Source: an uncultured Gammaproteobacteria bacterium (GTDB lineage: Bacteria; Pseudomonadota; Gammaproteobacteria; Chromatiales; Chromatiaceae). From it: a stretch of 64,000 nt of DNA. Location: NCBI GenBank assembly GCA_963780725.1, contig CAWACV010000001.1:2632346-2696345 (forward strand), written 5' to 3'. The position numbers were made by a program, and so were the translations under genes. Under the pieces are notes generated by a model. That model saw only the letters and a list, made by a program, of their open reading frames with translations. It ran no database searches and was not told the origin of the DNA. Below, piece after piece: positions 1 through 64,000 of this stretch. Numbering within the stretch: the stretch's first letter is position 1; each line of letters opens with the position of its first letter.

Positions 1-1197
1 GGGTCGCCGCTCGCCGCGGACGATCAGGTCCGCGCCATGGCTAAGACGGCCGAGGGGCTGGAGCTCTCCCTGATGATCGATCTGGTGATCAACCACTGCG
101 CCGAGGACAGCGCGCTCTGCAAGAGCCACCCCGAGTGGTTCGTCCACGAGAACGGACGCGTGGCCAACCCCTTCTGCATCGAGGACAACGGCACCAAGGT
201 GGTCTGGCGAGACCTGGCCCAATTCGACCACCATCAGGCATTGAGAAAGCCCGATGCCGCGGACGGACTGCTCGCCTATTATGTGCGGATGGTCGAGCAC
301 CTGATCGGGCTCGGCTTCCGCGGCTTCCGCTGCGACGCCGCCTATCAGATCCCCACCGAGCTGTGGCGCAGGCTCATCGAGCGTATCCGCAAGGCCCACC
401 CGGATACGGTCTTCGTCGCCGAGACCTTAGGCTGCACCCCCAACCAAACCCGCGACACCGCCTCGGCCGGCTTCGACGCCATCTTCAACAGTGCCAAGTG
501 GTGGGATTTCCACGGCAACTGGCTCTTGGAGCAATACGAATCCACCCGCCAGATTGCACCCTCTATCGGCTTTCCGGAGAGCCACGACACACGGCGCATG
601 TTCGAGGAATTCGAGGGCAACGTCGATGCGCTGCGCCAGCGCTATCTGTTCACCGCGATGTTCGCGAGCGGCGTGATGATCCCGATGGGATTCGAATACG
701 GATTCCGCAAGCGGCTCGATGTGGTTCACACCACCCCCAACGATTGGGAGCAGCCCAACGTCGACCTCACGGACTTCATCTCGCAAGTCAACGCCATCAA
801 GGACCGCATACCCGCCTTCGCAGGCGAAGGCCGCATCGAGCGGCTCGATCATCCGGACCCGTCCATCCTGGTGCTGCGCAAGCACGCGATCGATGGCCCC
901 GGCCAGGTCTTGTTGGTGCTTAACAAAGACCCCTGGAACCGTCAGTGCTTCTATGTCGATGACCTGTACCGGCTCATTCAGTCCCCCGCCCCGCTGCGCG
1001 ACCTCTCCCCAGACTGGCCCATGGAGCACCTGCCGACCCCGTTCGAGTTCTGGCTCGGTCCCGGCATGGCACGGGTGTTGGTCGCCCCCGAGCCGGAGCG
1101 CGCCGCCGAGCGCCCACCGGAAACCGCGCGACCGCGCGCACGGCGCCAGAGCCCTAGCCAGATCTTCGGCGAACCCGCGGTAGCGCTGGCGTTATAA
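1..1197 (+). CDS. Alpha-amylase family (GH13) glycosyl hydrolase, 5'-truncated by the window edge
   Basis: Frame is open from base 1. GH13 conserved regions DLVINH, GFRCDAAY (nucleophile), AETLG (acid/base) and ESHDT are all present. Confidence 0.85.
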   Translation, partial: GSPLAADDQVRAMAKTAEGLELSLMIDLVINHCAEDSALCKSHPEWFVHENGRVANPFCIEDNGTKVVWRDLAQFDHHQALRKPDAADGLLAYYVRMVEHLIGLGFRGFRCDAAYQIPTELWRRLIERIRKAHPDTVFVAETLGCTPNQTRDTASAGFDAIFNSAKWWDFHGNWLLEQYESTRQIAPSIGFPESHDTRRMFEEFEGNVDALRQRYLFTAMFASGVMIPMGFEYGFRKRLDVVHTTPNDWEQPNVDLTDFISQVNAIKDRIPAFAGEGRIERLDHPDPSILVLRKHAIDGPGQVLLVLNKDPWNRQCFYVDDLYRLIQSPAPLRDLSPDWPMEHLPTPFEFWLGPGMARVLVAPEPERAAERPPETARPRARRQSPSQIFGEPAVALAL

Positions 1198-1709
1198 AGC
1201 TCGGCCGCTTTTGCGGAAGCAGCGGCCGGAGGCCGCTTCCGCATCCGCGACGACCTTGATCGTCGTTCCGGCCTGCGGCCTGGGATCGCCGACATTTCCG
1301 TCGACTAGCCGCCGAGAGGCGGCATGCTCGACGCGCCAACGCGCGTGCCGGGCCACGAAGCCCGGCTCCGGGTCGCTCCGCTGCGCAGGCTGTGCCGACG
1401 CAGGCTCAACTGCCCTGTCCAGATCGGGAACGTAAGACAAAATAGCGAGGTATAACACTTATCCAGTCATGCTGGCGCCTTCCAGCGGTGGCCGGCTACT
1501 CATGGAAGCTTTGCCATATTGACAAAGTAAATACGGTAGACAGCGAGCCGCTGCCGCCGAAACCTCGGCCAGGCATCGGGTTGAGGATTCCGCCTCGCAC
1601 CGACCCGCCCAACGGCACTTTCCCCGACTTTCGCACCGACTGCCCGATCGGGCAAAATCCCCCGCGGAACGCAACAACAACACGCGCTTAAGCGGCAGGG
1701 GGACACGGG

Positions 1710-2852
1710 ATGATCGACGTCGCCTTCTTTCGCAATCTGCCCCGGGCCCTGCCGGGGCTCGCACTCATCGTGCTGACCATGGTCGTTATCCGGCTCTGGA
1801 TCGAGCCCTGGATGACGAATGCGGTGGTCTTCGATCAGAAGGGTTGGCTGATCAAGGTCACCCATCTCAATTACATCCTGCTCGGCATCATCTGCGGGAT
1901 GCTATATCGCAATGTGCTGTTCATGGGGCGCATCCCGGCACTCTTCGAGGACGGATTCAAGCTCTCGCGCCTCATGATCAAGACCGGGATCATTCTGCTG
2001 GGCTCGCTTTATACGGTGCAAGCGATCGTGCAGCTCGGTGCGCTCGCGATCTTTCTGATCGGCGGCTTCGTGATCTTAAGCCTGGTCATGGTGCTGTGGC
2101 TCGGCAAGCTGTTCGGACTCGACCGTTCCATGACCGCGGTGATGGCCAATGCGCTCAGTATCTGCGGGGTCAGCGCAGCGATCGCCACGGCACCGGCAGT
2201 GGAGGCCAAGGCGTCGCATGTCGCCTATGCCATCGCGACCATCCTGGGCTTCGGGATTCTCACCATGTTTATCAGCCCGTTCATCGGGCATGCGCTGGGG
2301 CTCACGGATCTTCAATACGGCGCATGGATCGGGACCGGCATCCTCAACTCGGGTCAGGTGCTGGCCTCCGCGCTCGCATTCAATCCCAACGTGGCGCCGG
2401 GGACTGCGGTCTCGGTGGCCGAGATCTGGAACATCATGCGGGTCATCGCGATCCCCTTCGCGGTCTTCGCGGTCACGCTCTGGTATTGGTCCGGACGGAT
2501 CGCGGAGGACTCGGAGGCCGGGCGCAAGGGGCTCGCGACCCTGCTGGTCGAGCGCTTCCCTCTGTTCGTGCTCGGGTTCCTGGGGATGGTGCTGCTGACC
2601 AGCTTAGGCGCCTTCGGAGAGGTCGGCCTCAAGGGCGGACCGCCGGCCTCCGAGACCATCAAGATGCTGCGTCTATGGATGACCTGGATCTTCGGGTTCG
2701 GTCTGGTGGGGCTGGGTGTCTATATCGATTTCAAGGAGTTGGCTCGGGCCGGGGGTGCGCCACTGAAGCTCGGGTTGATCGTCGGGGTCACCAAGTATGT
2801 GTTGGCCCTGATAGTGGTGCTGCTCATCCGCGACTATCTTGTTTCTATCTAA
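1710..2852 (+). CDS. YeiH/UPF0324 putative sulfate/sulfite exporter family membrane protein
   Basis: About 10 hydrophobic segments; family motifs KTGIILLG and SICGVSAAIATAPAV, plus YGAWIGTGI..SGQV. Confidence 0.8.
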   Translation: MIDVAFFRNLPRALPGLALIVLTMVVIRLWIEPWMTNAVVFDQKGWLIKVTHLNYILLGIICGMLYRNVLFMGRIPALFEDGFKLSRLMIKTGIILLGSLYTVQAIVQLGALAIFLIGGFVILSLVMVLWLGKLFGLDRSMTAVMANALSICGVSAAIATAPAVEAKASHVAYAIATILGFGILTMFISPFIGHALGLTDLQYGAWIGTGILNSGQVLASALAFNPNVAPGTAVSVAEIWNIMRVIAIPFAVFAVTLWYWSGRIAEDSEAGRKGLATLLVERFPLFVLGFLGMVLLTSLGAFGEVGLKGGPPASETIKMLRLWMTWIFGFGLVGLGVYIDFKELARAGGAPLKLGLIVGVTKYVLALIVVLLIRDYLVSI

Positions 2853-2883
2853 GCAAGGGTCGGCATAGAGAGGAGGAGCGACA

Positions 2884-3129
2884 ATGGCCGAAGAGCATAC
2901 CGGCAGCGAGACCATCGGGGCGGCCGGCGAAAAGAGCCGGATGACCCTGTTCCGCGACGACCGTGCCGAGGACTTGGGCGCCATCCTGTTGGCGATCCTG
3001 GTGGTGGCATTAGTCGTGGCGATCACGACCTTCTTCAGAATCACGGCCCCTCAGGTCCAGTCCGTTCCGGCCGCTGCGCCTGCCGCGGCACCGGCACCAG
3101 CGGCAGCACCCGCGCCGGGCCGACCGTGA
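2884..3129 (+). CDS. Small single-pass membrane protein with Ala/Pro-rich tail
   Basis: Strong SD (GAGGAGGAG) upstream; one TM helix (LGAILLAILVVALVVAITTFF); lies between two co-oriented genes. Confidence 0.6.
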   Translation: MAEEHTGSETIGAAGEKSRMTLFRDDRAEDLGAILLAILVVALVVAITTFFRITAPQVQSVPAAAPAAAPAPAAAPAPGRP

Positions 3130-3148
3130 AGGCGGGGATCGGTCGGGC

Positions 3149-3601
3149 ATGAGCTTCCGCCGCATCCTGGTGGCGGTGGACGGCAGCGAGGCCTGCGCCC
3201 CGGCCTTGGAGCAGGCGGTCTGGCTGGCCCGTCAGGGGGAGTCGTCCCTAACTGGTCTGTTCGCGATCGACTCGGGCTGGGCCGATTTCATCGGCAACGA
3301 CTGGCAGTCGTCCGGTGGCGCTCGCCGGGGGTTCCTGGACCATATGGGACGCGAGCAGGAGGGCCAGGCCCAGGCCGCGCGCAGCCAGTTCGAGCAGGCA
3401 GCCGCCGGGCTGCCGGGGGCGGTCTTCCGGGTGCTGACCGGGGACCCGGTGACTGTGCTCTTAAACGCGCTCGATCGGCCGGAGACCGGGCTCCTGGTCT
3501 TCGGCCGTCGGACCTTCCAGGTCAGCGGCCGGCCAAGCCTCAAAGGCGCAGCGGCGACCCTGGCGAAACACTGTCAGGGTGCGCTTCTGCTCCTGCCTTG
3601 A
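3149..3601 (+). CDS. Universal stress protein (Usp domain)
   Basis: N-terminal FRRILVAVDGSE motif, ~150 aa, Usp-like C-terminus (LAKHCQGALLLLP). Confidence 0.85.
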   Translation: MSFRRILVAVDGSEACAPALEQAVWLARQGESSLTGLFAIDSGWADFIGNDWQSSGGARRGFLDHMGREQEGQAQAARSQFEQAAAGLPGAVFRVLTGDPVTVLLNALDRPETGLLVFGRRTFQVSGRPSLKGAAATLAKHCQGALLLLP

Positions 3602-3627
3602 GATCCTGGCCTTGATCCTGAGCGGAA

Positions 3628-4836
3628 TCATTCGGCCGGCACCTCCATGACCCGCCCCCGCGCGCTCTTCAGGTCCATCTCCGGTCCAGGTCCGCTGCGG
3701 GTTTGGAGCCGGATGTCTCCGGTGCCAACCCGAACCTCCACCCGGTCCCATTGGCCCGGGTCCAGTCCGACCACCAGACGGGTGTCGCGCTCGGTAAAGA
3801 CCCCGATGTGCGCAAGGCTCAAGGCAACCGCACCAGGCTGACCGCCCAGTGTCTGCTCCACACGGCTCGTGGGCAGACCGAAGCCCCGCGCCTCCAGCTT
3901 CAGAGTCGCCCGTGCCGCACCCCCGACCCAATAGAGGATCAGGTCGGCCCGATCCGCAGCGATGCGCAGGACCCGCGGATCGCCCGGAAACTCCCCGACG
4001 CGGATGACCTCCCGGTGGTTCTGGTTGACCGGGGTGGCCAGGAGCACCGCGCCGAGCATCGCGAGGGCGAGCGCCCCATAGCCCAGACCCGCAAGCCAGG
4101 GGCGCCGCAATGGCTGCCTGCCCGGCCTGGGGCTTAAGGCCATCTCCGACTCCCGCCGCGGGATGCGCAAGACCCCGTAATAGAGGATCAGGGCCACCCC
4201 GTAGGCAAAGACCGCGGACCAGATCACGTCCGACAGGAAATGATCCCCCGCTGCCATGCGCCCGACGCCGAGCAGGCTGCCCAGGACGATTGCCCCGGCC
4301 AGGGCCGTCCAGGCAAGCCGGGGACGTCGCCGTCGCCAGATCAGGAAGAACACCCCGAGCATGAAACCCACCGAGCTGTGTCCGCTGGGGAACGACTTGC
4401 CCTTGCCCGGCTCCCCGGGCATCAGCGGCGGCAGGTATTCCCGAGCACCGCCTAGGTCCACGACCTGGTGCGGTCGCGGACGTCCCCACTGGTCCTTGAC
4501 GATCCCGTTGACGAGGAGCCCGGGGCCGAGCAATGCCGCAAGCACGACCAGCCAGGCATAGGGCCGCAGTCGGTGCATCCCCGCCCACAACCGGCCGACC
4601 GCTAAGATCGACAGCCCCCCCAGCAACACGACGCCCATGATCAGGGGTGCAGCCACATACAGGGAAGACCACAGTGGCCACTCCCCGGCGCCCCAGGGGT
4701 TGTCCGATTCGGGGCGATAGAAAAGCCCGGCGGCCCACAAGTCGAGATGGGTCAGCCAGAAAGGGACAGTGCCGAGCAGTGCGACGAGGAGGAGCAACTG
4801 CGCCTGGGGGAGCCATTCTGGGCGGGAGATCTGCAT
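3628..4836 (-). CDS. PAP2 family membrane phosphatase with C-terminal extracytoplasmic extension
   Basis: PAP2 motifs C1 KDQWGRPRP, C2 SFPSGH and C3 GRMAAGDHFLSDV; multiple TM segments. Confidence 0.85.
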   Translation of the reverse strand: MQISRPEWLPQAQLLLLVALLGTVPFWLTHLDLWAAGLFYRPESDNPWGAGEWPLWSSLYVAAPLIMGVVLLGGLSILAVGRLWAGMHRLRPYAWLVVLAALLGPGLLVNGIVKDQWGRPRPHQVVDLGGAREYLPPLMPGEPGKGKSFPSGHSSVGFMLGVFFLIWRRRRPRLAWTALAGAIVLGSLLGVGRMAAGDHFLSDVIWSAVFAYGVALILYYGVLRIPRRESEMALSPRPGRQPLRRPWLAGLGYGALALAMLGAVLLATPVNQNHREVIRVGEFPGDPRVLRIAADRADLILYWVGGAARATLKLEARGFGLPTSRVEQTLGGQPGAVALSLAHIGVFTERDTRLVVGLDPGQWDRVEVRVGTGDIRLQTRSGPGPEMDLKSARGRVMEVPAE

Positions 4837-5024
4837 GGGTGTCGTTAGCGGTCAGGGGTCGGAAAGCAGTTGCGACGATATCCAACCGCCGAACCGGAAA
4901 AATATATTGCTATTTTATAAAATTCTAATATACTGATCTTCAACGTAGCCGATCGGCCCTTACCGGAACCGAAACCGCTGCCGAGATTCTGAACCCGACT
5001 TGATAACCCTCTGGAGATTTTCTC

Positions 5025-5426
5025 ATGCATGCCTTCGTTAAGACTGCCGCTGCCGCTGCACTGATCGCCGTGTCCGCCTCCGCCTCCGCCTGGTGGGGCG
5101 GCCCCATGGGCAACATGGCAGACGATTTCTTCGGCCAGGGGGACGGGGACGGCTACGGCTCCGGCGACTTCAACATGAGTATGAACGCCAGCGGCAGCGG
5201 GCACGGCCGCGGGTACGGCCGCGGCTACAACCAGGTGTCCAACAACTACGGCTACGGCTATGCCCCTTACTACGCCCCCTACGGCTACGGCTACCCCCAG
5301 GCACCGGTCGGCATGGTCGCCCCCGGTTATCCCCAGGCGCCGGTCGGCATAGTGCCCCCCGGGTATCCCCAGGCGCCGGCTGCCCCGGTCTATCCGCAAG
5401 CCCCGGCCGCCGAGGCTGCCCGCTAA
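5025..5426 (+). CDS. Sulfur globule envelope protein (SgpA/SgpB-like)
   Basis: Signal peptide ending ASA followed by WWGGP; [15 protein letters not shown] and GYGRGY motifs; Gly/Tyr/Pro-rich composition typical of Chromatiaceae Sgp proteins. Confidence 0.8.
5289..5409 (+). repeat. Intragenic ~36-bp tandem repeat encoding GYPQAPVG-x-V-x-P units
   Basis: Units start at 5289, 5325 and 5361, followed by a degenerate fourth YPQAP. Confidence 0.8.
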
Positions 5427-5490
5427 AGGATCGAGCCTTGGCGTCCCGGTCACCCGGAACGCCAAGTCCCATGCGCCACGGACGCGCCAC

Positions 5491-5520
5491 AGGCCCAGAC
5501 CGTCACGGTCTGGGCCTTTT
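5491..5520 (+). terminator. Rho-independent terminator between convergent sgp and ribE
   Basis: AGGCCCAGACCG-tca-CGGTCTGGGCCT followed by T residues. Confidence 0.8.
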
Positions 5521-5530
5521 CATTGGAGAC

Positions 5531-6190
5531 TCAGCGCACGAACCCGTGCTCGGCCAGATACTCCATGGTGATCCCACCCGACTTGGGCTGTGCGGCCCGC
5601 TCGCCCAAGAGCAGGCGCTCCAGGTAACGGGCGATCAGGTCCACCTCCAGATTGACCCGGCTACCCGGCCGATAGCCGACGATCGCGGTTTCGTCCAGGG
5701 TGTGGGGGACGATGTTGAGATCGAAGACCGCACCGTCCACGCCATTGACGGTCAGGCTCACCCCGTCCACGCAGATCGAGCCCTTGTGGGCGATATAGCG
5801 TGCCAGCTCTGCGGGCGCCTCGATACGCAGGCGCCAGGAGCGGGCGTCCTCGCGCCGCTCCAGGACCCGCCCCACCCCGTCCACATGGCCGCTCACCAGA
5901 TGTCCGCCGAGCGGCGTGGAGAGTGTGAGTGCCTTTTCCAGGTTGACTGGGCTCCCGGGGGTCAGGTCGCCCAAAGTAGTGAGCGAGAGGGTCTCTCGGG
6001 AGACGTCGGCAGAGAAACCGTCCGCGGCCAGCGCCACCGCAGTGAGACAGACCCCGTTGACCGCGATGCTGTCGCCGAGTGACGCGTCGGCCAGCGGCAG
6101 CTTGCCGGTGCCGATGACGATCCGCACATCCCCGCCGCGGGGCTCTAAGCGGCGGATCTCGCCGACCGATTGGATGATGCCGGTGAACAT
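5531..6190 (-). CDS. ribE: Riboflavin synthase alpha chain
   Basis: Begins MFTGIIQ at 6190; GDSIAVNGVCLT, GGHLVSGHVDG and VNLEVD motifs. Confidence 0.95.
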   Translation of the reverse strand: MFTGIIQSVGEIRRLEPRGGDVRIVIGTGKLPLADASLGDSIAVNGVCLTAVALAADGFSADVSRETLSLTTLGDLTPGSPVNLEKALTLSTPLGGHLVSGHVDGVGRVLERREDARSWRLRIEAPAELARYIAHKGSICVDGVSLTVNGVDGAVFDLNIVPHTLDETAIVGYRPGSRVNLEVDLIARYLERLLLGERAAQPKSGGITMEYLAEHGFVR

Positions 6191-6276
6191 TCGAGCCTCG
6201 CAAAAAAGACTTGTGAGCCAGAATCCTAAGAGTCTCACGCCAAGGCGCCAAGAAGAATGGGCATGACGGCTTGCCG

Positions 6277-7416
6277 CTAACCGCCTGCGCCCGATGGCGA
6301 CCGGGGTCGCAGCCGCAGCCGCAGATCCGGCCCGATCCGCCGCACCTCTTGGATGCTCAAAGGGATACGTTGCTCCATGCGCTCGAGTCCGGGGAGTGCA
6401 AAGAGCCCGAGCCCGCCTTCGCCCATCAGGTGCGGGGCCAGATACAGGATCAGCTCGTCCACCAGGCCGGCGGCCAGCGCTGCACCGGCCAGGGTGTGGC
6501 CGGTCTCCCACAGGACCTCGTTGATCCCTTCTGCGGCCAGTCGGCGCAGGAGTGCGTCTAGGTCCACCCGGCCCCGATCCTGCGGCAGCTCCATGGTCCG
6601 CGCCCCGGCGGCGTGGAGGGCCGCCATCAGGGCGGGGTCGGCACCCGGGAGATGGGCAATGCGGGTCTCCCCGGGCAGGGTCAGCAGGCGGGCGTGGGCC
6701 GGGGTGCGCAGTCGGCCGTCGAGCACCACACGCAGCGGTTGGCGCACCGGCTCGCCGGGCTCCATCCCGGGCAGCTCGGCGGCAGTCAGGCGCACGTTGA
6801 GCGAAGGGTCGTCGGCCAGGACGGTGTCGACCCCGGTAAGGATGGCGCAGGAGCGGGCGCGCAGTCGTTGTACGTCGCCCCGGGAGGCGTCCGAGCTGAT
6901 CCAGCGGCTCTCGCCGCTGCCCATGGCGGTGCGTCCGTCCAGGCTGGCGGCAAGCTTACAGCGGCACCAGGGCAGGCCCTGCTCCATGCGCTTGACAAAT
7001 CCAGGATTGAGCGCACGCGCCTGGGCCTCCAGCAGACCCGATTCGGCCGCGATCCCGGCCGCGCGCAGACGTTCGAGCCCCTTGCCGGCCACCAGCGGAT
7101 TGGGGTCCACCATGGCGGCGACCACCCGCGACACCCCCGCGGCGATCAGTGCATCGGCACAGGGGGGCGTGCGCCCGAAGTGGGCGCAGGGCTCCAGGGT
7201 GACATAGGCCGTGGCCCCGCGCGAGCGCTCGCCGGCGGCGGCCAGCGCGATGCGCTCGGCATGGGGCTCCCCGGCGCGCCGGTGCCAACCCTCGCCGACG
7301 ATGGCGCCGTCGCGCACCAGGACGCAGCCCACCCGAGGGTTGGGGTTAGCGGTGTAGAGGCCCAGGCGTGCGAGCCGCAAGGCCCGCGCTATGAGCGCCG
7401 CATCCGCCGCGCTCAC
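6277..7416 (-). CDS. ribD: Bifunctional diaminohydroxyphosphoribosylaminopyrimidine deaminase/reductase
   Basis: [11 protein letters not shown] and [14 protein letters not shown] deaminase motifs; KLAASLDG reductase domain. Confidence 0.95.
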
Positions 7417-7928
7417 TTGGGCTTGAGCCCCAGGGGCTCCAGCAGATCGAGCTGTTGGCGTTTGGCCTCGGGGCTGGGCTGGCGCTCCAGCCGGTCGATC
7501 TCCTCGCGGAAGGCGGCCACGTCCTCAAACTTGCGATAGACAGACGCGAAGCGGACATAGGCGACCTGGTCCAGGTTACGCAGCTCTTCCATCACCAGCT
7601 CGCCCAGCTGGCGCGACGGCACCTCCCCTTCCCCGCTCGACATGAGCCGGCGCTGGATACGCGCCAGGGCCGCGTCGACCTGCTCGGTGCTGACCGGACG
7701 CTTTTCCAGTGCCCGGGCCATGCCGTTCCGGAGCTTGCGCCCGTCGAAGGGCACCCGGCTGCCATCGCGCTTGACGATGCGCGGCAGGTTCAGCTCCGGG
7801 GTCTCGAAGGTGGTAAAGCGCTCCTTGCACACCACGCACTTGCGGCGCCGACGCACCTGGTCGCCATCCCCCGCCAGGCGGGAGTCGACGACCTTGGTGT
7901 CCTCTGCGCCGCAGAAGGGACAGCGCAT
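7413..7928 (-). CDS. nrdR: Transcriptional repressor NrdR
   Basis: MRCPFC, VRRRRKC..C.ERFTTFE, ATP cone and AYVRFASVY. Confidence 0.97.
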
Positions 7929-7929
7929 C

Positions 7930-9186
7930 TCAGTGCTGGTAGACCGGGAACCGCCGGCACAGGTCCAGCACCAACCCCTTGGCGGTCGCGATGGCCGCCG
8001 CGTCGCCGCGGGCGTCGATCACGTCGCACATCCAGCCCGCGATGTCCCGCGCCTCGGCCAGTCCGCAGCCGCGGGTGGTGATGGCCGGAGTGCCGACCCG
8101 GATGCCGCTGGTGACGAAGGGAGACTGGGGGTCGTTGGGGACGGAGTTTTTGTTCACTGTCATGTTGGCGGCCCCGAGCCAGGCGTCCACGTCCTTGCCG
8201 GTGAGACCCTGACCGATGAAGCTCACCAGGAACAGGTGATCGTCGGTGCCGCCGGAGACCACGTCGTAGCCGCGGGAGAGGAAGACCTCCGCCATGGCCT
8301 GGGCGTTCAGGACCACCTGGCGCTGATATTCCTTGAAGGACGGCTCCAGTGCCTCTTTGAAGGCGACTGCCTTGGCGGCGATGACATGCATCAAGGGCCC
8401 GCCCTGGATGCCAGGGAAGACCAGGGAGTTGAGCTTCTTCTCGATCTCCGGGTTGGACTTGGCCAGGATCAGGCCGCCGCGGGGGCCGCGGAGCGTCTTG
8501 TGGGTGGTCGTGGTGGTGACATCGGCGATCCGGACCGGGCTCGGGTAGACCCCGGCCGCCACCAGACCGGCCACATGGGCCATGTCGACGAACAGATAGG
8601 CGCCCACCGAGTCCGCAATGGCCCGGAAGCGTGCCCAATCCACCACCCGGGAATAGGCCGAGAATCCGGCGACGATCATGCGCGGCTTGTGCTCCAGGGC
8701 CAGTCGTTCGACCTCGTCGTAATCGATCTCCCCAGTGGACGGGTTCAGTCCGTACTGGATGGCGTTATACAGCTTGCCGGAGAAGTTGGGCTTGGCCCCA
8801 TGGGTCAGGTGTCCGCCGTGAGCCAGACTCATGCCGAGCACCGTGTCGTACGGGTTGCACAGGGCCATGTAGACAGCCGCGTTGGCCTGGGAGCCGGAGT
8901 GTGGCTGGACATTGGCATAGTCCGCCCCGAAGAGCTGCTTGGCCCGGTCGATGGCGAGGCGCTCGGCAACGTCCACGAACTCGCAGCCGCCGTAATAGCG
9001 CTTGCCGGGGTAGCCCTCGGCGTATTTATTGGTCATGAGCCCGCCCTGGGCCTCCATGACCCGGGGGCTCGCATAATTCTCCGAGGCGATCAGCTCGATA
9101 TGCTCTTCCTGGCGACGCTCCTCGCCCTCGATGGCAACCCAAAGCTCCGGGTCGAAGTCGCGGATCTGCATGGTGTTCGGAAACAT
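7930..9186 (-). CDS. glyA: Serine hydroxymethyltransferase
   Basis: [24 protein letters not shown] lysine motif [14 protein letters not shown]. Confidence 0.98.
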
Positions 9187-9386
9187 CTGGATTCCCCTGA
9201 AGGAGACGGAAAACCGGCAAGTTTAATCGGTTTCGTGCGCGGCCGCTCGGGTTCGCGCCGCGCAAGGACTCCCCGGACCCCAACCCGCCGCACCTGCGGG
9301 CGGCCCAACCGCTTGGCCCGTAGACCCCAGAGCTATCTGGATTTTTCCCTTTAAACAACCCTATCTACCTGTATGTAAATAGAAAA

Positions 9387-9416
9387 CTTGCCACTCGCCA
9401 CTCGCCACTCGCCACT
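9387..9416 (+). repeat. Heptamer tandem repeat (CTCGCCA)n in the glyA/ubiG divergent intergenic region
   Basis: CTTGCCA followed by three CTCGCCA units. Confidence 0.9.
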
Positions 9417-9431
9417 TGATCGGTATAGAAT
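9402..9431 (+). promoter_or_regulatory. Putative sigma-70 promoter of ubiG (-35 TCGCCA within the repeat, -10 TAGAAT)
   Basis: TAGAAT at 9426-9431 lies 18 bp after TCGCCA at 9402-9407; TTGCCA sits two repeat units further upstream. Confidence 0.45.
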
Positions 9432-9487
9432 GAGGAATTGCCCCATCTACCGGGGTACCCAGGTCAACCCCAGGCTGGACTAACCCC

Positions 9488-10237
9488 ATGCGCGAGCCCT
9501 TATACCCGTTCGACCACACCGACGCGGGTCAAACCAACGCGGATCCCCACGAGATCGGCAAGTTCGAGGAGCTCGCCTCCCGCTGGTGGGACCCCGAGAG
9601 CGAGCTCAAAACGCTCCACGATATCAACCCATTGCGTCTAGATTATATCGAGCGCGCCGGACCGCTCGCGGGGCGCGAGGTGCTCGACGTGGGCTGCGGA
9701 GGGGGCATCCTATCCGAGGGGATGGCGCTGCGCGGCGCCCGAGTGATGGGCATCGACATGGGGTCCATGCCGCTGCGGGTGGCGGAGCTGCATACCCTCG
9801 AGAGCGGGGTCTTGGTGGACTACCGGCGGGTCTCTGTGGAGACACTGGCGGGGGAGCGCCCGGCGAGCTTCGATGCGGTCACCTGCATGGAGATGCTGGA
9901 GCACGTCCCCAACCCGGCCTCGGTGGTGGACGCCTGCGCCCGGCTGGTGCGTCCAGGCGGACGGGTCTTCTTCTCCACCCTGAATCGCAACCCCAAGTCC
10001 TATGTGCTCGCCATCCTGGGTGCCGAGTACATACTCGGGCTACTGCCGCGCGGCACCCATGACTTCTCCCGATTCATCCGCCCCTCGGAGCTGGACCGCT
10101 GGGCGCGCACCGCCGGCTTGCGCACCGTCGATATGACGGGGCTCTCCTATAACCCGCTCGACCGGACCTACCGGCTGGCCCCCCGGGACCTGGACGTGAA
10201 CTACCTGGCCACCTGCGTACGCGATGGGGGGGACTGA
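9488..10237 (+). CDS. ubiG: Ubiquinone biosynthesis O-methyltransferase
   Basis: [45 protein letters not shown] and LPRGTHD. Confidence 0.95.
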
Positions 10238-11051
10238 CCCCGGCTGGGGCTTCCCGAGCCCGGCGACCCCCGAGGGCTCGTCCGTCTATTACAGCATCCG
10301 CTTCGCCGCGACCGAGCTGCGCGACGCGCTGGCAGCCATCTGCGGCTGGCGACACGAGCTTCGGACCATCCTCGAGCGCGTATCGGAGCCCGAGGTCGCA
10401 GCGGTCAAGCTCGCCTGGTGGCGCGACGAGTTGGGTCGGACCTTCGAAGGGCGACCGAGCCACCCTCTGGCGCGGTGCCTGGCGCCCGTCATCGAATGCC
10501 GGGGGCTTCCGCCCGGGCCCTTCGTCGACATCGCCCGAGCGGTCGAGCTGGAGCTTTCCGGCCGCTGGCCTCTGGACATGCCGGAGCTCATGACCAACGC
10601 CGAGCGCGACCTGGGCGCACTGTTCGAGCTGCTGGTGCGCGTTCAGGGCGATTTGGATCCGGAGCGGATCGCACGCGCGCGCCGGCTCGGTATCTATGGG
10701 TCGCTGGTCTACGGCATCCGCGACAGCGGATGGCTGATCCGCAGCGGCCGGTTGGGGTTCGTGCCCAGGGACCTGCTGGCCGGTCTGGGGATTGAGCCTA
10801 CTGATTTGACCCAATCCGCCGGACGGCAACGCCTGCCGGAGGCCCTGGCGCTGCTCGCGGGCAAGGCGCGCACGCTGCGCTGCTGTACCGACGACATCGC
10901 CGGACTCCCGGCCGTCGTGCGCATCCGGGCGATCCTGCTGGACCGGCTGCTCGACGAGCTGGAGTCCGCGCGATTCGACCTGGCGGACCGGCGCCTGGCA
11001 CTCACCCCGATCCGCAAGCTCTGGCACGCTTGGCGCGAATCCCGGCGCTGA
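10224..11051 (+). CDS. Squalene/phytoene synthase-fold protein (HpnD/NDUFAF6-like) with degenerate Asp-rich motifs
   Basis: [24 protein letters not shown] and [12 protein letters not shown] match the HpnD-like family; DDxxD is replaced by RTILE. Confidence 0.75.
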
Positions 11052-11139
11052 CACCGCTCGTCCCTATTCGAATTCATTTGCGGTCGAATACGCTTTTAGC
11101 AAAGACCACCGCACCAGCCTTGAGAGAGACCCGAACACC

Positions 11140-11850
11140 ATGGAATCCGCACCGACCGCCAAGCCACTGAGCAACCGCATCGTCCTGATCACCGGGGCGG
11201 CCGAGGGCTTAGGCCGCTCGGTCGCCCAAGCCGCCGCCGCCGCAGGCGCCACGGTGATCTTGAGCGATCGAGACGAGCCCGGATTAGCGCCCGTCTACGA
11301 CGCCATCGAGTCCGCCGGTTGGCCAGAACCCGCCATACTCCCGCTGGACCCGGACCTGACAGACCCAGCTGCCTGCGCGGCTGCCGCCAACGCGGTCGGC
11401 GAGACCTTCAAGCGGCTCGACGCACTGGTCCACTGCGCCGCCTACTCCCCTTATTTGAGCCGCATCGACGACTATGACCCGGCCGACTGGGACCGGGTGC
11501 TGCGGATCAACCTCACCGCCCCCTTTCTGCTCACCCAGGCATGCCTGCCGCTGCTGCGCGCCTCCGGCGATGCCGCGGTGATCTTCACCTCCGACCGGGT
11601 CGGGCGCACCGGCAAGGCCTACTGGGGCGCCTACGCGGCGGCCAAATTCGGTATCGAGGGCCTCGCCCAAGTCCTGGCGGAAGAGACCGTCGGAGCAGGC
11701 CGGATCCGAGTCGCCTGCCTGGACCCGGGAATCCTACGCACCGGCATGCGCGCCAGACTCTATCCCGGCGAGGATATCGACACACTCCCCCACCCGGACA
11801 CAGCCACCGGCCCCTACCTGGAGCACCTAGCACGGCGCCCAGCCAAGTAG
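11140..11850 (+). CDS. SDR oxidoreductase, YciK-like
   Basis: ITGAAEGLG; catalytic YxxxK in AYWGAYAAAK; RTGMRARLYPGED. Confidence 0.85.
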   Translation: MESAPTAKPLSNRIVLITGAAEGLGRSVAQAAAAAGATVILSDRDEPGLAPVYDAIESAGWPEPAILPLDPDLTDPAACAAAANAVGETFKRLDALVHCAAYSPYLSRIDDYDPADWDRVLRINLTAPFLLTQACLPLLRASGDAAVIFTSDRVGRTGKAYWGAYAAAKFGIEGLAQVLAEETVGAGRIRVACLDPGILRTGMRARLYPGEDIDTLPHPDTATGPYLEHLARRPAK

Positions 11851-11928
11851 GCGACCGAGCCGCTTTATCCATAGGCGTCTGCGCGCGCACGCTTCCCGAT
11901 CGCCGAGCGCAGAGGCGCCGAAGAAGGC

Positions 11929-12579
11929 TCAGGTCGACTTGAACCCGATCGTCTTATGGCTCCCGTCGCAAAACGGCTTGTTCTTGGAGGCGCCACAGCG
12001 GCAGAGCGCGGTCTGGGCACCCTCCCAGGCGAGCCGCCCGCTGGCTGCACGGATAGAGAGGTTGCCATTCATCAGTAATGGGCCATCCGGGGCGGGCTTG
12101 ATGGTCAGGGGGCCGCCCTTGGCGGTCAGCCCTGGGCCGCGCTCGCCGACCGAGCCGTAGTCCTGGAATCCGACCTCAATGTGGGTGTTATCGCAAAAGG
12201 GTTTATTGCCGGACCGGCCGCAACGGCAGAGCGCCGCACGGAAACGCACCCCCGGCATATCCTCCGAGGCCCCTTCCAAGTGCAAGTCGCCGTGGGCATA
12301 GAGCGGTCCGTTGTAGGCGACGGTGACGGTGTTTTCCGGGGAGGCGGTCTCCGGGGTGCCGTCCTTGTCCCGGTAAGAGAGCGCCCCGCTCGGACAACGC
12401 TCGACGATCTCCCGTACCTCTGACTTAGCCGATGTGTCGGGGATGCACCATGGGTCGCGGCCACCGACGAAGAGGTCGCCCTGAGCGTTACCGCACTCGC
12501 CGATATGGATACAGAGACGGCCGTCCCACTGGACGTCGATCTCCTGACCCGGGTAGCCGAACACCTCTTTTTCGCTCAT
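11929..12579 (-). CDS. Iron-sulfur protein: divergent 4Fe-4S domain plus two CDGSH-type domains
   Basis: CIHIGEC...CPSGAL; LCRCGRSGNKPFCDNTH and LCRCGASKNKPFCDGSH. Confidence 0.85.
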   Translation of the reverse strand: MSEKEVFGYPGQEIDVQWDGRLCIHIGECGNAQGDLFVGGRDPWCIPDTSAKSEVREIVERCPSGALSYRDKDGTPETASPENTVTVAYNGPLYAHGDLHLEGASEDMPGVRFRAALCRCGRSGNKPFCDNTHIEVGFQDYGSVGERGPGLTAKGGPLTIKPAPDGPLLMNGNLSIRAASGRLAWEGAQTALCRCGASKNKPFCDGSHKTIGFKST

Positions 12580-12650
12580 CCGACGGCCCTCGTATGTTGG
12601 TTGAATCGACTGCCCGCGATCTTAGGCAGATGCACGCGTTCCAGCGCATT

Positions 12651-13349
12651 TCAAGGCAAATCGAAGACCAACACCTCCGCATGCTCCACCCCGTTGATCT
12701 TTAAGGCCGAATCGCCGATCAGACGCGCCCCGTCGCCCTCGCCCATGGCGATCCCGTTGACCTCGGCGCGCCCCCGGGCTAGGTGGACATAGCCCTCGCG
12801 GCCATCGGCCAAGACCAGCTCGACCGATTGGCCGGAGTCGAGAAGGGTGGCGTACATCAATCCATCCTGATATGTGGGGATGGAGCCGTCGCGCCCGTCC
12901 GGGGAAACCAGCAAAGCGAGACGCCCGGACCGCTCGTCCGCGCTGAAGTGCTCCTGGCGGTAGCCGGGACGCACTCCCTGGCGGTTGGGCACCAGCCAGA
13001 TTTGGAGCAGATGCACGGGCTCGGCATCGGAGGCGTTGTACTCGCTGTGTCGCACCCCCGTCCCGGCGCTCATATGCTGCACGTCGCCCGGGGCTATCGT
13101 CGAGCCGTTACCCATACTATCTTTGTGTGTTAGAGCGCCTTCCAGCACGTAGGTAACGATCTCCATGTCCTTGTGCCCGTGCGTGGGGAATCCTCCCCCC
13201 GGAGCGATGATGTCGTCGTTGATGACGCGCAGATTCGACACCCCCATGTGCCGCGGATCGTAATAATCCCCAAATGAAAAAGTGTGTCGGGTATCGAGCC
13301 AGTCGAAGCGGACATGGCCTCGCTCGACCGAGGGTCGCAGTTGGATCAT
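12651..13349 (-). CDS. Pirin family protein (YhhW-like)
   Basis: RHTFSFGDYYDP, GFPTHGHKDMEI, MSAGTGVRHSEYN and LLQIW. Confidence 0.92.
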   Translation of the reverse strand: MIQLRPSVERGHVRFDWLDTRHTFSFGDYYDPRHMGVSNLRVINDDIIAPGGGFPTHGHKDMEIVTYVLEGALTHKDSMGNGSTIAPGDVQHMSAGTGVRHSEYNASDAEPVHLLQIWLVPNRQGVRPGYRQEHFSADERSGRLALLVSPDGRDGSIPTYQDGLMYATLLDSGQSVELVLADGREGYVHLARGRAEVNGIAMGEGDGARLIGDSALKINGVEHAEVLVFDLP

Positions 13350-13882
13350 GGCAGTCTCCCGGTTGGTCGTCGGATGGCATTAACCTATCTGCTAACTTGG
13401 TTTTTGACCAGTGGAATCGACGGGAAAGATCTTTGAGCGCTACGCAAGGATTAGGGCACCACGGAAGTCGGAACCCGAGTAGCCAAGGCCGAGGCGCCAT
13501 GCGACGGCTCCGGTGCCCAACCGGAGCGTCGTCATCGAAGACGCCCAAACTAGGGCTCCCATTCCGCTCGGATGCGCTTACCGGACAGCGAGGATATTCC
13601 GTGTACGAAGACCCGCACAGGCACCGAATTTCACCCGATGAACGGCAGATTTTCTCCGACTACCGAGAGAACCGTCTCACGCGCTGCACTTGCGGGAATG
13701 TTAGGCTTTGGGCGTCTACGCCTGAGCTCTCAGACTCGGGTTTGCTTTGTCGAAATGCGGCGATGCACGCCGGTTGACCGGGAGTTGGATCGCCCGAAGC
13801 CGCAGAAGAAGACCCCGCCTTAGAGCGGCTAGGCGACATCCGCTGGGACGCCAGTCCACTGTCCACCGAGGGATCGATCTAA

Positions 13883-16231
13883 GTGACGCCAATGCCGAGC
13901 ACCGAATCGAACATCGTACCCCTTCGTTCGCGCGCTTGGTCCGCAACCGATGCCGAGCGACATATCGCAGCTCCCTGGTCGGCGCGCCGCGGACCAAGCG
14001 CAGCCCTTGAGCTCGCGGGGGGACTCGCCCGTCTAGCCTGGACATCGCCGGACGACGGACGCGACGCGGATCACCTGCGCGAAGAGCTTGCTCGATTCCG
14101 CGATCTTTTCGAGCGCTTGCCGGTGGCGCTTCTGGTGACGGACCTTGGCGGCACGGTGCTGCGCGCCAATGCCACGGCGGTCGCGATTCTGCAACAGGAC
14201 TCTCGTAGCCTTGTGGGAGCCGCACTATCGGACCACATCGCGCCGGAAAGCCAGGCACCGCTCGCCGAGCATCTCAGGCTTCTAAGAACAGGCACCAGCC
14301 TCAATTATTGCGAGATCGAGCTTATCGGCAGCGCCGGGGATACGCGCCCGATTTGCCTCGCAACGCTGAATGTCGGCGAAACGACCGACGGCCCGCTACG
14401 CTCCGCACTGCTCGACATCAGCGGTCTTCGCGCCATGGAGGCCGGTCTTGCGCTCGCCGCCAGCGTCGTGGAGCACACATCCGATGGGGTGATGGTCACA
14501 GATGCGGATCATCGAATTATCGCCGTCAACCCTGCATTTACTGCAATCACTGGCTACTCTGCCCATGAGATGCTCGGGCAAGTGCCCACCGTTTTTCAGA
14601 CTGGCTCCAACAATAGCGGTTTAGAACAGGAGGTAACGAGCGCACTACACGAGCGGGGCTACTGGAGAGGGGAGATCCGCAGCCGCCGCAAGGGCGGCGA
14701 GTCGTATCCGGAATGGGTCAGCGTCAGCGAAATCCGCGACGATAATGGGCTCCCGGCGCACTATGTCTGTATATTTTCGGATATGACCTCGCAGGAGGAG
14801 GCGAAAGCCCAGCTCTTCCGACTCGCTTATTTCGACACCCTCACGGCCCTCCCAAACCGCATCAGTCTGCTTGAGCAGCTTAGCCTTGCGTTAACCGCCG
14901 CAAGACGAAACAAACACCTTCTCGGGGTGTTTTATCTCGACCTCGATCGTTTCAAAGAGGTGAACGATACACTCGGTCACGCGGTGGGAGACCAACTGTT
15001 GCGATTTATTGCGCAAGAGCTTAAGCAATTGGTCCGCCAAACGGATACGGTTGCGCGCTTGGGCGGAGACGAGTTCACTATCCTGGCTCCGGATCTGAAA
15101 CGCGATCAGGCTGCCGCACAGATCGCGACCAAAATCGTTCGCCACTTCGAGCAAACCCCCTTTTGCGTCGACGGACGAGAAATCTACATACGCGTCAGTA
15201 TCGGCATCTCCCTGTTCCCAAAGGACGCAGAAGACTCGGAGGGTCTACTGGAGTGTGCGGACGCTGCCATGTACGCAGCCAAGGCGGCCGGTCGTAGCGG
15301 CTTTCGTTTCCACTCGGCAGCGATCGGCGCCAGCTACCGAAAGGAAAACGCATTGGAATCCGAGCTGCACCATGCGCTCAGCCGCAACGAGCTGAGTCTG
15401 CTTTTTCAGCCCCAATTGTGCCTGCGCAGCTTCCGCATCGTTGGCTGCGAGGTGTCGATTGGCTGGGACCGTACGGGCAATGGCATTGTCGAGTCGGATG
15501 CCTTGCTCCCATTAGCGCGCAAGACCGAGCTCTTCGTCCCCTGCGAGCATTGGGCGATGCGCTCGCTCACTGAACAGATTGGCAAATGGCCGAGCCATAT
15601 TCTGAGCGATCTGCGGTTTTCGATCGACATCTCGCCGATGCAATTGCACCCAACTCACATGGAGTCGCTACTGCACCGTCTCGAGGCCCTTGGCGGAAAG
15701 ATTGGCCACAGACTCGAGTTGGAGATCCGAGAGTCCGACCTCATGGACTGCCCCACTCAGACACTGAATATGCTCACCCGTATCGGCGACTTCGGGACAC
15801 GGCTCGCCTTGGACCATTGGGGGGTCGGCCCCACCTCGCTTCGGCAGTTGAAGCAGTTACCACTGGGTCGTGTAAAGCTCGATCCGAGCATCGTTTGCGA
15901 CATCGAAACGGATCGCGAGTCCGCAAAGCTTCTTGCAGCGATTATCGCCGTCGCACATACCCTTAAGTTGGTTGTTCTTGCCGAAGGCGTAGAGACTGCG
16001 GGCCAACTGAAGATTCTCAGAGACCACGGGTGCGACGAGGCACAAGGCGCCTTGTTCAGCCCACCCCTCTCTGCGGACATGCTGTTGGCCACATTAGAGC
16101 AATCTTCCGAGAAACCGCTCGCGGGAAACGGCAGACCTGATATCCGCGCATTTCCAGGACAATCGAATGGTTTTTTCGCGAAGTTGGCGCGCGCATGCTT
16201 ACGTCGCGATGCCCACCGGTCGCTCCGCTAA
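13883..16231 (+). CDS. PAS-PAS-GGDEF-EAL protein (intact diguanylate cyclase motifs, degenerate EAL)
   Basis: Two PAS domains (VNPAFTAITGYS); DLDRFKEVNDTLGH, RQTD I-site and GGDEF; EAL reads EVS and DDFG reads DHWG. Start codon uncertain. Confidence 0.9.
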   Translation: MTPMPSTESNIVPLRSRAWSATDAERHIAAPWSARRGPSAALELAGGLARLAWTSPDDGRDADHLREELARFRDLFERLPVALLVTDLGGTVLRANATAVAILQQDSRSLVGAALSDHIAPESQAPLAEHLRLLRTGTSLNYCEIELIGSAGDTRPICLATLNVGETTDGPLRSALLDISGLRAMEAGLALAASVVEHTSDGVMVTDADHRIIAVNPAFTAITGYSAHEMLGQVPTVFQTGSNNSGLEQEVTSALHERGYWRGEIRSRRKGGESYPEWVSVSEIRDDNGLPAHYVCIFSDMTSQEEAKAQLFRLAYFDTLTALPNRISLLEQLSLALTAARRNKHLLGVFYLDLDRFKEVNDTLGHAVGDQLLRFIAQELKQLVRQTDTVARLGGDEFTILAPDLKRDQAAAQIATKIVRHFEQTPFCVDGREIYIRVSIGISLFPKDAEDSEGLLECADAAMYAAKAAGRSGFRFHSAAIGASYRKENALESELHHALSRNELSLLFQPQLCLRSFRIVGCEVSIGWDRTGNGIVESDALLPLARKTELFVPCEHWAMRSLTEQIGKWPSHILSDLRFSIDISPMQLHPTHMESLLHRLEALGGKIGHRLELEIRESDLMDCPTQTLNMLTRIGDFGTRLALDHWGVGPTSLRQLKQLPLGRVKLDPSIVCDIETDRESAKLLAAIIAVAHTLKLVVLAEGVETAGQLKILRDHGCDEAQGALFSPPLSADMLLATLEQSSEKPLAGNGRPDIRAFPGQSNGFFAKLARACLRRDAHRSLR

Positions 16232-16847
16232 AGGGCCCTAAGATGGCCCTTATGAAACCGAGCCAAGGTCAAGCACAAAATGTCAACCGCCCGCCGCGGG
16301 CATCCGAAATCAGCCGACAGCAAGGCGACCTGGACCGCTAAGCGGTATTGTGTTGCATCGAAGATTGCTTGCGATTACTATCGTGGGCGGTTTTTTGCAG
16401 ACTTAGGGGCCGCGTTTAGGTGCTCCAGCAATCCAGAGCCCGCGGTCCGCAAACACAGGTCCGCCGCAGTCGCTACGGAATATCGTCTCCCCCTGAAAAC
16501 GGACTCTGGTCTTATACCCGAGCACGGAATGCTTGCCCACCTGAGATTTAGGTTGAAAACCCTGGTGTAACCAGCTGAAACCTGTTGTACCATCGATCCT
16601 GTGAGCGACCGTATCCTCCCGGGCGAACAGCGAGCAGGGCCGCACGCGGCGCACACCGAGCAGCGTAATGCAGACCGCATCGAGGCTGCGGTCCTCCTGG
16701 CGAGCCGCTAGAGGCAGCATATGGTGCAAGACCGACTAATCGACGGTGCCCAAATCGGCAAAAACGCGATCGGCTTCAGTGCGGACCCCAGTATCGGTAA
16801 GCCGCCAACCGCAATGTCTTGTTGCGTGCCGTTGCTAATCAACCTTT

Positions 16848-17705
16848 TTGAATGCGGAGCCCACGATGATTCCTGGTCAAGCACATTTGGCCGCGCTTGC
16901 CCGCGCCTACCCGCAACGCGAGGTGAGTCGGTTTCTTTGTATCTTCGCGGACACCGAAGAAGCGAGGCAGCACCACTATGCATTGAGATATAAGGTTTTC
17001 TGCGAGGAAACCGGATTCGAGAATCCAGACGCATTTCCCGACCGAATCGAGCGGGATCGCTACGACGCTCACGCACGCCACTTCCTCGTTTGGGACCGTC
17101 ACGAGCACCAATGGGCTGGAGCCATGCGCCTCGTAGAAGCATCTTCGACCCGACTGCCTTCCGAAGAAATCGTGGGGGCTCCCTTACTGGGACTCGATGA
17201 GCGCCGACACCGCTCCGTAGAGTTTTCCCGGCTGTGCATTCTCAGTCAATACCGCCGAACGAACCAGTCGACCTTCTATGGACTCTACCGAACCGAGGGT
17301 CAGTATCCCCGCACAGCGTGTTCTGTTCTATACAGGCAGGAAGACAACGAGGTCCTTTTGCAATTACTCGGCGCGAGCTTTGGATGGCGACCGGAAATCG
17401 AGCACTGCTACTTTATAGTCACACCTGCTCTGGCGCGAGTGCTGAGCCGTTTCGGAATTCCTCTGAGGCAGGTGGGCGGACAAGTCGAGCATCGCGGAAC
17501 GCGCATCCCCTTCCAATACGATGTTCGGGAAGCCGAGCAAGGTATGCGCGAAACCCTTGCCGGTTTCGCATCGATGACAGAGGGATCGCGCCCCTTCGAA
17601 AAATATTCCGACTTTATCGATGGCAATCTCGATGACGAGATAGCGATTCGCGCCGTCGACTCCGATTGCTTTACGTCGGGGCAGCGCGTCGCCCACGTCC
17701 AATAG
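16848..17705 (+). CDS. PEP-CTERM/exosortase-associated acyltransferase (FeeM/N-acyl amino acid synthase-like GNAT), copy 1
   Basis: LRYKVFCEETGFE, ERDRYDAHARHFL, VEFSRLCI and VEHRGTRIPF. Start may be ATG 16866. Confidence 0.8.
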   Translation: MNAEPTMIPGQAHLAALARAYPQREVSRFLCIFADTEEARQHHYALRYKVFCEETGFENPDAFPDRIERDRYDAHARHFLVWDRHEHQWAGAMRLVEASSTRLPSEEIVGAPLLGLDERRHRSVEFSRLCILSQYRRTNQSTFYGLYRTEGQYPRTACSVLYRQEDNEVLLQLLGASFGWRPEIEHCYFIVTPALARVLSRFGIPLRQVGGQVEHRGTRIPFQYDVREAEQGMRETLAGFASMTEGSRPFEKYSDFIDGNLDDEIAIRAVDSDCFTSGQRVAHVQ

Positions 17706-18069
17706 TTGCCTAGCGCCGGGTTTTTCCGGCCGAGGGGTTGCCAGCGTGCACCGCCGTTCGCACTTGGCACCCCCTCTACTCCTGACTCCTTCCCACATCC
17801 GCCCGAGCTCACTCAAGTCTAATCGCGGGATCAGACGTTGGCGCGAGCGACAGGTGCCCCTGTATAGCTGCCTCGACCAGACAGTAGTCGTCGAGACGCA
17901 CGCGCCCAACATTTCGCTTTTCACGTTCGCCAGGCAGCCGAATTCTGGAAGCGGAAGTGCCACATCTTTGGGGATCATCGATCTATGTGACAAGCTTATC
18001 GGAACTGTTGTGCTACGTCGTCCATGCTTGGTCGTACGTCTTCGTTGCAACGTCCGAAGGGATCGATCC

Positions 18070-18453
18070 ATGGAGAAAAAAGCCTGCTCGAATTGCCGCT
18101 ACAGCAACAATCCTGTAGGCTACTCAAGCGCTGACGTGCCGAGCGAAAGCGACTGCCGCTGCCCCATACCGGGATTCCCGTGGCACATCTACCACCGGTA
18201 CCGGAGCCACGAAACCGTGATGCCCACCCTTTGCGGACACTATCAGCCAGTCAGTGCCGGAAGATGCGGCGAATGCGGCAAAGAACTTGGCCCGCAACAC
18301 TTGGTGAAATATTGGGCATGCGGGGTGTTTTCGGTGATCCCATGCTGCTCTACAGACTGCTTGGCGGCACAGCAGGGGCAGTTAGATGCGGAGCGCGACG
18401 CCCTACCTCCCGTCCAAGCCTCAACCGATCCGCAGCTACGGGCTTGTCACTAA
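18070..18453 (+). CDS. Small Cys-rich putative metal-binding protein (127 aa, TRASH/zinc-finger-like)
   Basis: ATG at 18070 with AAGGG upstream; 11 Cys including CSNC, CRC, CGEC and CCSTDC. Confidence 0.55.
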   Translation: MEKKACSNCRYSNNPVGYSSADVPSESDCRCPIPGFPWHIYHRYRSHETVMPTLCGHYQPVSAGRCGECGKELGPQHLVKYWACGVFSVIPCCSTDCLAAQQGQLDAERDALPPVQASTDPQLRACH

Positions 18454-19655
18454 CTGTCCCGCCCTAGATGTTGCGTCCCGGATGATTATTTCCCCCTGCG
18501 GATTTAAGGTGGCCCCATGACCAGGACAATTTCTCCCTTAATTTAGGCTGTGTTGGTGACATCGATTCCAGCACCTTGGCGCTGCCCCGGTCAGGGCCAC
18601 TGCCGACTCACCGCAAACGGTGGCGACCCCGCCTCCACGCAGGCCCGATCCATTCCCGCCGCAACCTCAACAGGCCCAACCCGGACTTTCTCTTGAGCCA
18701 ATCCAACTCGACGCGATTTAGCCGCGGCAGGAGTCGGAACATCGGATCACCGCAACGCATTGGGACTGCGCCTGTCCGACCACCCGGATCTTGAGCCGCC
18801 CGGACAGCCGCCAGCTTTTTACGTGTCCCGTGCATTACCGGAGCGGTTCCCTCGTGCTTAGCAGTCCCGCCAAGCAGCACCACGGGCCAAGATCAACCGA
18901 GTGCTGGACGACCTGCAAGGCATTTCGGCATCGCAAGAATTCCGGATGCCGAATCTCTGCCCGAGCTCTGGCGATTGGGAAACACACAACCGAAGGCACC
19001 GCGCTAGGCTATGCTTGTTCTCGCATAATCTTGACCGAAGCCAACGCAAGAATCTTTCGACGACTGGGGGGCTGAAGCGCACGAACCACTCGGAGCCTTG
19101 ATCCGAGCTCTGGTCACCCTTGACTAACGCTTGGACAAGTTTCGTACGCGGACCCTGGCCCCCGGTCCCCGCCGGAGGGAGGAACGACGATGGACGCCCG
19201 CGGCGCGGATTGGCAGGTGGTGGCGGATACAATAACCGATCCCCCACTCGGGTGTCTAAAAAGCTGTTGACAAAGCGTCTTTTCTCCATCGCTCTTTGTC
19301 TTTGTCGCGGGTTATCGACCAAGCTAAAGCACAGAGCAACCGCAACCTTGCGACAAAGTGATGCATATATCGGATTCTTACGGCCATCTAGCGTTGGCAC
19401 CCTCCGCACTCGCCTTTCCGATGCTGCCAATCCATGGCTACTCGGATTATCGGGTATTGATGACCCTATCCTTACTTGGGGTCTATTCAGACGCAGACTC
19501 CACCGACACCTATGAGCTTCGCATCTTCAGGCTTCACGACTCTTCAACAGCTCATACACCACTCCCGTGCCGCCCCCGGCTTCGCCAACAATCCACCACA
19601 TGGACATCGCCGGCGGTTGTGGTATTGGGGCAGCGATATGTGAAGGTTCCCATAT

Positions 19656-20531
19656 ATGCCGTCTTTTGACTATTCCGTAGCCTTCTCCAGAAACATCGGT
19701 TGGATTACCGAAAACGAAGCATCCGTCCTACGGACCAAGCGCGTTGCAATCGCTGGCCTTGGCGGTGTCGGAGGTAGCCATCTCCTAACGCTGACTCGGT
19801 TCGGAGTCGGGGCATTCAATCTCGCGGAATTCGATGTCTTCGATTTGGCTAATTTTAATCGCCAAGCAGGGGCCACGTTACACAGCATCGGCAAACCTAA
19901 ACTGGATGTGATGGCAGAGATCGCCCTCGACATTAACCCCGAGCTTGACATACGAAAATTTTCTGCAGGTATCGATCCCGCCAATATCGATCGGTTTCTC
20001 GCCGATGTCGATCTCTATGTCGATAGTCTCGATTTTTTCGCTGTGCGTATCCGCCGATTAGTATTCGCACGATGTGCCGCATTGGCCATACCCGCAATCA
20101 CGGCCGCACCCCTGGGCATGGGGGTCTCATTCTTAGCATTCCTTCCTGGCAGGATGACGTTCGAAGAGTACTTTCGACTGGAAGGATACGACGAGGAGGA
20201 ACAGCTGCTGCGATTCTTGATAGGATTATCCCCACGGATGCTCCAGACCCGCTATCTCGTAGATCGGACGCGGCTCGACCTCAATGCCCGCAAGGGACCG
20301 TCAACGCCGGTGGGCGTGGATCTCTGTGCGGGCGTCGCCGGGGCAAACGCGGTCAAGATCCTGTTGGCACGCGGCCAAGTGGACAGCGCACCCACTGCTC
20401 TGCACTTCGACGCTTACCGCAATCGCTTCGTCAAGACCTGGCGACCGGGCGGAAACGCAAGTTTCCTCCATCGCTGGCTACTCCGATCAGCCCGGCGCAA
20501 GATGGGCATCCATGCCAATCCTTCGCATTAA
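19656..20531 (+). CDS. ThiF family adenylyltransferase (E1-like)
   Basis: AFSRNIGW, AGLGGVGG, FDLANFNRQ and GKPK; no Zn-binding CxxC pairs. Confidence 0.9.
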   Translation: MPSFDYSVAFSRNIGWITENEASVLRTKRVAIAGLGGVGGSHLLTLTRFGVGAFNLAEFDVFDLANFNRQAGATLHSIGKPKLDVMAEIALDINPELDIRKFSAGIDPANIDRFLADVDLYVDSLDFFAVRIRRLVFARCAALAIPAITAAPLGMGVSFLAFLPGRMTFEEYFRLEGYDEEEQLLRFLIGLSPRMLQTRYLVDRTRLDLNARKGPSTPVGVDLCAGVAGANAVKILLARGQVDSAPTALHFDAYRNRFVKTWRPGGNASFLHRWLLRSARRKMGIHANPSH

Positions 20532-20546
20532 TCGAGGTGCGAGAAA

Positions 20547-21626
20547 ATGAGCAAGACCCTCAGCGACCGAATGACACGCATCCTGGATGCTGCTCGGTGG
20601 GCACCAAGCGGCGATAATACACAGCCCTGGCGATTCGAGGTGGAGGACGACGATACGGTAATTATACATGCATCGGACACCCGTCACTGGTGCGTCTACG
20701 ATCTGGAAGGCCATGCAAGCCAGATCGCAGTCGGTGCCCTTTTAGAGAACATCGTCATCGCCGCGTCCCGCGAGGAGTTGGAGACAGATCTGCGGCTGCT
20801 TCCCGACGGCACCGACACACATCCGCGAGTGCGTGCGCGCTTTCGGGCCTCCAACGCCATTACCCCAGATCCCTTATTTGAAATCATCGCGCAACGGTCA
20901 ACTCAAAGGCGCGCTCTGTCATGGTCCGCTCTTCGCCCCGCCGATCGAATGGCGCTTGAAGGCGCCCCGGGTCCCGGTTATCGTGTCTTCTGGGTGGAGG
21001 GTGTCCGCCAGAAGTGGCGCTTGGCAAGACTGTTGTTTCTCAATGCCTATATTCGCCTTACGATCGAAGAAGCATATCAGGTGCACAAGCGCATCATCGC
21101 ATGGGACTCAGGCTTTAGCGAGGACCGCATTCCCGATCGTGCGCTCGGCCTGGACCCTTTCGCATTGGCGATCATGAAATGGGCGATGGCCAGTTGGAGG
21201 CGAGTCAGCTTTATGAACCGATATCTGGGCGCGACTCTGCTTCCTCGTCTTGAGCTCGACGTGCTGCCGAGCATGGGTTGCGCAGCCCATTTTTTCATCG
21301 TCGCAGACAAGCCCCCGATCGAGCTTCAGGATTATTTCAACGGCGGCCGTGCCATGCAGCGCTTCTGGCTCACCGCAACCGCCCAGGGGTTACAGTTTCA
21401 ACCGCAAATGACGCCGATAATATTCTCTGAGTATACGAAGCGGTCGCTCCCGTTCACTGCAAGCGCCGAGGCGCGAAGACAGGCCGCCCGACTGAGGGCC
21501 GGCCTGTGCGAGCTCATTGGCGAATCGGTGCTCGACCGTGTCGTGTTTGCTGGTCGCGTCGGCTACGGTCCCCAGCCTCGCTGGCGCTCCCTGCGGCTTC
21601 CGCTGCCGCGGCTGCGCGCAAGCTAG
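20547..21626 (+). CDS. Nitroreductase-fold flavoprotein
   Basis: AARWAPSGDNTQPWRF, RSTQRR and GRAMQRFWLTATAQGLQFQP; own SD (GAGG). Confidence 0.88.
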   Translation: MSKTLSDRMTRILDAARWAPSGDNTQPWRFEVEDDDTVIIHASDTRHWCVYDLEGHASQIAVGALLENIVIAASREELETDLRLLPDGTDTHPRVRARFRASNAITPDPLFEIIAQRSTQRRALSWSALRPADRMALEGAPGPGYRVFWVEGVRQKWRLARLLFLNAYIRLTIEEAYQVHKRIIAWDSGFSEDRIPDRALGLDPFALAIMKWAMASWRRVSFMNRYLGATLLPRLELDVLPSMGCAAHFFIVADKPPIELQDYFNGGRAMQRFWLTATAQGLQFQPQMTPIIFSEYTKRSLPFTASAEARRQAARLRAGLCELIGESVLDRVVFAGRVGYGPQPRWRSLRLPLPRLRAS

Positions 21627-21679
21627 AGCCGCAGGCTGACACACTTTTCTCGGAAGCGAACTAAAAAGGTATTGCTCTT

Positions 21680-24592
21680 ATGATTCGCAGGTTTGCAGCA
21701 GCGTTTATTGTCCGACACACAGGCTTAACCCTTGCCACTGCGTTTTTAATGGCGTCTTGTGGACAGGAGACTGGTTCTGCGCCTCAGGTGCAGCCGAATA
21801 CCCGGAGCTCGGCCAGCACAGCCCCCGCCAGCGCGCCGTTAACTAAATCGAGCGCCTTGGATCAGGCGGCAGCCATGGAGAAGTCAGGACGGATTGATGT
21901 CGCATTGAGCATGTACAAGCAGGTCTTGGAGGAGGATCCGCACAATACGACTGTTCGGGCACGGCTGGGGCACCTGTATCTCGCTGTCGGCAACGGGCAG
22001 TCCGCTGTCAAGGAGCTTCTGCGGGCGACGGAAACGGGCACGCCAATCAGCGAGGTGGCTGTCGATCTCGCACGCGCCCGCCTGATGGGCGAGCAGTACG
22101 GCGATATGGTTAGCCCCTCGGCAGATGCCTCGTTGGCAGAGATCGACGCGATCGAAGGTCTACCTCCAGCCGATCATGCAAAGCTCCAGGCTCTGACCGG
22201 ACACGCCTTCTTACTCGATAACCGACCCGACGAGGCCGAAGCGCTGTACGCTGCGGCATTGCTCAGCCAACCGGATGAGCCTGAAGCACTTTACGGCCAG
22301 GCGATGCTTGCCGGAGAGCGACAGGACCCCGATACGGCAAGATCGCTGGTCAAGCGAGCCCTGGAGCTCGATCCGAGTCTGGCGGCAGCGTGGAGCTTTT
22401 TGGCACAGGTCGAACGATCCCGCGGCGATTCGAAGGCCGCGGAGACTGCCCTTTCCGAGGCGATTGAGCGCCGCGACAACAACTCAGCCGATATCTTCGA
22501 GAGGGGTACCATACGAGTGGCGTTAGGCAACGTAACAGGTGCCCTCGAGGACGCAAAGCAACTCGAGTCAACCGCCCGAGGCTCCGCATTTGCAGCGTAC
22601 CTGCGAGGTTTGGTCGCATTCTCCCAAAAAGACTACAAATGGGCTGACGAGCAATTCCAACTCGCGCTCTCGAAGAACCCGGCATTCATGCCGGCCGTGC
22701 TGCACGAGGGACTGACGGCAGCAGCTTTGGGGGCTCCGGAGCAGGCTCGCGAGCTGCTTATGAGGTATTCATCCGCGTTTCCTAACGACATCCCAGCCCT
22801 TAAGGCGCTGTCGAAGGTCGAGCTTCGGCTGCGCAACTTCAAGTCCGCGGGGGATCTTGCCGAACGCGCCGCAACGTTAGATACAGAGGACACAGAGTCC
22901 CTGGAAATTCTTGCCTCGGCACGATTCGCCGCCGGCCAGCTCGTGGAAAGCGCTGCGGCAGTAGAGCGCCTTGCGGCAGCCAATCCGAATTCGTCGGTAA
23001 TCCTGGAGAAGCTCGCTACCGTCTACGCTGCGCAAGGTAATAGCGAGGCTGCCAAACAGGCAGCGGCTCGCGCAAAGCAAATCGAGCAGGAGGAGCGCAC
23101 CGGTCCGCCCAAGACCTCTGCCGACGAATTGGTAAAGGCAGGAAAATTGGACGAAGCCTTGAGTGCCATGCAACGCCTGGCGCAGGCCGATCCGAACAAT
23201 GCCGACATCCAGGTGGCCCTCGCGCGCGTCCTTTTGGCCCGCAAAGAAACTGCCGACGCCGGGTCGGCGCTTCGCCGCGCCGCGAAACTCGATCCCCACC
23301 ACGCCCCGGCCGCGGCTGGTCTAGCTCAGCTTGCCATTTCCCGCGGCGCACTCGACGAAGCGATAGGTTACCTCGAGCCGATCATCCAGCATCAGCCTGG
23401 CAATCTCCAACTGGGTCTGGTTTTTGTCGATCTATTGAATCGCCTTGATCAAACGGACCGTGCGCTGATGACCCTGGAAGAGTTAATCCGCAACAACCCG
23501 ACCGCGTGGCAACCCCGAGCGTCCTTGGCACGTTATTGGCGAGAGCATGGCGACGCGCAAAAGGCCTTGGCACTTCTCGCACAGATCGCCGAGCCTGATG
23601 CACATAATCCACTCGTCTTAACGGAATTGGGAGAAGATCAGCTTGCAATCGGCGATGCCCGAAGTGCGGTAAAGACTTTCGAGCGCCTGACGACTCAGGC
23701 TCCCAATGTTGGCAACTCCCATTACCTGCTTGCCAGGGCACGTTATGCAGCGGGGCTGGCGAAGGAAGGCCGGTTGGCGCTATCGGATGCGGTCAAGCTC
23801 GATCCCGGACATGTGGTGGCCAAGGTCGCCCTTGCTCGCGCCATGCTAGCCGAGCAGAATTCGCAGGGTGCCTCCAAACTGGTTGCCGAGTTGGAGCGGA
23901 CAGACCCGGAGCGAGCAGACGTTCTTGCCCTTAAGGCGGCCTTGGCGGTTAGGGAGCAGCGTTTCGACCTCGCGGTGGCCGCGTACGAGGCGTCGCTTGC
24001 GAAGTCGCCGATTAACGGCACCGCACTGAACCTGGCATTGGCTCGTGTCGCCGCTGGCGATCCGGATGGGGCGATTCATGGGCTGGAGGACTGGCTTCTA
24101 AAGCACCCGAAAGACAATGCAGTTAAAATGCGCCTTGGACATCTGGCCTTCGCTCTGGGACGATCGGAGCTCGCAAAGCAGCACTATCTTGATTTATTCA
24201 AGAATGGCGCGAGGGACCCCGTCATGAGCAGCCACCTGGCGTTGTTGTCGCTCCAAGGGGCTGACCCGAAAATGGCGCTTGCTCATGCCAAGCAGGCGAC
24301 AGCGCTTGCGCCGACATCGGCCAGTGCACTAGAAACGCTCGGGCTGGTAGAGATGAATCTGCAACAGTACGACGCTGCCGCTGATGCCTTCGAATCTGGG
24401 ATCGCTGCGGCACCGGAAAACCGCTCCTTACACTACTTCCGGGCCGCTGCGCTGGCCGCCATGGGAAAACTCAAGGAAGCAGACACAGCCTTGACTCAAG
24501 TGCTTTCAAATGGCGTCGCGTTCCCCGAATTGGCCCAGGCCAAGGCACTTCAGGCAAGAATTCATGCGCTCATCGATGCGGGACAGGAGTAG
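21680..24592 (+). CDS. prsT: PEP-CTERM system TPR-repeat lipoprotein PrsT-like
   Basis: Lipobox LMAS-C; ~970 aa of TPR repeats; RARLGHLYLAVGNGQSAVKEL resembles the PrsT N-terminus; PEP-CTERM gene nearby. Confidence 0.75.
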   Translation: MIRRFAAAFIVRHTGLTLATAFLMASCGQETGSAPQVQPNTRSSASTAPASAPLTKSSALDQAAAMEKSGRIDVALSMYKQVLEEDPHNTTVRARLGHLYLAVGNGQSAVKELLRATETGTPISEVAVDLARARLMGEQYGDMVSPSADASLAEIDAIEGLPPADHAKLQALTGHAFLLDNRPDEAEALYAAALLSQPDEPEALYGQAMLAGERQDPDTARSLVKRALELDPSLAAAWSFLAQVERSRGDSKAAETALSEAIERRDNNSADIFERGTIRVALGNVTGALEDAKQLESTARGSAFAAYLRGLVAFSQKDYKWADEQFQLALSKNPAFMPAVLHEGLTAAALGAPEQARELLMRYSSAFPNDIPALKALSKVELRLRNFKSAGDLAERAATLDTEDTESLEILASARFAAGQLVESAAAVERLAAANPNSSVILEKLATVYAAQGNSEAAKQAAARAKQIEQEERTGPPKTSADELVKAGKLDEALSAMQRLAQADPNNADIQVALARVLLARKETADAGSALRRAAKLDPHHAPAAAGLAQLAISRGALDEAIGYLEPIIQHQPGNLQLGLVFVDLLNRLDQTDRALMTLEELIRNNPTAWQPRASLARYWREHGDAQKALALLAQIAEPDAHNPLVLTELGEDQLAIGDARSAVKTFERLTTQAPNVGNSHYLLARARYAAGLAKEGRLALSDAVKLDPGHVVAKVALARAMLAEQNSQGASKLVAELERTDPERADVLALKAALAVREQRFDLAVAAYEASLAKSPINGTALNLALARVAAGDPDGAIHGLEDWLLKHPKDNAVKMRLGHLAFALGRSELAKQHYLDLFKNGARDPVMSSHLALLSLQGADPKMALAHAKQATALAPTSASALETLGLVEMNLQQYDAAADAFESGIAAAPENRSLHYFRAAALAAMGKLKEADTALTQVLSNGVAFPELAQAKALQARIHALIDAGQE

Positions 24593-24712
24593 ATACGGAG
24601 TTGGGAATATTGGAACCTACCGAAAGCGAGCCGCGGATACCTCGAGCCCGTTGGCTAACGGCCTTCGATGCGGAAACAAGACGGACTCGCCTACTTAAGA
24701 CCCTGGTGTAAG

Positions 24713-25936
24713 ATGGCCGTGAGCATTGCCCACAACGCGCGCCGGCGAATTCTGTTTGTCGCAGAGGCGGTGACCCTCGCTCATGTCGCCAGACCGCGGG
24801 TACTTGCGAATGCGCTCGATCCGATCCGCTACGAGATACATTTTGCCGCCGCACCTACGTTCGACGTTGCGCTGAATGGACTAGCTGCCGCGCGCTGGCC
24901 ACTGCGCAGCATCGAGCCGGGGCGTTTCATGAAGGCATTAGCTCAGGGCGCTCCCATTTACGACCGAGAGACGCTGGATCGGTATGTCGCAGACGATCTC
25001 GACCTCTTGGATCAAGTGCGTCCAGACCTGGTCATAGGCGACTTTCGGCTTTCGCTCGCTATCAGCGCCCCGCTCCGCCGCATCCCCTATTTCGCCCTGT
25101 CAAACGCTTATTGGAGCCCGTTTGCAGACATTGCCCGCTGGCCCATTCCGGACCTACCGCCCGCTCGACTGCTCGGCGAACGCTTCACTGCGGCAGTATT
25201 CAATTGGATCCGACCGCTGGTTTTTGGAATGCACGGGGCGGCGCTGAACGCACTTCGGCGACGACACGGCCTCACACCCCTCGGCGATATGCGGGACGCC
25301 TACACTTGGGGAGACGAGACGCTGTACCTCGATGTACCGCAACTGATTCCGATGCGACTCTTACCCCCAAACCACCATTTCATTGGCCCCGTCGTATGGG
25401 AGCCCGAAGCGCCGCTGCCCGAGTGGTGGGGGGATCTAACTCGGAGCCGACCGACCCTGTACGTCACATTAGGCTCTTCGGGTCCAGCTACGCGGTTACC
25501 GGATCTCCTGGAAGGGCTCGCCACATTGCCCGCAAACATCGTTGTGGCAACCGCTGGTCGTTTGGCCCCCGGCGATTTGCCGCCCGGGATCTGGGGCGCG
25601 GACTACCTACCGGGAAGTCGCGCGGCAAGACGCGCCGATCTGGTCGTCTCAAACGGCGGTAGCCCCACTGGCTACCAGGCGCTCTCCGAAGGCGTGCCAG
25701 TGCTCGGCATCGCCTCCAACCTAGACCAGCATTTGGCCATGCATCATATTGCAGCGGCCGGTGCCGGACGGCTGCTCCGCAGCGAGCGGGCCGACCCCCG
25801 GACCTTAAGTGCCCTCGTGGAGCAGATGCTTACGACCGACCGCTATCGAATCGCGGCCCAACGAGTCCAGGGTTGGATGAGCAACTATCGGCCTGGGGAA
25901 CGACTGGAAGAGCGGATCGCGGCGCGGATATCGTAG
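24713..25936 (+). CDS. GT1/MGT-family UDP-glycosyltransferase
   Basis: ILFVAEAVTLAHVARP, RPDLVIGDF, LYVTLGSSG and SNGGSPTGYQALSEGVP..NLDQ. Start uncertain (24668/24713/24719). Confidence 0.85.
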   Translation: MAVSIAHNARRRILFVAEAVTLAHVARPRVLANALDPIRYEIHFAAAPTFDVALNGLAAARWPLRSIEPGRFMKALAQGAPIYDRETLDRYVADDLDLLDQVRPDLVIGDFRLSLAISAPLRRIPYFALSNAYWSPFADIARWPIPDLPPARLLGERFTAAVFNWIRPLVFGMHGAALNALRRRHGLTPLGDMRDAYTWGDETLYLDVPQLIPMRLLPPNHHFIGPVVWEPEAPLPEWWGDLTRSRPTLYVTLGSSGPATRLPDLLEGLATLPANIVVATAGRLAPGDLPPGIWGADYLPGSRAARRADLVVSNGGSPTGYQALSEGVPVLGIASNLDQHLAMHHIAAAGAGRLLRSERADPRTLSALVEQMLTTDRYRIAAQRVQGWMSNYRPGERLEERIAARIS

Positions 25937-26016
25937 CGAAACTTGCGCGTCCCGCCATCATCGGCCCGAACGACGCCAGCTCCGCTGGGCCAACGATCAA
26001 ATAACCGGAGATATTT

Positions 26017-26670
26017 GTGATCCCGAATCGACGCCTATCCTCTCCCGAATCAACGGATTGGACCAGATACTATCGAAAGCACGACGTCCCCGAGTTTATC
26101 GTTAACGCGCTACTCAAAGAATATCTGCTGTGCATAAGAAAATACTGCAACAAGACCCATGGGCTCACAATCGCGGAAGTGGGCGGAGCGGACAGTTGTT
26201 TCTTCGCAACACTGGACCGAGAGCTCGACATCGACAAGTATATCGTAGTAGACAACAACGAATACGGACTTGAGCTTACCCGAGAGAAGGTGAAATCGGA
26301 TAAGCTCTCCTTAATGTACGGCAGTATCTTTAACGCACATGCACTGAATGTGTCGGCCGACATCGTTATTAGCGGCGGACTCATTGAGCACTTCGCCCCC
26401 GAGGAAACCAGGCAAAGCATCCTCGGACACTTCTCTTTGGCTGCACCCGGCGGATTAGTCGTCATCTCTTGCCCCACTCCAACATGGATCTATTGGTCGT
26501 TTAGGTCCCTGCTCGAGTCGATCGGAAAATTTCCGCCGGTATTCGAGCGTCCGTTGAAACTGGACGAGGTCACAACCGTACTCCAGGAGAAGGGCAGTCT
26601 GGTCGCTGCCTACCGGCTCTGGACGACGATCCTCACCCAAATGATTACGGCAACTCAGAACGTCCGATAA
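26017..26670 (+). CDS. Class I SAM-dependent methyltransferase
   Basis: AEVGGADS motif I, VVDNN, DIVISGGLIEHF and APGG. Confidence 0.8.
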   Translation: MIPNRRLSSPESTDWTRYYRKHDVPEFIVNALLKEYLLCIRKYCNKTHGLTIAEVGGADSCFFATLDRELDIDKYIVVDNNEYGLELTREKVKSDKLSLMYGSIFNAHALNVSADIVISGGLIEHFAPEETRQSILGHFSLAAPGGLVVISCPTPTWIYWSFRSLLESIGKFPPVFERPLKLDEVTTVLQEKGSLVAAYRLWTTILTQMITATQNVR

Positions 26671-26717
26671 TACACTGCTAGATGCGTTTCACTCGCCAAG
26701 CAGAACTCGTGCGCAAC

Positions 26718-26750
26718 AAAAAAGCCCCCGAGACGATCGTCTCGGGGGCT
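26718..26750 (-). terminator. Rho-independent terminator of the PEP-CTERM gene
   Basis: Perfect 28-bp palindrome AGCCCCCGAGACGATCGTCTCGGGGGCT (26723-26750) followed by a T-run on the minus strand. Confidence 0.85.
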
Positions 26751-26782
26751 ACGCTATCGAGCACCCGGCTAAGTTTTTTGGA

Positions 26783-27682
26783 TTATGCCTTGCGCCGACG
26801 GGCAGCGGCCCCGATCAGACCGAAAGAAGAGGCCATGAGCAGCAGCGTAGTAGGCTCTGGAACCGCGAAGGTCTCGGCCGCGGTGATGGAGAAGACCTGA
26901 CGCCCACCGCCGGCAGTCGGGGTACCGTCCCACATCACAGCGGGACGGAGATTTTGCAGTGGCTGAGTGAGGTTTCCGGCGATGCGCATGCTAAGCAGCT
27001 TACCGCCGGTTCCATTATTCACCGGCAGGTTGTCGAGATTGAGATAGGCGCCGTTATAGTCTGTAATTTCGAACAGCAGATCGAAGGCACCAGTACCTGT
27101 ACCTGGAATAATGGCGGTAAAGGAGGACACGTTACTGACCAACGTGGCCTCGAGAATGTTCGTACCGTTACCGAAGCCAGAGACTGTACCAGCTCCACTG
27201 CCGCTCACCGCCTTACCGCCGTCGGACAGATCGTCATAGTAGAGCGTCAGGTTCGGCGTCGATGTCTGTCCGCCGACTGGGTCGACGAATGTCACCGTAC
27301 CCCCTCCGAAGGCATTTGGCGTAAAGTCGAACACCACGTCGTCGAAGCGGACGGTCTTAGTCAGCTCGAAGGCTCCAGCGGCCCCGTTGTTTCCGTTCAG
27401 CCCAGGCACGCTGACGATCGAGCCATCAGCCGTCAACGAAGCAACCACAAACTGGGTGACGAAGGTGTGCACATCCCCGACCACAAAAGGCGGCCCTACG
27501 CCCAAATCGACGCCCGTGGCGGCAGCATCGGACCAGATGTCGGAAAAGATCCAACCGCCGGCGCCAGCGCCGCCGGTCGGGTCAAGGCCGATCGTTGGCT
27601 GCGGAACGGCCAATGCGTTTCCGGCGATGGCCATACCGACGACGGCCGCCAGGCTTGCCGCAAGGGACGAATATTTAGTCAT
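26783..27682 (-). CDS. PEP-CTERM sorting-domain surface protein (possibly PepA-like)
   Basis: ATG at 27682 with AGGAG SD; signal peptide ending ALA; Gly/Thr/Asp/Phe-rich beta-type body; C-terminal VPEP + TM + RRRK. Confidence 0.92.
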   Translation of the reverse strand: MTKYSSLAASLAAVVGMAIAGNALAVPQPTIGLDPTGGAGAGGWIFSDIWSDAAATGVDLGVGPPFVVGDVHTFVTQFVVASLTADGSIVSVPGLNGNNGAAGAFELTKTVRFDDVVFDFTPNAFGGGTVTFVDPVGGQTSTPNLTLYYDDLSDGGKAVSGSGAGTVSGFGNGTNILEATLVSNVSSFTAIIPGTGTGAFDLLFEITDYNGAYLNLDNLPVNNGTGGKLLSMRIAGNLTQPLQNLRPAVMWDGTPTAGGGRQVFSITAAETFAVPEPTTLLLMASSFGLIGAAARRRKA

Positions 27683-27800
27683 GACGAAAACTCCTGGTAA
27701 ATTTAAGGGTGTTCGCTCTACCGACGGCGAAGGCAACCTAATTATCTCGTTCGACAGCAATGACAAGATTGCCGCTCTGGCGAACTTGTCGCTTAAGGTA

Positions 27801-27816
27801 AGCAAAGCATGTGCCA
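27801..27816 (-). promoter_or_regulatory. Sigma-54 (-24/-12) promoter of the PEP-CTERM gene
   Basis: Minus strand TGGCAC-ATGCT-TTGCT is an exact match to TGGCAC-N5-TTGCW. Confidence 0.85.
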
Positions 27817-27889
27817 TAAATAAAATATTTTTATAAAACAGACTTTTATATACTATCGAGCAATGTGCGCTACCGAGGCGACCGATGAA

Positions 27890-27908
27890 GTGTAAAAAAT
27901 ATTGACAC
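27890..27908. promoter_or_regulatory. Putative enhancer (PrsR-type activator site) upstream of the sigma-54 promoter
   Basis: Imperfect palindrome GTGTAAAAAATATTGACAC ~75-90 bp upstream of the -24 box, separated by an AT-rich (IHF-like) tract. Confidence 0.6.
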
Positions 27909-28676
27909 CGGCGGGGCTCAAAGCCTTCGAACTGCTCCGAACCATCCATCGAGACGAGCGATCTTGCGAACCATACGGTAAGGTCCCAGGGATGCGACTC
28001 GACCGGACCCCGAAATTTCGACGATAAGCAATCTTGCGCATTAGATAAGGATTAAAGAAAGACGGGCGAAGCGAAGCGCAAGACCGACACGGCGGCCTTC
28101 GCAGCCATAAGCGGGCTTGGTGGAGATCCGGGGGAACGGGCTCGGGCAGGACCGCGGGGGCCACCCGGTGCAGGTCGGGCGGTGGAAGCGGGAGATCCAA
28201 GGGCAGACCGAGTCGCCGCTCGCGAAGAAGTGCGAGCCGATAATGGAAGGTGGCCCCGCGGATGGGACCGGCTGTACTGCAGGACCGACAGGTGCAAGGT
28301 CGAGGTGGGCTGGTTGCAAAAGGTCCGGGCTAAGCCCGTTAATATCTGGCGCGCCACCCGCAGCTGGCGTGCATCCCGATCCTAACCCACACCGCAGCGG
28401 CATCCGATCGGCAGGTCTGTTATAAAGAGCAGATAAGCCAAGGAAAAACTGTATGTATGTCGGGGGATTTATCTGCAGCACTCGGCAGCCACACATAACA
28501 GGCAATTACCGGCGCGGAATACCGCCGATGCCCCGTTTCTTGGAGTCGGCCCAAGATGTCGGGGCTTCGCAGAATCCGCATCGAGCCTTCCCGTGCTCCC
28601 CCACCTTGCAGCGACGCACCCCGATGCAAGGCGCGAGCCGTGGGTAGTTCTGCGGTGCATCGCCGATCATGACGAG

Positions 28677-29537
28677 ATGAATCTCATGTATTACCGTTTG
28701 GTAGCCAAAAACCGAATTTTCGAAGCCAACCGGACCATCGTCGAGTACGAAATCCGTCCGGGCAACACCGTCACCTTCGTTGCCGAGGTGGACCTCACGC
28801 AGGTACAGCGTCTTCGCACGACCCAAGAGGCATCCAAAGCATCTTATACCGCTTTCGTGGTCAAAGCGGTCGCCTTAGCGCTGCGGCGCTACCCCTATGC
28901 CAATCGACGGGTCTGCAGACGCGGATGGTGGCCGTTCGCAGGGCACTGCCTACAAGCATTCGAGCGCTGCGATATCGCCGTGGCCGCGGAGCGCGACATT
29001 CCGGACATCGAATACTGCGCCTTCGTGGATATCGTCCGCGATGCCGACGGCGCCGGTCTATCCGACATCGACCGACAGTTGAGCGCGCTGGCCACCTGCG
29101 ACGTCCATACGAACGAGCAGTGGCGATCCTTCAGCGGTGTGGTGACACGATTTCCGCACTGGCTGTCTACCCACCTTATTCGCTTGCCTTACTACTTTCC
29201 CGGATTTTGGCTTAAATTCAGGGGCGCGTCTGTCCTGATCAGCTCTCCGGCAAAATACGGTGTCGATAGTGTGGTGGCAACATGGAGCTGGCCGCTGGGG
29301 GTATCTTTCGGATTCGTGAAGGACCGCCCCGTCGTCCGGGACGGCGCCGTCGTTCCCTGCCCCACCTTCAATCTGGTGGTGAATTTCGACCGCCGGGTGA
29401 TGGCAGGCGCGCAGGGTGCGCGCTTCTTTCGCGAGATTGTCCGGATACTGGAGAGCGCCGAGTCCGAGATGGCAGCTTTTTTGCGGGAGTCTGGTACGGA
29501 GACGACCGCGAAGGACCCCGCAGCGACAGGGAAGTAG
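28677..29537 (+). CDS. Stand-alone 2-oxoacid dehydrogenase E2-type acyltransferase catalytic domain
   Basis: EVDLT, SYTAFVVKAVALAL..YPYAN, DIAVA, VKDRPVVRDG and FDRRVMAGAQGARF; no lipoyl domain. Start uncertain. Confidence 0.75.
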   Translation: MNLMYYRLVAKNRIFEANRTIVEYEIRPGNTVTFVAEVDLTQVQRLRTTQEASKASYTAFVVKAVALALRRYPYANRRVCRRGWWPFAGHCLQAFERCDIAVAAERDIPDIEYCAFVDIVRDADGAGLSDIDRQLSALATCDVHTNEQWRSFSGVVTRFPHWLSTHLIRLPYYFPGFWLKFRGASVLISSPAKYGVDSVVATWSWPLGVSFGFVKDRPVVRDGAVVPCPTFNLVVNFDRRVMAGAQGARFFREIVRILESAESEMAAFLRESGTETTAKDPAATGK

Positions 29538-29721
29538 AATATGGTCACCCAGTCGCCGCGCGATGCTAACCTGCCCGTCCGGACTCGACGTTAACGCATA
29601 AGCCGGAGGGGACGCCCATCTCCAGCGGCCACCCGGCACAGCGGCGACTCTGTCGGGCCGAGCCGAATGTCGTGTCCTGCCGGAACCTCCGACGGGGTTG
29701 CCAGACCAGTCGTCGGAATCG

Positions 29722-30495
29722 CTAGGGTTCGCTCGAATTTACGCCCCTCTCGAGCTCGCTGGAAATCCAGCAATAGAGCTCGCGCAGTTCCGGCGCCATA
29801 TCCCGAACGAACTCGCGCGTATCCGTGACATAGACGGCGCGGATGCCGTGATGATCCACATCCCGCCCCATACGACGGAAGACCATTCCCGAACGCTTCA
29901 ACAGCCGGGGCAGGAACGGCTCCATGACAGCGAACATGTAAGGTCGCTGCAACAGCTCCGCCATTGCGTTGCCGGCAAGCATCAGGGCCACAGAGATCAG
30001 GGGAAAGGTCCGGCGCTCGCTGTCCGAGAGGCTTAAGGAAGCGATCTCGCCGAAACGAGTCAGCGACTCGCCGGAGCGACGCCGGAATGCGCCGTCCACG
30101 GCAAATCGAGATGCCTCGCAGATCATATCGCGGGGCGCTGTAAAATCTGCCATTGCGACAGGATCCAGGCTTGCGGTGCAACACTTTTCATAAGGGAGCG
30201 GCTGGGCTACGCCATTCGCCGAGGCAGAGCACATACGAACGCATCCGGCTGCCATTCCCGATGCGACATGGACAATCAGACAGTGGGCGGACATATCGTC
30301 GAGCTCGTCCGTTTCCATGCGATCCGGGAAGCGGTCCGCGGGCTCGTATCCGAATTCTTCGCAATACACCCGGTAGCGTATCCGATAGGTCTCCTGACAA
30401 TCGCGACTCGTGAGTGCCTGACGAACCGCGAAGTACCGCTGGAAATAATCGAGTGGTTGCTTGGATTCTACCATTGTCTTGGGCCGGTCATTCAC
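29722..30495 (-). CDS. PEP-CTERM/exosortase-associated acyltransferase (FeeM-like GNAT), copy 2
   Basis: IRYRVYCEEFGYEP, ETDELD..SAHCLI, CEASRFAVDGAFRRRSGE, MEPFLPRLL and DHHGIRA. Confidence 0.88.
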   Translation of the reverse strand: MNDRPKTMVESKQPLDYFQRYFAVRQALTSRDCQETYRIRYRVYCEEFGYEPADRFPDRMETDELDDMSAHCLIVHVASGMAAGCVRMCSASANGVAQPLPYEKCCTASLDPVAMADFTAPRDMICEASRFAVDGAFRRRSGESLTRFGEIASLSLSDSERRTFPLISVALMLAGNAMAELLQRPYMFAVMEPFLPRLLKRSGMVFRRMGRDVDHHGIRAVYVTDTREFVRDMAPELRELYCWISSELERGVNSSEP

Positions 30496-30706
30496 CCTGA
30501 AGTCAAGCGATCAAGCCAGGTAAATCGCTGTATCTCAGAGAGATCAGTGTAAACCGGACTTCCGCACATCGCCGGACGGGTATTGGTTAGATCCGCTACG
30601 CAGTCGCGCCGACACCGGTAAGCTTAGCTTGCCACGCAGCTCCAGTGGACTGCATCCGTCGGATCTCGGGTCAATGCATTGCCGAGACCAACGCCCAAGA
30701 CCCGCT

Positions 30707-31186
30707 CTAGCTTCGGGGTCCCGAGAGACCCGAGGGCCTGGAACCGATTGTGACCAACTCCACCACTCCACGATTGGCTCTGGCAAGATTATCCAGCGCC
30801 ACATCCAAGAGACACTTGAAAAACAAGTAACCTTCTTTCGGGTGGTCGTCCAGATACACTGCCAGCATGGCCCCATTGATCTCTAGGGTGCTCCCCTCGG
30901 TGAGTGCGCGCACGGTCGCAATACTTTCGTAGGGAGCGAGCAGGGAAGACTCGCCGAACACACTGCCCTCGGTCAACACGGCAACAGTCACTTCGACACT
31001 CGACCGATCCGGGAGCTGGACCCGCCCCAGAACAGCGAGCCTGCCGCGCTGTATCGCAAACAGCGATTGGCCTCGGGTGCCCTGGGCCGTTAGAAGCTCG
31101 CCCGGCACAAACTCGCGCCGAACCCAGGCAACGCCTTCGGCGAGTCTGGGCTGACGCAGTAGCTCTTCGATTAACCGTAAGATCAT
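30707..31186 (-). CDS. Stand-alone cyclic-nucleotide-binding domain protein
   Basis: GELLTAQG, LFAIQRG, GSVFGESSLL and ATVRA; no HTH. Start 31186 or 31216. Confidence 0.75.
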   Translation of the reverse strand: MILRLIEELLRQPRLAEGVAWVRREFVPGELLTAQGTRGQSLFAIQRGRLAVLGRVQLPDRSSVEVTVAVLTEGSVFGESSLLAPYESIATVRALTEGSTLEINGAMLAVYLDDHPKEGYLFFKCLLDVALDNLARANRGVVELVTIGSRPSGLSGPRS

Positions 31187-31384
31187 TGTTGTAATTGACC
31201 TTATGTCTGCAAACAAGGCCGGGCGGTCCCTACTTCAGGCATCGCAGGATATCCCCGCAAGCCTCTCAAGCTCAATAACCCGATCGCGGCCTGGGCGCGA
31301 AGGGCCACAGTTGGCCGCTGGAATGCGACTTTCGCTCGCTGCGAGCAAGAGCAAGTCGCGATCCCGCGGCCATACACACGAGAC

Positions 31385-31879
31385 TTAGGACCGGGACTCG
31401 ATGAAGGCGCGCAAGGTGTCTTCCTCATCCTTGGTGAGCGAGGTCTGAAGCACCTTGCCCTTGCCCTTAAACTGCTCCAGGGCCGCCATCACCTTGTCCG
31501 GGGTGGCTTTTTTTACCAGAACAAAGATCGCCGAGCAGCCGGGCTTAAACTCTTCGGCAAGCTCCTTCATAAATGCGTCGTCGATCCCGATGTCGGTAAA
31601 GCGCCCGGACAGGGCCCCGGCGCCGGCCCCCACGGCCGCCCCGAGCAGAGGATTCAAGAACAGCATGCCGATCAGCATGCCCCAGAATCCGCCGCCGACC
31701 GCACCGGCGGCGGTGAGATTGACTGCCTGGTGCATCTTGACCTTACCCTTTTCGTCCTTGGTGACGATCACCACGTCCTCCATCTCGATCAGGTACTCCT
31801 TTTGCAGCTTGGCGAGCGCCGCACGCATCTCGAAGGCCAGCTGCTCTTCGGGGAACGAAATCACGACCAGATTGCTCAT
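31385..31879 (-). CDS. DUF1269 family membrane protein
   Basis: GAVGGGFWGMLIGMLFLNPLLGAAVGA, DIGIDDAF and VLQTSL. Confidence 0.85.
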   Translation of the reverse strand: MSNLVVISFPEEQLAFEMRAALAKLQKEYLIEMEDVVIVTKDEKGKVKMHQAVNLTAAGAVGGGFWGMLIGMLFLNPLLGAAVGAGAGALSGRFTDIGIDDAFMKELAEEFKPGCSAIFVLVKKATPDKVMAALEQFKGKGKVLQTSLTKDEEDTLRAFIESRS

Positions 31880-31968
31880 GAGCCTCTCCTGTGACGTTGG
31901 GTTTGTGGTTTGAGCGATGACACCGCGGCGACGAACCGGATTGCCCGGGGAAAGTCGTCCAGGCTGCC

Positions 31969-32154
31969 CTACTCGGACTCGGTCTTGGCCAGGGCATCGC
32001 GCAGGGCCTGGAAGATCAGTGCGCGGGCCGCTGGCTCGTCCAGCTCCGGAACCTCCCAGCCCATGATGCGGCAGTATTTCTTCACCAGGTGTCGCACGTC
32101 GTCGTTGAGCTCAGCCCGGTAGCGGTCCATTTCGACCTGCTCGATCGTCTTCAT
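31969..32154 (-). CDS. Small hypothetical protein (61 aa)
   Basis: GGAGA SD; MKTIEQVEMDRY...LVKKYCRIMGWEVPELDE; natural composition; co-oriented with neighbours. Confidence 0.65.
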   Translation of the reverse strand: MKTIEQVEMDRYRAELNDDVRHLVKKYCRIMGWEVPELDEPAARALIFQALRDALAKTESE

Positions 32155-32242
32155 GCTTAGGTCTCCGCGTGCGCGGGACGGACCGGGCCTCTGAGGTCCC
32201 GGCCCCCGCCCGTGCGGCGCATCAGGATAGTAGAGCCCGCCC

Positions 32243-32815
32243 TTACTGCTTTTCGACCTTACCGGTAATGGCCCGGACATAGGTGGCGATGACACCGTCG
32301 CCCGGCTTCAGGTCGTCCAGGATGGCCCGGTCCTCGACCTTCAGGGTCACGGTCCGATTAGGACCGCGCACCGTTACCTTGGAGGCGGCCCGGTCCACCG
32401 ATACCACCTTGCCGTAAAGCTTCAGCTTCTCGACGATGGTCCCGGCCGGCTTGGCGCCCGCCTCCGGCTCGACGGTCGTCTCGCCGATGGCGCCCATGGA
32501 GCCGGCGTCCCGGCCCTTCTCGACGTCCACCAGCACCGCCTCGGTCTCGGTCACCGTGACCTTGTCGCCGATCTTGATCGCGGCGATGCGTTTAACTTCG
32601 GGCGGGATGGTCAGGACCTCGAACACCCCCTCGGGGGTCTTGATAGTCATCTTGCGGGTGGGGATATCCACAACCGTGACGATCCCGACGATCTCCTTTA
32701 CGGTGGCCTCGCCGGCGACCGGGGTGGTGGTATCTGCGAGGGCTTGGGGCGCCAGTGCGGCAGCACCCAGGGACAGGACGCAGCTCAGGGCAAGCGACAG
32801 GGGCAGTTTCTGCAT
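32243..32815 (-). CDS. Exported hypothetical protein with two beta-rich (OB-like) repeats
   Basis: Signal peptide ending ALA; repeated G.V..VD...K.T...P...LK.GD.V units. Confidence 0.7.
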   Translation of the reverse strand: MQKLPLSLALSCVLSLGAAALAPQALADTTTPVAGEATVKEIVGIVTVVDIPTRKMTIKTPEGVFEVLTIPPEVKRIAAIKIGDKVTVTETEAVLVDVEKGRDAGSMGAIGETTVEPEAGAKPAGTIVEKLKLYGKVVSVDRAASKVTVRGPNRTVTLKVEDRAILDDLKPGDGVIATYVRAITGKVEKQ

Positions 32816-33085
32816 GAGGAATTTCCTTGCGCGTTTCTTGTGGACTTGTTGGGGGGGAGCGGGACGGGGAGTCGCCGAAGGCACTGTTAGGGACGCGGCG
32901 ACGTCCGCGAAAGGTACGCGCTATGTCCCCTGGCTGCAACCCGGTCAACTCCTTACCAAGAGTTAAGGGCACCTTCAGCGTCCGGCAATGACCCTCGCCG
33001 CATACTCGTCTCCACTCATCGCCAAGACCCGGCCCTTATGCCTGGCCCGGCGCAGAAAGACCATACCCAACGAGGAGCGATATCC

Positions 33086-34606
33086 ATGAAACGCGCGCAA
33101 TCGATCGAGCCCGCTGCCCCCCGCAAGCCTGTGGCTACGCGTACCGCCTTGGCCGGGGCCGTCGCACTGGCCCTCGCGGCCGGCGGCGCCGTGCTGGCCC
33201 AGACCCAGGTGCCCCAAAGCCAGCCCGTTACGGGCGCGAGCGTCGTTGTGCAACCCACGATGCCGAGCTTCGCGGACGTGGCCGAGCGTGTCGCCCCCGC
33301 GGTGGTGAACGTCACCGTGGTGTCAGACACGGCCGAAAAGCCGCTCCGGCAAGGCCATCCCCAGCTCCCGGAGGGTAGCCCCTTCGACGAGTTCTTCCGT
33401 AAGTTCTACGAGCAGCCCGGGATGTCCGGACCCCACCGTACCCAGGGCGCCGGCTCCGGATTCGTGATCGACCCGACCGGGCTCGTGGTCACCAACAACC
33501 ATGTGATCGACGGGGCGAGCGAGGTCACGGTCACCTTGAACGATGGGGCCAAACATCAGGCCAGGGTGGTGGGGCGCGACGACAAGACCGATATCGCGCT
33601 CCTCAAGATCGAGGCCGGACATCCTTTACCCCATGTGGACCTGGCAGACTCCAGCAGCGCCCGGGTGGGCGACTGGGTCCTGGCGGTGGGCAATCCGTTT
33701 GGCCTCGGCGGATCGGTGAACGCGGGCATCGTCTCTGCCCGGGGCCGGGATATCCAATCTGGCCCCTATGACGACTATATCCAGATCGACGCCCCGATCA
33801 ACCGCGGCAATTCGGGCGGCCCGTTGTTCGATGTCTACGGCCGGGTGATCGGCGTCAATACCGCGATCTACTCGCCCACTGGCGGCAACGTGGGGATCGG
33901 GTTCGCCATCCCCGCGGAGACGGTGCGTACCGTGGTGGCGGATCTCCGCGACGACGGCCGGGTCGAGCGCGGCTGGCTGGGGCTCCAGATCCAACCGGTG
34001 ACCGAGGACCTGGCCGCTGGACTCGGTCTCAAGGGCACCGACGGGGTGCTGGTGGCCGACGTGCTGCGCGACGGTCCCTCTGCCGGGTTCGACCTCAAAC
34101 CCGGAGATGTCATCCTGAGCACCGATGGCAACCCGATCCGCGACTACAAAGACCTGCCCAAGCGGGTAGCGGCCACCAAGGCAGGGACTGCGATGAAGCT
34201 CGAGTTGGTCCGGGCGGGCAAGCCCCTGACGGTCGCGGTGACCGTGGGCCAGATGCCGGCGGACGACTCGCAGGCCCTGGCCGCAGACCAGCCTGCCGCC
34301 GGGGAGGCGCAGGCACGCATCGGGCTTTATCTCGCCCCGCTGACCCCAGAGCTCAAGCGCGAGCAAGGGCTTGGCGCCGACAGCGCGGGGGTCTTCGTGG
34401 CCCGGGTAGAGCCAGGCAGCCCGGCCGACCAGGCCGGCATCGAGGCCGGTAGCCTGATCTCCATGGTCGGCGGCGCGCCAGTCAGCACGCCGGAGCAGGC
34501 GATCGCCGCCGTCCGCGCGGCGGCCGAGGCTAAACGCGACGCGGTGGTGCTACGGGTGGAGAAGGACGGCAAACCGCAGTTCGTGGCGGTCCCCTTCGCC
34601 GCTTGA
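33086..34606 (+). CDS. DegP/DegQ (Do family) periplasmic serine protease with two PDZ domains
   Basis: GSGFVI, TNNHV, DIALLK and INRGNSGGPL; two PDZ domains; GAGGAG SD before ATG 33086. Confidence 0.95.
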   Translation: MKRAQSIEPAAPRKPVATRTALAGAVALALAAGGAVLAQTQVPQSQPVTGASVVVQPTMPSFADVAERVAPAVVNVTVVSDTAEKPLRQGHPQLPEGSPFDEFFRKFYEQPGMSGPHRTQGAGSGFVIDPTGLVVTNNHVIDGASEVTVTLNDGAKHQARVVGRDDKTDIALLKIEAGHPLPHVDLADSSSARVGDWVLAVGNPFGLGGSVNAGIVSARGRDIQSGPYDDYIQIDAPINRGNSGGPLFDVYGRVIGVNTAIYSPTGGNVGIGFAIPAETVRTVVADLRDDGRVERGWLGLQIQPVTEDLAAGLGLKGTDGVLVADVLRDGPSAGFDLKPGDVILSTDGNPIRDYKDLPKRVAATKAGTAMKLELVRAGKPLTVAVTVGQMPADDSQALAADQPAAGEAQARIGLYLAPLTPELKREQGLGADSAGVFVARVEPGSPADQAGIEAGSLISMVGGAPVSTPEQAIAAVRAAAEAKRDAVVLRVEKDGKPQFVAVPFAA

Positions 34607-34757
34607 GACGACGGCAGGGCCGGGAAAGGCCGGCCGGACCGCGGCCCAGGAGGCGGCCTCGCCCTGCCCTACCCTGCCGTATCATCCGGAGGGACGCACC
34701 CGTCCCAACCCATCGAGGCCATGGACGGCCCCCGAATAACCGCTATCATCCCGGTCC

Positions 34758-35432
34758 ATGCGCATACTCCTGATCGAAGACGACCGCCAGATGGCGGACT
34801 ACCTGCGTAAGGCATTGGGCGAGGTCGGCGCGGTCACCGACTATGCGGGAGACGGCCGCGAGGGGCTACTACTGGCGGCGAGCGGGGACTATGACGCACT
34901 GATCCTGGACCGCATGCTCCCCGGGCTCGACGGACTGGGCATCCTGCGGACACTGCGTGCCTCGGGCAACCGCACCCCGGTATTGATCCTCTCGGCCTTG
35001 GGGGAAGTGGACGACCGGGTGGAGGGACTGCGAGCCGGGGGAGACGACTATCTGGTCAAGCCATTCGCCTTCTCGGAGCTTCATGCCCGGCTGGAGGCAC
35101 TGTTGAGACGCGGGAGCGGCGAGGCCCCGGAGACCCGGCTGCGGGTCGGCGACCTGGAGATCGACCTCCTGAAGCGAGAGGTGTTACGCGCCGGTCGCCC
35201 CATCCAGCTACAGCCCCGCGAGTTCCGACTGCTTGAGTATCTGATGCGACATGCAGGCCAGGTGGTCACCCGCACCATGCTGCTGGAGCAGGTGTGGGAC
35301 TACCATTTCGACCCCCAGACCAACGTCATCGATGTCCATATCAGCCGCCTGCGCGGCAAGATCGACCGGGATTTCGACACCCCGCTCCTGCATACCGTTC
35401 GCGGTGCCGGCTACATGATCCGCGGCCAATGA
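34758..35432 (+). CDS. OmpR-family response regulator (CusR-like)
   Basis: LIEDD, LDRMLPG, DDYLVKPF, winged helix VIDVHISRLRGKID and TVRGAGY. Confidence 0.95.
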   Translation: MRILLIEDDRQMADYLRKALGEVGAVTDYAGDGREGLLLAASGDYDALILDRMLPGLDGLGILRTLRASGNRTPVLILSALGEVDDRVEGLRAGGDDYLVKPFAFSELHARLEALLRRGSGEAPETRLRVGDLEIDLLKREVLRAGRPIQLQPREFRLLEYLMRHAGQVVTRTMLLEQVWDYHFDPQTNVIDVHISRLRGKIDRDFDTPLLHTVRGAGYMIRGQ

Positions 35433-36934
35433 GCGGTGCCGCACTGTTGCGGGGCCGTGCCGCCCGGGTCATCAAGAGCTCGAGCTTTCGGCTTGCCCTG
35501 CTCTATATGAGCCTGCTCGCCGTCTCGGTGGCCATCCTGCTCGGGTTTATCTATTGGTCCACCGCGGGCTACATGGACCGCCAGACCGACGCCACCATCG
35601 CCGCCGAGATCCAGGGGCTCGCCGAGCAGGCCCGGCGTCGCGGGCTCGTTGGCCTCACCGGCTCGATCCGCGAGCGAATCGCCCGGGACCCGGCCGGGGC
35701 CGGGGTCTATCTGCTGGCGGACGGGGACTTGAAGCCACTGGTCGGCAACCTGGACCGCTGGCCCGGCGGCTTCCCGGACGCAGAGGGCTGGGTGCACTTT
35801 CGCTTGCTGCAGCGCGGACCGGACCGCACCGAAGAGCACGCCGCGCGCGCCCAAATCTTTCTGCTGGGCGGCAACCTGAGGCTCCTGGTCGGGCGCGACG
35901 TGCGCGACCTGGAGGCCACCCGCGGGCTCATCCTGGATGCGCTGGCCTGGGGTTTGGCCATCACCTTCGGACTCGCATTGGCGGGTGGCTGGCTCCTGAG
36001 CACCCGATTCCTGCGGCGCATCGAGGCCATCAATCAGACCAGCCGCGAGATCATGGACGGAGACCTGTCCCGGCGCATCCCGGTGGGCGGGAGCGGCGAC
36101 GACTTCGACCAGCTCGCCGCGGGCCTGAACGGCATGCTGGCCCGCATCGAGACCCTGATGGCCGGGGTACGCCAGGTCTCCGACAATATCGCTCATGACC
36201 TGCGCACGCCGCTCACCCGTCTGCGCAATAAGCTGGAGCTACTGCGCTCGGACCTGGGAGAGGGTCACCCGGCCGGCGCGCTTGCGGAGGAAACCATTGC
36301 GGACTCGGAGGAGCTGCTCGCGACCTTCAACGCACTGCTGCGGATCGCCCGGATCGAGTCCGGCGGGCGGCGCGCGGCCTTCGCCCCGCTCGACCTGCGC
36401 CCACTGGCCCAGGACGTGGCGGAGCTCTACGAGCCGGTCGCCGCGGACAAAGACCAAACCCTGACCCTGGAGGCCCCGGAGCCGGCCTGGGTGATCGGCG
36501 ATCGCGACCTGCTGTTCCAGGCACTGGGGAACCTGGTGGACAACGCCGTGAAATATACCCCGGAGGGCGGCCGGGTGACGCTCGCGATCGCCCGCGTCCC
36601 GGGATCTGTGGTGGCTGAGGTGGCGGACAATGGACCCGGTATCCCTGCCGATCTACACGGCGAGGTCTTCCGGCGCTTCTACCGCGCAGACCACAGCCGC
36701 ACCACCCCGGGCAGCGGTCTGGGCCTGAGCCTGGTCCAAGCCGTGGTCCAGCTCCACGGGGCCGCGATCGAGCTGCTCGATAACCGCCCCGGGCTCAGGG
36801 TTCGTGTTCGACTGAACGGCACACCCGCCCCGGATCGCACACAGCCCACTCAGAACGGGGATACGGGCGGGCCGGCAAGCCTGCCCGGAGACGGCCCGGA
36901 CCGCACCGACTTCCGCCGCCCCATTGCCGCCTAA
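35429..36934 (+). CDS. Sensor histidine kinase (2 TM, HAMP, HisKA, HATPase)
   Basis: AHDLRTPL, NLVDNAVKY, DNGPGI and GSGLGL; ATGA overlap with the regulator. Confidence 0.93.
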   Translation: MSGAALLRGRAARVIKSSSFRLALLYMSLLAVSVAILLGFIYWSTAGYMDRQTDATIAAEIQGLAEQARRRGLVGLTGSIRERIARDPAGAGVYLLADGDLKPLVGNLDRWPGGFPDAEGWVHFRLLQRGPDRTEEHAARAQIFLLGGNLRLLVGRDVRDLEATRGLILDALAWGLAITFGLALAGGWLLSTRFLRRIEAINQTSREIMDGDLSRRIPVGGSGDDFDQLAAGLNGMLARIETLMAGVRQVSDNIAHDLRTPLTRLRNKLELLRSDLGEGHPAGALAEETIADSEELLATFNALLRIARIESGGRRAAFAPLDLRPLAQDVAELYEPVAADKDQTLTLEAPEPAWVIGDRDLLFQALGNLVDNAVKYTPEGGRVTLAIARVPGSVVAEVADNGPGIPADLHGEVFRRFYRADHSRTTPGSGLGLSLVQAVVQLHGAAIELLDNRPGLRVRVRLNGTPAPDRTQPTQNGDTGGPASLPGDGPDRTDFRRPIAA

Positions 36935-36990
36935 GCGGCCGCGCGGATGTGGCCTTGATCGTAACTCCGGCGGCAGGTCGGCGGCGGACC

Positions 36991-37044
36991 CGTCGCGGCT
37001 GGGGGCCGCTCCTACGCCCGTAGGAGCGGCCCCCAGCCGCGACG
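36991..37044. repeat. REP-like perfect inverted repeat (GTAG family)
   Basis: 26-bp arms CGTCGCGGCTGGGGGCCGCTCCTACG and CGTAGGAGCGGCCCCCAGCCGCGACG with a 2-nt loop, between convergent genes. Confidence 0.8.
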
Positions 37045-37154
37045 AATATCATCCGCGGGGTGGCCGAAATTATGATCGAGGCTGCGGATGTATACCCGAA
37101 GCACTTCGGTGTTTCGCTTCCAGCCCGAGTATCCGCTTGTATCGAAACCGGAAC

Positions 37155-37210
37155 CTCGCCACTCGCCACTCGCCACTCGCCACTCGCCACTCGCCACTCG
37201 CCACTGGCAA
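37155..37210 (+). repeat. Heptamer tandem repeat (CTCGCCA)x7
   Basis: Seven perfect units at 37155-37203 plus CTGGCAA, directly downstream of the nifS stop. Confidence 0.95.
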
Positions 37211-37215
37211 GTATC

Positions 37216-38427
37216 TCAGGCATAGGCCGGCGCGAATGCCTTGGCAGGATCTTCGATCGGCCCGTTCCCTGCCCAGTAAGGCGAGAGCTTCCGGAGCTGG
37301 GCGACGATGGACGGGACCGCTGCGATGGTCCGATCCACCTCCTCTAAGGTGTTGTAGCGCGAGAGCGAGAAGCGCACGGTGCCATGGGCGGCAGTGTACG
37401 GGATGCCCATAGCACGCATGACATGGCTCGGCTCCAGCGACCCGGAGGTGCAGGCAGAGCCTGAGGATGCGGCAATCCCTTGCTTGTTCAAGAGCAGCAG
37501 GATGGCCTCGCCCTCGATGTACTCGAAGGCGATGTTGCAGGTATTGGGCAGTCGGTTGTTGGGGTCCCCGGTGACGAAGCAATGTGGAACGGACTCCAGT
37601 ATCCCGTGCTCCAGGCGATCGCGCAGCGCGCGCACCCGGGTCTTCTCGTCGTCCATATGGGCGAGCGCCATCTCGCACGCCTTGCCCAGCGCCACGATGG
37701 ATGCGGAGTTTTCGGTCCCGGCGCGGCGCCCGCGCTCCTGGTGTCCGCCCCGCAGCAACGGCCGGAATCGGGTGTTGCGGCGCACATAGAGGACCCCGAC
37801 GCCCTTGGGGGCATGGAGCTTGTGGCCGGAGAGCGACAGCATGTCGATACAGGTCTCCGAGAGCACGATCGGCACCTTGCCCACCGCCTGGACCGCATCG
37901 GTATGGAACATGACCCCTGCCGAGCGGGCCAACTCCGACATTTCCTCCACCGGGAACAGGGTGCCGGTCTCGTTGTTGGCCCACATGACCGAAACGATGG
38001 CCACCCGGTCCGAAAGCAGATCCATGTATTCCCGGATATTGAGCCGACCGCGCCCGTCCACCTTGAGACGGTGGACCTTATAGCCCTCCTTCTCCAGGTG
38101 CTCGCAGAGCGCCAGGATGGCCGGGTGCTCTACCACGGTGGTGATGATCTCCTTACGCTCCGGCTGGGCCTTGAGCGCGGAGAGGATGGCGGTGGAGTCG
38201 GACTCGGTCCCGCAGGAGGTGAAGACGATTTCCGAGTCGTGCTCCGCACCCAGGAGCCCCTGAACCTGCACCCGCGCCTGCTTGATCGCCGCCCCCACCC
38301 GGTTGCCGAACTGGTGCAGGGACGACGGATTGCCGAACTGCTCGGTAAAATAGGGCAGCATGGCCTCCACCACCTCGGGTGAGACCATGGTGGTGGCGTT
38401 ATTGTCGAGATAGATGCCGTGTGTCAT
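37216..38427 (-). CDS. nifS: Cysteine desulfurase NifS
   Basis: YLDNNATT, SGHKLHAPKG and SSGSACTSGSLEPSHV; follows nifU. Confidence 0.95.
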   Translation of the reverse strand: MTHGIYLDNNATTMVSPEVVEAMLPYFTEQFGNPSSLHQFGNRVGAAIKQARVQVQGLLGAEHDSEIVFTSCGTESDSTAILSALKAQPERKEIITTVVEHPAILALCEHLEKEGYKVHRLKVDGRGRLNIREYMDLLSDRVAIVSVMWANNETGTLFPVEEMSELARSAGVMFHTDAVQAVGKVPIVLSETCIDMLSLSGHKLHAPKGVGVLYVRRNTRFRPLLRGGHQERGRRAGTENSASIVALGKACEMALAHMDDEKTRVRALRDRLEHGILESVPHCFVTGDPNNRLPNTCNIAFEYIEGEAILLLLNKQGIAASSGSACTSGSLEPSHVMRAMGIPYTAAHGTVRFSLSRYNTLEEVDRTIAAVPSIVAQLRKLSPYWAGNGPIEDPAKAFAPAYA

Positions 38428-38529
38428 GCCTGGGTCTCGCTCTATCCCAGGGCCAAGCCCCGGGCTGTTCGGTCAAGCCCCCGCGGGGCTTGAGTTGTGC
38501 CCAATGCCGGAGGTCGCGCCTTTGGCGAC

Positions 38530-38562
38530 CCTTGGCCCTAGGACCTTGGCCCTAGGCCCTTC
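38530..38562 (+). repeat. Heptamer repeat CCTWGGM between nifU and nifS
   Basis: CCTTGGC CCTAGGA CCTTGGC CCTAGGC CCTTC. Confidence 0.75.
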
Positions 38563-38567
38563 AAACC

Positions 38568-39440
38568 TTACGCCCGCTGCATTGCACTCGCCGGCAGCAC
38601 GCGCACGAATTCGCCCAAGTCCTCGACAATGCGCTGCTGGATGCCGTCCAAGGTGGTCGCGGCCATCTGGCAGCCGACGCAGGCGCCGGTCATTTTCACA
38701 TAGACCTTCTTACCGTCGATCTCGATCAGCTCCACATCGCCGCGATCACGCTGGAGATTGGGACGGATCGCCTCGATGGCCGCCTCGATCCGGCGCACGC
38801 GCTCCAGGGTGCCAAGCTTCTTGCGCTTGACCGGCTGGGGCTCGCGCGCGCTGGGATCGAAGGTGCGGCCCTCCTCGGCCAGCACTCGGGTCAGGATCTC
38901 CTCGATCCCCTCGTGACAGGCGGAGCAGCCGCCTCCGGCCTTGGTATAGTTGGTCACCTCTTCGACGGTGGAGAGCGCGTTGGCGCGAACGGTCTCCTCG
39001 ATCAGCACCGCATCCACCGCGAAGCACTTACAGACCAGCGCACCCTCCTCGTGGTCGTCCTGCCACACCTCGCCCCGGAAGTTGGCCACCGCCGCCTGAA
39101 GCGCCTCCCGACCCATGACCGAGCAGTGCATCTTCTCGGGCGGCAAGCCGTCGAGATAATCGGCGATGTCCTGGTTGCTGACCTTGAGCGCCTGATCCAA
39201 AGTCATACCCTTGACGATTTCGGTGAGCGCAGAGCTCGACGCAATCGCCGAGCCGCAGCCGAAGGTCTGGAATCCGGCGTCCAGGATGGTCTCGGTCTGG
39301 GGGTCCACCTTGAGCGACAGGCGCAGCGCATCCCCGCAGGAGAGCGAGCCCACGTCGCCGATGGCGTTGGCGTCAGCCAGGGCCCCAGCATTGCGCGGGC
39401 TGAAGAAGTGGTCTTTGACCTTGTCCGAATAATCCCACAT
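38568..39440 (-). CDS. nifU: Fe-S scaffold NifU (IscU, Fer2_BFD and Nfu domains)
   Basis: [26 protein letters not shown]...GGCSAC and GACVGC. Confidence 0.96.
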
Positions 39441-39465
39441 GGCGTTTCTCCGGATCCTTAAGTGG

Positions 39466-39789
39466 TCAGGCGCTGAACGATTTGCCGCAGCCGCAGCTTG
39501 CCGCGGCATTGGGATTGGCGAACTTGAATCCGCTGCCTTCCATGCTGTCCTGGAAGTCCACCGTGACTCCGGCGAGCATGGGCGCGCTTAAGGGATCGAC
39601 AAAGACCCTAATGTCCCCGAATTGAACGATGGCGTCGTCGGCGCGCGCCGCCTCTTCAAGGCTCATCCCGTACTGCATACCGGAGCAGCCGCCCCCGGTG
39701 ACCGAGATGCGCAGTCCGGCGACGGGCTCCTCGGCCCCTTTAATGAAACGGCTGACGGCCTTCTGGGCGCTGGCGGTGAGGGTCAACAT
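39466..39789 (-). CDS. iscA: Fe-S cluster assembly A-type carrier (IscA-nif/HesB)
   Basis: GGGCSGMQY and [14 protein letters not shown]. Confidence 0.92.
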
Positions 39790-39841
39790 GGCGACTTGGC
39801 TCCGTATGGCTTGAGTCTTGCTTTGCTGCTGGAGAGCATCC

Positions 39842-39857
39842 AGCAAACGCCATGCCA
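39842..39857 (-). promoter_or_regulatory. Sigma-54 promoter of iscA-nifU-nifS
   Basis: Minus strand TGGCAT-GGCGT-TTGCT. Confidence 0.8.
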
Positions 39858-39919
39858 CCGATCAGAAAACTATCAATAAACTGTTTTTAATCGATATTTT
39901 TACCCTAACCGAACGCACT

Positions 39920-39935
39920 TGTCGGCTCTGCCACA
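39920..39935. promoter_or_regulatory. NifA upstream activator sequence
   Basis: TGT-CGGCTCTGCC-ACA (TGT-N10-ACA), with an AT-rich tract between it and the sigma-54 box. Confidence 0.7.
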
Positions 39936-40030
39936 AGTAAGACCCGCTGTCCTGGTGGTATACCCGACAAGCACCGTCGGTCCTGCCGGTCCCTGGCACC
40001 CCCACACAACATTCGCAAGAGTAGCGCTTC

Positions 40031-40291
40031 ATGACGATCGACCAACTGACCCCCGGCGACCTGGTCTATGCCGCTTCCGACATCGCCAACGACGGCGGTA
40101 TACCGGACCTGCCCGAGAATGCACTGATCGCCGCCGCCGGGACCCGTGGCGTGCTCGTCAACATCGGTCACCTGGAGGAAGACCCGGGACGCGCGCTCTA
40201 CCTGGTTCGCTTCGAGGGACCGGATCTGGCGTTGGGACCGCCGACCGGATGCTGGGCGGAGGAGCTTGCCACGGCCCGACCGGAGCTTTGA
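40031..40291 (+). CDS. nifZ: Nitrogen fixation protein NifZ family
   Basis: GDLVYAASDIANDG.IP, GTRGVLVNIG, YLVRF and GCWAEEL; adjacent to nif Fe-S genes. Confidence 0.8.
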   Translation: MTIDQLTPGDLVYAASDIANDGGIPDLPENALIAAAGTRGVLVNIGHLEEDPGRALYLVRFEGPDLALGPPTGCWAEELATARPEL

Positions 40292-40506
40292 TCGCCGCCG
40301 AGGGCCTTGCAGCGATTTGCGTTCGTTTGCCGACCAAGTACGCTTTGCAGTATGACCCCGCGTGCAACCAGTTTGGCGCGGCTCCCGGCCGAGGTTTTCG
40401 ACTGCCTAATCGTAATCGTGGGAGGGGGCATCAACGGCGCAGTGTCTGCCGCCGCCCGGTCGCTATAATCCATCGCCCCTCCAACCCGACCCCCGGGAGT
40501 CTCTCC

Positions 40507-41376
40507 ATGAGCCGGATGCGCGCCCTGCGCCTGCGCCCGATCGCCCGTCCTTTCTCCATTGGCGCCCTGCTCGGCGCACTGCTCTGCCCGCCCCCGGCCC
40601 TCGCCGCCACACCCTGGGCGCAGGTCTCCATGCCCAGCCGGGGACCGGCAGCATCGATCGGCGGGGCCGCCAGCGGCTGCGTGGGCGGGGCTCAGGCCCT
40701 GCCGGAGACCGGACCCGGCTATGTGAGCATCAGGCGCGCCCGCAATCGTTATTACGGCCACCCGGAGCTGTTGCGGCTGATCCAGGACTTGGGCCGCAAC
40801 GCGGAGCGCCAGGGCTTGGGACTCATGATGGTGGGAGACCTCAGCCAGCCGCGGGGCGGGCGGATGCCATCTTCCCATCACAGCCACCAGAACGGACTGG
40901 ACGCGGACATCTGGTTCACCCTGGCTGATTCGCCGCTCTCGGCCCGCCGGACCATGGACGACAGGCCGGACCCGACCAGCATGGTCCAACCGGGCGGACT
41001 GTCCCTGAGCCCGGCCTTCGGGCGAGAGCAGCGCATCCTGCTGGAGGGCGCCGCGCGCCATCCGGCGGTCGACCGGATCTTCGTCAATGCGGCGATCAAG
41101 CGCGCGGTCTGTCAGCAGTCCAGGGGCGATCGCTCATGGCTGCGCAAGCTGCGCCCCTGGTTCGGACACGACGCACACTTCCATCTGCGCATCCGCTGTC
41201 CCGCCGACAGCCCCCAGTGCGACCCCCAGGCACCGATCCCGGCGGGCGACGGCTGCGGGAGCGAGCTGGCCTGGTGGTTCAGCGAGGAGGCGCGCAACCC
41301 GGTCAAGAAAAAGGGACCGCCCAAGGCCGACCCGCCGACCCCGGCGGCCTGCAAGGTGCTGCTGCGGGAGCCCTGA
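40507..41376 (+). CDS. mepA: Penicillin-insensitive murein endopeptidase
   Basis: RNRYYGHP, GDLSQPRGG, HHSHQNGLDADIW, RPWFGHDAHFH and GDGCG. Confidence 0.92.
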   Translation: MSRMRALRLRPIARPFSIGALLGALLCPPPALAATPWAQVSMPSRGPAASIGGAASGCVGGAQALPETGPGYVSIRRARNRYYGHPELLRLIQDLGRNAERQGLGLMMVGDLSQPRGGRMPSSHHSHQNGLDADIWFTLADSPLSARRTMDDRPDPTSMVQPGGLSLSPAFGREQRILLEGAARHPAVDRIFVNAAIKRAVCQQSRGDRSWLRKLRPWFGHDAHFHLRIRCPADSPQCDPQAPIPAGDGCGSELAWWFSEEARNPVKKKGPPKADPPTPAACKVLLREP

Positions 41377-41542
41377 GCGTAGAGTGCAGCGAAACCCATC
41401 CTCTCGCCGCGATGGCAGGGAGCCGAGCGCCTAGCCGACGCGCGGATTCGCCGCCAGCGTTCCGTGCGGGGCATTCGGGCGGGGATGCACACCACGAGGA
41501 TAGCTGCACGGCAACGGATCGGTCGGACCCCAGCACCGCCGG

Positions 41543-43522
41543 TCAGCGCCCGGACCCGCCCGCCACCCGTGGCGGCGTATCCCCCGTCCCGGGCACCGGC
41601 GGCAGCAGGTCCGAGACGCGCTTTGGCGGCTCGCCCAGGCGCGCACCGTAGATGGCCCGGTAGGCGAGCACCCGCTCCACATAGCCGCGGGTCTCGTCAT
41701 AGGGGATCGCTACGATCCAGCGATCGGCTTCCGTGCAGGTGCGGGGCAGCCAGCGGGCGACCCGGTGCGGCCCGGCGTTGTAGGCGGCGGTGGCGAGCGC
41801 GGCGTGTCCGAAACGGTCGCGCATCCGGGCCAGATAGGCGCTGCCCAGTGCGATGTTGGGTGCGGGGCTTAAGAGCTGGGCCCTGCTCGGCGCTGCCCCG
41901 TCCAGGTCCAGCTCGAGGTCGGGGTCTGCAGCCAGCTCCCGGGCGGTGGCGGGCATGAGCTGCATGAGCCCCAGCGCACCGGCTGGAGAAGCGGCGTCCG
42001 TGGCGAAGACGCTCTCCTGGCGGATGACGGCCATGATCCAGTCCGGGGGCAGCGCGGTCTGCCAGGCCTGCTCGGACGCCAGGTCCAGATAGGCCAGCGG
42101 GAAGCGCAGCTTGAGATCGTCCCAGTAGCGGGTGCGGGCCAGGGTGAAGATCGCCTGGTCGTGCCAGTCGAGCCGGTCCGCCACGACGGCCGCGGCCATC
42201 AGGTCCGGGTTGTCCAGGTCGCGCGTCAGGGTGCGCCACTCGCGGCGCATGTCGGTCTCGCGCCCCAGTACCTTGAGCGCGCGGATGCGGGCCAGTGCGG
42301 GGAGACCCTCAAGACGGCCGATGCGCTCGGGCGCTGCTGGGGTGGGGGTGTCGGCCAGGCGGTAGGGCAGACCCAGCCGGTCGGCGGCCAGGAAGCCCCA
42401 CAGGCTGCGGCGCTCCGCGGCCTGCGCCAGGGTCTCCCGCGACTCGGACTCCAGTCCCAGGGCCAGCTCCGCACGGCCTTGCCAGTAGAGCCAGCGGTCG
42501 CGCTTTTCCTCCCCGTCCGGCATGCGCTTCGCCCAGTCGGCCACCCGCTCCCAGGCATCGAGCTCGATGGCTGCGCGCAGCCGGGTTTCCTGGTGCGCCA
42601 GGTTGTCTGCACCGGCGGACATGCGGTCCCAGATGGCCAACCCCCGGGACTGTTGCTGCGGGTCCGATGCGCGGGCGAGTGCACGCCCGACTGCCCGATG
42701 GGCCAGGTCCCAGGCAGCCGGATCGGACCGCAGCGGCGCATCGGGCGAGGCGCTTGCGGATTCCAGGACCGCCGCCGCCTGGTCCGGGGACCGCCGGGCT
42801 AGCCGGGAGATCCCGTCGGCCAGGATGGCCGAGCGCATCGGGTGGGTGCCGGCCAGGGTCGTCGGGTCCAGCACCAGCTCCGGTCGCGCGTGGATTGCCA
42901 GCCAACGGTCGAGCCAGGGACGCTCGGGCTCCGGGAGCCCATCCCTCAGTTGGCCCGCCAGGCCAGTCTCTCCGGACTCCATGGCGAGCCGGATCCGGGC
43001 CCACCGGAGCCCCGCAGTCAGCCCGCCGGCCGCATCCCAGGCGTCGAACAGCGGATCGCAGGCAGTAGGCTCCGGGCCTGGCACGAGCCACAGTGGCTCA
43101 AGCTCCGTCGGGGTCAGTACCCGATCGGCCTGACCGGTAGCAACCAGTGCACGCAGATACAGACAGCGGCGCTCCACCGACTCGTCCTGCCGATAAACCC
43201 GGGCGTAATCGGCCCAGCGCTCGGCCCGGGCGAGCCGCTTGAGATAAGTGGCGCGCAACCGCTCCGCGAGCGGGGTATCCGGATACTCTGCCAAGAACCC
43301 ATCGATGGCAGCGTCCGGCGCCCCGTCCAGATCCCGGGCGAGATCGGCGAAGCGCAGATAGGGATAGAGCGGGTCGTCTCGCAGCTGCGCGCTCAACGAC
43401 TCGAATGCGGCGCGATCCCCCGCCTTCAGCGCCCGCTCCGCGCGCAGGAATGCGTCCGGATCGACGGCGAGGGCGGGCCGTGCGAGGATCAGGAGAAGGA
43501 TCGGGAGCAGTCTCGCGTTCAT
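41543..43522 (-). CDS. slt: Soluble lytic murein transglycosylase Slt70-like
   Basis: Signal peptide; PLYPYL; SLT motifs IRQES, GALGLMQLMP, AAYNAGP and IPYDETRGYV. Confidence 0.9.
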   Translation of the reverse strand: MNARLLPILLLILARPALAVDPDAFLRAERALKAGDRAAFESLSAQLRDDPLYPYLRFADLARDLDGAPDAAIDGFLAEYPDTPLAERLRATYLKRLARAERWADYARVYRQDESVERRCLYLRALVATGQADRVLTPTELEPLWLVPGPEPTACDPLFDAWDAAGGLTAGLRWARIRLAMESGETGLAGQLRDGLPEPERPWLDRWLAIHARPELVLDPTTLAGTHPMRSAILADGISRLARRSPDQAAAVLESASASPDAPLRSDPAAWDLAHRAVGRALARASDPQQQSRGLAIWDRMSAGADNLAHQETRLRAAIELDAWERVADWAKRMPDGEEKRDRWLYWQGRAELALGLESESRETLAQAAERRSLWGFLAADRLGLPYRLADTPTPAAPERIGRLEGLPALARIRALKVLGRETDMRREWRTLTRDLDNPDLMAAAVVADRLDWHDQAIFTLARTRYWDDLKLRFPLAYLDLASEQAWQTALPPDWIMAVIRQESVFATDAASPAGALGLMQLMPATARELAADPDLELDLDGAAPSRAQLLSPAPNIALGSAYLARMRDRFGHAALATAAYNAGPHRVARWLPRTCTEADRWIVAIPYDETRGYVERVLAYRAIYGARLGEPPKRVSDLLPPVPGTGDTPPRVAGGSGR

Positions 43523-43668
43523 GCGCGGATTCGTTCTTCGTTGAAAGTCGTCGGGATCTCGCGCGCGTCCTGGGGGCACTCGTGCGGAGCGGCGCTCGAC
43601 CGCATCTTAGGCAGTCGAGACCGATATCCACAACCCGGAAAGGCCCGGAACGCCCCCGCGAGGACCCC

Positions 43669-44484
43669 ATGCGCCCTGACCCCCAAGCCATCGCCCGACT
43701 GCTGCGCGAGACCGCCGCCCTGGAGATCCTGCCCCGACTGCGCCACGCCGTCTTGCGACACAAATCGGACGGCAGCCTGGTCACCGAGACCGACCTGGCG
43801 GTCCAGGGCCGTATCCGCACCGCACTGGCCCGGGACTTCCCCGACCTGCCGCTCCTAGGAGAGGAAATGACCGGGGCCGAGCAGGAGGCCCTGCTCGGCT
43901 CGGCCCAGGGCGGTATGTGGGCGCTCGACCCCCTGGACGGCACCAGCAACTATTCTCTCGGATTCCCCGGATTCGCCATCTCGCTCGCGCTGATCGAGGG
44001 CGGGGTCCCAGTCCTGGGGCTGGTGCTGGACCCGGTGCGCGACGAGTGCTTCCATGCATCGCGAGGCGACGGGGCCTTTCTGAACGGCGAGCCGATCCGA
44101 CCCTTCGCCCCATCGCGGTGCTTAGGCGACTGCCTGGCTGCCATCGACCTCAAGCGCATTCCGCCGGAGCGCGTCCCGGGACTGCTAAGGCCTGGGGGGT
44201 TCCGCTCCCAACGGAACCTGGGAGCGGTCGCCCTGGAGTGGTGCTGGCTTGCCGCCGGGCGCTTCCAGCTCTATCTGCACGGCGGACAAAGGCTCTGGGA
44301 CTATGCCGCCGGACGGCTGATCGCCACCGAAGCGGGGGTCGCGTCCCGGCTCTATCGGCCCTATGGGACCGAGTCCGCCGAAGGGCTGGGGCTGGACCAG
44401 CGGCTCGCGGTGGCCGCGGCGGACCCGGTGCTGCTCGATGCCTGGCTGGACTTCATCGGACTGCCGCTCGCCCCGGCCGGTTGA
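43669..44484 (+). CDS. Inositol monophosphatase family protein
   Basis: VTETD, LGEE, WALDPLDGTSNY and WDYAAG. Confidence 0.9.
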   Translation: MRPDPQAIARLLRETAALEILPRLRHAVLRHKSDGSLVTETDLAVQGRIRTALARDFPDLPLLGEEMTGAEQEALLGSAQGGMWALDPLDGTSNYSLGFPGFAISLALIEGGVPVLGLVLDPVRDECFHASRGDGAFLNGEPIRPFAPSRCLGDCLAAIDLKRIPPERVPGLLRPGGFRSQRNLGAVALEWCWLAAGRFQLYLHGGQRLWDYAAGRLIATEAGVASRLYRPYGTESAEGLGLDQRLAVAAADPVLLDAWLDFIGLPLAPAG

Positions 44485-44569
44485 CTCCCGCCGCTCGGGC
44501 CATATATTCAAGGACTTTCCAGCAGTGCCGGCCCCAACCCACGCTTCAACTTTACGAGGATCCGCCCCG

Positions 44570-45013
44570 ATGAGCCAAGACGTCACCGGCCTGGACATGG
44601 AGTTGGCAAGCGGCATCGCCGCCTACGAGTCCAAGCAGTTCAGCCGGGCAGCCGGGTTGCTCAGCCCGCTCGCCTCCGCGGGCGACCCGCAGGCCCAGTA
44701 CCGGGTCGCCATCATGGCCCAGAACGGGCTGGGCATGCACCCCAACCCACTGCTCGCCTACAAATATATGAAGTCCGCCGCCGCCGCCGGACTGGGGCTC
44801 GCCCAGCACGGGCTCGCATTCATGTACCTGGAAGGCGAATGCACCGAGCAGGACCCGGCGCGGGCAGCGCTCTGGTTCCGCAAGGCCGCCGAGCAAGGTT
44901 TAACCGGCGCCCAGACAAACCTGGCCATGCTCTACGAGCAGGGCCGGGGAGTCCCCAAGGACCAGGCAGAGGCCGACCGCTGGTACCGGCTGGCCGGGTT
45001 CGACGAGCGCTGA
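44570..45013 (+). CDS. Sel1-repeat protein
   Basis: AQHGLAFMYLEG, WFRKAAEQG and AQTNLAMLYEQGRGV. Confidence 0.85.
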   Translation: MSQDVTGLDMELASGIAAYESKQFSRAAGLLSPLASAGDPQAQYRVAIMAQNGLGMHPNPLLAYKYMKSAAAAGLGLAQHGLAFMYLEGECTEQDPARAALWFRKAAEQGLTGAQTNLAMLYEQGRGVPKDQAEADRWYRLAGFDER

Positions 45014-45100
45014 AGACACCCCTCCCCCGCCCGGCTGGGCAAGCGTTAAGCCCCGGGGCTGACATCCGACCCCCGACCGGCCTATAATCTTCGCCCCACT

Positions 45101-45187
45101 GCCGGGGTGGCGAAATTGGTAGACGCATCAGACTCAAAATCTGACGGGGGTGACCCCATGCCGGTTCGAGTCCGGCCCTCGGTACCA
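45101..45187 (+). tRNA. tRNA-Leu(CAA)
   Basis: GCCGGGG acceptor; D arm; anticodon arm TCAGA-CTCAAAA-TCTGA; long variable arm; GGTTCGAGTCC; encoded CCA. CTGACA-18-TATAAT lies upstream. Confidence 0.97.
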
Positions 45188-45197
45188 AGAAAAGACT

Positions 45198-45232
45198 AAG
45201 GGGTTAGGCCCAACAGCCTAACCCCTTTTTCT
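45198..45232 (+). terminator. Rho-independent terminator after tRNA-Leu
   Basis: AAGGGGTTAGGC-ccaaca-GCCTAACCCCTT followed by a T-run. Confidence 0.85.
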
Positions 45233-45492
45233 TTGCTCATCGGCCATGTGGCGCACTCTTGGCGCAGTGGCGCGCGACAGCCCGCAAAAAAGCGCAACCG
45301 ACCCGCCCGGGTTCCGCGATCCCATCGGCAGCGGACCGCAGCGGGCGGCGCGCGATCGCCTCCGGTATGCTGGGCGCTTGACCGGTAACCCCGGGACGCC
45401 CGGGTCGTCGAGCCCGGCGGTTCTTGAACGATCGCCCCCGGCTGCCGATCAAGCGTCCAGCTTCAACTCAACGAGGAACGAGGAACGAGGAC

Positions 45493-46092
45493 ATGAGAGT
45501 GCTTGTCGTCGGTGCCACCGGCACCATCGGCCGTGCCGTGGCGGCGGCCTTGAAGCCGCGGCACGAGGTCCTGTCCGCGAGTCGGCAGACCTGCCCGATC
45601 GTCGTGGATCTCACGGATCCGGAGTCGATCCGGGCCATGTTTCGGTCCGTCGGAACGGTCAATGCGGTGGTGAGCGCCGCGGGCCAGGCCAGGTTCGGGC
45701 CGCTCGACCAGCTCAACGAGGCGGATTTCCGCTTCTCCCTCGACAACAAGCTCATGGGCCAGGTGAATCTGGTGCGCCTGGGTTTCCAGCATGTGACCGA
45801 CGGCGGCTCCTTCACCCTGACCAGCGGCGTCCTGGCCCGCCGTCCCATGCACGGTAGCGCGGCCATCAGCCTGGTGAACAGCGCGCTGGAGGGTTTCGTG
45901 CGGGCGGCGGCCCTGGAGGCACCGCGCAAGATCCGCGTCAACGCGGTCAGCCCGCCCTGGGTGACCGAGACCCTGCGCGCCCTGGGCATGGACGAGGCTC
46001 AGGGGCTACCGGCCACCACCGTCGCCCGCGCCTATGTCCAGAGCGTCGAAGGCACCGAGACCGGGCTGGTGCTGGACCCGACCAACGGCTGA
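45493..46092 (+). CDS. Short-chain dehydrogenase/reductase
   Basis: VVGATGTIG, NKLMGQVNL, GGSFTLTSG and RVNAVSP; (ACGAGGA)x3 just upstream supplies the SD. Confidence 0.88.
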   Translation: MRVLVVGATGTIGRAVAAALKPRHEVLSASRQTCPIVVDLTDPESIRAMFRSVGTVNAVVSAAGQARFGPLDQLNEADFRFSLDNKLMGQVNLVRLGFQHVTDGGSFTLTSGVLARRPMHGSAAISLVNSALEGFVRAAALEAPRKIRVNAVSPPWVTETLRALGMDEAQGLPATTVARAYVQSVEGTETGLVLDPTNG

Positions 46093-46282
46093 CCCCAGGG
46101 CCGGCGCGCGTCGGCGCGGGACGATATCCCCCGATCGGGGCGGTCGGCCGGTCTCCCGCCGTCGACCCGCGGCCTGACCCTGGGGAGACCGGAGCAGCTA
46201 TTCCCGCTATGATTTCACGGTTACCGAGCCCGGGGACGCAAGTCCCCGACCCCTGCCGTTGGAGTCAGCCGCCGAGCCTCCC

Positions 46283-46873
46283 ATGCCCAGAGTCGATACC
46301 GACCGTTTCTATCGCAGCTCCCTGGAGACCCACGGGCACACCGCCGAGGGCGTGCAGTGGCACTCCGAGCACAGCCAGCGCACGCGCTTCAAGGCACTGC
46401 GCAAGCTTCTGCCGGACGATTTGTCACAGATCGTCATCGCCGATGCGGGCTGCGGTCTGGGAGACTTCTACCGATTCCTGGAGGAGCACTCGGATAAGCC
46501 CGCGCGCTATATCGGTATCGACGTGGTGGAGCCCATGGTGGAGGCGGCACGCGCGCGCGTTGGTTGCACCGTCCTGCTGCTCGATGTGCTCAAGGACCCT
46601 CTGCCCCAGGCCGATTATTATGTCTGTAGCGGCGCCATGAACACGCTGACCCGGGAGGAGACCCGGGAATTCATCGAGCGCTGCTTCGCCGCCTCGCGGA
46701 TTGGGTTCCTATTCAACCTGCTATGCGGGCGGGACACGTCATACAGCTATAACCTGTGCCTGCCGGCCGATGTGCGCGAGTGGACCAGCCATCTCGACGC
46801 GGACATACGGATCGTCGAAGGGTATCTCCACGGAGACTTCACGGTGGCCTTGATCCGTACCGCGGAGGCTTAA
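46283..46873 (+). CDS. Class I SAM-dependent methyltransferase
   Basis: DAGCGLGD, YIGIDV and DYYVCSGAMN. Confidence 0.82.
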   Translation: MPRVDTDRFYRSSLETHGHTAEGVQWHSEHSQRTRFKALRKLLPDDLSQIVIADAGCGLGDFYRFLEEHSDKPARYIGIDVVEPMVEAARARVGCTVLLLDVLKDPLPQADYYVCSGAMNTLTREETREFIERCFAASRIGFLFNLLCGRDTSYSYNLCLPADVREWTSHLDADIRIVEGYLHGDFTVALIRTAEA

Positions 46874-46877
46874 CGCG

Positions 46878-47781
46878 CTATGGTTTCTCTGCGTCCCTGG
46901 CCCCGGCCGATGTCGCCGGGCCGCCATCCACATAGCGGTCCCGCGCGGACTTGGCGCGCTCGAAGACCTCCAGCAGGTATTGTCCGTCGCCGAGTCGTAT
47001 GGCCTGGGCCAGGTCGGTGATCTCCACGCTGAAGCGGGCAAGCATGGCTGAAAGTGCCTCCCGGTTGGCCATGCAGATGTCCCGCCACATGACCGGGCTC
47101 GAAGGATGCGATGCGGGTGAAATCCCGGAAGCCGCCGGCAGCATAGCGGAAAATCTCTTCGGTCTCGTCCATGCGCGCCAGCGAGTCGACCAGGCCAAAG
47201 GCGAGCATGTGGGGCAGATGGCTGGTGGCGGCCAGGATTTCGTCGTGATGGACCACGGACATGCAGGTCACGTCGGCCCCGCAGGTACGCCACATCCATT
47301 GCACCCGCGCCACCGACTCAGGGTCGGTCTCCTCAACCGGGGTGAGGATGACCCGGCGGTCGCGGTAGAGTGTGGCGAAAGAGGCGTCGACCCCGCTACG
47401 CTCGGTCCCCGCGATCGGATGTCCGGGGACCAGGCGGGGCGGAATCCGGCCGAACGCGGCCAAGGCGTCCGCCACCACGCTGCCCTTGACGCTGCCCCCG
47501 TCGGTGACGATGGCGTCCGGGCGCAGCCGGTCTTTGATGGCCTCGAAGACCCCGCGCATGGCACCGAGCGGCACGGCCAGAAAGACCATGTCCGCCCCGG
47601 CGACGGCAGCGGCCGGGTCCTGGTCGAAGCGGTCGATCACGCCAAGCTCCACCGCGCGCTGCAGGTTGGGCAGTGCCCGCCCGCAGCCGACGACCTCCCC
47701 CACCGCACCGGCCTCCCGCAGCGCTCGGGCCAGGGAGCCGCCGATGAGCCCGACCCCGACAATCGCAAGCCGTTCGATCAT
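46878..47781 (-). CDS. tyrA: Prephenate/arogenate dehydrogenase, with an apparent +1 frameshift near 47100 (likely sequence error)
   Basis: GVGLIGGS, HPIAGTE, HDEILAATSHLPH and GFRDFTRIAS; continues as SSPVMWRDIC in another frame; span is 3n+1. Confidence 0.88.
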
Positions 47782-47820
47782 GGCCAGTTCCCCTTGAGTA
47801 TCCGAGTGCCTGCAGAACGC

Positions 47821-48933
47821 TTAAGCCTGCATCAGCGCGCCAAGCGCGGCAATAAATCGGGCGTTCTGTTCCGGGAGCCCGATGCTGATCCGCAGGTGTT
47901 GCGGCAGGCCGTAGTTGCCGACAGGACGCACGATCACCCCCTGATGCAGCAGGCCCTCGTTAATGGGTCCGGCGGGGCGGCCCAAGTCGACGGTGACGAA
48001 ATTGCCCACGGACGGGATATAGGAGAGTCCAAGCGCCTCGAATCCCGCGACGAGCTGGCGCATACCGGCGCGGTTGAGCGCCACGGAGGCGGCCACATGG
48101 TCGCGGTCGCGGATGGCGGCAGCGGCGGCCACTTGAGCCAGGCTGTTGACATTGAAGGGCTGGCGCACCCGGTTCAGCAGGTCCGCCAGACGCGGGTCGC
48201 TCAATCCATAGCCCACCCGTAGCGCCGCGAGCCCGTGTGCCTTGGAGAAGGTACGGGTGACGATCAGGTTAGGATGACTCTCCAGCCATAGGCTCGCGTC
48301 CGGAAAATCGGGCTCCGAGACATATTCCGTATAGGCTTCGTCGACCACCACGACACAGGTCTTGGGCAGACAGTCGATAAAACCGCGCAATGCCTCCGCG
48401 GCAAGCCAGGTCCCGGTGGGGTTATTGGGGTTTGCGATCCACACCACCCGGGTGCGGTCGTTGACCAGCGCATGCATGGCCTCGAGATCGTGGCCATAGT
48501 CCCGGGCCGGGGCGACGCGCGCGGTGGCGCCTACCGCCTGGGTGGAGATTGGATAGACTGCGAATGCGTGCTCGGAGAAGACCGACTCGGTGCCCGGCTG
48601 AAGAAAGACCCGGGCCACCAGGTCCAGCACGTCATTGGAGCCGTTGCCCAGGGTGACGCAGGCGGGCGAGACCCCGTGGCGATCGGCGATGGCCCGGCGC
48701 AGGTCGAATCCGCCGCCGTCCGGGTAGAACCCGATCTCGGCCAAAGCGCCCGCGATTGCCTCGCGCGCCCGCTGGCCGGGGCCCAAGGGGTTCTCGTTGG
48801 ACGCGAGCTTGATGGAGCCCGAGATCCCCAGCTCCCGCTCCAGCTCGGAGACCGGCTTGCCGGGCACATAGGGGGTGAGGCCGGCGATACCGGGGGCGGC
48901 GATGGGCAGAAATGGATTGTCTGGATGGCTCAT
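47821..48933 (-). CDS. hisC: Histidinol-phosphate aminotransferase
   Basis: KLASNENPLG, GNGSND, NPNNPTG, DEAY and RTFSKAHGLAALRVG. Confidence 0.95.
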   Translation of the reverse strand: MSHPDNPFLPIAAPGIAGLTPYVPGKPVSELERELGISGSIKLASNENPLGPGQRAREAIAGALAEIGFYPDGGGFDLRRAIADRHGVSPACVTLGNGSNDVLDLVARVFLQPGTESVFSEHAFAVYPISTQAVGATARVAPARDYGHDLEAMHALVNDRTRVVWIANPNNPTGTWLAAEALRGFIDCLPKTCVVVVDEAYTEYVSEPDFPDASLWLESHPNLIVTRTFSKAHGLAALRVGYGLSDPRLADLLNRVRQPFNVNSLAQVAAAAAIRDRDHVAASVALNRAGMRQLVAGFEALGLSYIPSVGNFVTVDLGRPAGPINEGLLHQGVIVRPVGNYGLPQHLRISIGLPEQNARFIAALGALMQA

Positions 48934-49016
48934 GGGCAAAGATCCGGGTTGGGAAGGCGCTCGGGCTTAGGACCGCCCGAGCGGTCGGGCCGAGCTATCA
49001 GGCCCGCACACGGCCC

Positions 49017-49604
49017 TCACATGGCAAAAATATGCTCGACCTTGGGAACGATCCGATTCTTGGAGGCGGCGGCCTTCATGAAGATCACCACCGACTCCAG
49101 CTCCCCGATGACGAGACGCGGGTCGACTCCATTCTCCTCGAAGATCCGCTTGACCTCGCCCCCACACAGATCGATGAGAAAGGCGTCGTCTCGGGCCATT
49201 CCGATTGCCAGCCCGATGAGATAGGGCATCGCCCGGTCGCCCCGCTTGACGGCAATCTTGAGTGCAAACTGCTCCCATGCCTGCATCCAGCGCACCCGCT
49301 CCACATCGCCGATCCGCGACAGATCGGTGCGCAAGAAGAGGATCATGGAGCTCATATTCTTCGACAAGACCTCCGGCGCCACCTTGCGGATGCGCGAGAG
49401 TGCCTTGGTGTGGTGCTCGATACAGTGCTCGCATTGATAATACTGGGCCAGGCTCAAGGCCACGCACTCTTTCTGCTCGAAGGTCAGATAGGTATCCCAG
49501 TGCTCTTCGCCGTCCGTGCCGTCGAACACCATCATGTGCATCAAGCCCATCAGGTCCGAGATGTGCTTGGGAAACACCCTGTCTTTAAAGACTCTACTGC
49601 TCAT
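49017..49604 (-). CDS. Hypothetical protein with AhpD/CMD-like CxxC motif
   Basis: GGAG SD before ATG 49604; EQKECVALSLAQYYQCEHCIEHH resembles the AhpD core. Confidence 0.65.
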   Translation of the reverse strand: MSSRVFKDRVFPKHISDLMGLMHMMVFDGTDGEEHWDTYLTFEQKECVALSLAQYYQCEHCIEHHTKALSRIRKVAPEVLSKNMSSMILFLRTDLSRIGDVERVRWMQAWEQFALKIAVKRGDRAMPYLIGLAIGMARDDAFLIDLCGGEVKRIFEENGVDPRLVIGELESVVIFMKAAASKNRIVPKVEHIFAM

Positions 49605-49778
49605 TGGTACTGCTCCAAAGCGATGCCCGGCCGCTACCGGGTCATCGGTCGATACGCCGACGGATCGGCATTTGCCGTCAGTCGGCAATGGGGTAGACCC
49701 TAAGCGCTCGCGGTCAACCCGTAATGTCCGCTGTGCGGACCGGCCGCCGCTGCCCGGAAGTCCGATCGTCGCCAGATC

Positions 49779-50904
49779 CTACAACACCGCCACGGGATAG
49801 GAGCCGAGCACCTTAAACAGGGTCGAGCTGCGTTGCAGGTGCTCCAGTGCCGCGGCCACCTTGGGCTCCGCCCGGTGACCCGCGATGTCGATGAAGAAGA
49901 CATAGGTCCAGATCCCGCGCCGGGAGGGCCTGGACTCGATTCGGGTCATGTCGATGCCGTGCTCGGCAAGCGGGGTCAGCAGCCCATGGAGCCCGCCGGA
50001 CTCGTTGCGGCAGGACAGTAGCAGGCTGGTCTTGTCCACGCCGCTTGGCGGAGAGTCCTTGGGCCCGATGACCAGAAAGCGGGTGGTATTCCCGGGGTCG
50101 TCCTCGATGCGCTCGGCCAGCACCTTGAGCCCGTAGATCTCGGCCGCAGGCAGACCGGCCACTGCCGCCGCGCCCTCCTCCAAAGAGGCCAGGCGCGCAG
50201 CCTCCGCGTTGCTACCCACCGAGATCCGCTCCGCATGCGGCAGGTGTCGATCCAGCCAGGCCCGGCATTGAGCGAGCGACTGCTGGTGGGAGTACAGGAC
50301 CCGGATGCGGCCGATATCGCCCTCCCGAGACATGAGATGATGATGGATGCGCAGGCTGACCTCGCCCGCAATCATCAATGACGAAGACAAAAAGAGGTCG
50401 AGGGTGTGGCTGATGACCCCCTCGGTGGAGTTCTCCACCGGCACCACCCCAAAGTCGCAGGAACCCGGACTCGACCTCCCGGAAGATGTCCGCGATGGTG
50501 GCCATGGCGATGGTGCGCACCGAGTGCCCGAATTGTTTTAGAGCTGCGGCTTGGGTGAATGTCCCCTCTGGGCCGAGATAGGCGGCCTTGATCGGCTGCT
50601 CCAAGGCCAGGCACGCGGACATGATCTCCCGGAAGAGCCGCGCAACCTCTTCGCCGTCCAATGGACCCGGATTGTCCTGCTTGATCCGCCGCAGGATCGC
50701 CGCCTCCCGCTCCGGACGGTAATACTGGACCGCGCCAGCATCGTTGTTACCCTCAGGCGAGGCGAGTGCGGCGTTCTTGATCCGGCCCACCTCCTGGGCA
50801 CAGCGGGCGCGATCGCTCACCAGACGCAGGATCTCCATATCGATCGCGTCGATACGCTCGCGCACCCGGTTGAGCGCATCGGCCATGGAGGCGGGCTCGG
50901 TCAT
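49779..50904 (-). CDS. pheA: Chorismate mutase/prephenate dehydratase (P-protein), with an apparent +1 frameshift near 50465 (likely sequence error)
   Basis: RERIDAID, YRPERE and YLGPEGTF; then VPVENSTEG, NTTRF and TRIESRP in another frame; span is 3n+1. Confidence 0.9.
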
Positions 50905-50928
50905 GATAGGTCCCGGGGCGCGCGCGCT

Positions 50929-52104
50929 TTACTTGGAGGCGCCGAGGCAGCGTACCGAGAGCACGCCCGGAATGGCCCGGATCTGCTCCACCGTCGCCTT
51001 GGGGCACTTCTGGTCGACGTCGATCAGGGTCACTGCCACATCCCCCCGGGAGCGGTTCAGCATGTCCAGGATATTGAGCCCGGACTGGGCCAGGTCCGTG
51101 GAGATCTGACCGACCATATTCGGCACGTTGCTGTTGACGATGGCCATGCGGTGCCCGCCGTTGCGCGGCAGGTTGATCTCCGGGAAGTTCACCGAGTTTG
51201 TCACGGTGCCGTCTTCCAGATACTCGCGCACCTGATCCGCGACCATGACGGCACAGTTGTCCTCGGCCTCCTCCGTGGAGGCGCCCAGATGCGGCAGAGT
51301 CACCACACGCGGGTGATCCTTGAGCAGATTGCTCGGGAAGTCGCAACAATAGGCATAGAGATGGCCTTGGTCCAGTGCGGTGACCACTGCGTCGTCGTCC
51401 AGGATGCCCTCGCGCGAGAAATTCAGCAGCACCGCGCCTTTCTTCAGGATCTTGATACGCTCGGCATTGATCATGTGCCGGGTCTCCTCGGTGAGCGGCA
51501 CATGGAAGGTCACGAAGTCCGAGCGCGAGAGCAGGTCGTCGATCGAGATCGCCGGCTGCACGTCGCTCGCCAACTGCCAGGCACGCGCGACCGTGATGGT
51601 CGGGTCATAGCCCACGACCTTCATGCCAAGCGCGCGGGCGGCATTCGCCACCTTGACCCCGATCGCCCCAAGCCCGATGACGCCCAAGGTGCGGCCTGGG
51701 AGCTCGAAGCCCACGAAGTGCTTCTTGCCGGACTCCACGGCCTTGTTGATCGCTGCATCGTCGCCGGACAGCCCCCGGGCGAAGGTCCAGGCCTGGCCGA
51801 TGTTGCGGGCGGCGATCAGCATGCCGGCGATCACCAGCTCCTTGACGGCATTGGCATTGGCACCCGGCGCATTGAACACCGCGATGCCGCGGGCGGTCAT
51901 CGCCGGGACCGGGATATTATTGACCCCGGCACCGGCACGGCCGATCGCCTTCAGGGTCTCCGGGATCGGCATGTCGTGCATCTTGGCCGACCGCACCAGG
52001 ATCGCGTCCGGGTGGGCGATCTCGGAGGCGATCTCGTAGGAGTCCCGCGGCAGCCGGTCGAGACCGGCGACCGAGATGTTATTGAGCGTCTGGATCTTGA
52101 ACAT
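50929..52104 (-). CDS. serA: D-3-phosphoglycerate dehydrogenase
   Basis: RAGAGVNNI, NAPGANANAV, GLGAIG, HVP, PHLGAST and a C-terminal ACT domain; follows serC. Confidence 0.9.
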   Translation of the reverse strand: MFKIQTLNNISVAGLDRLPRDSYEIASEIAHPDAILVRSAKMHDMPIPETLKAIGRAGAGVNNIPVPAMTARGIAVFNAPGANANAVKELVIAGMLIAARNIGQAWTFARGLSGDDAAINKAVESGKKHFVGFELPGRTLGVIGLGAIGVKVANAARALGMKVVGYDPTITVARAWQLASDVQPAISIDDLLSRSDFVTFHVPLTEETRHMINAERIKILKKGAVLLNFSREGILDDDAVVTALDQGHLYAYCCDFPSNLLKDHPRVVTLPHLGASTEEAEDNCAVMVADQVREYLEDGTVTNSVNFPEINLPRNGGHRMAIVNSNVPNMVGQISTDLAQSGLNILDMLNRSRGDVAVTLIDVDQKCPKATVEQIRAIPGVLSVRCLGASK

Positions 52105-52146
52105 GGGTTGTATGCGCCGGATCGATAGAAGTAAAAGATTCCAAGG

Positions 52147-52215
52147 GAAGGGCCAAGGACCAAGGGCCGAGGCTCGGTGCTCGCGGCGAGCGTCTTCCTT
52201 GGCCCTCGGCCCTTC
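52147..52215. repeat. Inverted pair of heptamer arrays (GGGCCAA/CCTTGGC type) between serC and serA
   Basis: GAAGGGCCAAGGACCAAGGGCCGAGG ... CCTTGGCCCTCGGCCCTTC; same unit as at 38530. Confidence 0.65.
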
Positions 52216-52216
52216 T

Positions 52217-53299
52217 TTAGCCCCGCGTGCGCTCGAACTCTTTCATGAAGGAGACGAGTGCCTGCACGCCCTCCTCCGGCATGGCGTTATAGATGCTCGC
52301 TCGCATCCCGCCCACCGAGCGGTGGCCTTTGAGCGTCACCAGCCCCTGCGCCTTGGCCTCCTTAAGGAATATATCGTCCAGCTCCGGGTTGGGGAGCGTA
52401 AAGGGCACATTCATCCAGGAGCGGGAGTCTGGCTGCACCGGGTTCGTATAGAATCCGGAGGCGTCGATGGCAGCGTAGAGCAGCCCCGCCTTGCGCTTGT
52501 TGACCGCAGCCATGCCCTCGAGCCCGCCCAAACCCTTCAACCACTTGAACACCAGGCCAGCCAGATACCAGGCATAGGTCGGCGGGGTGTTGTACATCGA
52601 GTCGTTGTCGGCATGGATCTTGTAATCCAGCATGGTCGGGGTGCCGGCGAGCGGCTGGCCGATCAGGTCGTCTCGGACGATCACGATGGTGAGCCCAGCG
52701 GGGCCGATATTCTTCTGGGCACCGGCATAAACGAGCCCGAAGCGCGACATGTCGATGGGCCGGGACAGGAGCGTGGAGGACATGTCCGCCACCAGCGGCT
52801 TGCCTCCGACCTCGGGGACATAGGGGAATTCGACGCCCTCGATGGTCTCGTTGGGGGTGTAATGGACATAGGCCGCATCGGCGGAGAGCTTGAGCTCGGC
52901 CTGGGCGGGGGCGCGGCTGAACTTCTCGGCCTCGGTGGTGGCGACGACGTTCGCCTTGCCGAAATGGCGCGCCTCCGAGATCGCCTTCTTGGACCAGGAG
53001 CCGGTATTGATGTAATCCGCGCACTCCTGGCCCCGCAGCAGGTTCATGGGCACCATCGCGAATTGAGTCGATGCACCGCCCTGAAGGAAGAGCACCTTGT
53101 AATTGGCAGGCACCGCGAGCAGCTTGCGCAGATCCGCCTCGGCCTCCGCGGCGATGGCCATGAACTCCTTACCCCGGTGGCTCATCTCGGCCACGCACAT
53201 GCCGCTCTTGTGCCAGTCCAGCATCTCCTCTTGGGCCTGCTTGAGGACCGACTCCGGCAACATGGCCGGACCGGCACTGAAGTTATAGACGCGTGACAT
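52217..53299 (-). CDS. serC: Phosphoserine aminotransferase
   Basis: [32 protein letters not shown] and [15 protein letters not shown]. Confidence 0.97.
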
Positions 53300-53368
53300 G
53301 CTCAATCTCCGCTGGGTGAATTCTGTCGATCGGTATTGTTCGTTAGCCCCGGGACCCGGGACCAATTC

Positions 53369-56051
<2,683 letters not shown>

Positions 56052-56288
56052 GGGGGATGGGGCTTCCGGGCTGCACGTCGGCCGCGCGGCCCCCGGGAGT
56101 CGGGGCGGCGGCTAAGGGGGCGTTACAAGGGCGCGAATTCTACCATGCTGCGGGCCAAGGCCCCACCCGAGGAGGCGGTTCGCGAGCGGTTCCGCCGCGA
56201 TAGGCGGGCGTCGACAACAAGCGGGGGGCGCCGCCGGTGTGGGGCCGGGTCTTGCCCGACTGCTGCACCACCCCCGCCCCATTGAATT

Positions 56289-56726
56289 CTAACCGAAGAA
56301 TCTGCTCAACGTTCTCTTTATCCAGCCTCTATTCATCATCCTGTCTGCATAAGGCGCATAATCCTTATCGTCGTTCTTGATGTGGTTAGTGAGCCAAATC
56401 TGCAGCTCCGACATCAACTTTCTGGAAACGTCTTTTCCGGAATCATGCTCCTCCACGTATCTTGTTACGTGGGAAACAAATGCATCATGAACCTTCTTAT
56501 GCGATTCAGAAAGGGGATAGCCTGCCTGATTCATCAGCTCTTCTTCGAAGGCGAAATGGGTACGCGTGTAATCGACCAATCCCATTAGCACTTGCGTCAC
56601 TTTGCTTGGATCTTTTACCCGTCTCGCCACGTCCAGCTCGTTGATGTAATCGACGATCCGGCGGTGTTGGGCATCGATAATATCGATACCGACAGAGAGG
56701 GATGAATTCCAGGACCAGTAGCTCAT
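56289..56726 (-). CDS. Bacteriohemerythrin
   Basis: All di-iron ligands are present: QH, HFAFEE, HKKVH and WLTNHIKNDD. Confidence 0.92.
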   Translation of the reverse strand: MSYWSWNSSLSVGIDIIDAQHRRIVDYINELDVARRVKDPSKVTQVLMGLVDYTRTHFAFEEELMNQAGYPLSESHKKVHDAFVSHVTRYVEEHDSGKDVSRKLMSELQIWLTNHIKNDDKDYAPYADRMMNRGWIKRTLSRFFG

Positions 56727-56775
56727 TGTATTTCCCCGCGCTTATGCGTAACGTCTAGTATATCGGGCCAGGCTC

Positions 56776-58359
56776 GAATGGCACTGACTTAAGCGCTCGC
56801 TACTCTATAAATCAATCGGTTGCGCATGAAAACCCGATGCCCTCCCACGCCGTTTCACTTTGCCTTCTTCGGGTGCCCGTAGAGTCGAACGTCCTCCCGG
56901 GCCAGCGCCCGGGGCTGCATCAGCAGCGGGAAGTTGCGCGGTCGTCGCTTCAGCGCCCGCGGCTCGATACGGCCGGGACGCAAGCCGACGCGCGGTTGCG
57001 CCATCAGGGCAAGCAGGGCCGCCAGGTCGGACGCCGCGCCGAGGCGGTCGCGGTAATACTGCCAGAGAAGCCACAATTGCACGGCGTGTTTGAAGCTGAG
57101 CTGGCGGGGGACCTGGTCGGCCAGCAGCGCCGACTGCGCCATCAGGAGACGGATCAGGTTATAGGCGAGCAGGTAGACCCAGATCTCCTTCTCCACCATC
57201 GCCGGGCTCTTGCAGGAGAGTCGCTCCATGCCGAGGGTGGTCTTGATGTTCCTCAGATCGAGCTCGACGTTCCAGCGCCGTTTGTAGAGGGCGGCGATCG
57301 CCGGCTTCGGGTAGCGGCGGGGGCACCGCAGGGTCGCGACCAGGATCTTGCCCCCGGCGGCCAGCTCGCGCACCGTCAGGGTGGCCGGCACGGCGGCGAA
57401 GTCGGCCGGATCCATCCAATCCGGGCGTTCGGGCCGATGCAGCACGAGCAGATGGTCGCGCGCGCCAAGCTGTTGGCCAAGCGCGAAATTCGTAGTGCGC
57501 CGACGGGCGCCGTACTGCTCGAAGACCCCGTCGATGCCGCCCGCGGCCAGCGCGCACAGCAGGAAATAGGTCGGAAAGAAGGCGTCGCCCACCAAGACAT
57601 CGCCCGCTTGCAGATGCGGGGAGAGTTTGCGCAGCAACGTCTGCTCGTCGCTGCCCTTGCCCTCGCAGGGGGCGATCGCCGCGTCGCACAGGGCACCGCT
57701 GCCCAAGCTCACCAAGCCGACCATGCGGCACTGCGGAAACCCCAAACCCGGCGCCTGGGTGGCGGGCTGCGGCCAGCGGATTCGGTTGGCCAGGGTGTCG
57801 GGCATCGACAGCGACGTGCCGTCGACCAACCACGCCCGGCGGTTCTGCCACCGCCAGTGCTTGGGGATCGCGTCGGCCACCAGCGCGCCGGTCTCGCGCG
57901 CCAGCGTCATGGGTATGTCGATCGGCAGGCGCTTGCGCGCCTTGCAATAGCCGCCGGTGTCGGTACTGCAGGGCGGCAGGTCCCGCGCCAAGCGCCCGAG
58001 CGCCTCGGCATCGACCGCCCGTTGGCACGAGCGGTCCGCCGAGAGCACCTGATTGCAGAACATCGACAGCACCTTTGCGTCCGGAAACAATCGGTTGCGG
58101 TGCTTCGGCGACAGTGCGGCGGTGCCGTCCAGGAGGTGCGGACCGGCGAGGAGGTCGAAAAATGCGTCGGAATCGGGCTGCTCGGTGCATGTCTGCACGC
58201 GCAGTTGGACGGCTCTCGTCTGCGGTCCGCAATGCATCGTGGCTGGCCCCCTCGGGTGGCAGGTTGCTCTATCGCACCCTACAGATTACCACTTGGGGTG
58301 GTCGACCCCCGCTTTTATCCAACTTTTTTCAGATGGTTGGGCTTAAGTCAGTGCCATTC
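56776..58359 (-). mobile_element. Complete IS4-family insertion sequence (1584 bp)
   Basis: 19-bp perfect TIR GAATGGCACTGACTTAAGC at both ends; 11-bp direct repeat GGGCCAGGCTC at 56765-56775 and 58360-58370. Confidence 0.93.
56855..58237 (-). CDS. IS4-family DDE transposase
   Basis: LVDGT, VGDAFF and the YREK motif YKRRWNVELDLRNIK. Confidence 0.92.
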   Translation of the reverse strand: MHCGPQTRAVQLRVQTCTEQPDSDAFFDLLAGPHLLDGTAALSPKHRNRLFPDAKVLSMFCNQVLSADRSCQRAVDAEALGRLARDLPPCSTDTGGYCKARKRLPIDIPMTLARETGALVADAIPKHWRWQNRRAWLVDGTSLSMPDTLANRIRWPQPATQAPGLGFPQCRMVGLVSLGSGALCDAAIAPCEGKGSDEQTLLRKLSPHLQAGDVLVGDAFFPTYFLLCALAAGGIDGVFEQYGARRRTTNFALGQQLGARDHLLVLHRPERPDWMDPADFAAVPATLTVRELAAGGKILVATLRCPRRYPKPAIAALYKRRWNVELDLRNIKTTLGMERLSCKSPAMVEKEIWVYLLAYNLIRLLMAQSALLADQVPRQLSFKHAVQLWLLWQYYRDRLGAASDLAALLALMAQPRVGLRPGRIEPRALKRRPRNFPLLMQPRALAREDVRLYGHPKKAK

Positions 58360-58779
58360 GGGCCAGGCTCGGATGTCGGGCGCGGTGTCCATGCACCCCG
58401 GATTAACGCCTCGTCTGCCAACCCCTGGCGCGTCGGCTGGCAGCATGTGTCAGGTTGTCTTTCTCGGCAACCGCATGTGAACGGCTGTAACCAGATTTAC
58501 CGTATGGTTTTTCCGCACCTCAACCGCATAGGGCCCAAGGCCCGGCTTCGATCGGAGTTTACGCGAGCTCGGGTGTTCCGGGTGAGCAGGACCTCAGACA
58601 GCGTGCGCCGGTTGGCAAAAGCGGGCGGCGACGCGCCGCGCCCCGGTGCGATGACAATGAATTCGCCGCTCCTGCCAGGCGCTCGCGTCTCGCTTGTGGT
58701 GGAATGCGCACCGCGCCACTTGGCTCGCAAACGGCTGGCGCCGAACCTTCCATCCCAGACCGGCATCGGAGAGCGACTC

Positions 58780-59802
58780 GTGTCCCTGGATCAAGTACGG
58801 CAGGCACAAGAGCGCCCGCCAGCGCCCTCGCACACCGCCGCCGAGGCATTCGCGCGCCCGAGCGCCTTGAATCTGGAATCGGCCACCCTGCGCTGTCCCA
58901 AGTGCGGCGAAGAGCAGCCGCCCGCCGAGCTCTGTCGCCGCTGCGGGATTGCGTTCGCCAAATTCAGGCAATCGGAAAGACAGACCCGGGGGCCGCTGCG
59001 CCCGGTCGCGGCGCCGTCCGGGGAGACGACCTTTCCCTACCGCCTGGTCAATCGGCTCGTGCTGCTGGTCTTTCTCTCGGGGCTGGGGGTCGCGATCTGG
59101 AGTCATTGGAAGAAGGACCAATTGCCTCCGCCAGGCTTCTACGACACCGCGCAGCTGGAAGCGCCGCTCCAGACGCCGACCGACTCGCGGCCATTCGAGA
59201 TCGAGGCCCAGGGAATCCGTTACACCATCGAGCCGCTGTTCGACTATCGGCTCGAGGGCGTGGTAGTCAGCCTGCACGACGCCGACGAGTTGGGCGGCAT
59301 CTACCACTTCAAGGAGTGGAAAGACTTCATCAATATCCGCGACCTGTGCGTCGTCTGGGGGGACAATGTCGCCACCGGCGTCTTTCGGGAAATGCAGTAC
59401 CGAAACAGCACCTGGACCTGCTGGATCTCCACCGACGACGCCCTCGCCGCCCGGCGCTTCGCCTGGGACCAGCTTTCGAACAACCATTTGCTGAGCCACG
59501 ACCCCGCCATCCAGGAGGCGATCAAGTCCGCCGAGATCGGCGATCGCATCCGGCTGACGGGCCAGCTGGCCCGGTACTCGCATGCGGGGGGCTTCAGCCG
59601 CGGGTCCAGCGTCACCCGTACCGATACCGGTAACGGGGCCTGCGAGACCATCCATGTGGACCGCTTCGAGATCGTCCGCAAATCCAATACCGGATGGCGC
59701 TTGACCTATCGGGTCTCGGTCGCCGTCACCCTCGCCGCACTGCTGGGACTTGCGGTGCTCTTCTTCGTGGCGCCGTACAATCCGGCCAGGCGCTCGCGCT
59801 GA
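58780..59802 (+). CDS. Hypothetical membrane-anchored protein with N-terminal zinc ribbon
   Basis: CPKC..CRRC, a TM helix, a globular domain (DLCVVWG, SNNHL, TGNGACE) and a C-terminal TM. Start is GTG 58780 (GGAGAG SD) or ATG 58651. Confidence 0.7.
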   Translation: MSLDQVRQAQERPPAPSHTAAEAFARPSALNLESATLRCPKCGEEQPPAELCRRCGIAFAKFRQSERQTRGPLRPVAAPSGETTFPYRLVNRLVLLVFLSGLGVAIWSHWKKDQLPPPGFYDTAQLEAPLQTPTDSRPFEIEAQGIRYTIEPLFDYRLEGVVVSLHDADELGGIYHFKEWKDFINIRDLCVVWGDNVATGVFREMQYRNSTWTCWISTDDALAARRFAWDQLSNNHLLSHDPAIQEAIKSAEIGDRIRLTGQLARYSHAGGFSRGSSVTRTDTGNGACETIHVDRFEIVRKSNTGWRLTYRVSVAVTLAALLGLAVLFFVAPYNPARRSR

Positions 59803-59918
59803 AGCAAGCGGCGCCAGGCAATGGCGAATCGCCCTGAGGGCATCCGCTTTGCCAGCCCCGGTGAAGCCGGTCGGTCAGTGGCCGAGCAAGATTAGCGGCC
59901 GAGCGTCCGGTCCTGGAA

Positions 59919-61154
59919 TCAGGGGCTGGCGAAGAGCTCCCGCACCGTATCCGGGATCGCGCCCTTGGGAACCAGACTCACGCCGTTCTCCAGGGCGTAG
60001 ATGCCGAACCACTCCTCCGGGTCCCCGTCGTTGAGACCTTGGGAGTCGTCCGGGGTATCGCCGCTCTTCCACCACTCGTCATGCAGCTCGAAGAAGGCCA
60101 CCCCGACGATGCGCTCGTGGCCCTTGGCGGTGTGGACATCCCGCCAAACCGATCGGAACGTCTTGGGGACATCCTCAACCCGGTGTCCGCCGAATCCGGG
60201 CACCCAGGGTTTCGGCTCGTAGGGCGAGGTGGACAGGCCCACCTGAGTGATGAAGATCGGCTTGTCGGTCATGGCGGTCAGACCCTCCAGATAGCCCTGG
60301 TAGGCGGTGCCGGTGACGGAGCCCGGGGGCGAGGTGACCACACCCCGGGCATAGGTGTAGACGTTGATGCACACCAGGTCCCCCATGTCGGGCATCAGTG
60401 CGCTCGCGGGAGGGACTTCCAGATCCGGACGATCGGCCAGCGGGCCCACATGAGTGAAGCTGGTGTGGCAATAGAGATGGCGCCGGCCGTAACGGGTCAG
60501 CTCGTAGTCCATCGCCGCATCGATCACGCGGGCGAGCGCGACCTCGGTAGGGGTGCGGCCAGTGACCTTCAGATGCTTGCCTCGATAGTCGTGCACATCC
60601 GGGTGTTGGCGGTCGGTCTCGGCGATGGACTTGCGGTTGAGCTCGTCGCCGACGGAGAACAGGACCAGCCGGTCTGGCCGCCCCGCCGCATAGGTTTGGT
60701 CGATCGTGGCGCGCACGCTGGCCAGGGTCGACTCCTGAAATTCGTCGGCCAGGAAATCCGGCGCATGCGGATCGATCCAAATGTCCTGACCGTAAACCAG
60801 GTCCGCCTCGTCCAGCGCCCTAAAGAACGCCTCGGGCATCGGCCGCTGAAAGACATGCAGATAGTTCGCGTTGAGCCTTCGGACCAGTGCCAGGTGCTCG
60901 GAGTAACGGCCGTCGTTGGGCAGCCGGTTATGCAGCACGGGGGATTCTCCGCGCAGATAGGGGGAGTAGCCAATGCCGCGAAAGCGGATCGGTGCGTCGC
61001 CCTGGTTGCGGTCGACGATCGCCGAGCCGCGAACGGCGAAGCGCGTGGGCTCGGGGGTATCCGCCAAGACCCGGGAGGTCTTGTCGGCCAGGGCCGGGAT
61101 GGAGAGCACCGCGAGCAGTGCGGCGATCGACAGGGGTAAGGCGCGTGCAGTCAT
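59919..61154 (-). CDS. Secreted clan GH-A-like TIM-barrel glycoside hydrolase homolog
   Basis: Signal peptide; RGIGYSP, SVGDEL, CINVY, KPIFITQVG, FELHDEWWK and EEWFGI. Confidence 0.7.
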   Translation of the reverse strand: MTARALPLSIAALLAVLSIPALADKTSRVLADTPEPTRFAVRGSAIVDRNQGDAPIRFRGIGYSPYLRGESPVLHNRLPNDGRYSEHLALVRRLNANYLHVFQRPMPEAFFRALDEADLVYGQDIWIDPHAPDFLADEFQESTLASVRATIDQTYAAGRPDRLVLFSVGDELNRKSIAETDRQHPDVHDYRGKHLKVTGRTPTEVALARVIDAAMDYELTRYGRRHLYCHTSFTHVGPLADRPDLEVPPASALMPDMGDLVCINVYTYARGVVTSPPGSVTGTAYQGYLEGLTAMTDKPIFITQVGLSTSPYEPKPWVPGFGGHRVEDVPKTFRSVWRDVHTAKGHERIVGVAFFELHDEWWKSGDTPDDSQGLNDGDPEEWFGIYALENGVSLVPKGAIPDTVRELFASP

Positions 61155-61388
61155 CTAGGGTGTCTTGGAAAGGCGGTGGCTTAAATTGCGCCCGCGGTCC
61201 CGAGTCGCATCGGCGGCCCCTTTCCGGCGCCCAAAGGCCGGAGACGGGACACACGACTCTTAGGTCGGGCAAAGACTCCAGGGTAGAGGAAGGGTTAAGG
61301 TCCGGTAAAGGGATAGACATCCCGGATGCGCAAGAGGCGCAGTCCAGCGGCCGGGCCTGACGACCCGGTCGCTTGGCGCTCTTGGGGC

Positions 61389-61607
61389 CTACTTGCCCGC
61401 GGCCGTTTCGTCCTTGTTGGTGCTGAAGTCGAGGGCTTTGTAGGCCGGGCAGAAACGTAGGTAGGCGGTGGCGATCAGCACCGCGCCGATCACCCCAACC
61501 ACCCAGCTACCGCCGCGAGCGGCGCCGACGATCAGGAGAGCGCCCACAATGACTCGGGCGATGCGATCGGTCTTGCCAACGTTGTGCGTAGAGATGTCGA
61601 ACTTCAT
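61389..61607 (-). CDS. DUF2892 (YgaP-like) small membrane protein
   Basis: NVGKTDRIARVIVG and FCPAY. Confidence 0.85.
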   Translation of the reverse strand: MKFDISTHNVGKTDRIARVIVGALLIVGAARGGSWVVGVIGAVLIATAYLRFCPAYKALDFSTNKDETAAGK

Positions 61608-61928
61608 GACGGATGCTCCAGTCGATATCGATAGACCCTTAGACCCTTGCCTCCCTGCCGGATCGGCCCGCCGCCGGACCGGTCCGGTCCGAGCCGCGGG
61701 TCCGCTCCTTCCCAGCCGCCGTGGGGCGGTTGGGAAACCCTGACATAATGTAGTGGATAACGGCCCGATGTTGTACGAGCGAATACTCGCGACTTGGCTC
61801 TGTGGCAAACGACCCTGCCGCTTGGCAGGAAATCGGACCGGCCTGCTCGGCGGCCGCCAGGGCCGCGCACGGCGGAATGGGCCCTGAAGTCGTCGTTGCG
61901 ATGGATTGAGCGAGCCTTTGGGCCGCAC

Positions 61929-62444
61929 TTAGCCGAATCGTTTGGCCAGCTTCGGATAGAGGCGATCAAGGTCCTCCTCGCTCCACGCTTCGCCTGAGGG
62001 GCCGTCGGTTTGGCCCTGCCGCTGTTGGACCGGATAGGCCGTGTAGTCCTGCCCGGTCTTGCGGCACCAGGCATCGATGGCCACTGACTGCCAGCCTTCG
62101 ACCTGGCAGCCGAGGTCTTCGTCGCTCTCCCCGATGAGCGAGGCAAGCCCGTCCGGATCCGCGACCGCGGCCGAGAAGACTCTTTCGCCGCGGGAGATGA
62201 GCCAGCCCCGAAAATAATCGAAGCCATCGTCGGAGCATCCGCCGCCAATCACATAAGCAGCCCCCCAGAGGGGCCAGGTATATGACGCATCGAAGTACGC
62301 GTAGAAGATCTCGTGGAGCTGCATAATCTCGGCTGGAGTCAGCTCGTCGAGCAAGGTCCCCAGCTCCTCGACTTGTCGCTCGGGGTCGCCGTCGGACGCG
62401 CGCCGAGATCTGTCTACGAGATTCCAGAAGGCAGAAGTGTCCAT
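61929..62444 (-). CDS. DUF4240 domain protein
   Basis: FWNLVD, LWGAAYVIGGGCSDDGFDYFRGWLISRG and YPKL. Confidence 0.85.
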   Translation of the reverse strand: MDTSAFWNLVDRSRRASDGDPERQVEELGTLLDELTPAEIMQLHEIFYAYFDASYTWPLWGAAYVIGGGCSDDGFDYFRGWLISRGERVFSAAVADPDGLASLIGESDEDLGCQVEGWQSVAIDAWCRKTGQDYTAYPVQQRQGQTDGPSGEAWSEEDLDRLYPKLAKRFG

Positions 62445-62707
62445 ATCGCAACCTTTTAGTGTGCGGAGTTGTGTGGTGCGCTTGACCGGCGGCCCAGGGC
62501 CGGCGGCTCGATTCTAACTCTCGCCTTCCGCTCCCCCCAGTTTCTTGCTCATGCCGGGGCACAAGGACGCGAGGAAACACAACAGGAAACATGCACCGTC
62601 GATGCGACATGTCAGGCGCCCGGACCAATGTCGCTTGGTCGCTGCCCGATAACGATGCGGCGGGATATGCAGAAGTCTGCGCTAATATTTGAATCGGGAG
62701 ACCCTTT

Positions 62708-63361
62708 ATGAGCAACCGGCTTTGGAGAGAGAAATGGGAGCGCAACGACATTGCCTTCCATCAAGACATGGTCAACCCCCTGCTCCAGAGGTTCTTGTCC
62801 AGGCTCACGCTTTTGGCCGGCGACCGCATTGTCGTGCCTTTATGCGGCAAGAGTCTGGATATGGACTGGATCGCCCGGATGGGCTTTCGAGTCATTGGGA
62901 TCGAGCTTAGCGACATAGCGATTCAAGCCTATTTCGATGCGCTCCGCGTTGTACCAAGCCACCAACGGCAAGGACGATTCGTGCGTTGGTGGCATGAGGA
63001 CGCCGAGATCTGGTGCGGGGATATCTTCGATCTAACGACAGACGATCTCGGCAAGGTCAAAGCGCTCTACGACTGCGCGGCACTGACGGCATTGCCTGCT
63101 GGTGTCCGCGAGCGCTATATCGGGCATTTCTCGGAGACGCTGCCGCAAGAGACCGAGATCCTGCTGATCACCACCGAGACACCGGATGAGCGGCGCTTCA
63201 ACTCGGTGTTAACCATCGACAGTGAAATAAAAGCGCTTTATGGTGCGCGCTACCGGATAAATTTATTGCATGGACAGAACAGCATCAAGAGAGACCCAGA
63301 GAATCCGGGCGAGCCCGAGATGCCAATGGAGGAAAAAGTTTACCTAATGACGAGGCATTAG
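62708..63361 (+). CDS. tpm: Thiopurine S-methyltransferase
   Basis: W..KW...DIAFHQ, VPLCGKSLDM, GDIF and YDCAALTALP. Confidence 0.88.
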   Translation: MSNRLWREKWERNDIAFHQDMVNPLLQRFLSRLTLLAGDRIVVPLCGKSLDMDWIARMGFRVIGIELSDIAIQAYFDALRVVPSHQRQGRFVRWWHEDAEIWCGDIFDLTTDDLGKVKALYDCAALTALPAGVRERYIGHFSETLPQETEILLITTETPDERRFNSVLTIDSEIKALYGARYRINLLHGQNSIKRDPENPGEPEMPMEEKVYLMTRH

Positions 63362-64000
63362 GGAAACGCTGATTAAATCGGGTATTCCGCCGCGACGCAT
63401 CCGAAGCGCGCGATTTTTTAGCGAAGCCGAAACGTTAAGCGGTTTTTCGTGCGAATGTCCCTCTTAGCCGGTGGCGGTTGCCCTATTAGCCGTTTCTCTT
63501 CGAGCTCCGAGCGCACCTTGGGCGCATCAAGCCAGCAGCACGCGCTTAGCGCGCACCAGATTGGCCAAGGCGAACAGGGTATGCAGTTGGGCGAGATTCT
63601 TCGCCAATCCTTTGTAACGGACCTTGCGATAGCCGAACAGGTTCTTGAGCGTGTGGAACGGGTGCTCGACGCGCGCACGCACGTGCGCCTTGAGCCGCTC
63701 GATGCGTGCGGTCAGCTCTTTCAGGGGACCCTCGGCCATGGCCTTGAGCTTGCCGCGCTTCATGGCGATATGCCATTTGACCCGCCGCTCCTTGAGATCC
63801 TCGCGCTTCTCGGCTCCGGTGTAGCCGGCATCGGCGAAGACGACCGTTTCCTCCCCATGCAGCAGTTCCCCAACCTGGGCGATATCGGCCACGTTGGCCG
63901 CGGTCCCCGTCACGGTATGCACAAATCCCGAGTCGGCATCCGCGCCGATATGCGCCTTCATCCCGAAGTACCATTGGTTGCCCTTGCGGGTCTGGTGCAT
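63362..64000 (-). mobile_element. IS5-family insertion sequence, downstream end only (truncated by the window)
   Basis: Terminus GGAAACGCTGATTAA immediately follows a TTAG target at 63358-63361. Confidence 0.8.
63527..64000 (-). CDS. IS5-family transposase, C-terminal part
   Basis: KGNQWYFGMKAHIG, ADAGY and RARVEHPF...FGYRKVRYKGL. Confidence 0.93.
   Translation of the reverse strand: MHQTRKGNQWYFGMKAHIGADADSGFVHTVTGTAANVADIAQVGELLHGEETVVFADAGYTGAEKREDLKERRVKWHIAMKRGKLKAMAEGPLKELTARIERLKAHVRARVEHPFHTLKNLFGYRKVRYKGLAKNLAQLHTLFALANLVRAKRVLLA

What the first reader, a model, noticed from the sequence alone, without database searches (positions are those of the whole stretch)
13400..31380. Candidate undescribed system: N-acyl-amino-acid/oxazolone (glyco)lipid pathway built into a PEP-CTERM surface-protein locus
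Seen: one block that looks more A/T-rich than its flanks. It holds two FeeM-like acyltransferases, the co-oriented run ThiF-nitroreductase-prsT-GT1-methyltransferase, a convergent sigma-54 PEP-CTERM gene, an E2-type acyltransferase domain, a diguanylate cyclase, a cNMP-binding protein and a Cys-rich small protein. Known: an N-acyltransferase (OxzA) plus a ThiF-nitroreductase (OxzB) make acyl oxazolones from N-acyl amino acids; PEP-CTERM/PrsT systems accompany EPS and floc formation; the role of exosortase-associated acyltransferases is unresolved. Inference, three alternatives: (a) a glycosylated/methylated oxazolone or lipo-amino acid is a signal controlling aggregation; (b) it is the lipid anchor or modification for PEP-CTERM proteins, since acyl-adenylates and oxazolones are activated acyl donors; (c) it is a matrix biosurfactant. 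No exosortase, PrsK/PrsR or integrase is in the window.
Basis: partly seen in the sequence, partly recalled or inferred. Interest (0 to 1): 0.82.

Follow-up and report, generated by a model that had tools for sequence, protein, structure and literature searches.

The report
Sugar-tailored oxazolone lipid gene cluster
This variable chromosomal block carries a split copy of a known pathway that likely turns fatty-acylated aromatic amino acids into oxazolone-type lipids, plus a sugar transferase and an unusual acyltransferase-fold protein lacking its usual catalytic histidine, which together are predicted to put an acylated sugar on that lipid; it sits among surface-protein (PEP-CTERM) genes, but a role as their anchor is unlikely.

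Summary
All listed genes are real. The block is low in GC (0.590 against 0.661) and fills a variable slot that is empty in 5 of 17 genus relatives. Exosortases and prsKRT lie elsewhere in the genome. The core (two exosortase-associated acyltransferases, ThiF, nitroreductase) is a split oxzAB/tyz-type pathway. Its link to PEP-CTERM genes is published, and this scan reported it before on other DNA. The less-known part is the tailoring module. The stand-alone E2-fold protein has Arg for the catalytic His (107 of 115 family rows). It lies with this GT1 family in 18 of 19 well-flanked loci and is fused to it elsewhere as E2-GT-methyltransferase and GT-nitroreductase-E2. A GT homologue follows a tyrosine-isonitrile synthase. 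Best reading: a myxotyroside/hyellamide-like phenol-glycosylated, sugar-acylated N-acyl-dehydrotyrosine or tyrazolone envelope lipid. The protein-anchor idea is chemically disfavoured, and the diguanylate cyclase is probably not part of the module. No product was shown. New variant of a known kind.

The parts
16848..17705 (+). Exosortase-associated acyltransferase 1 (ExoAT; predicted N-acyl amino acid synthase)
   Evidence: TIGR03694 147.5 bits, cut-off 111.95; PF21926 FeeM
18070..18453 (+). Cys-rich 127-aa protein, function unknown
   Evidence: No Pfam or NCBIfam hit (on the longer frame); homologues beside an ExoAT in L008, L009, L066, L165
19656..20531 (+). ThiF-type adenylating cyclase (OxzB N-half / TyzB-like)
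   Evidence: PRK08223 398.3, cut-off 266; 58-67% identical to the N-half of 16 fused ThiF-nitroreductase proteins
20547..21626 (+). Flavin-dependent desaturase, nitroreductase family (OxzB C-half / TyzC-like)
   Evidence: Rv1355c and Acg family hits under their cut-offs; 49-57% identical to the C-half of the same 16 fusions
21680..24592 (+). PrsT TPR lipoprotein, second copy in the genome
   Evidence: TIGR02917 494.4, cut-off 312.2; the other copy lies in the prsKRT locus on C3
24713..25936 (+). GT1 natural-product glycosyltransferase, predicted phenol O-glycosyltransferase
   Evidence: PF06722; best solved relative CalG1, E 5e-29; 40% identical to the GT directly after a Tyr/Trp isonitrile synthase; invariant His24
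26017..26670 (+). Class I SAM methyltransferase, variable accessory gene
   Evidence: Weak Pfam hits; 11 proteins at E<=0.001 counting itself, one fused to GtrA; none in fetched loci
26723..26750 (.). 12-bp hairpin terminator between the convergent methyltransferase and PEP-CTERM genes
   Evidence: T-run on the minus strand
26783..27682 (-). PEP-CTERM surface protein, 299 aa, rich in Gly/Thr/Ser
   Evidence: TIGR02595 and PF07589 over cut-off; start placed from the signal-like N-terminus and the promoter
27802..27816 (-). sigma-54 -24/-12 promoter
   Evidence: Perfect match
27891..27907 (-). PrsR-type enhancer box (motif 1, ending TTTACA), 74 nt upstream of the sigma-54 site
   Evidence: spacing within the 32-92 nt range in PMC1569441
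28686..29537 (+). Stand-alone E2/CAT-fold protein with DRRVMAG in place of DHRxxDG, no lipoyl domain
   Evidence: PF00198 only; E2 fold; Arg at the His position in 107 of 115 rows; linked and fused to the GT
29722..30495 (-). Exosortase-associated acyltransferase 2
   Evidence: TIGR03694 214.3, cut-off 111.95
30707..31216 (-). cNMP-binding protein, likely regulator of acyltransferase 2
   Evidence: PF00027; directly upstream of an ExoAT in 11 of 13 stand-alone homologues, six FeeM-cNMP fusions
13883..16231 (+). PAS-GGDEF-EAL protein; inside the low-GC block but probably not part of the pathway
   Evidence: orthologue (937 bits) at the same site in G650 without lipid genes

Best explanation
The block likely makes a small glycolipid: the two acyltransferases are predicted to join a fatty acid to an aromatic amino acid (probably tyrosine), ThiF and the nitroreductase would cyclise and desaturate it to an oxazolone (or its ring-opened dehydro acid), the GT1 would glycosylate the phenol, and the His-less E2-fold protein and the methyltransferase would likely acylate and methylate the sugar. 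Shown here: gene identities, the split ThiF/nitroreductase matching fused proteins end to end, tight GT-E2 linkage and fusions, the His-to-Arg change, the PrsR/sigma-54 promoter on the PEP-CTERM gene. Inferred from characterised relatives: N-acylation, cyclisation, desaturation. Inferred from context only: tyrosine as head group, phenol glycosylation, the E2-like protein as sugar O-acyltransferase, cNMP control of acyltransferase 2. The product is most likely an envelope or matrix lipid made alongside exopolysaccharide and PEP-CTERM proteins (about 55:30 over a diffusible signal), not a covalent anchor.
For: Core; chemistry of OxzAB and Tyz/Trz. GT travels with the core: 11 of 20 genome GT loci have ThiF or nitroreductase, 9 an acyltransferase. 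E2-like with GT: 41 of 79 metagenome loci overall, 18 of 19 with at least 2 kb on both sides, 29 of the 41 within 60 bp; ThiF or nitroreductase in 13 of 19; after collapsing at 70% identity, 17 of 23 clusters with a locus of 5 kb or more have the GT. Fusions: E2-GT-methyltransferase and AMP-ligase-GT-methyltransferase; GT-nitroreductase-E2 (P0257; GT 39%, E2 48% identical to the window's). GT acceptor type: homologue after a Tyr/Trp isonitrile synthase (rhabduscin logic), another annotated PGL/p-HBAD glycosyltransferase. DAHP synthase beside the cluster in G147, G180 and others. Other GT loci carry a hexapeptide acyltransferase instead (8 of 22; E2-like 4 of 22; both 0), as in the hyellamide proposal. 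Precedent compounds: myxotyrosides, hyellamide. Exporters (MMPL/RND) near 15 of 58 family ThiF loci.
Against: No product or activity was measured. P. rubra OxzB itself was not compared. The catalytic His is absent, so the E2-like protein may not be an enzyme. Exclusion of E2-like and hexapeptide genes is weak: 0 overlaps in 22 loci is compatible with chance, and 1 of 79 E2 loci has both. Five GT loci of one genus (L153-L157) have no pathway gene nearby, and 10 of 22 have neither acyltransferase type. The nitroreductase in fusion P0257 is the second, distant paralogue type (25% identity). The methyltransferase has no homologue in any fetched locus. The block has no exporter or NDP-sugar gene of its own. 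The head-group amino acid is not determined. The metagenome scan used patterns containing the RR motif, so those loci are biased; one search is the unbiased count.
Confidence: 0.6

Rival explanations
1. Same glycolipid, but the His-less E2-fold protein is a non-catalytic partner: a carrier for the reactive lipid or an activator of the GT, like the dead-P450 activators of DesVII/EryCIII (analogy recalled).
For: His is replaced by Arg and the following Asp mostly by Ala, Gly or Thr; adjacency and fusion to the GT; tandem multi-copy forms (L078, P0252); a helical insertion absent from canonical E2.
Against: The GT occurs without it in 18 of 22 genome loci and the family was not found in 399 class genomes searched. 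The Ser/Thr at the E2 oxyanion position is kept in 96 of 120 rows and a new K-Y-G motif is conserved. TIGR04516 (activator-dependent GT) scores 51 against a cut-off of 440.
Confidence: 0.15
2. The GT, methyltransferase and E2-like protein decorate the glycans of PEP-CTERM proteins or the exopolysaccharide, separately from the oxazolone lipid.
For: PEP-CTERM or PrsT in 13 of 20 GT loci, slightly more often than ThiF or nitroreductase (11 of 20); the PEP-CTERM protein is rich in Ser/Thr; one methyltransferase homologue is fused to GtrA.
Against: Solved relatives are small-molecule GT1 enzymes; fusions join the GT to an AMP-ligase and to a nitroreductase; a homologue sits in a tyrosine-isonitrile cluster.
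Confidence: 0.1
3. The activated acyl-amino acid (adenylate or oxazolone) becomes the covalent anchor or modification of exosortase-processed PEP-CTERM proteins.
For: Strong linkage: 25 of 35 well-flanked ThiF loci have PEP-CTERM or PrsT; an ExoAT mutant of Methylomonas LW13 loses its polysaccharide band; I found no paper naming the XrtA anchor (listing, passages).
Against: In the sortase-like model the protein C-terminus is the acyl donor and needs a nucleophile; rhombosortase and archaeosortase substrates receive glycerophosphoethanolamine or a prenyl-derived lipid. oxzAB alone yields free oxazolones, and the pathway works in mycobacteria. The ThiF family is in only 54 of 200 family genomes; whether the others have exosortase was not tested.
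Confidence: 0.07
4. The block is a recombination hot spot that collected unrelated surface and lipid genes, with no joint function beyond the core.
For: The site is empty in 5 of 17 relatives and holds different cargo in G650; gene order differs among relatives; the E2-like gene of G147 is only 54% identical. True for the cyclase and possibly the methyltransferase.
Against: GT, E2-like, ThiF and nitroreductase recur together in distant metagenome loci and as fusions.
Confidence: 0.08

Closest known systems
OxzA/OxzB oxazolone synthetase (de Rond et al., bioRxiv 10.1101/2020.06.11.147165); TyzABC and TrzAS of mycobacteria (PMC12856293)
   Same: N-acyltransferase + ThiF + nitroreductase; ThiF-first order; the paper notes that some oxzB genes cluster with glycosyltransferases.
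   Different: Here ThiF and nitroreductase are separate genes, there are two TIGR03694-type acyltransferases, and GT, methyltransferase, E2-like, cNMP and PEP-CTERM/PrsT genes are added. No direct sequence comparison with OxzB was possible.
Stieleriacine / thalassotalic acid / kyonggic acid clusters (PMC12479983, PMC7293339)
   Same: NAS + ThiF + nitroreductase + methyltransferase; a PEP-CTERM gene inside the Stieleria maiorica cluster.
   Different: No glycosylation or E2-like gene in the parts read; products are non-glycosylated N-acyl dehydrotyrosines.
Exosortase-associated acyltransferases, TIGR03694 (Craig, Cherry and Brady 2011; paper not held, seen through citing passages)
   Same: Both acyltransferases pass the family cut-off and lie next to PEP-CTERM genes.
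   Different: The downstream tailoring module is not mentioned in the citing passages I saw.
Hyellamide (PMC11959600) and myxotyrosides (via PMC2854365)
   Same: Glycosylated N-acyl tyrosine-derived lipids; hyellamide carries an O-acetylated sugar on the phenol, with a GT and an LpxA-like acetyltransferase proposed.
   Different: Hyellamide uses an SGNH acyltransferase and a FeeG-type decarboxylase, not ThiF/nitroreductase; no sequence comparison with HyeH was made; no myxotyroside gene cluster turned up in my search.
Dihydrolipoamide acyltransferase (E2) catalytic domain, PF00198
   Same: Fold (Foldseek E 2e-13, TM about 0.6) and the Ser/Thr position.
   Different: No lipoyl or binding domain; His to Arg; second Asp lost; helical insertion of about 17 residues relative to the SucB-type control; neighbours are lipid-tailoring genes; a canonical E2 lies elsewhere in the genome.

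Membership tests
ExoAT (TIGR03694) | Score above the curated cut-off | tested here: met
   147.5 and 214.3 against 111.95
ExoAT (TIGR03694) | N-acyl amino acid synthase activity | not testable with these tools
   Needs expression and LC-MS
OxzAB pathway | ThiF and nitroreductase fused in one polypeptide | tested here: not met
   Two ORFs 15 nt apart; they map end to end on 16 fused homologues, so the arrangement is the split, Tyz-like one
OxzAB pathway | N-acyltransferase gene in the cluster | tested here: met
   Two ExoAT genes, the nearer 1.95 kb upstream of ThiF
OxzAB pathway | Orthology to characterised OxzB | not tested
   No OxzB sequence available through the tools; no solved structure matched beyond generic ThiF/TcdA
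OxzAB pathway | ATP-dependent oxazolone formation | not testable with these tools
   Biochemistry required
XrtA/PEP-CTERM system | PEP-CTERM sorting domain | tested here: met
   TIGR02595 19.8 against 16; PF07589 27.1 against 20.7
XrtA/PEP-CTERM system | PrsT | tested here: met
   TIGR02917 494.4 against 312.2
XrtA/PEP-CTERM system | Motif 1 plus sigma-54 site upstream of the PEP-CTERM gene | tested here: met
XrtA/PEP-CTERM system | Exosortase, PrsK and PrsR in the genome | tested here: met
   PF09721 twice; TIGR02916 and TIGR02915 over cut-off on C3
E2 dihydrolipoamide acyltransferase | PF00198 catalytic-domain fold | tested here: met
E2 dihydrolipoamide acyltransferase | Catalytic His of DHRxxDG | tested here: not met
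   DRRVMAG; Arg in 107 and His in 4 of 115 rows; SucB-type controls show DHRIIDG
E2 dihydrolipoamide acyltransferase | Lipoyl domain(s) | tested here: not met
   283 aa, PF00198 only
GT1 natural-product glycosyltransferase | EryCIII-like C domain and N-terminal His | tested here: met
   PF06722 48 against 31.7; His24 invariant in 22 sequences (its catalytic role is recalled)
Activator-dependent GT (TIGR04516) | Score above cut-off | tested here: not met
   51.3 against 440
Hyellamide (hye) cluster | FeeG-type decarboxylase and SGNH acyltransferase | tested here: not met
   No such Pfam hit among the 12 block proteins scanned
Genomic island | Atypical composition and an empty site in relatives | tested here: met
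Genomic island | Integrase or att repeats | tested here: inconclusive
   No convincing terminal repeat among those listed; no integrase search was run

The most novel reading that the evidence does not exclude
The His-to-Arg E2-fold family is a new class of acyltransferase that takes the ThiF-made oxazolone itself as its activated acyl donor, opening the ring onto a sugar or amine acceptor. With the GT it would build acyl-dehydrotyrosyl glycoconjugates, possibly on the surface glycans of the PEP-CTERM proteins, which would explain why these lipid genes follow the exosortase system.
Probability: 0.12. Interest if true: 0.85.

Novelty: new variant of a known kind. Interest (0 to 1): 0.5.

Why it matters
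The role of N-acyl amino acid and oxazolone lipids, and the reason their genes follow PEP-CTERM loci, are open questions. This block gives a compact test case. If the reading holds, it supplies a gene cluster type for myxotyroside-like glycolipids and assigns a function to an E2-fold family (108 clusters at 50% identity with E<=1e-30) that databases label as a dehydrogenase subunit although it lacks the catalytic histidine. It would show either His-independent chemistry or a pseudo-enzyme role in this fold.

Tried and rejected
Complex prediction of GT with the E2-like protein: no verdict. RNA runs: no RNA holder listed. Plasmid search: no E2-like match, two GT matches. The protein atlas gave no answer for the Cys-rich protein; for a stored E2-like homologue it returned only other stand-alone PF00198 clusters. 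Craig 2011 could not be read. The PEP-CTERM regex gave unconfirmed calls: 14 of 75 candidates had no PEP-CTERM family hit at E<=1e-5 and were dropped before the counts. My methyltransferase profile found no homologue in fetched loci. The GT tree is a quick tree of 55 near-full-length rows, partial ones left out; E2-linked and hexapeptide-linked GTs interleave but many forks are open, so it is not used as evidence of order or donor. Sigma-70 and terminator counts are at chance level. Rejected: the E2-like gene as a housekeeping E2 (canonical copy elsewhere); the cyclase as a fixed member; a self-contained sorting system (exosortases are on other contigs). Literature searches that found no description of the GT/E2-like pairing; the library lacks most subscription papers, and the de Rond supplements, which may list such clusters, were not seen.


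Full report
Observation. Both acyltransferases pass TIGR03694, ThiF passes PRK08223, PrsT passes TIGR02917, and the convergent gene carries a PEP-CTERM domain. The methyltransferase is only weakly supported, and the Cys-rich ORF has no family. The block has GC 0.590 against 0.661 (sd 0.019) for 18-kb windows of the contig. The PEP-CTERM gene has a perfect sigma-54 site and, 74 nt upstream, the 17-base box described in PMC1569441 (passages); 5 of 313 sigma-54-like sites in the genome have that box. The sorting machinery is elsewhere in the genome: two exosortases, a prsK-prsR-prsT locus with the TIGR03013 sugar transferase and six PEP-CTERM matches.

The site. The flanks (pirin/CDGSH on the left, DUF1269 on the right) were searched in 17 genus relatives. 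They are adjacent within about 350 bp in 5 (G775, G776, G718, G772, G773). G650 has 8.5 kb of other cargo that includes an orthologue of the cyclase and no lipid gene. Eight have ExoAT or ThiF genes at one or both flanks (G777, G042, G651, G633, G628, G685, G675, G147), and three are unresolved. The block is therefore a variable slot, and the cyclase travels independently.

The core. ThiF and the nitroreductase align end to end with 16 fused ThiF-nitroreductase proteins at 58-67% and 49-57% identity, which is the domain order of OxzB. De Rond et al. (part 2 of 5 and one passage) showed that OxzA makes N-acyl tyrosine and OxzB makes tyrazolones with ATP, and noted clustering with glycosyltransferases. 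PMC12479983 (parts 1-2 of 5) describes NAS + ThiF + nitroreductase, some with a methyltransferase, in producers of N-acyl dehydrotyrosines. PMC7293339 (passages) reports a PEP-CTERM gene inside such a cluster and cites Craig 2011, which I could not read. The PRK08223 family is in 54 of 200 family genomes. Of 58 loci fetched around it, 34 have PEP-CTERM or PrsT, 31 a nitroreductase, 28 an ExoAT and 4 this GT; among the 35 with 5 kb on both sides the counts are 25, 16, 17 and 1 (after dropping 14 of 75 unconfirmed PEP-CTERM candidates). Kin are not independent, so these are descriptions, not tests. Seven earlier notes of this scan report the same linkage in other genomes. The core is thus a known kind.

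The glycosyltransferase. It is a GT1 whose best solved relative is CalG1 (that CalG1 glycosylates an aryl hydroxyl is recalled). The family is sparse: 5 of 399 class genomes and 15 of 300 order genomes. Of 20 genome loci, 11 have ThiF or nitroreductase, 9 an acyltransferase, 13 PEP-CTERM or PrsT, 4 a GMC oxidoreductase and 3 an NDP-sugar epimerase; five loci from one genus have none. A 40%-identical homologue directly follows a Tyr/Trp isonitrile synthase on a Burkholderia stagnalis plasmid, the arrangement that gives the glycosylated tyrosine derivative rhabduscin (PMC6386379, passages). Another is annotated as a PGL/p-HBAD glycosyltransferase and lies with FeeM and nitroreductase hits. Glycosylated N-acyl tyrosine lipids exist: myxotyrosides (PMC2854365, passages) and hyellamide (PMC11959600, parts 1-2 of 4). 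I infer phenol O-glycosylation.

The E2-fold protein. It is 283 aa, has only the catalytic domain, folds like E2 (mean pLDDT 72.6, Foldseek E 2e-13) and reads DRRVMAG where controls read DHRIIDG. In a profile search without word bias, the His position is Arg in 107 and His in 4 of 115 aligned rows, drawn from the best 150 hits; Ser or Thr is kept at the oxyanion position in 96 of 120, and Lys190, Gly192 and Trp200 are conserved. The few named close relatives are planctomycetes, and none was found in 399 class genomes. In 79 metagenome loci the GT is present in 41, in 18 of 19 with 2 kb flanks, and within 60 bp in 29 of 41. L078 encodes an E2-GT-methyltransferase fusion, an AMP-ligase-GT-methyltransferase fusion and three more E2-like copies. 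P0257 is a GT-nitroreductase-E2 fusion. A divergent subfamily (WNRELxNG) also lies with the GT in G715, G774 and G775. Among 22 genome GT loci, 8 have a hexapeptide acyltransferase, 4 the E2-like gene and none both; this fits replacement of one sugar acyltransferase by another but is within chance. I favour sugar O-acylation, with a non-catalytic helper role as the main rival.

Other genes. The cNMP protein lies directly upstream of an ExoAT in 11 of 13 stand-alone homologues, and six FeeM-cNMP fusions occur; NasP is activated by cAMP (PMC4897644, passage), so a regulatory role is likely. The Cys-rich protein lies beside an ExoAT in all four loci where a homologue was found. The methyltransferase is rare and may be incidental, although other methyltransferases follow or are fused to the GT.

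Relation to PEP-CTERM proteins. The linkage is strong, and an ExoAT mutant of Methylomonas LW13 loses its polysaccharide band (PMC11072679, passages), so a role in surface or matrix formation is plausible. A covalent anchor is less so: the processed protein provides the carboxyl, known anchors are ethanolamine-bearing or prenyl lipids (bioRxiv 10.1101/2023.06.07.544157, passages), and free oxazolones are made by the pathway alone. Lipid exporters next to 15 of 58 ThiF loci point to an exported lipid; this block has none of its own. PMC12596934 and PMC12856293 were seen as passages.

Verdict. The core and its PEP-CTERM link are known. The GT plus His-less E2 tailoring module did not appear in my searches or in earlier scan notes for this sequence; one note describes a different His-less E2 family. 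All chemistry is inferred. New variant of a known kind, interest 0.5.

Noticed in passing
L078:884-12537: Metagenome cluster with AMP-ligase-GT-methyltransferase and E2-GT-methyltransferase fusions, three more E2-like genes (one keeps His: DHRLMTG) and a GMC oxidoreductase; it looks like an assembly line for a multiply acylated glycolipid.
   Followed up: partly
P0257 and P0252: A GT-nitroreductase-E2-like triple fusion (1107 aa) and a protein of three tandem E2-like domains (852 aa).
   Followed up: partly
L090, L135, L150, L161, L009, L069 and others: A second, distant nitroreductase paralogue (45-105 bits against the window's) recurs in these clusters, sometimes beside a fused ThiF-nitroreductase; its role is unexplained.
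   Followed up: no
L016, L018, L021, L035, L037, L039-L042, L044-L047: Many family ThiF genes have no nitroreductase within the fetched stretch, several beside MMPL exporters.
   Followed up: no
L164:4355-13506: Burkholderia stagnalis plasmid cluster with two isonitrile synthases, this GT family, an 811-aa protein without Pfam hit, a methyltransferase and a UbiA prenyltransferase: a candidate rhabduscin-like pathway.
   Followed up: partly
window 13883-16231: The cyclase keeps GGDEF but its EAL motif looks degenerate (read by eye), so it is probably cyclase-only.
   Followed up: no
window 18454-19655 and 27683-28685: Long intergenic stretches (1.2 kb and 1.0 kb) upstream of ThiF and between the PEP-CTERM and E2-like genes; no promoter was identified for the ThiF run.
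   Followed up: partly
G000:C1:2885190, C1:2888405, C1:2746028, C4:91396: Four further PrsR-box plus sigma-54 sites in the genome; the genes they control were not examined.
   Followed up: no
L153-L157: A clade of this GT in one genus without any pathway gene nearby, next to ApbE in two of five loci.
   Followed up: partly

What the first reader, a model, noticed from the sequence alone, without database searches (positions are those of the whole stretch)
19656..21626. Split but in-frame ThiF + nitroreductase: an OxzB-like oxazolone synthetase one codon from fusion
Seen: the two starts are 891 bp apart (same frame), separated only by TAA at 20529-20531 and five sense codons containing a GAGG SD. 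Known: OxzB is a ThiF-nitroreductase di-domain enzyme that adenylates, cyclises and oxidises N-acyl amino acids. Inference: a two-subunit version or fusion/fission intermediate; substrate and product may differ from the tyrosine/phenylalanine oxazolones because tailoring genes follow.
Basis: partly seen in the sequence, partly recalled or inferred. Interest (0 to 1): 0.72.

Follow-up and report, generated by a model that had tools for sequence, protein, structure and literature searches.

The report
Two-gene oxazolone-type lipid enzyme pair
These two neighbouring genes encode an ATP-using ThiF-family enzyme and a flavin oxidase that likely turn fatty-acylated amino acids into oxazolone-type lipids; the two-gene layout is already known and common, so the in-frame stop between them is ordinary.

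Summary
The anatomy is as described: ThiF (19656-20531), TAA, five codons holding a GAGGT ribosome site, then an Acg-fold flavin oxidase (20547-21626), same frame. The enzyme assignment is well supported, though OxzB itself could not be aligned. The genome's only two TIGR03694 N-acyltransferases flank the pair inside a PEP-CTERM island. The novelty claim fails. The split form is in print (Mtb TyzB/TyzC, characterised; Massilia, Thalassotalea, Stieleria). Among homologous loci 49 are split and 43 fused; 14 of 49 split pairs are in frame (chance gives one third) and 12 of 49 are also one stop from fusion. The nearest relatives of both proteins are stand-alone, so this is a stable two-gene lineage, neither a sequencing error nor a fusion intermediate. 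Fusion state has switched repeatedly in the family (AU p=0.0015 against one fused clade); direction is unresolved. Of the tailoring genes, the glycosyltransferase recurs (19 of 40 long loci), the methyltransferase-like gene does not (0 of 40). The product is untested. This scan met the family before on other DNA (four notes). Verdict: new member of a known kind, low interest.

The parts
19656..20531 (+). ThiF-family adenylyltransferase, predicted N-acyl amino acid cyclase (TyzB / OxzB N-domain type), 291 aa
   Evidence: PF00899 E 5e-37; NCBIfam PRK08223 398 bits over cut-off 266, MoeB/ThiF/TcdA models far under cut-off; GxGGxG, NxNRQ, K82, D123, D126 invariant in 47 of 47 aligned homologues; D126 aligns with MoeB D130
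20529..20531 (+). TAA stop of the ThiF gene, followed by T
   Evidence: sequence; nearest ThiF homologues (72-79%) end at 292-295 aa
20534..20538 (+). Shine-Dalgarno-like GAGGT, 8 nt before the oxidase ATG
   Evidence: sequence; duplex energy -7.2 kcal/mol
20547..21626 (+). Stand-alone flavin-dependent oxidase (FDO, Acg-type nitroreductase fold), predicted desaturase (TyzC / OxzB C-domain type), 359 aa
   Evidence: PF00881; best PDB sequence hit Acg 2YMV; AlphaFold2 model pLDDT 92.9, Foldseek top hit 2YMV E 2.5e-12, TM 0.67/0.73; RWAPSGDNTQPW motif invariant in 44 of 44
16848..17705 (+). PEP-CTERM/exosortase-associated N-acyltransferase (FeeM-like), candidate substrate supplier 1
   Evidence: TIGR03694 147 bits over cut-off 112; one of only two over cut-off in the genome
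29722..30495 (-). Second PEP-CTERM/exosortase-associated N-acyltransferase, candidate substrate supplier 2
   Evidence: TIGR03694 214 bits; its homologues (65-74%) lie directly upstream of ThiF in same-genus loci L064, L154, L155
21680..24592 (+). PrsT, TPR protein of the XrtA/PEP-CTERM system; next gene downstream, 53 nt after the oxidase
   Evidence: TIGR02917 494 bits over cut-off 312
24668..25936 (+). Family-1-type (EryCIII-like) glycosyltransferase, possible tailoring enzyme
   Evidence: PF06722 E 2e-12; homologue in 19 of 40 related loci of 8 kb or more and 6 of 20 genome stretches
26017..26670 (+). Methyltransferase-like ORF, not conserved with the pair
   Evidence: weak Pfam hits under cut-off; no homologue in 40 and in 20 related loci
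26783..27949 (-). PEP-CTERM protein (true start probably downstream of the sigma-54-like site at 27816)
   Evidence: PF07589; motif scan
28593..29537 (+). Stand-alone 2-oxoacid-dehydrogenase-type acyltransferase domain, recurs in a few related clusters
   Evidence: PF00198 E 3e-18; homologue in 3 of 40 long loci and 1 of 20 stretches

Best explanation
The two genes are separately translated and likely form the two-gene (TyzB/TyzC-type) version of the oxazolone pathway, predicted to cyclise and desaturate an N-acyl amino acid made by a neighbouring acyltransferase. Shown: two ORFs, a ribosome-site-like motif before the second, ThiF and Acg-fold domains with their conserved motifs, two TIGR03694 acyltransferases in the same island, and 62-69% identity of the ThiF to ThiF-nitroreductase fusion proteins. 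Inferred from OxzAB, TyzACB and TrzAS: the acyltransferase joins a fatty acyl group to an aromatic amino acid; the ThiF enzyme adenylates the carboxylate with ATP and the amide oxygen closes the oxazolone ring; the FMN oxidase uses O2 to put in the 2,3 double bond. The product that accumulates would be an acyl-oxazolone or its hydrolysed N-acyl dehydroamino acid, perhaps glycosylated. The stop codon marks a long-standing two-gene lineage in a family where fusion and fission have happened several times.
For: Domain calls (11, 12, 31, 32, 47, 53). 1604 longer proteins match the ThiF at E<=1e-30; the best 120 are 544-698 aa, nearly all carry both Pfam domains, at 62-69% identity. Spacing between the WRPxG and WAPSG motifs is 53 residues read through the stop, inside the 46-54 range of 115 of 116 fusions where both motifs were found. 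Both architectures are common: 53 split and 45 fused of 150 loci. Nearest homologues are stand-alone: ThiF 79, 77, 72% at 292-295 aa, six members of one cluster all 292 aa, some on 98-160 kb contigs; oxidase 67-71% at 359 aa. In the oxidase tree the window sits in starred sets of 8, 9 and 20 rows, all unfused; in the 38-row ThiF tree in a starred set of 4 unfused and an unstarred set of 10. The genome's only two acyltransferases over the TIGR03694 cut-off flank the pair, and acyltransferase-ThiF-oxidase is the gene order in same-genus loci. Literature: TyzB cyclises and TyzC desaturates as separate proteins (PMC10404671); ThiF genes of this cluster are adjacent or fused to an FDO (PMC12856293).
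Against: No characterised enzyme (OxzB, TyzB, TyzC, TrzS) could be fetched and aligned, so kinship to them rests on domain pairing, fold and context. No acyltransferase lies directly upstream here (1.95 kb gap with an IS3 remnant; no acyltransferase remnant found). The ThiF has Glu58 where 46 of 46 aligned homologues have Asp (4 of 237 held homologues with the motif share Glu). In Stieleria, Massilia and Thalassotalea no oxazolone was seen and the ThiF role is called enigmatic (PMC12479983). Five near-complete relatives keep the ThiF with no match to the oxidase profile (control), so the two do not always act together. The larger 123-row ThiF tree left the window's clade in an open fork among mostly fused proteins, so direction of change is unresolved.
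Confidence: 0.8

Rival explanations
1. The activated N-acyl amino acid (adenylate or oxazolone) is not an end product but an acyl donor that lipidates exopolysaccharide or PEP-CTERM surface proteins.
For: Location in a PEP-CTERM island with PrsT and a PEP-CTERM gene; PrsT-like hits in 21 of 40 long loci, several only 25-30% and possibly generic TPR proteins; the same link on a Nitratidesulfovibrio plasmid; ThiF kept without the oxidase in five relatives; oxazolones hydrolyse within hours.
Against: All characterised systems give free small molecules; no transfer or export enzyme was identified; the exosortase genes lie on other contigs; co-location with PEP-CTERM genes is already known for the acyltransferases without such a role being shown.
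Confidence: 0.12
2. The TAA is an assembly error or a very recent nonsense change in a fused OxzB-like gene.
For: 16 of 24 same-family loci are fused at about 650-670 aa; read-through length and linker spacing match fusions.
Against: An ATG with a good SD-like motif sits exactly where stand-alone homologues start; nearest homologues of both halves are unfused; all 9 other same-genus genomes with the ThiF have it unfused (open frames 260-434 aa).
Confidence: 0.03
3. The pair is a fusion intermediate or makes a fusion protein by stop-codon read-through.
For: Same frame, one stop; 14 of 28 non-overlapping split pairs are in frame, slightly over one third (p=0.07).
Against: In-frame share over all split pairs is 14 of 49, as chance gives; close relatives use other frames and gaps (59, 98, 102, 116 nt); TAA followed by T is a strong bacterial stop context (recalled, not tested).
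Confidence: 0.03
4. The ThiF protein is a MoeB/ThiF/TcdA-type enzyme of cofactor or tRNA metabolism beside an unrelated nitroreductase.
For: Best solved-structure sequence hits are MoeB, ThiF and TcdA; some databases name homologues MoeY or thiamine biosynthesis protein.
Against: Scores of 57-80 bits against cut-offs of 152-449 for those families, 398 over 266 for PRK08223; only two cysteines and no CxxC pairs in the sequence; two other ThiF-family genes exist in the genome; the partner is an Acg-fold oxidase that is fused to this ThiF in many genomes.
Confidence: 0.02

Closest known systems
TyzB (Rv2338c) and TyzC (Rv2337c) of the Mtb tyzACB tyrazolone pathway (PMC10404671)
   Same: Separate adjacent ThiF cyclase and single-domain Acg-like flavin oxidase of similar sizes (318 and 372 aa against 291 and 359), acyltransferase nearby but not in the same operon.
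   Different: Gammaproteobacterial host; TIGR03694 acyltransferases and PEP-CTERM context; sequence identity and FDO subcluster could not be tested; product unknown.
OxzA/OxzB oxazolone synthetase of Pseudoalteromonas rubra and four other proteobacteria (bioRxiv 10.1101/2020.06.11.147165)
   Same: ThiF then nitroreductase domain in the same order; N-acyltransferase associated; some oxzB genes cluster with glycosyltransferases.
   Different: OxzB is one polypeptide and oxzA usually lies directly upstream; here two genes and displaced acyltransferases.
NAS + ThiF + nitroreductase clusters of Massilia kyonggiensis, Thalassotalea sp. PP2-459 and Stieleria (PMC12479983)
   Same: Split, tightly spaced ThiF and nitroreductase genes in proteobacteria; Massilia and Duganella pairs found here are 54-56% (ThiF) and 49-51% (oxidase) identical with 4-nt overlaps; Stieleria cluster holds a PEP-CTERM gene (PMC7293339).
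   Different: Those strains yield N-acyl dehydrotyrosines with no oxazolone detected; the producers' own proteins were not compared.
TrzS (Rv1355c) tryptazolone synthetase (PMC12856293)
   Same: Same two activities predicted.
   Different: Fused; a separate ThiF subcluster; the window's proteins score 69.5 and 124.5 bits against the PRK07877 cut-off of 476.

Membership tests
Two-gene oxazolone pathway, TyzB/TyzC type | Separate, adjacent, co-oriented ThiF and FDO genes | tested here: met
Two-gene oxazolone pathway, TyzB/TyzC type | ThiF domain with intact nucleotide-binding and adenylation motifs | tested here: met
   GxGGxG, NxNRQ, K82, D123, D126 invariant; D126 aligns with MoeB D130; one conservative change, Glu58 for Asp
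Two-gene oxazolone pathway, TyzB/TyzC type | Single-domain FDO of about 340-370 aa with the Acg-type fold | tested here: met
   359 aa; model pLDDT 92.9; Foldseek top hit Acg 2YMV E 2.5e-12, next hit 8e-5
Two-gene oxazolone pathway, TyzB/TyzC type | N-acyl amino acid synthase gene in the neighbourhood | tested here: met
   two TIGR03694 genes 1.95 kb upstream and 8.1 kb downstream, the genome's only two over cut-off; not in the same operon
Two-gene oxazolone pathway, TyzB/TyzC type | Falls in the published network subclusters (FDO-A23 or A8; ThiF subcluster 2) | not testable with these tools
   no tool returned TyzB, TyzC or OxzB; the supplement searched lists no members
Two-gene oxazolone pathway, TyzB/TyzC type | ATP-dependent cyclisation and O2-dependent desaturation of N-acyl amino acids | not testable with these tools
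   needs an assay
OxzB di-domain oxazolone synthetase | ThiF and nitroreductase domains in one polypeptide | tested here: not met
   TAA at 20529-20531 and own start for the second gene
OxzB di-domain oxazolone synthetase | oxzA directly upstream in a two-gene operon | tested here: not met
   no acyltransferase or remnant in 17600-19700; relatives do have it
TrzS / Rv1355c family (PRK07877) | Whole-protein score over the curated cut-off of 476 bits | tested here: not met
   69.5 and 124.5 bits
MoeB / thiamine ThiF / TcdA | Score over the curated cut-offs of those equivalogs | tested here: not met
   57-80 bits against 152-449
NCBIfam PRK08223 (uncharacterised ThiF equivalog) | Score over 266 bits | tested here: met
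   398 bits; the N-domains of four fused homologues also pass, 425-451 bits

The most novel reading that the evidence does not exclude
In Chromatiaceae-like bacteria the PEP-CTERM island makes a glycosylated N-acyl oxazolone or dehydroamino-acid lipid, or uses the reactive oxazolone to lipidate the exopolysaccharide or PEP-CTERM proteins of the cell surface; the ThiF cyclase is the core step and the oxidase an optional, fusable module. Closely related split and fused pairs (62-69% identity) would also give a natural test of whether fusion fixes the order of cyclisation and desaturation, a question left open in PMC12856293.
Probability: 0.2. Interest if true: 0.55.

Novelty: new member of a known kind. 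Interest (0 to 1): 0.18.

Why it matters
As it stands it adds one more two-gene member to a widespread, published family, and the in-frame stop carries no special meaning. Its modest use: the family survey shows fusion and fission switching repeatedly among proteins over 60% identical, which offers matched split and fused enzymes for asking whether fusion imposes reaction order or channels a labile intermediate; and the recurring glycosyltransferase and PEP-CTERM context point to an uncharacterised product and to the open question of what these lipids do. Neither point is special to this window.

Tried and rejected
Raw reads: no sequencing run was listed for the stretch, so the TAA was not checked in reads. 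Complex prediction of the two proteins gave no answer (score 0.00, controls not folded): neither support nor evidence against. ESM Atlas did not answer. OxzB, TyzB and TyzC sequences were not returned by any search: the genome scan with the single protein gave 7 loci, Oxalobacteraceae and one unplaced gammaproteobacterium; plasmids gave 5 distant records; no Mycobacterium was named among the control genomes that rang. The Nat Chem Biol version of the OxzB paper and Craig et al. 2011 are not held; the preprint's supplement with the OxzB accession list is closed and bears on membership. Sigma-70 and terminator scans gave counts at shuffle level (4 against 5.1; 13 against 14.6). Methyltransferase-like ORF showed no similarity to two neighbours in related clusters. 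No photosynthetic reaction-centre gene was found in the 82% complete genome, which shows nothing about absence. The careful 123-row ThiF tree did not finish; the quick tree was used. Fission from a fused ancestor was considered: suggested by an open fork, not; left unresolved, as the trees are unrooted. Literature searches for oxazolone with PEP-CTERM (1 listing, not read) and tyrazolone with glycosyltransferase (2 listings) found no study of the tailored product.

Full report
Observation. GAGGT at 20534-20538 lies 8 nt before that ATG and pairs with a recalled anti-SD motif better than the regions before the ThiF and PrsT starts (-7.2 against -3.5 and -3.9 kcal/mol). The second gene therefore has what looks like its own start.

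What the proteins are. The first is PF00899 ThiF and passes only NCBIfam PRK08223 (398 bits, cut-off 266); MoeB, thiamine ThiF and TcdA models score 57-80 bits, far under their cut-offs. The glycine loop, NxNRQ, K82, D123 and D126 are invariant in 47 of 47 aligned sequences, and D126 aligns with MoeB D130. Glu58 replaces an Asp kept by the other 46; 4 of 237 held homologues with the motif share Glu. The second protein is a nitroreductase-family flavoprotein whose best PDB sequence hit is Acg; its AlphaFold2 model (pLDDT 92.9) matches Acg 2YMV at E 2.5e-12, TM 0.67/0.73, with the next hit at 8e-5. That is the single-chain FDO type to which TyzC and the OxzB oxidase domain belong (PMC10404671). 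The best 120 of 1604 longer matches to the ThiF are 544-698 aa, 62-69% identical, and nearly all carry both Pfam domains.

Context. Two TIGR03694 N-acyltransferases, the only two over cut-off in this 82% complete genome, flank the pair at 16848-17705 and 29722-30495. Downstream come PrsT, an EryCIII-like glycosyltransferase, a weak methyltransferase-like ORF, a PEP-CTERM protein and a lone 2-oxoacid-dehydrogenase-type acyltransferase domain. The island has lower GC (55-61%) than its flanks (63-71%). Same-genus loci have the order acyltransferase-ThiF-oxidase (L064, L154, L155); the window lacks that upstream copy, and the gap holds an IS3 remnant and no acyltransferase trace. Among 40 related loci of 8 kb or more (some near-duplicates) the glycosyltransferase recurs in 19, PrsT-like proteins in 21, acyltransferases in 10, the methyltransferase in none; in 20 genome stretches that I chose the counts are 6, 11, 12 and 0. 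The nearest named homologues are from Chromatiaceae, so the host is probably of that family (inferred).

Is the in-frame stop special? No. Of 150 loci classified (153 fetched, 3 repeats dropped) 53 are split, 45 fused, 27 show only the oxidase (many end at a contig edge), 17 only the ThiF, 8 have the genes on opposite strands. After removing identical pairs and the window, 49 are split and 43 fused; 14 of 49 are in frame (p=0.55 against one third) and 12 of 49 have a single stop between the genes. Against my reading: among the 28 non-overlapping split pairs 14 are in frame (p=0.07), and 16 of the 24 other loci from the order-wide sample are fused (5 split, 1 at a contig edge, 2 on opposite strands). 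Start-to-start spans are alike for fused and split pairs (medians 882 and 879 nt), so the match in length to fusions follows from tight packing.

Error or intermediate? The nearest ThiF homologues (79, 77, 72%) are 292-295 aa, and six members of one such cluster are all 292 aa, some on contigs of 98-160 kb. The nearest oxidases (67-71%) are 359 aa and start where the window's does; those two searches were limited by length, but the best fusion reaches only 69% to the ThiF, and the length-blind locus searches agree: the top oxidase matches L002, L003, L064 and L065 are split, and none of 9 other same-genus genomes with the ThiF has it fused. In the oxidase tree (105 rows, quick method) the window lies in starred sets of 8, 9 and 20 unfused rows, and starred branches force at least 7 changes of fusion state. 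In a 38-row ThiF tree that I chose around the window, it lies in a starred set of 4 and an unstarred set of 10 unfused rows, and a single fused clade is rejected (AU p=0.0015). The 123-row ThiF tree left the clade in an open fork among mostly fused proteins. So the split is stable in this lineage and the family switches often; which came first is not resolved.

Mechanism. By analogy with OxzAB (preprint, parts 1-3 of 5 read), TyzACB (PMC10404671, parts 1-3 of 6, passages and a supplement search) and TrzAS (PMC12856293, parts 1-2 of 7, passages and Discussion): an acyltransferase makes an N-acyl aromatic amino acid, the ThiF enzyme adenylates and cyclises it, and the FMN oxidase desaturates it with O2. 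All three steps are inferred here. In other split systems only N-acyl dehydrotyrosines were found (PMC12479983, passages), so the product may be the open-chain form. Five near-complete relatives keep the ThiF with no match to the oxidase profile (positive control), which suggests that the two proteins are modules and need not be an obligate complex.

What is known. The two-gene form is characterised in Mtb and described in Massilia, Thalassotalea and Stieleria; PMC12856293 states that the ThiF gene is directly adjacent to or fused to an FDO gene; the OxzB preprint notes clustering with glycosyltransferases; the link of the acyltransferases to PEP-CTERM systems is cited in PMC7293339 (passages; the original paper was not held). 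A ThiF review was seen in passages and PMC3684757 in passages. The locus fails the OxzB test (not one polypeptide), meets the testable features of the TyzB/TyzC type, and could not be aligned with any characterised member. Four earlier notes of this scan describe the same family on other DNA; they agree and are not counted as evidence.

Verdict. Observation confirmed, function probably right, novelty not supported: a new member of a known kind, interest 0.18. The remaining open points are the product, the role of the glycosyltransferase and of the PEP-CTERM link, and whether fusion fixes reaction order; they apply to the whole family.

Noticed in passing
window 18070-18453 (+): A 127-aa cysteine-rich ORF with no Pfam hit follows the first acyltransferase; homologues at 50-55% follow the same acyltransferase in L064, L154 and L155. 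Possibly a small metal-binding partner.
   Followed up: partly
window about 18504-18712: Two abutting pieces 80-85% identical to two parts of an IS3-like element, about 1 kb apart in the element, which has about five copies in the genome: an internally deleted IS remnant where relatives have an acyltransferase gene.
   Followed up: partly
window 27802-27816 and 27891-27907 (-): A sigma-54-type site and an upstream TGT-N11-ACA palindrome precede the PEP-CTERM gene, as expected for PrsR-type control (motifs recalled); the real start codon is probably downstream of 27816.
   Followed up: partly
G143, G123, G599, G603, G002 (L147-L150, L048, L168-L170): Near-complete relatives keep this ThiF (with the acyltransferase upstream in the three stretches examined) but show no match to the oxidase profile; in L168 a UbiE-like methyltransferase follows instead.
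   Followed up: partly
L024, L025, L098, L122, L130, L133, L135, L142: Eight loci carry the ThiF and oxidase genes on opposite strands.
   Followed up: no
L063 7065-10034 (NC_005863.1): A 989-aa protein on the Nitratidesulfovibrio vulgaris plasmid holds the ThiF and oxidase matches inside an XrtA/PEP-CTERM locus; its size fits the PRK14852 family.
   Followed up: no
L155 11998-15361: A second, different ThiF-family gene with an amidohydrolase and further acyltransferases lies beside the pair in same-genus genome G607.
   Followed up: no
L019 (G032) and L023 (G150): One fused gene has an internal TAG in the oxidase domain and one pair has a frame-shifted or truncated oxidase: possible decay or assembly errors.
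   Followed up: no
window 13883-16231 (+): PAS-GGDEF-EAL protein directly upstream of the island; PMC12856293 notes c-di-GMP genes beside trzAS. Conservation not tested.
   Followed up: no
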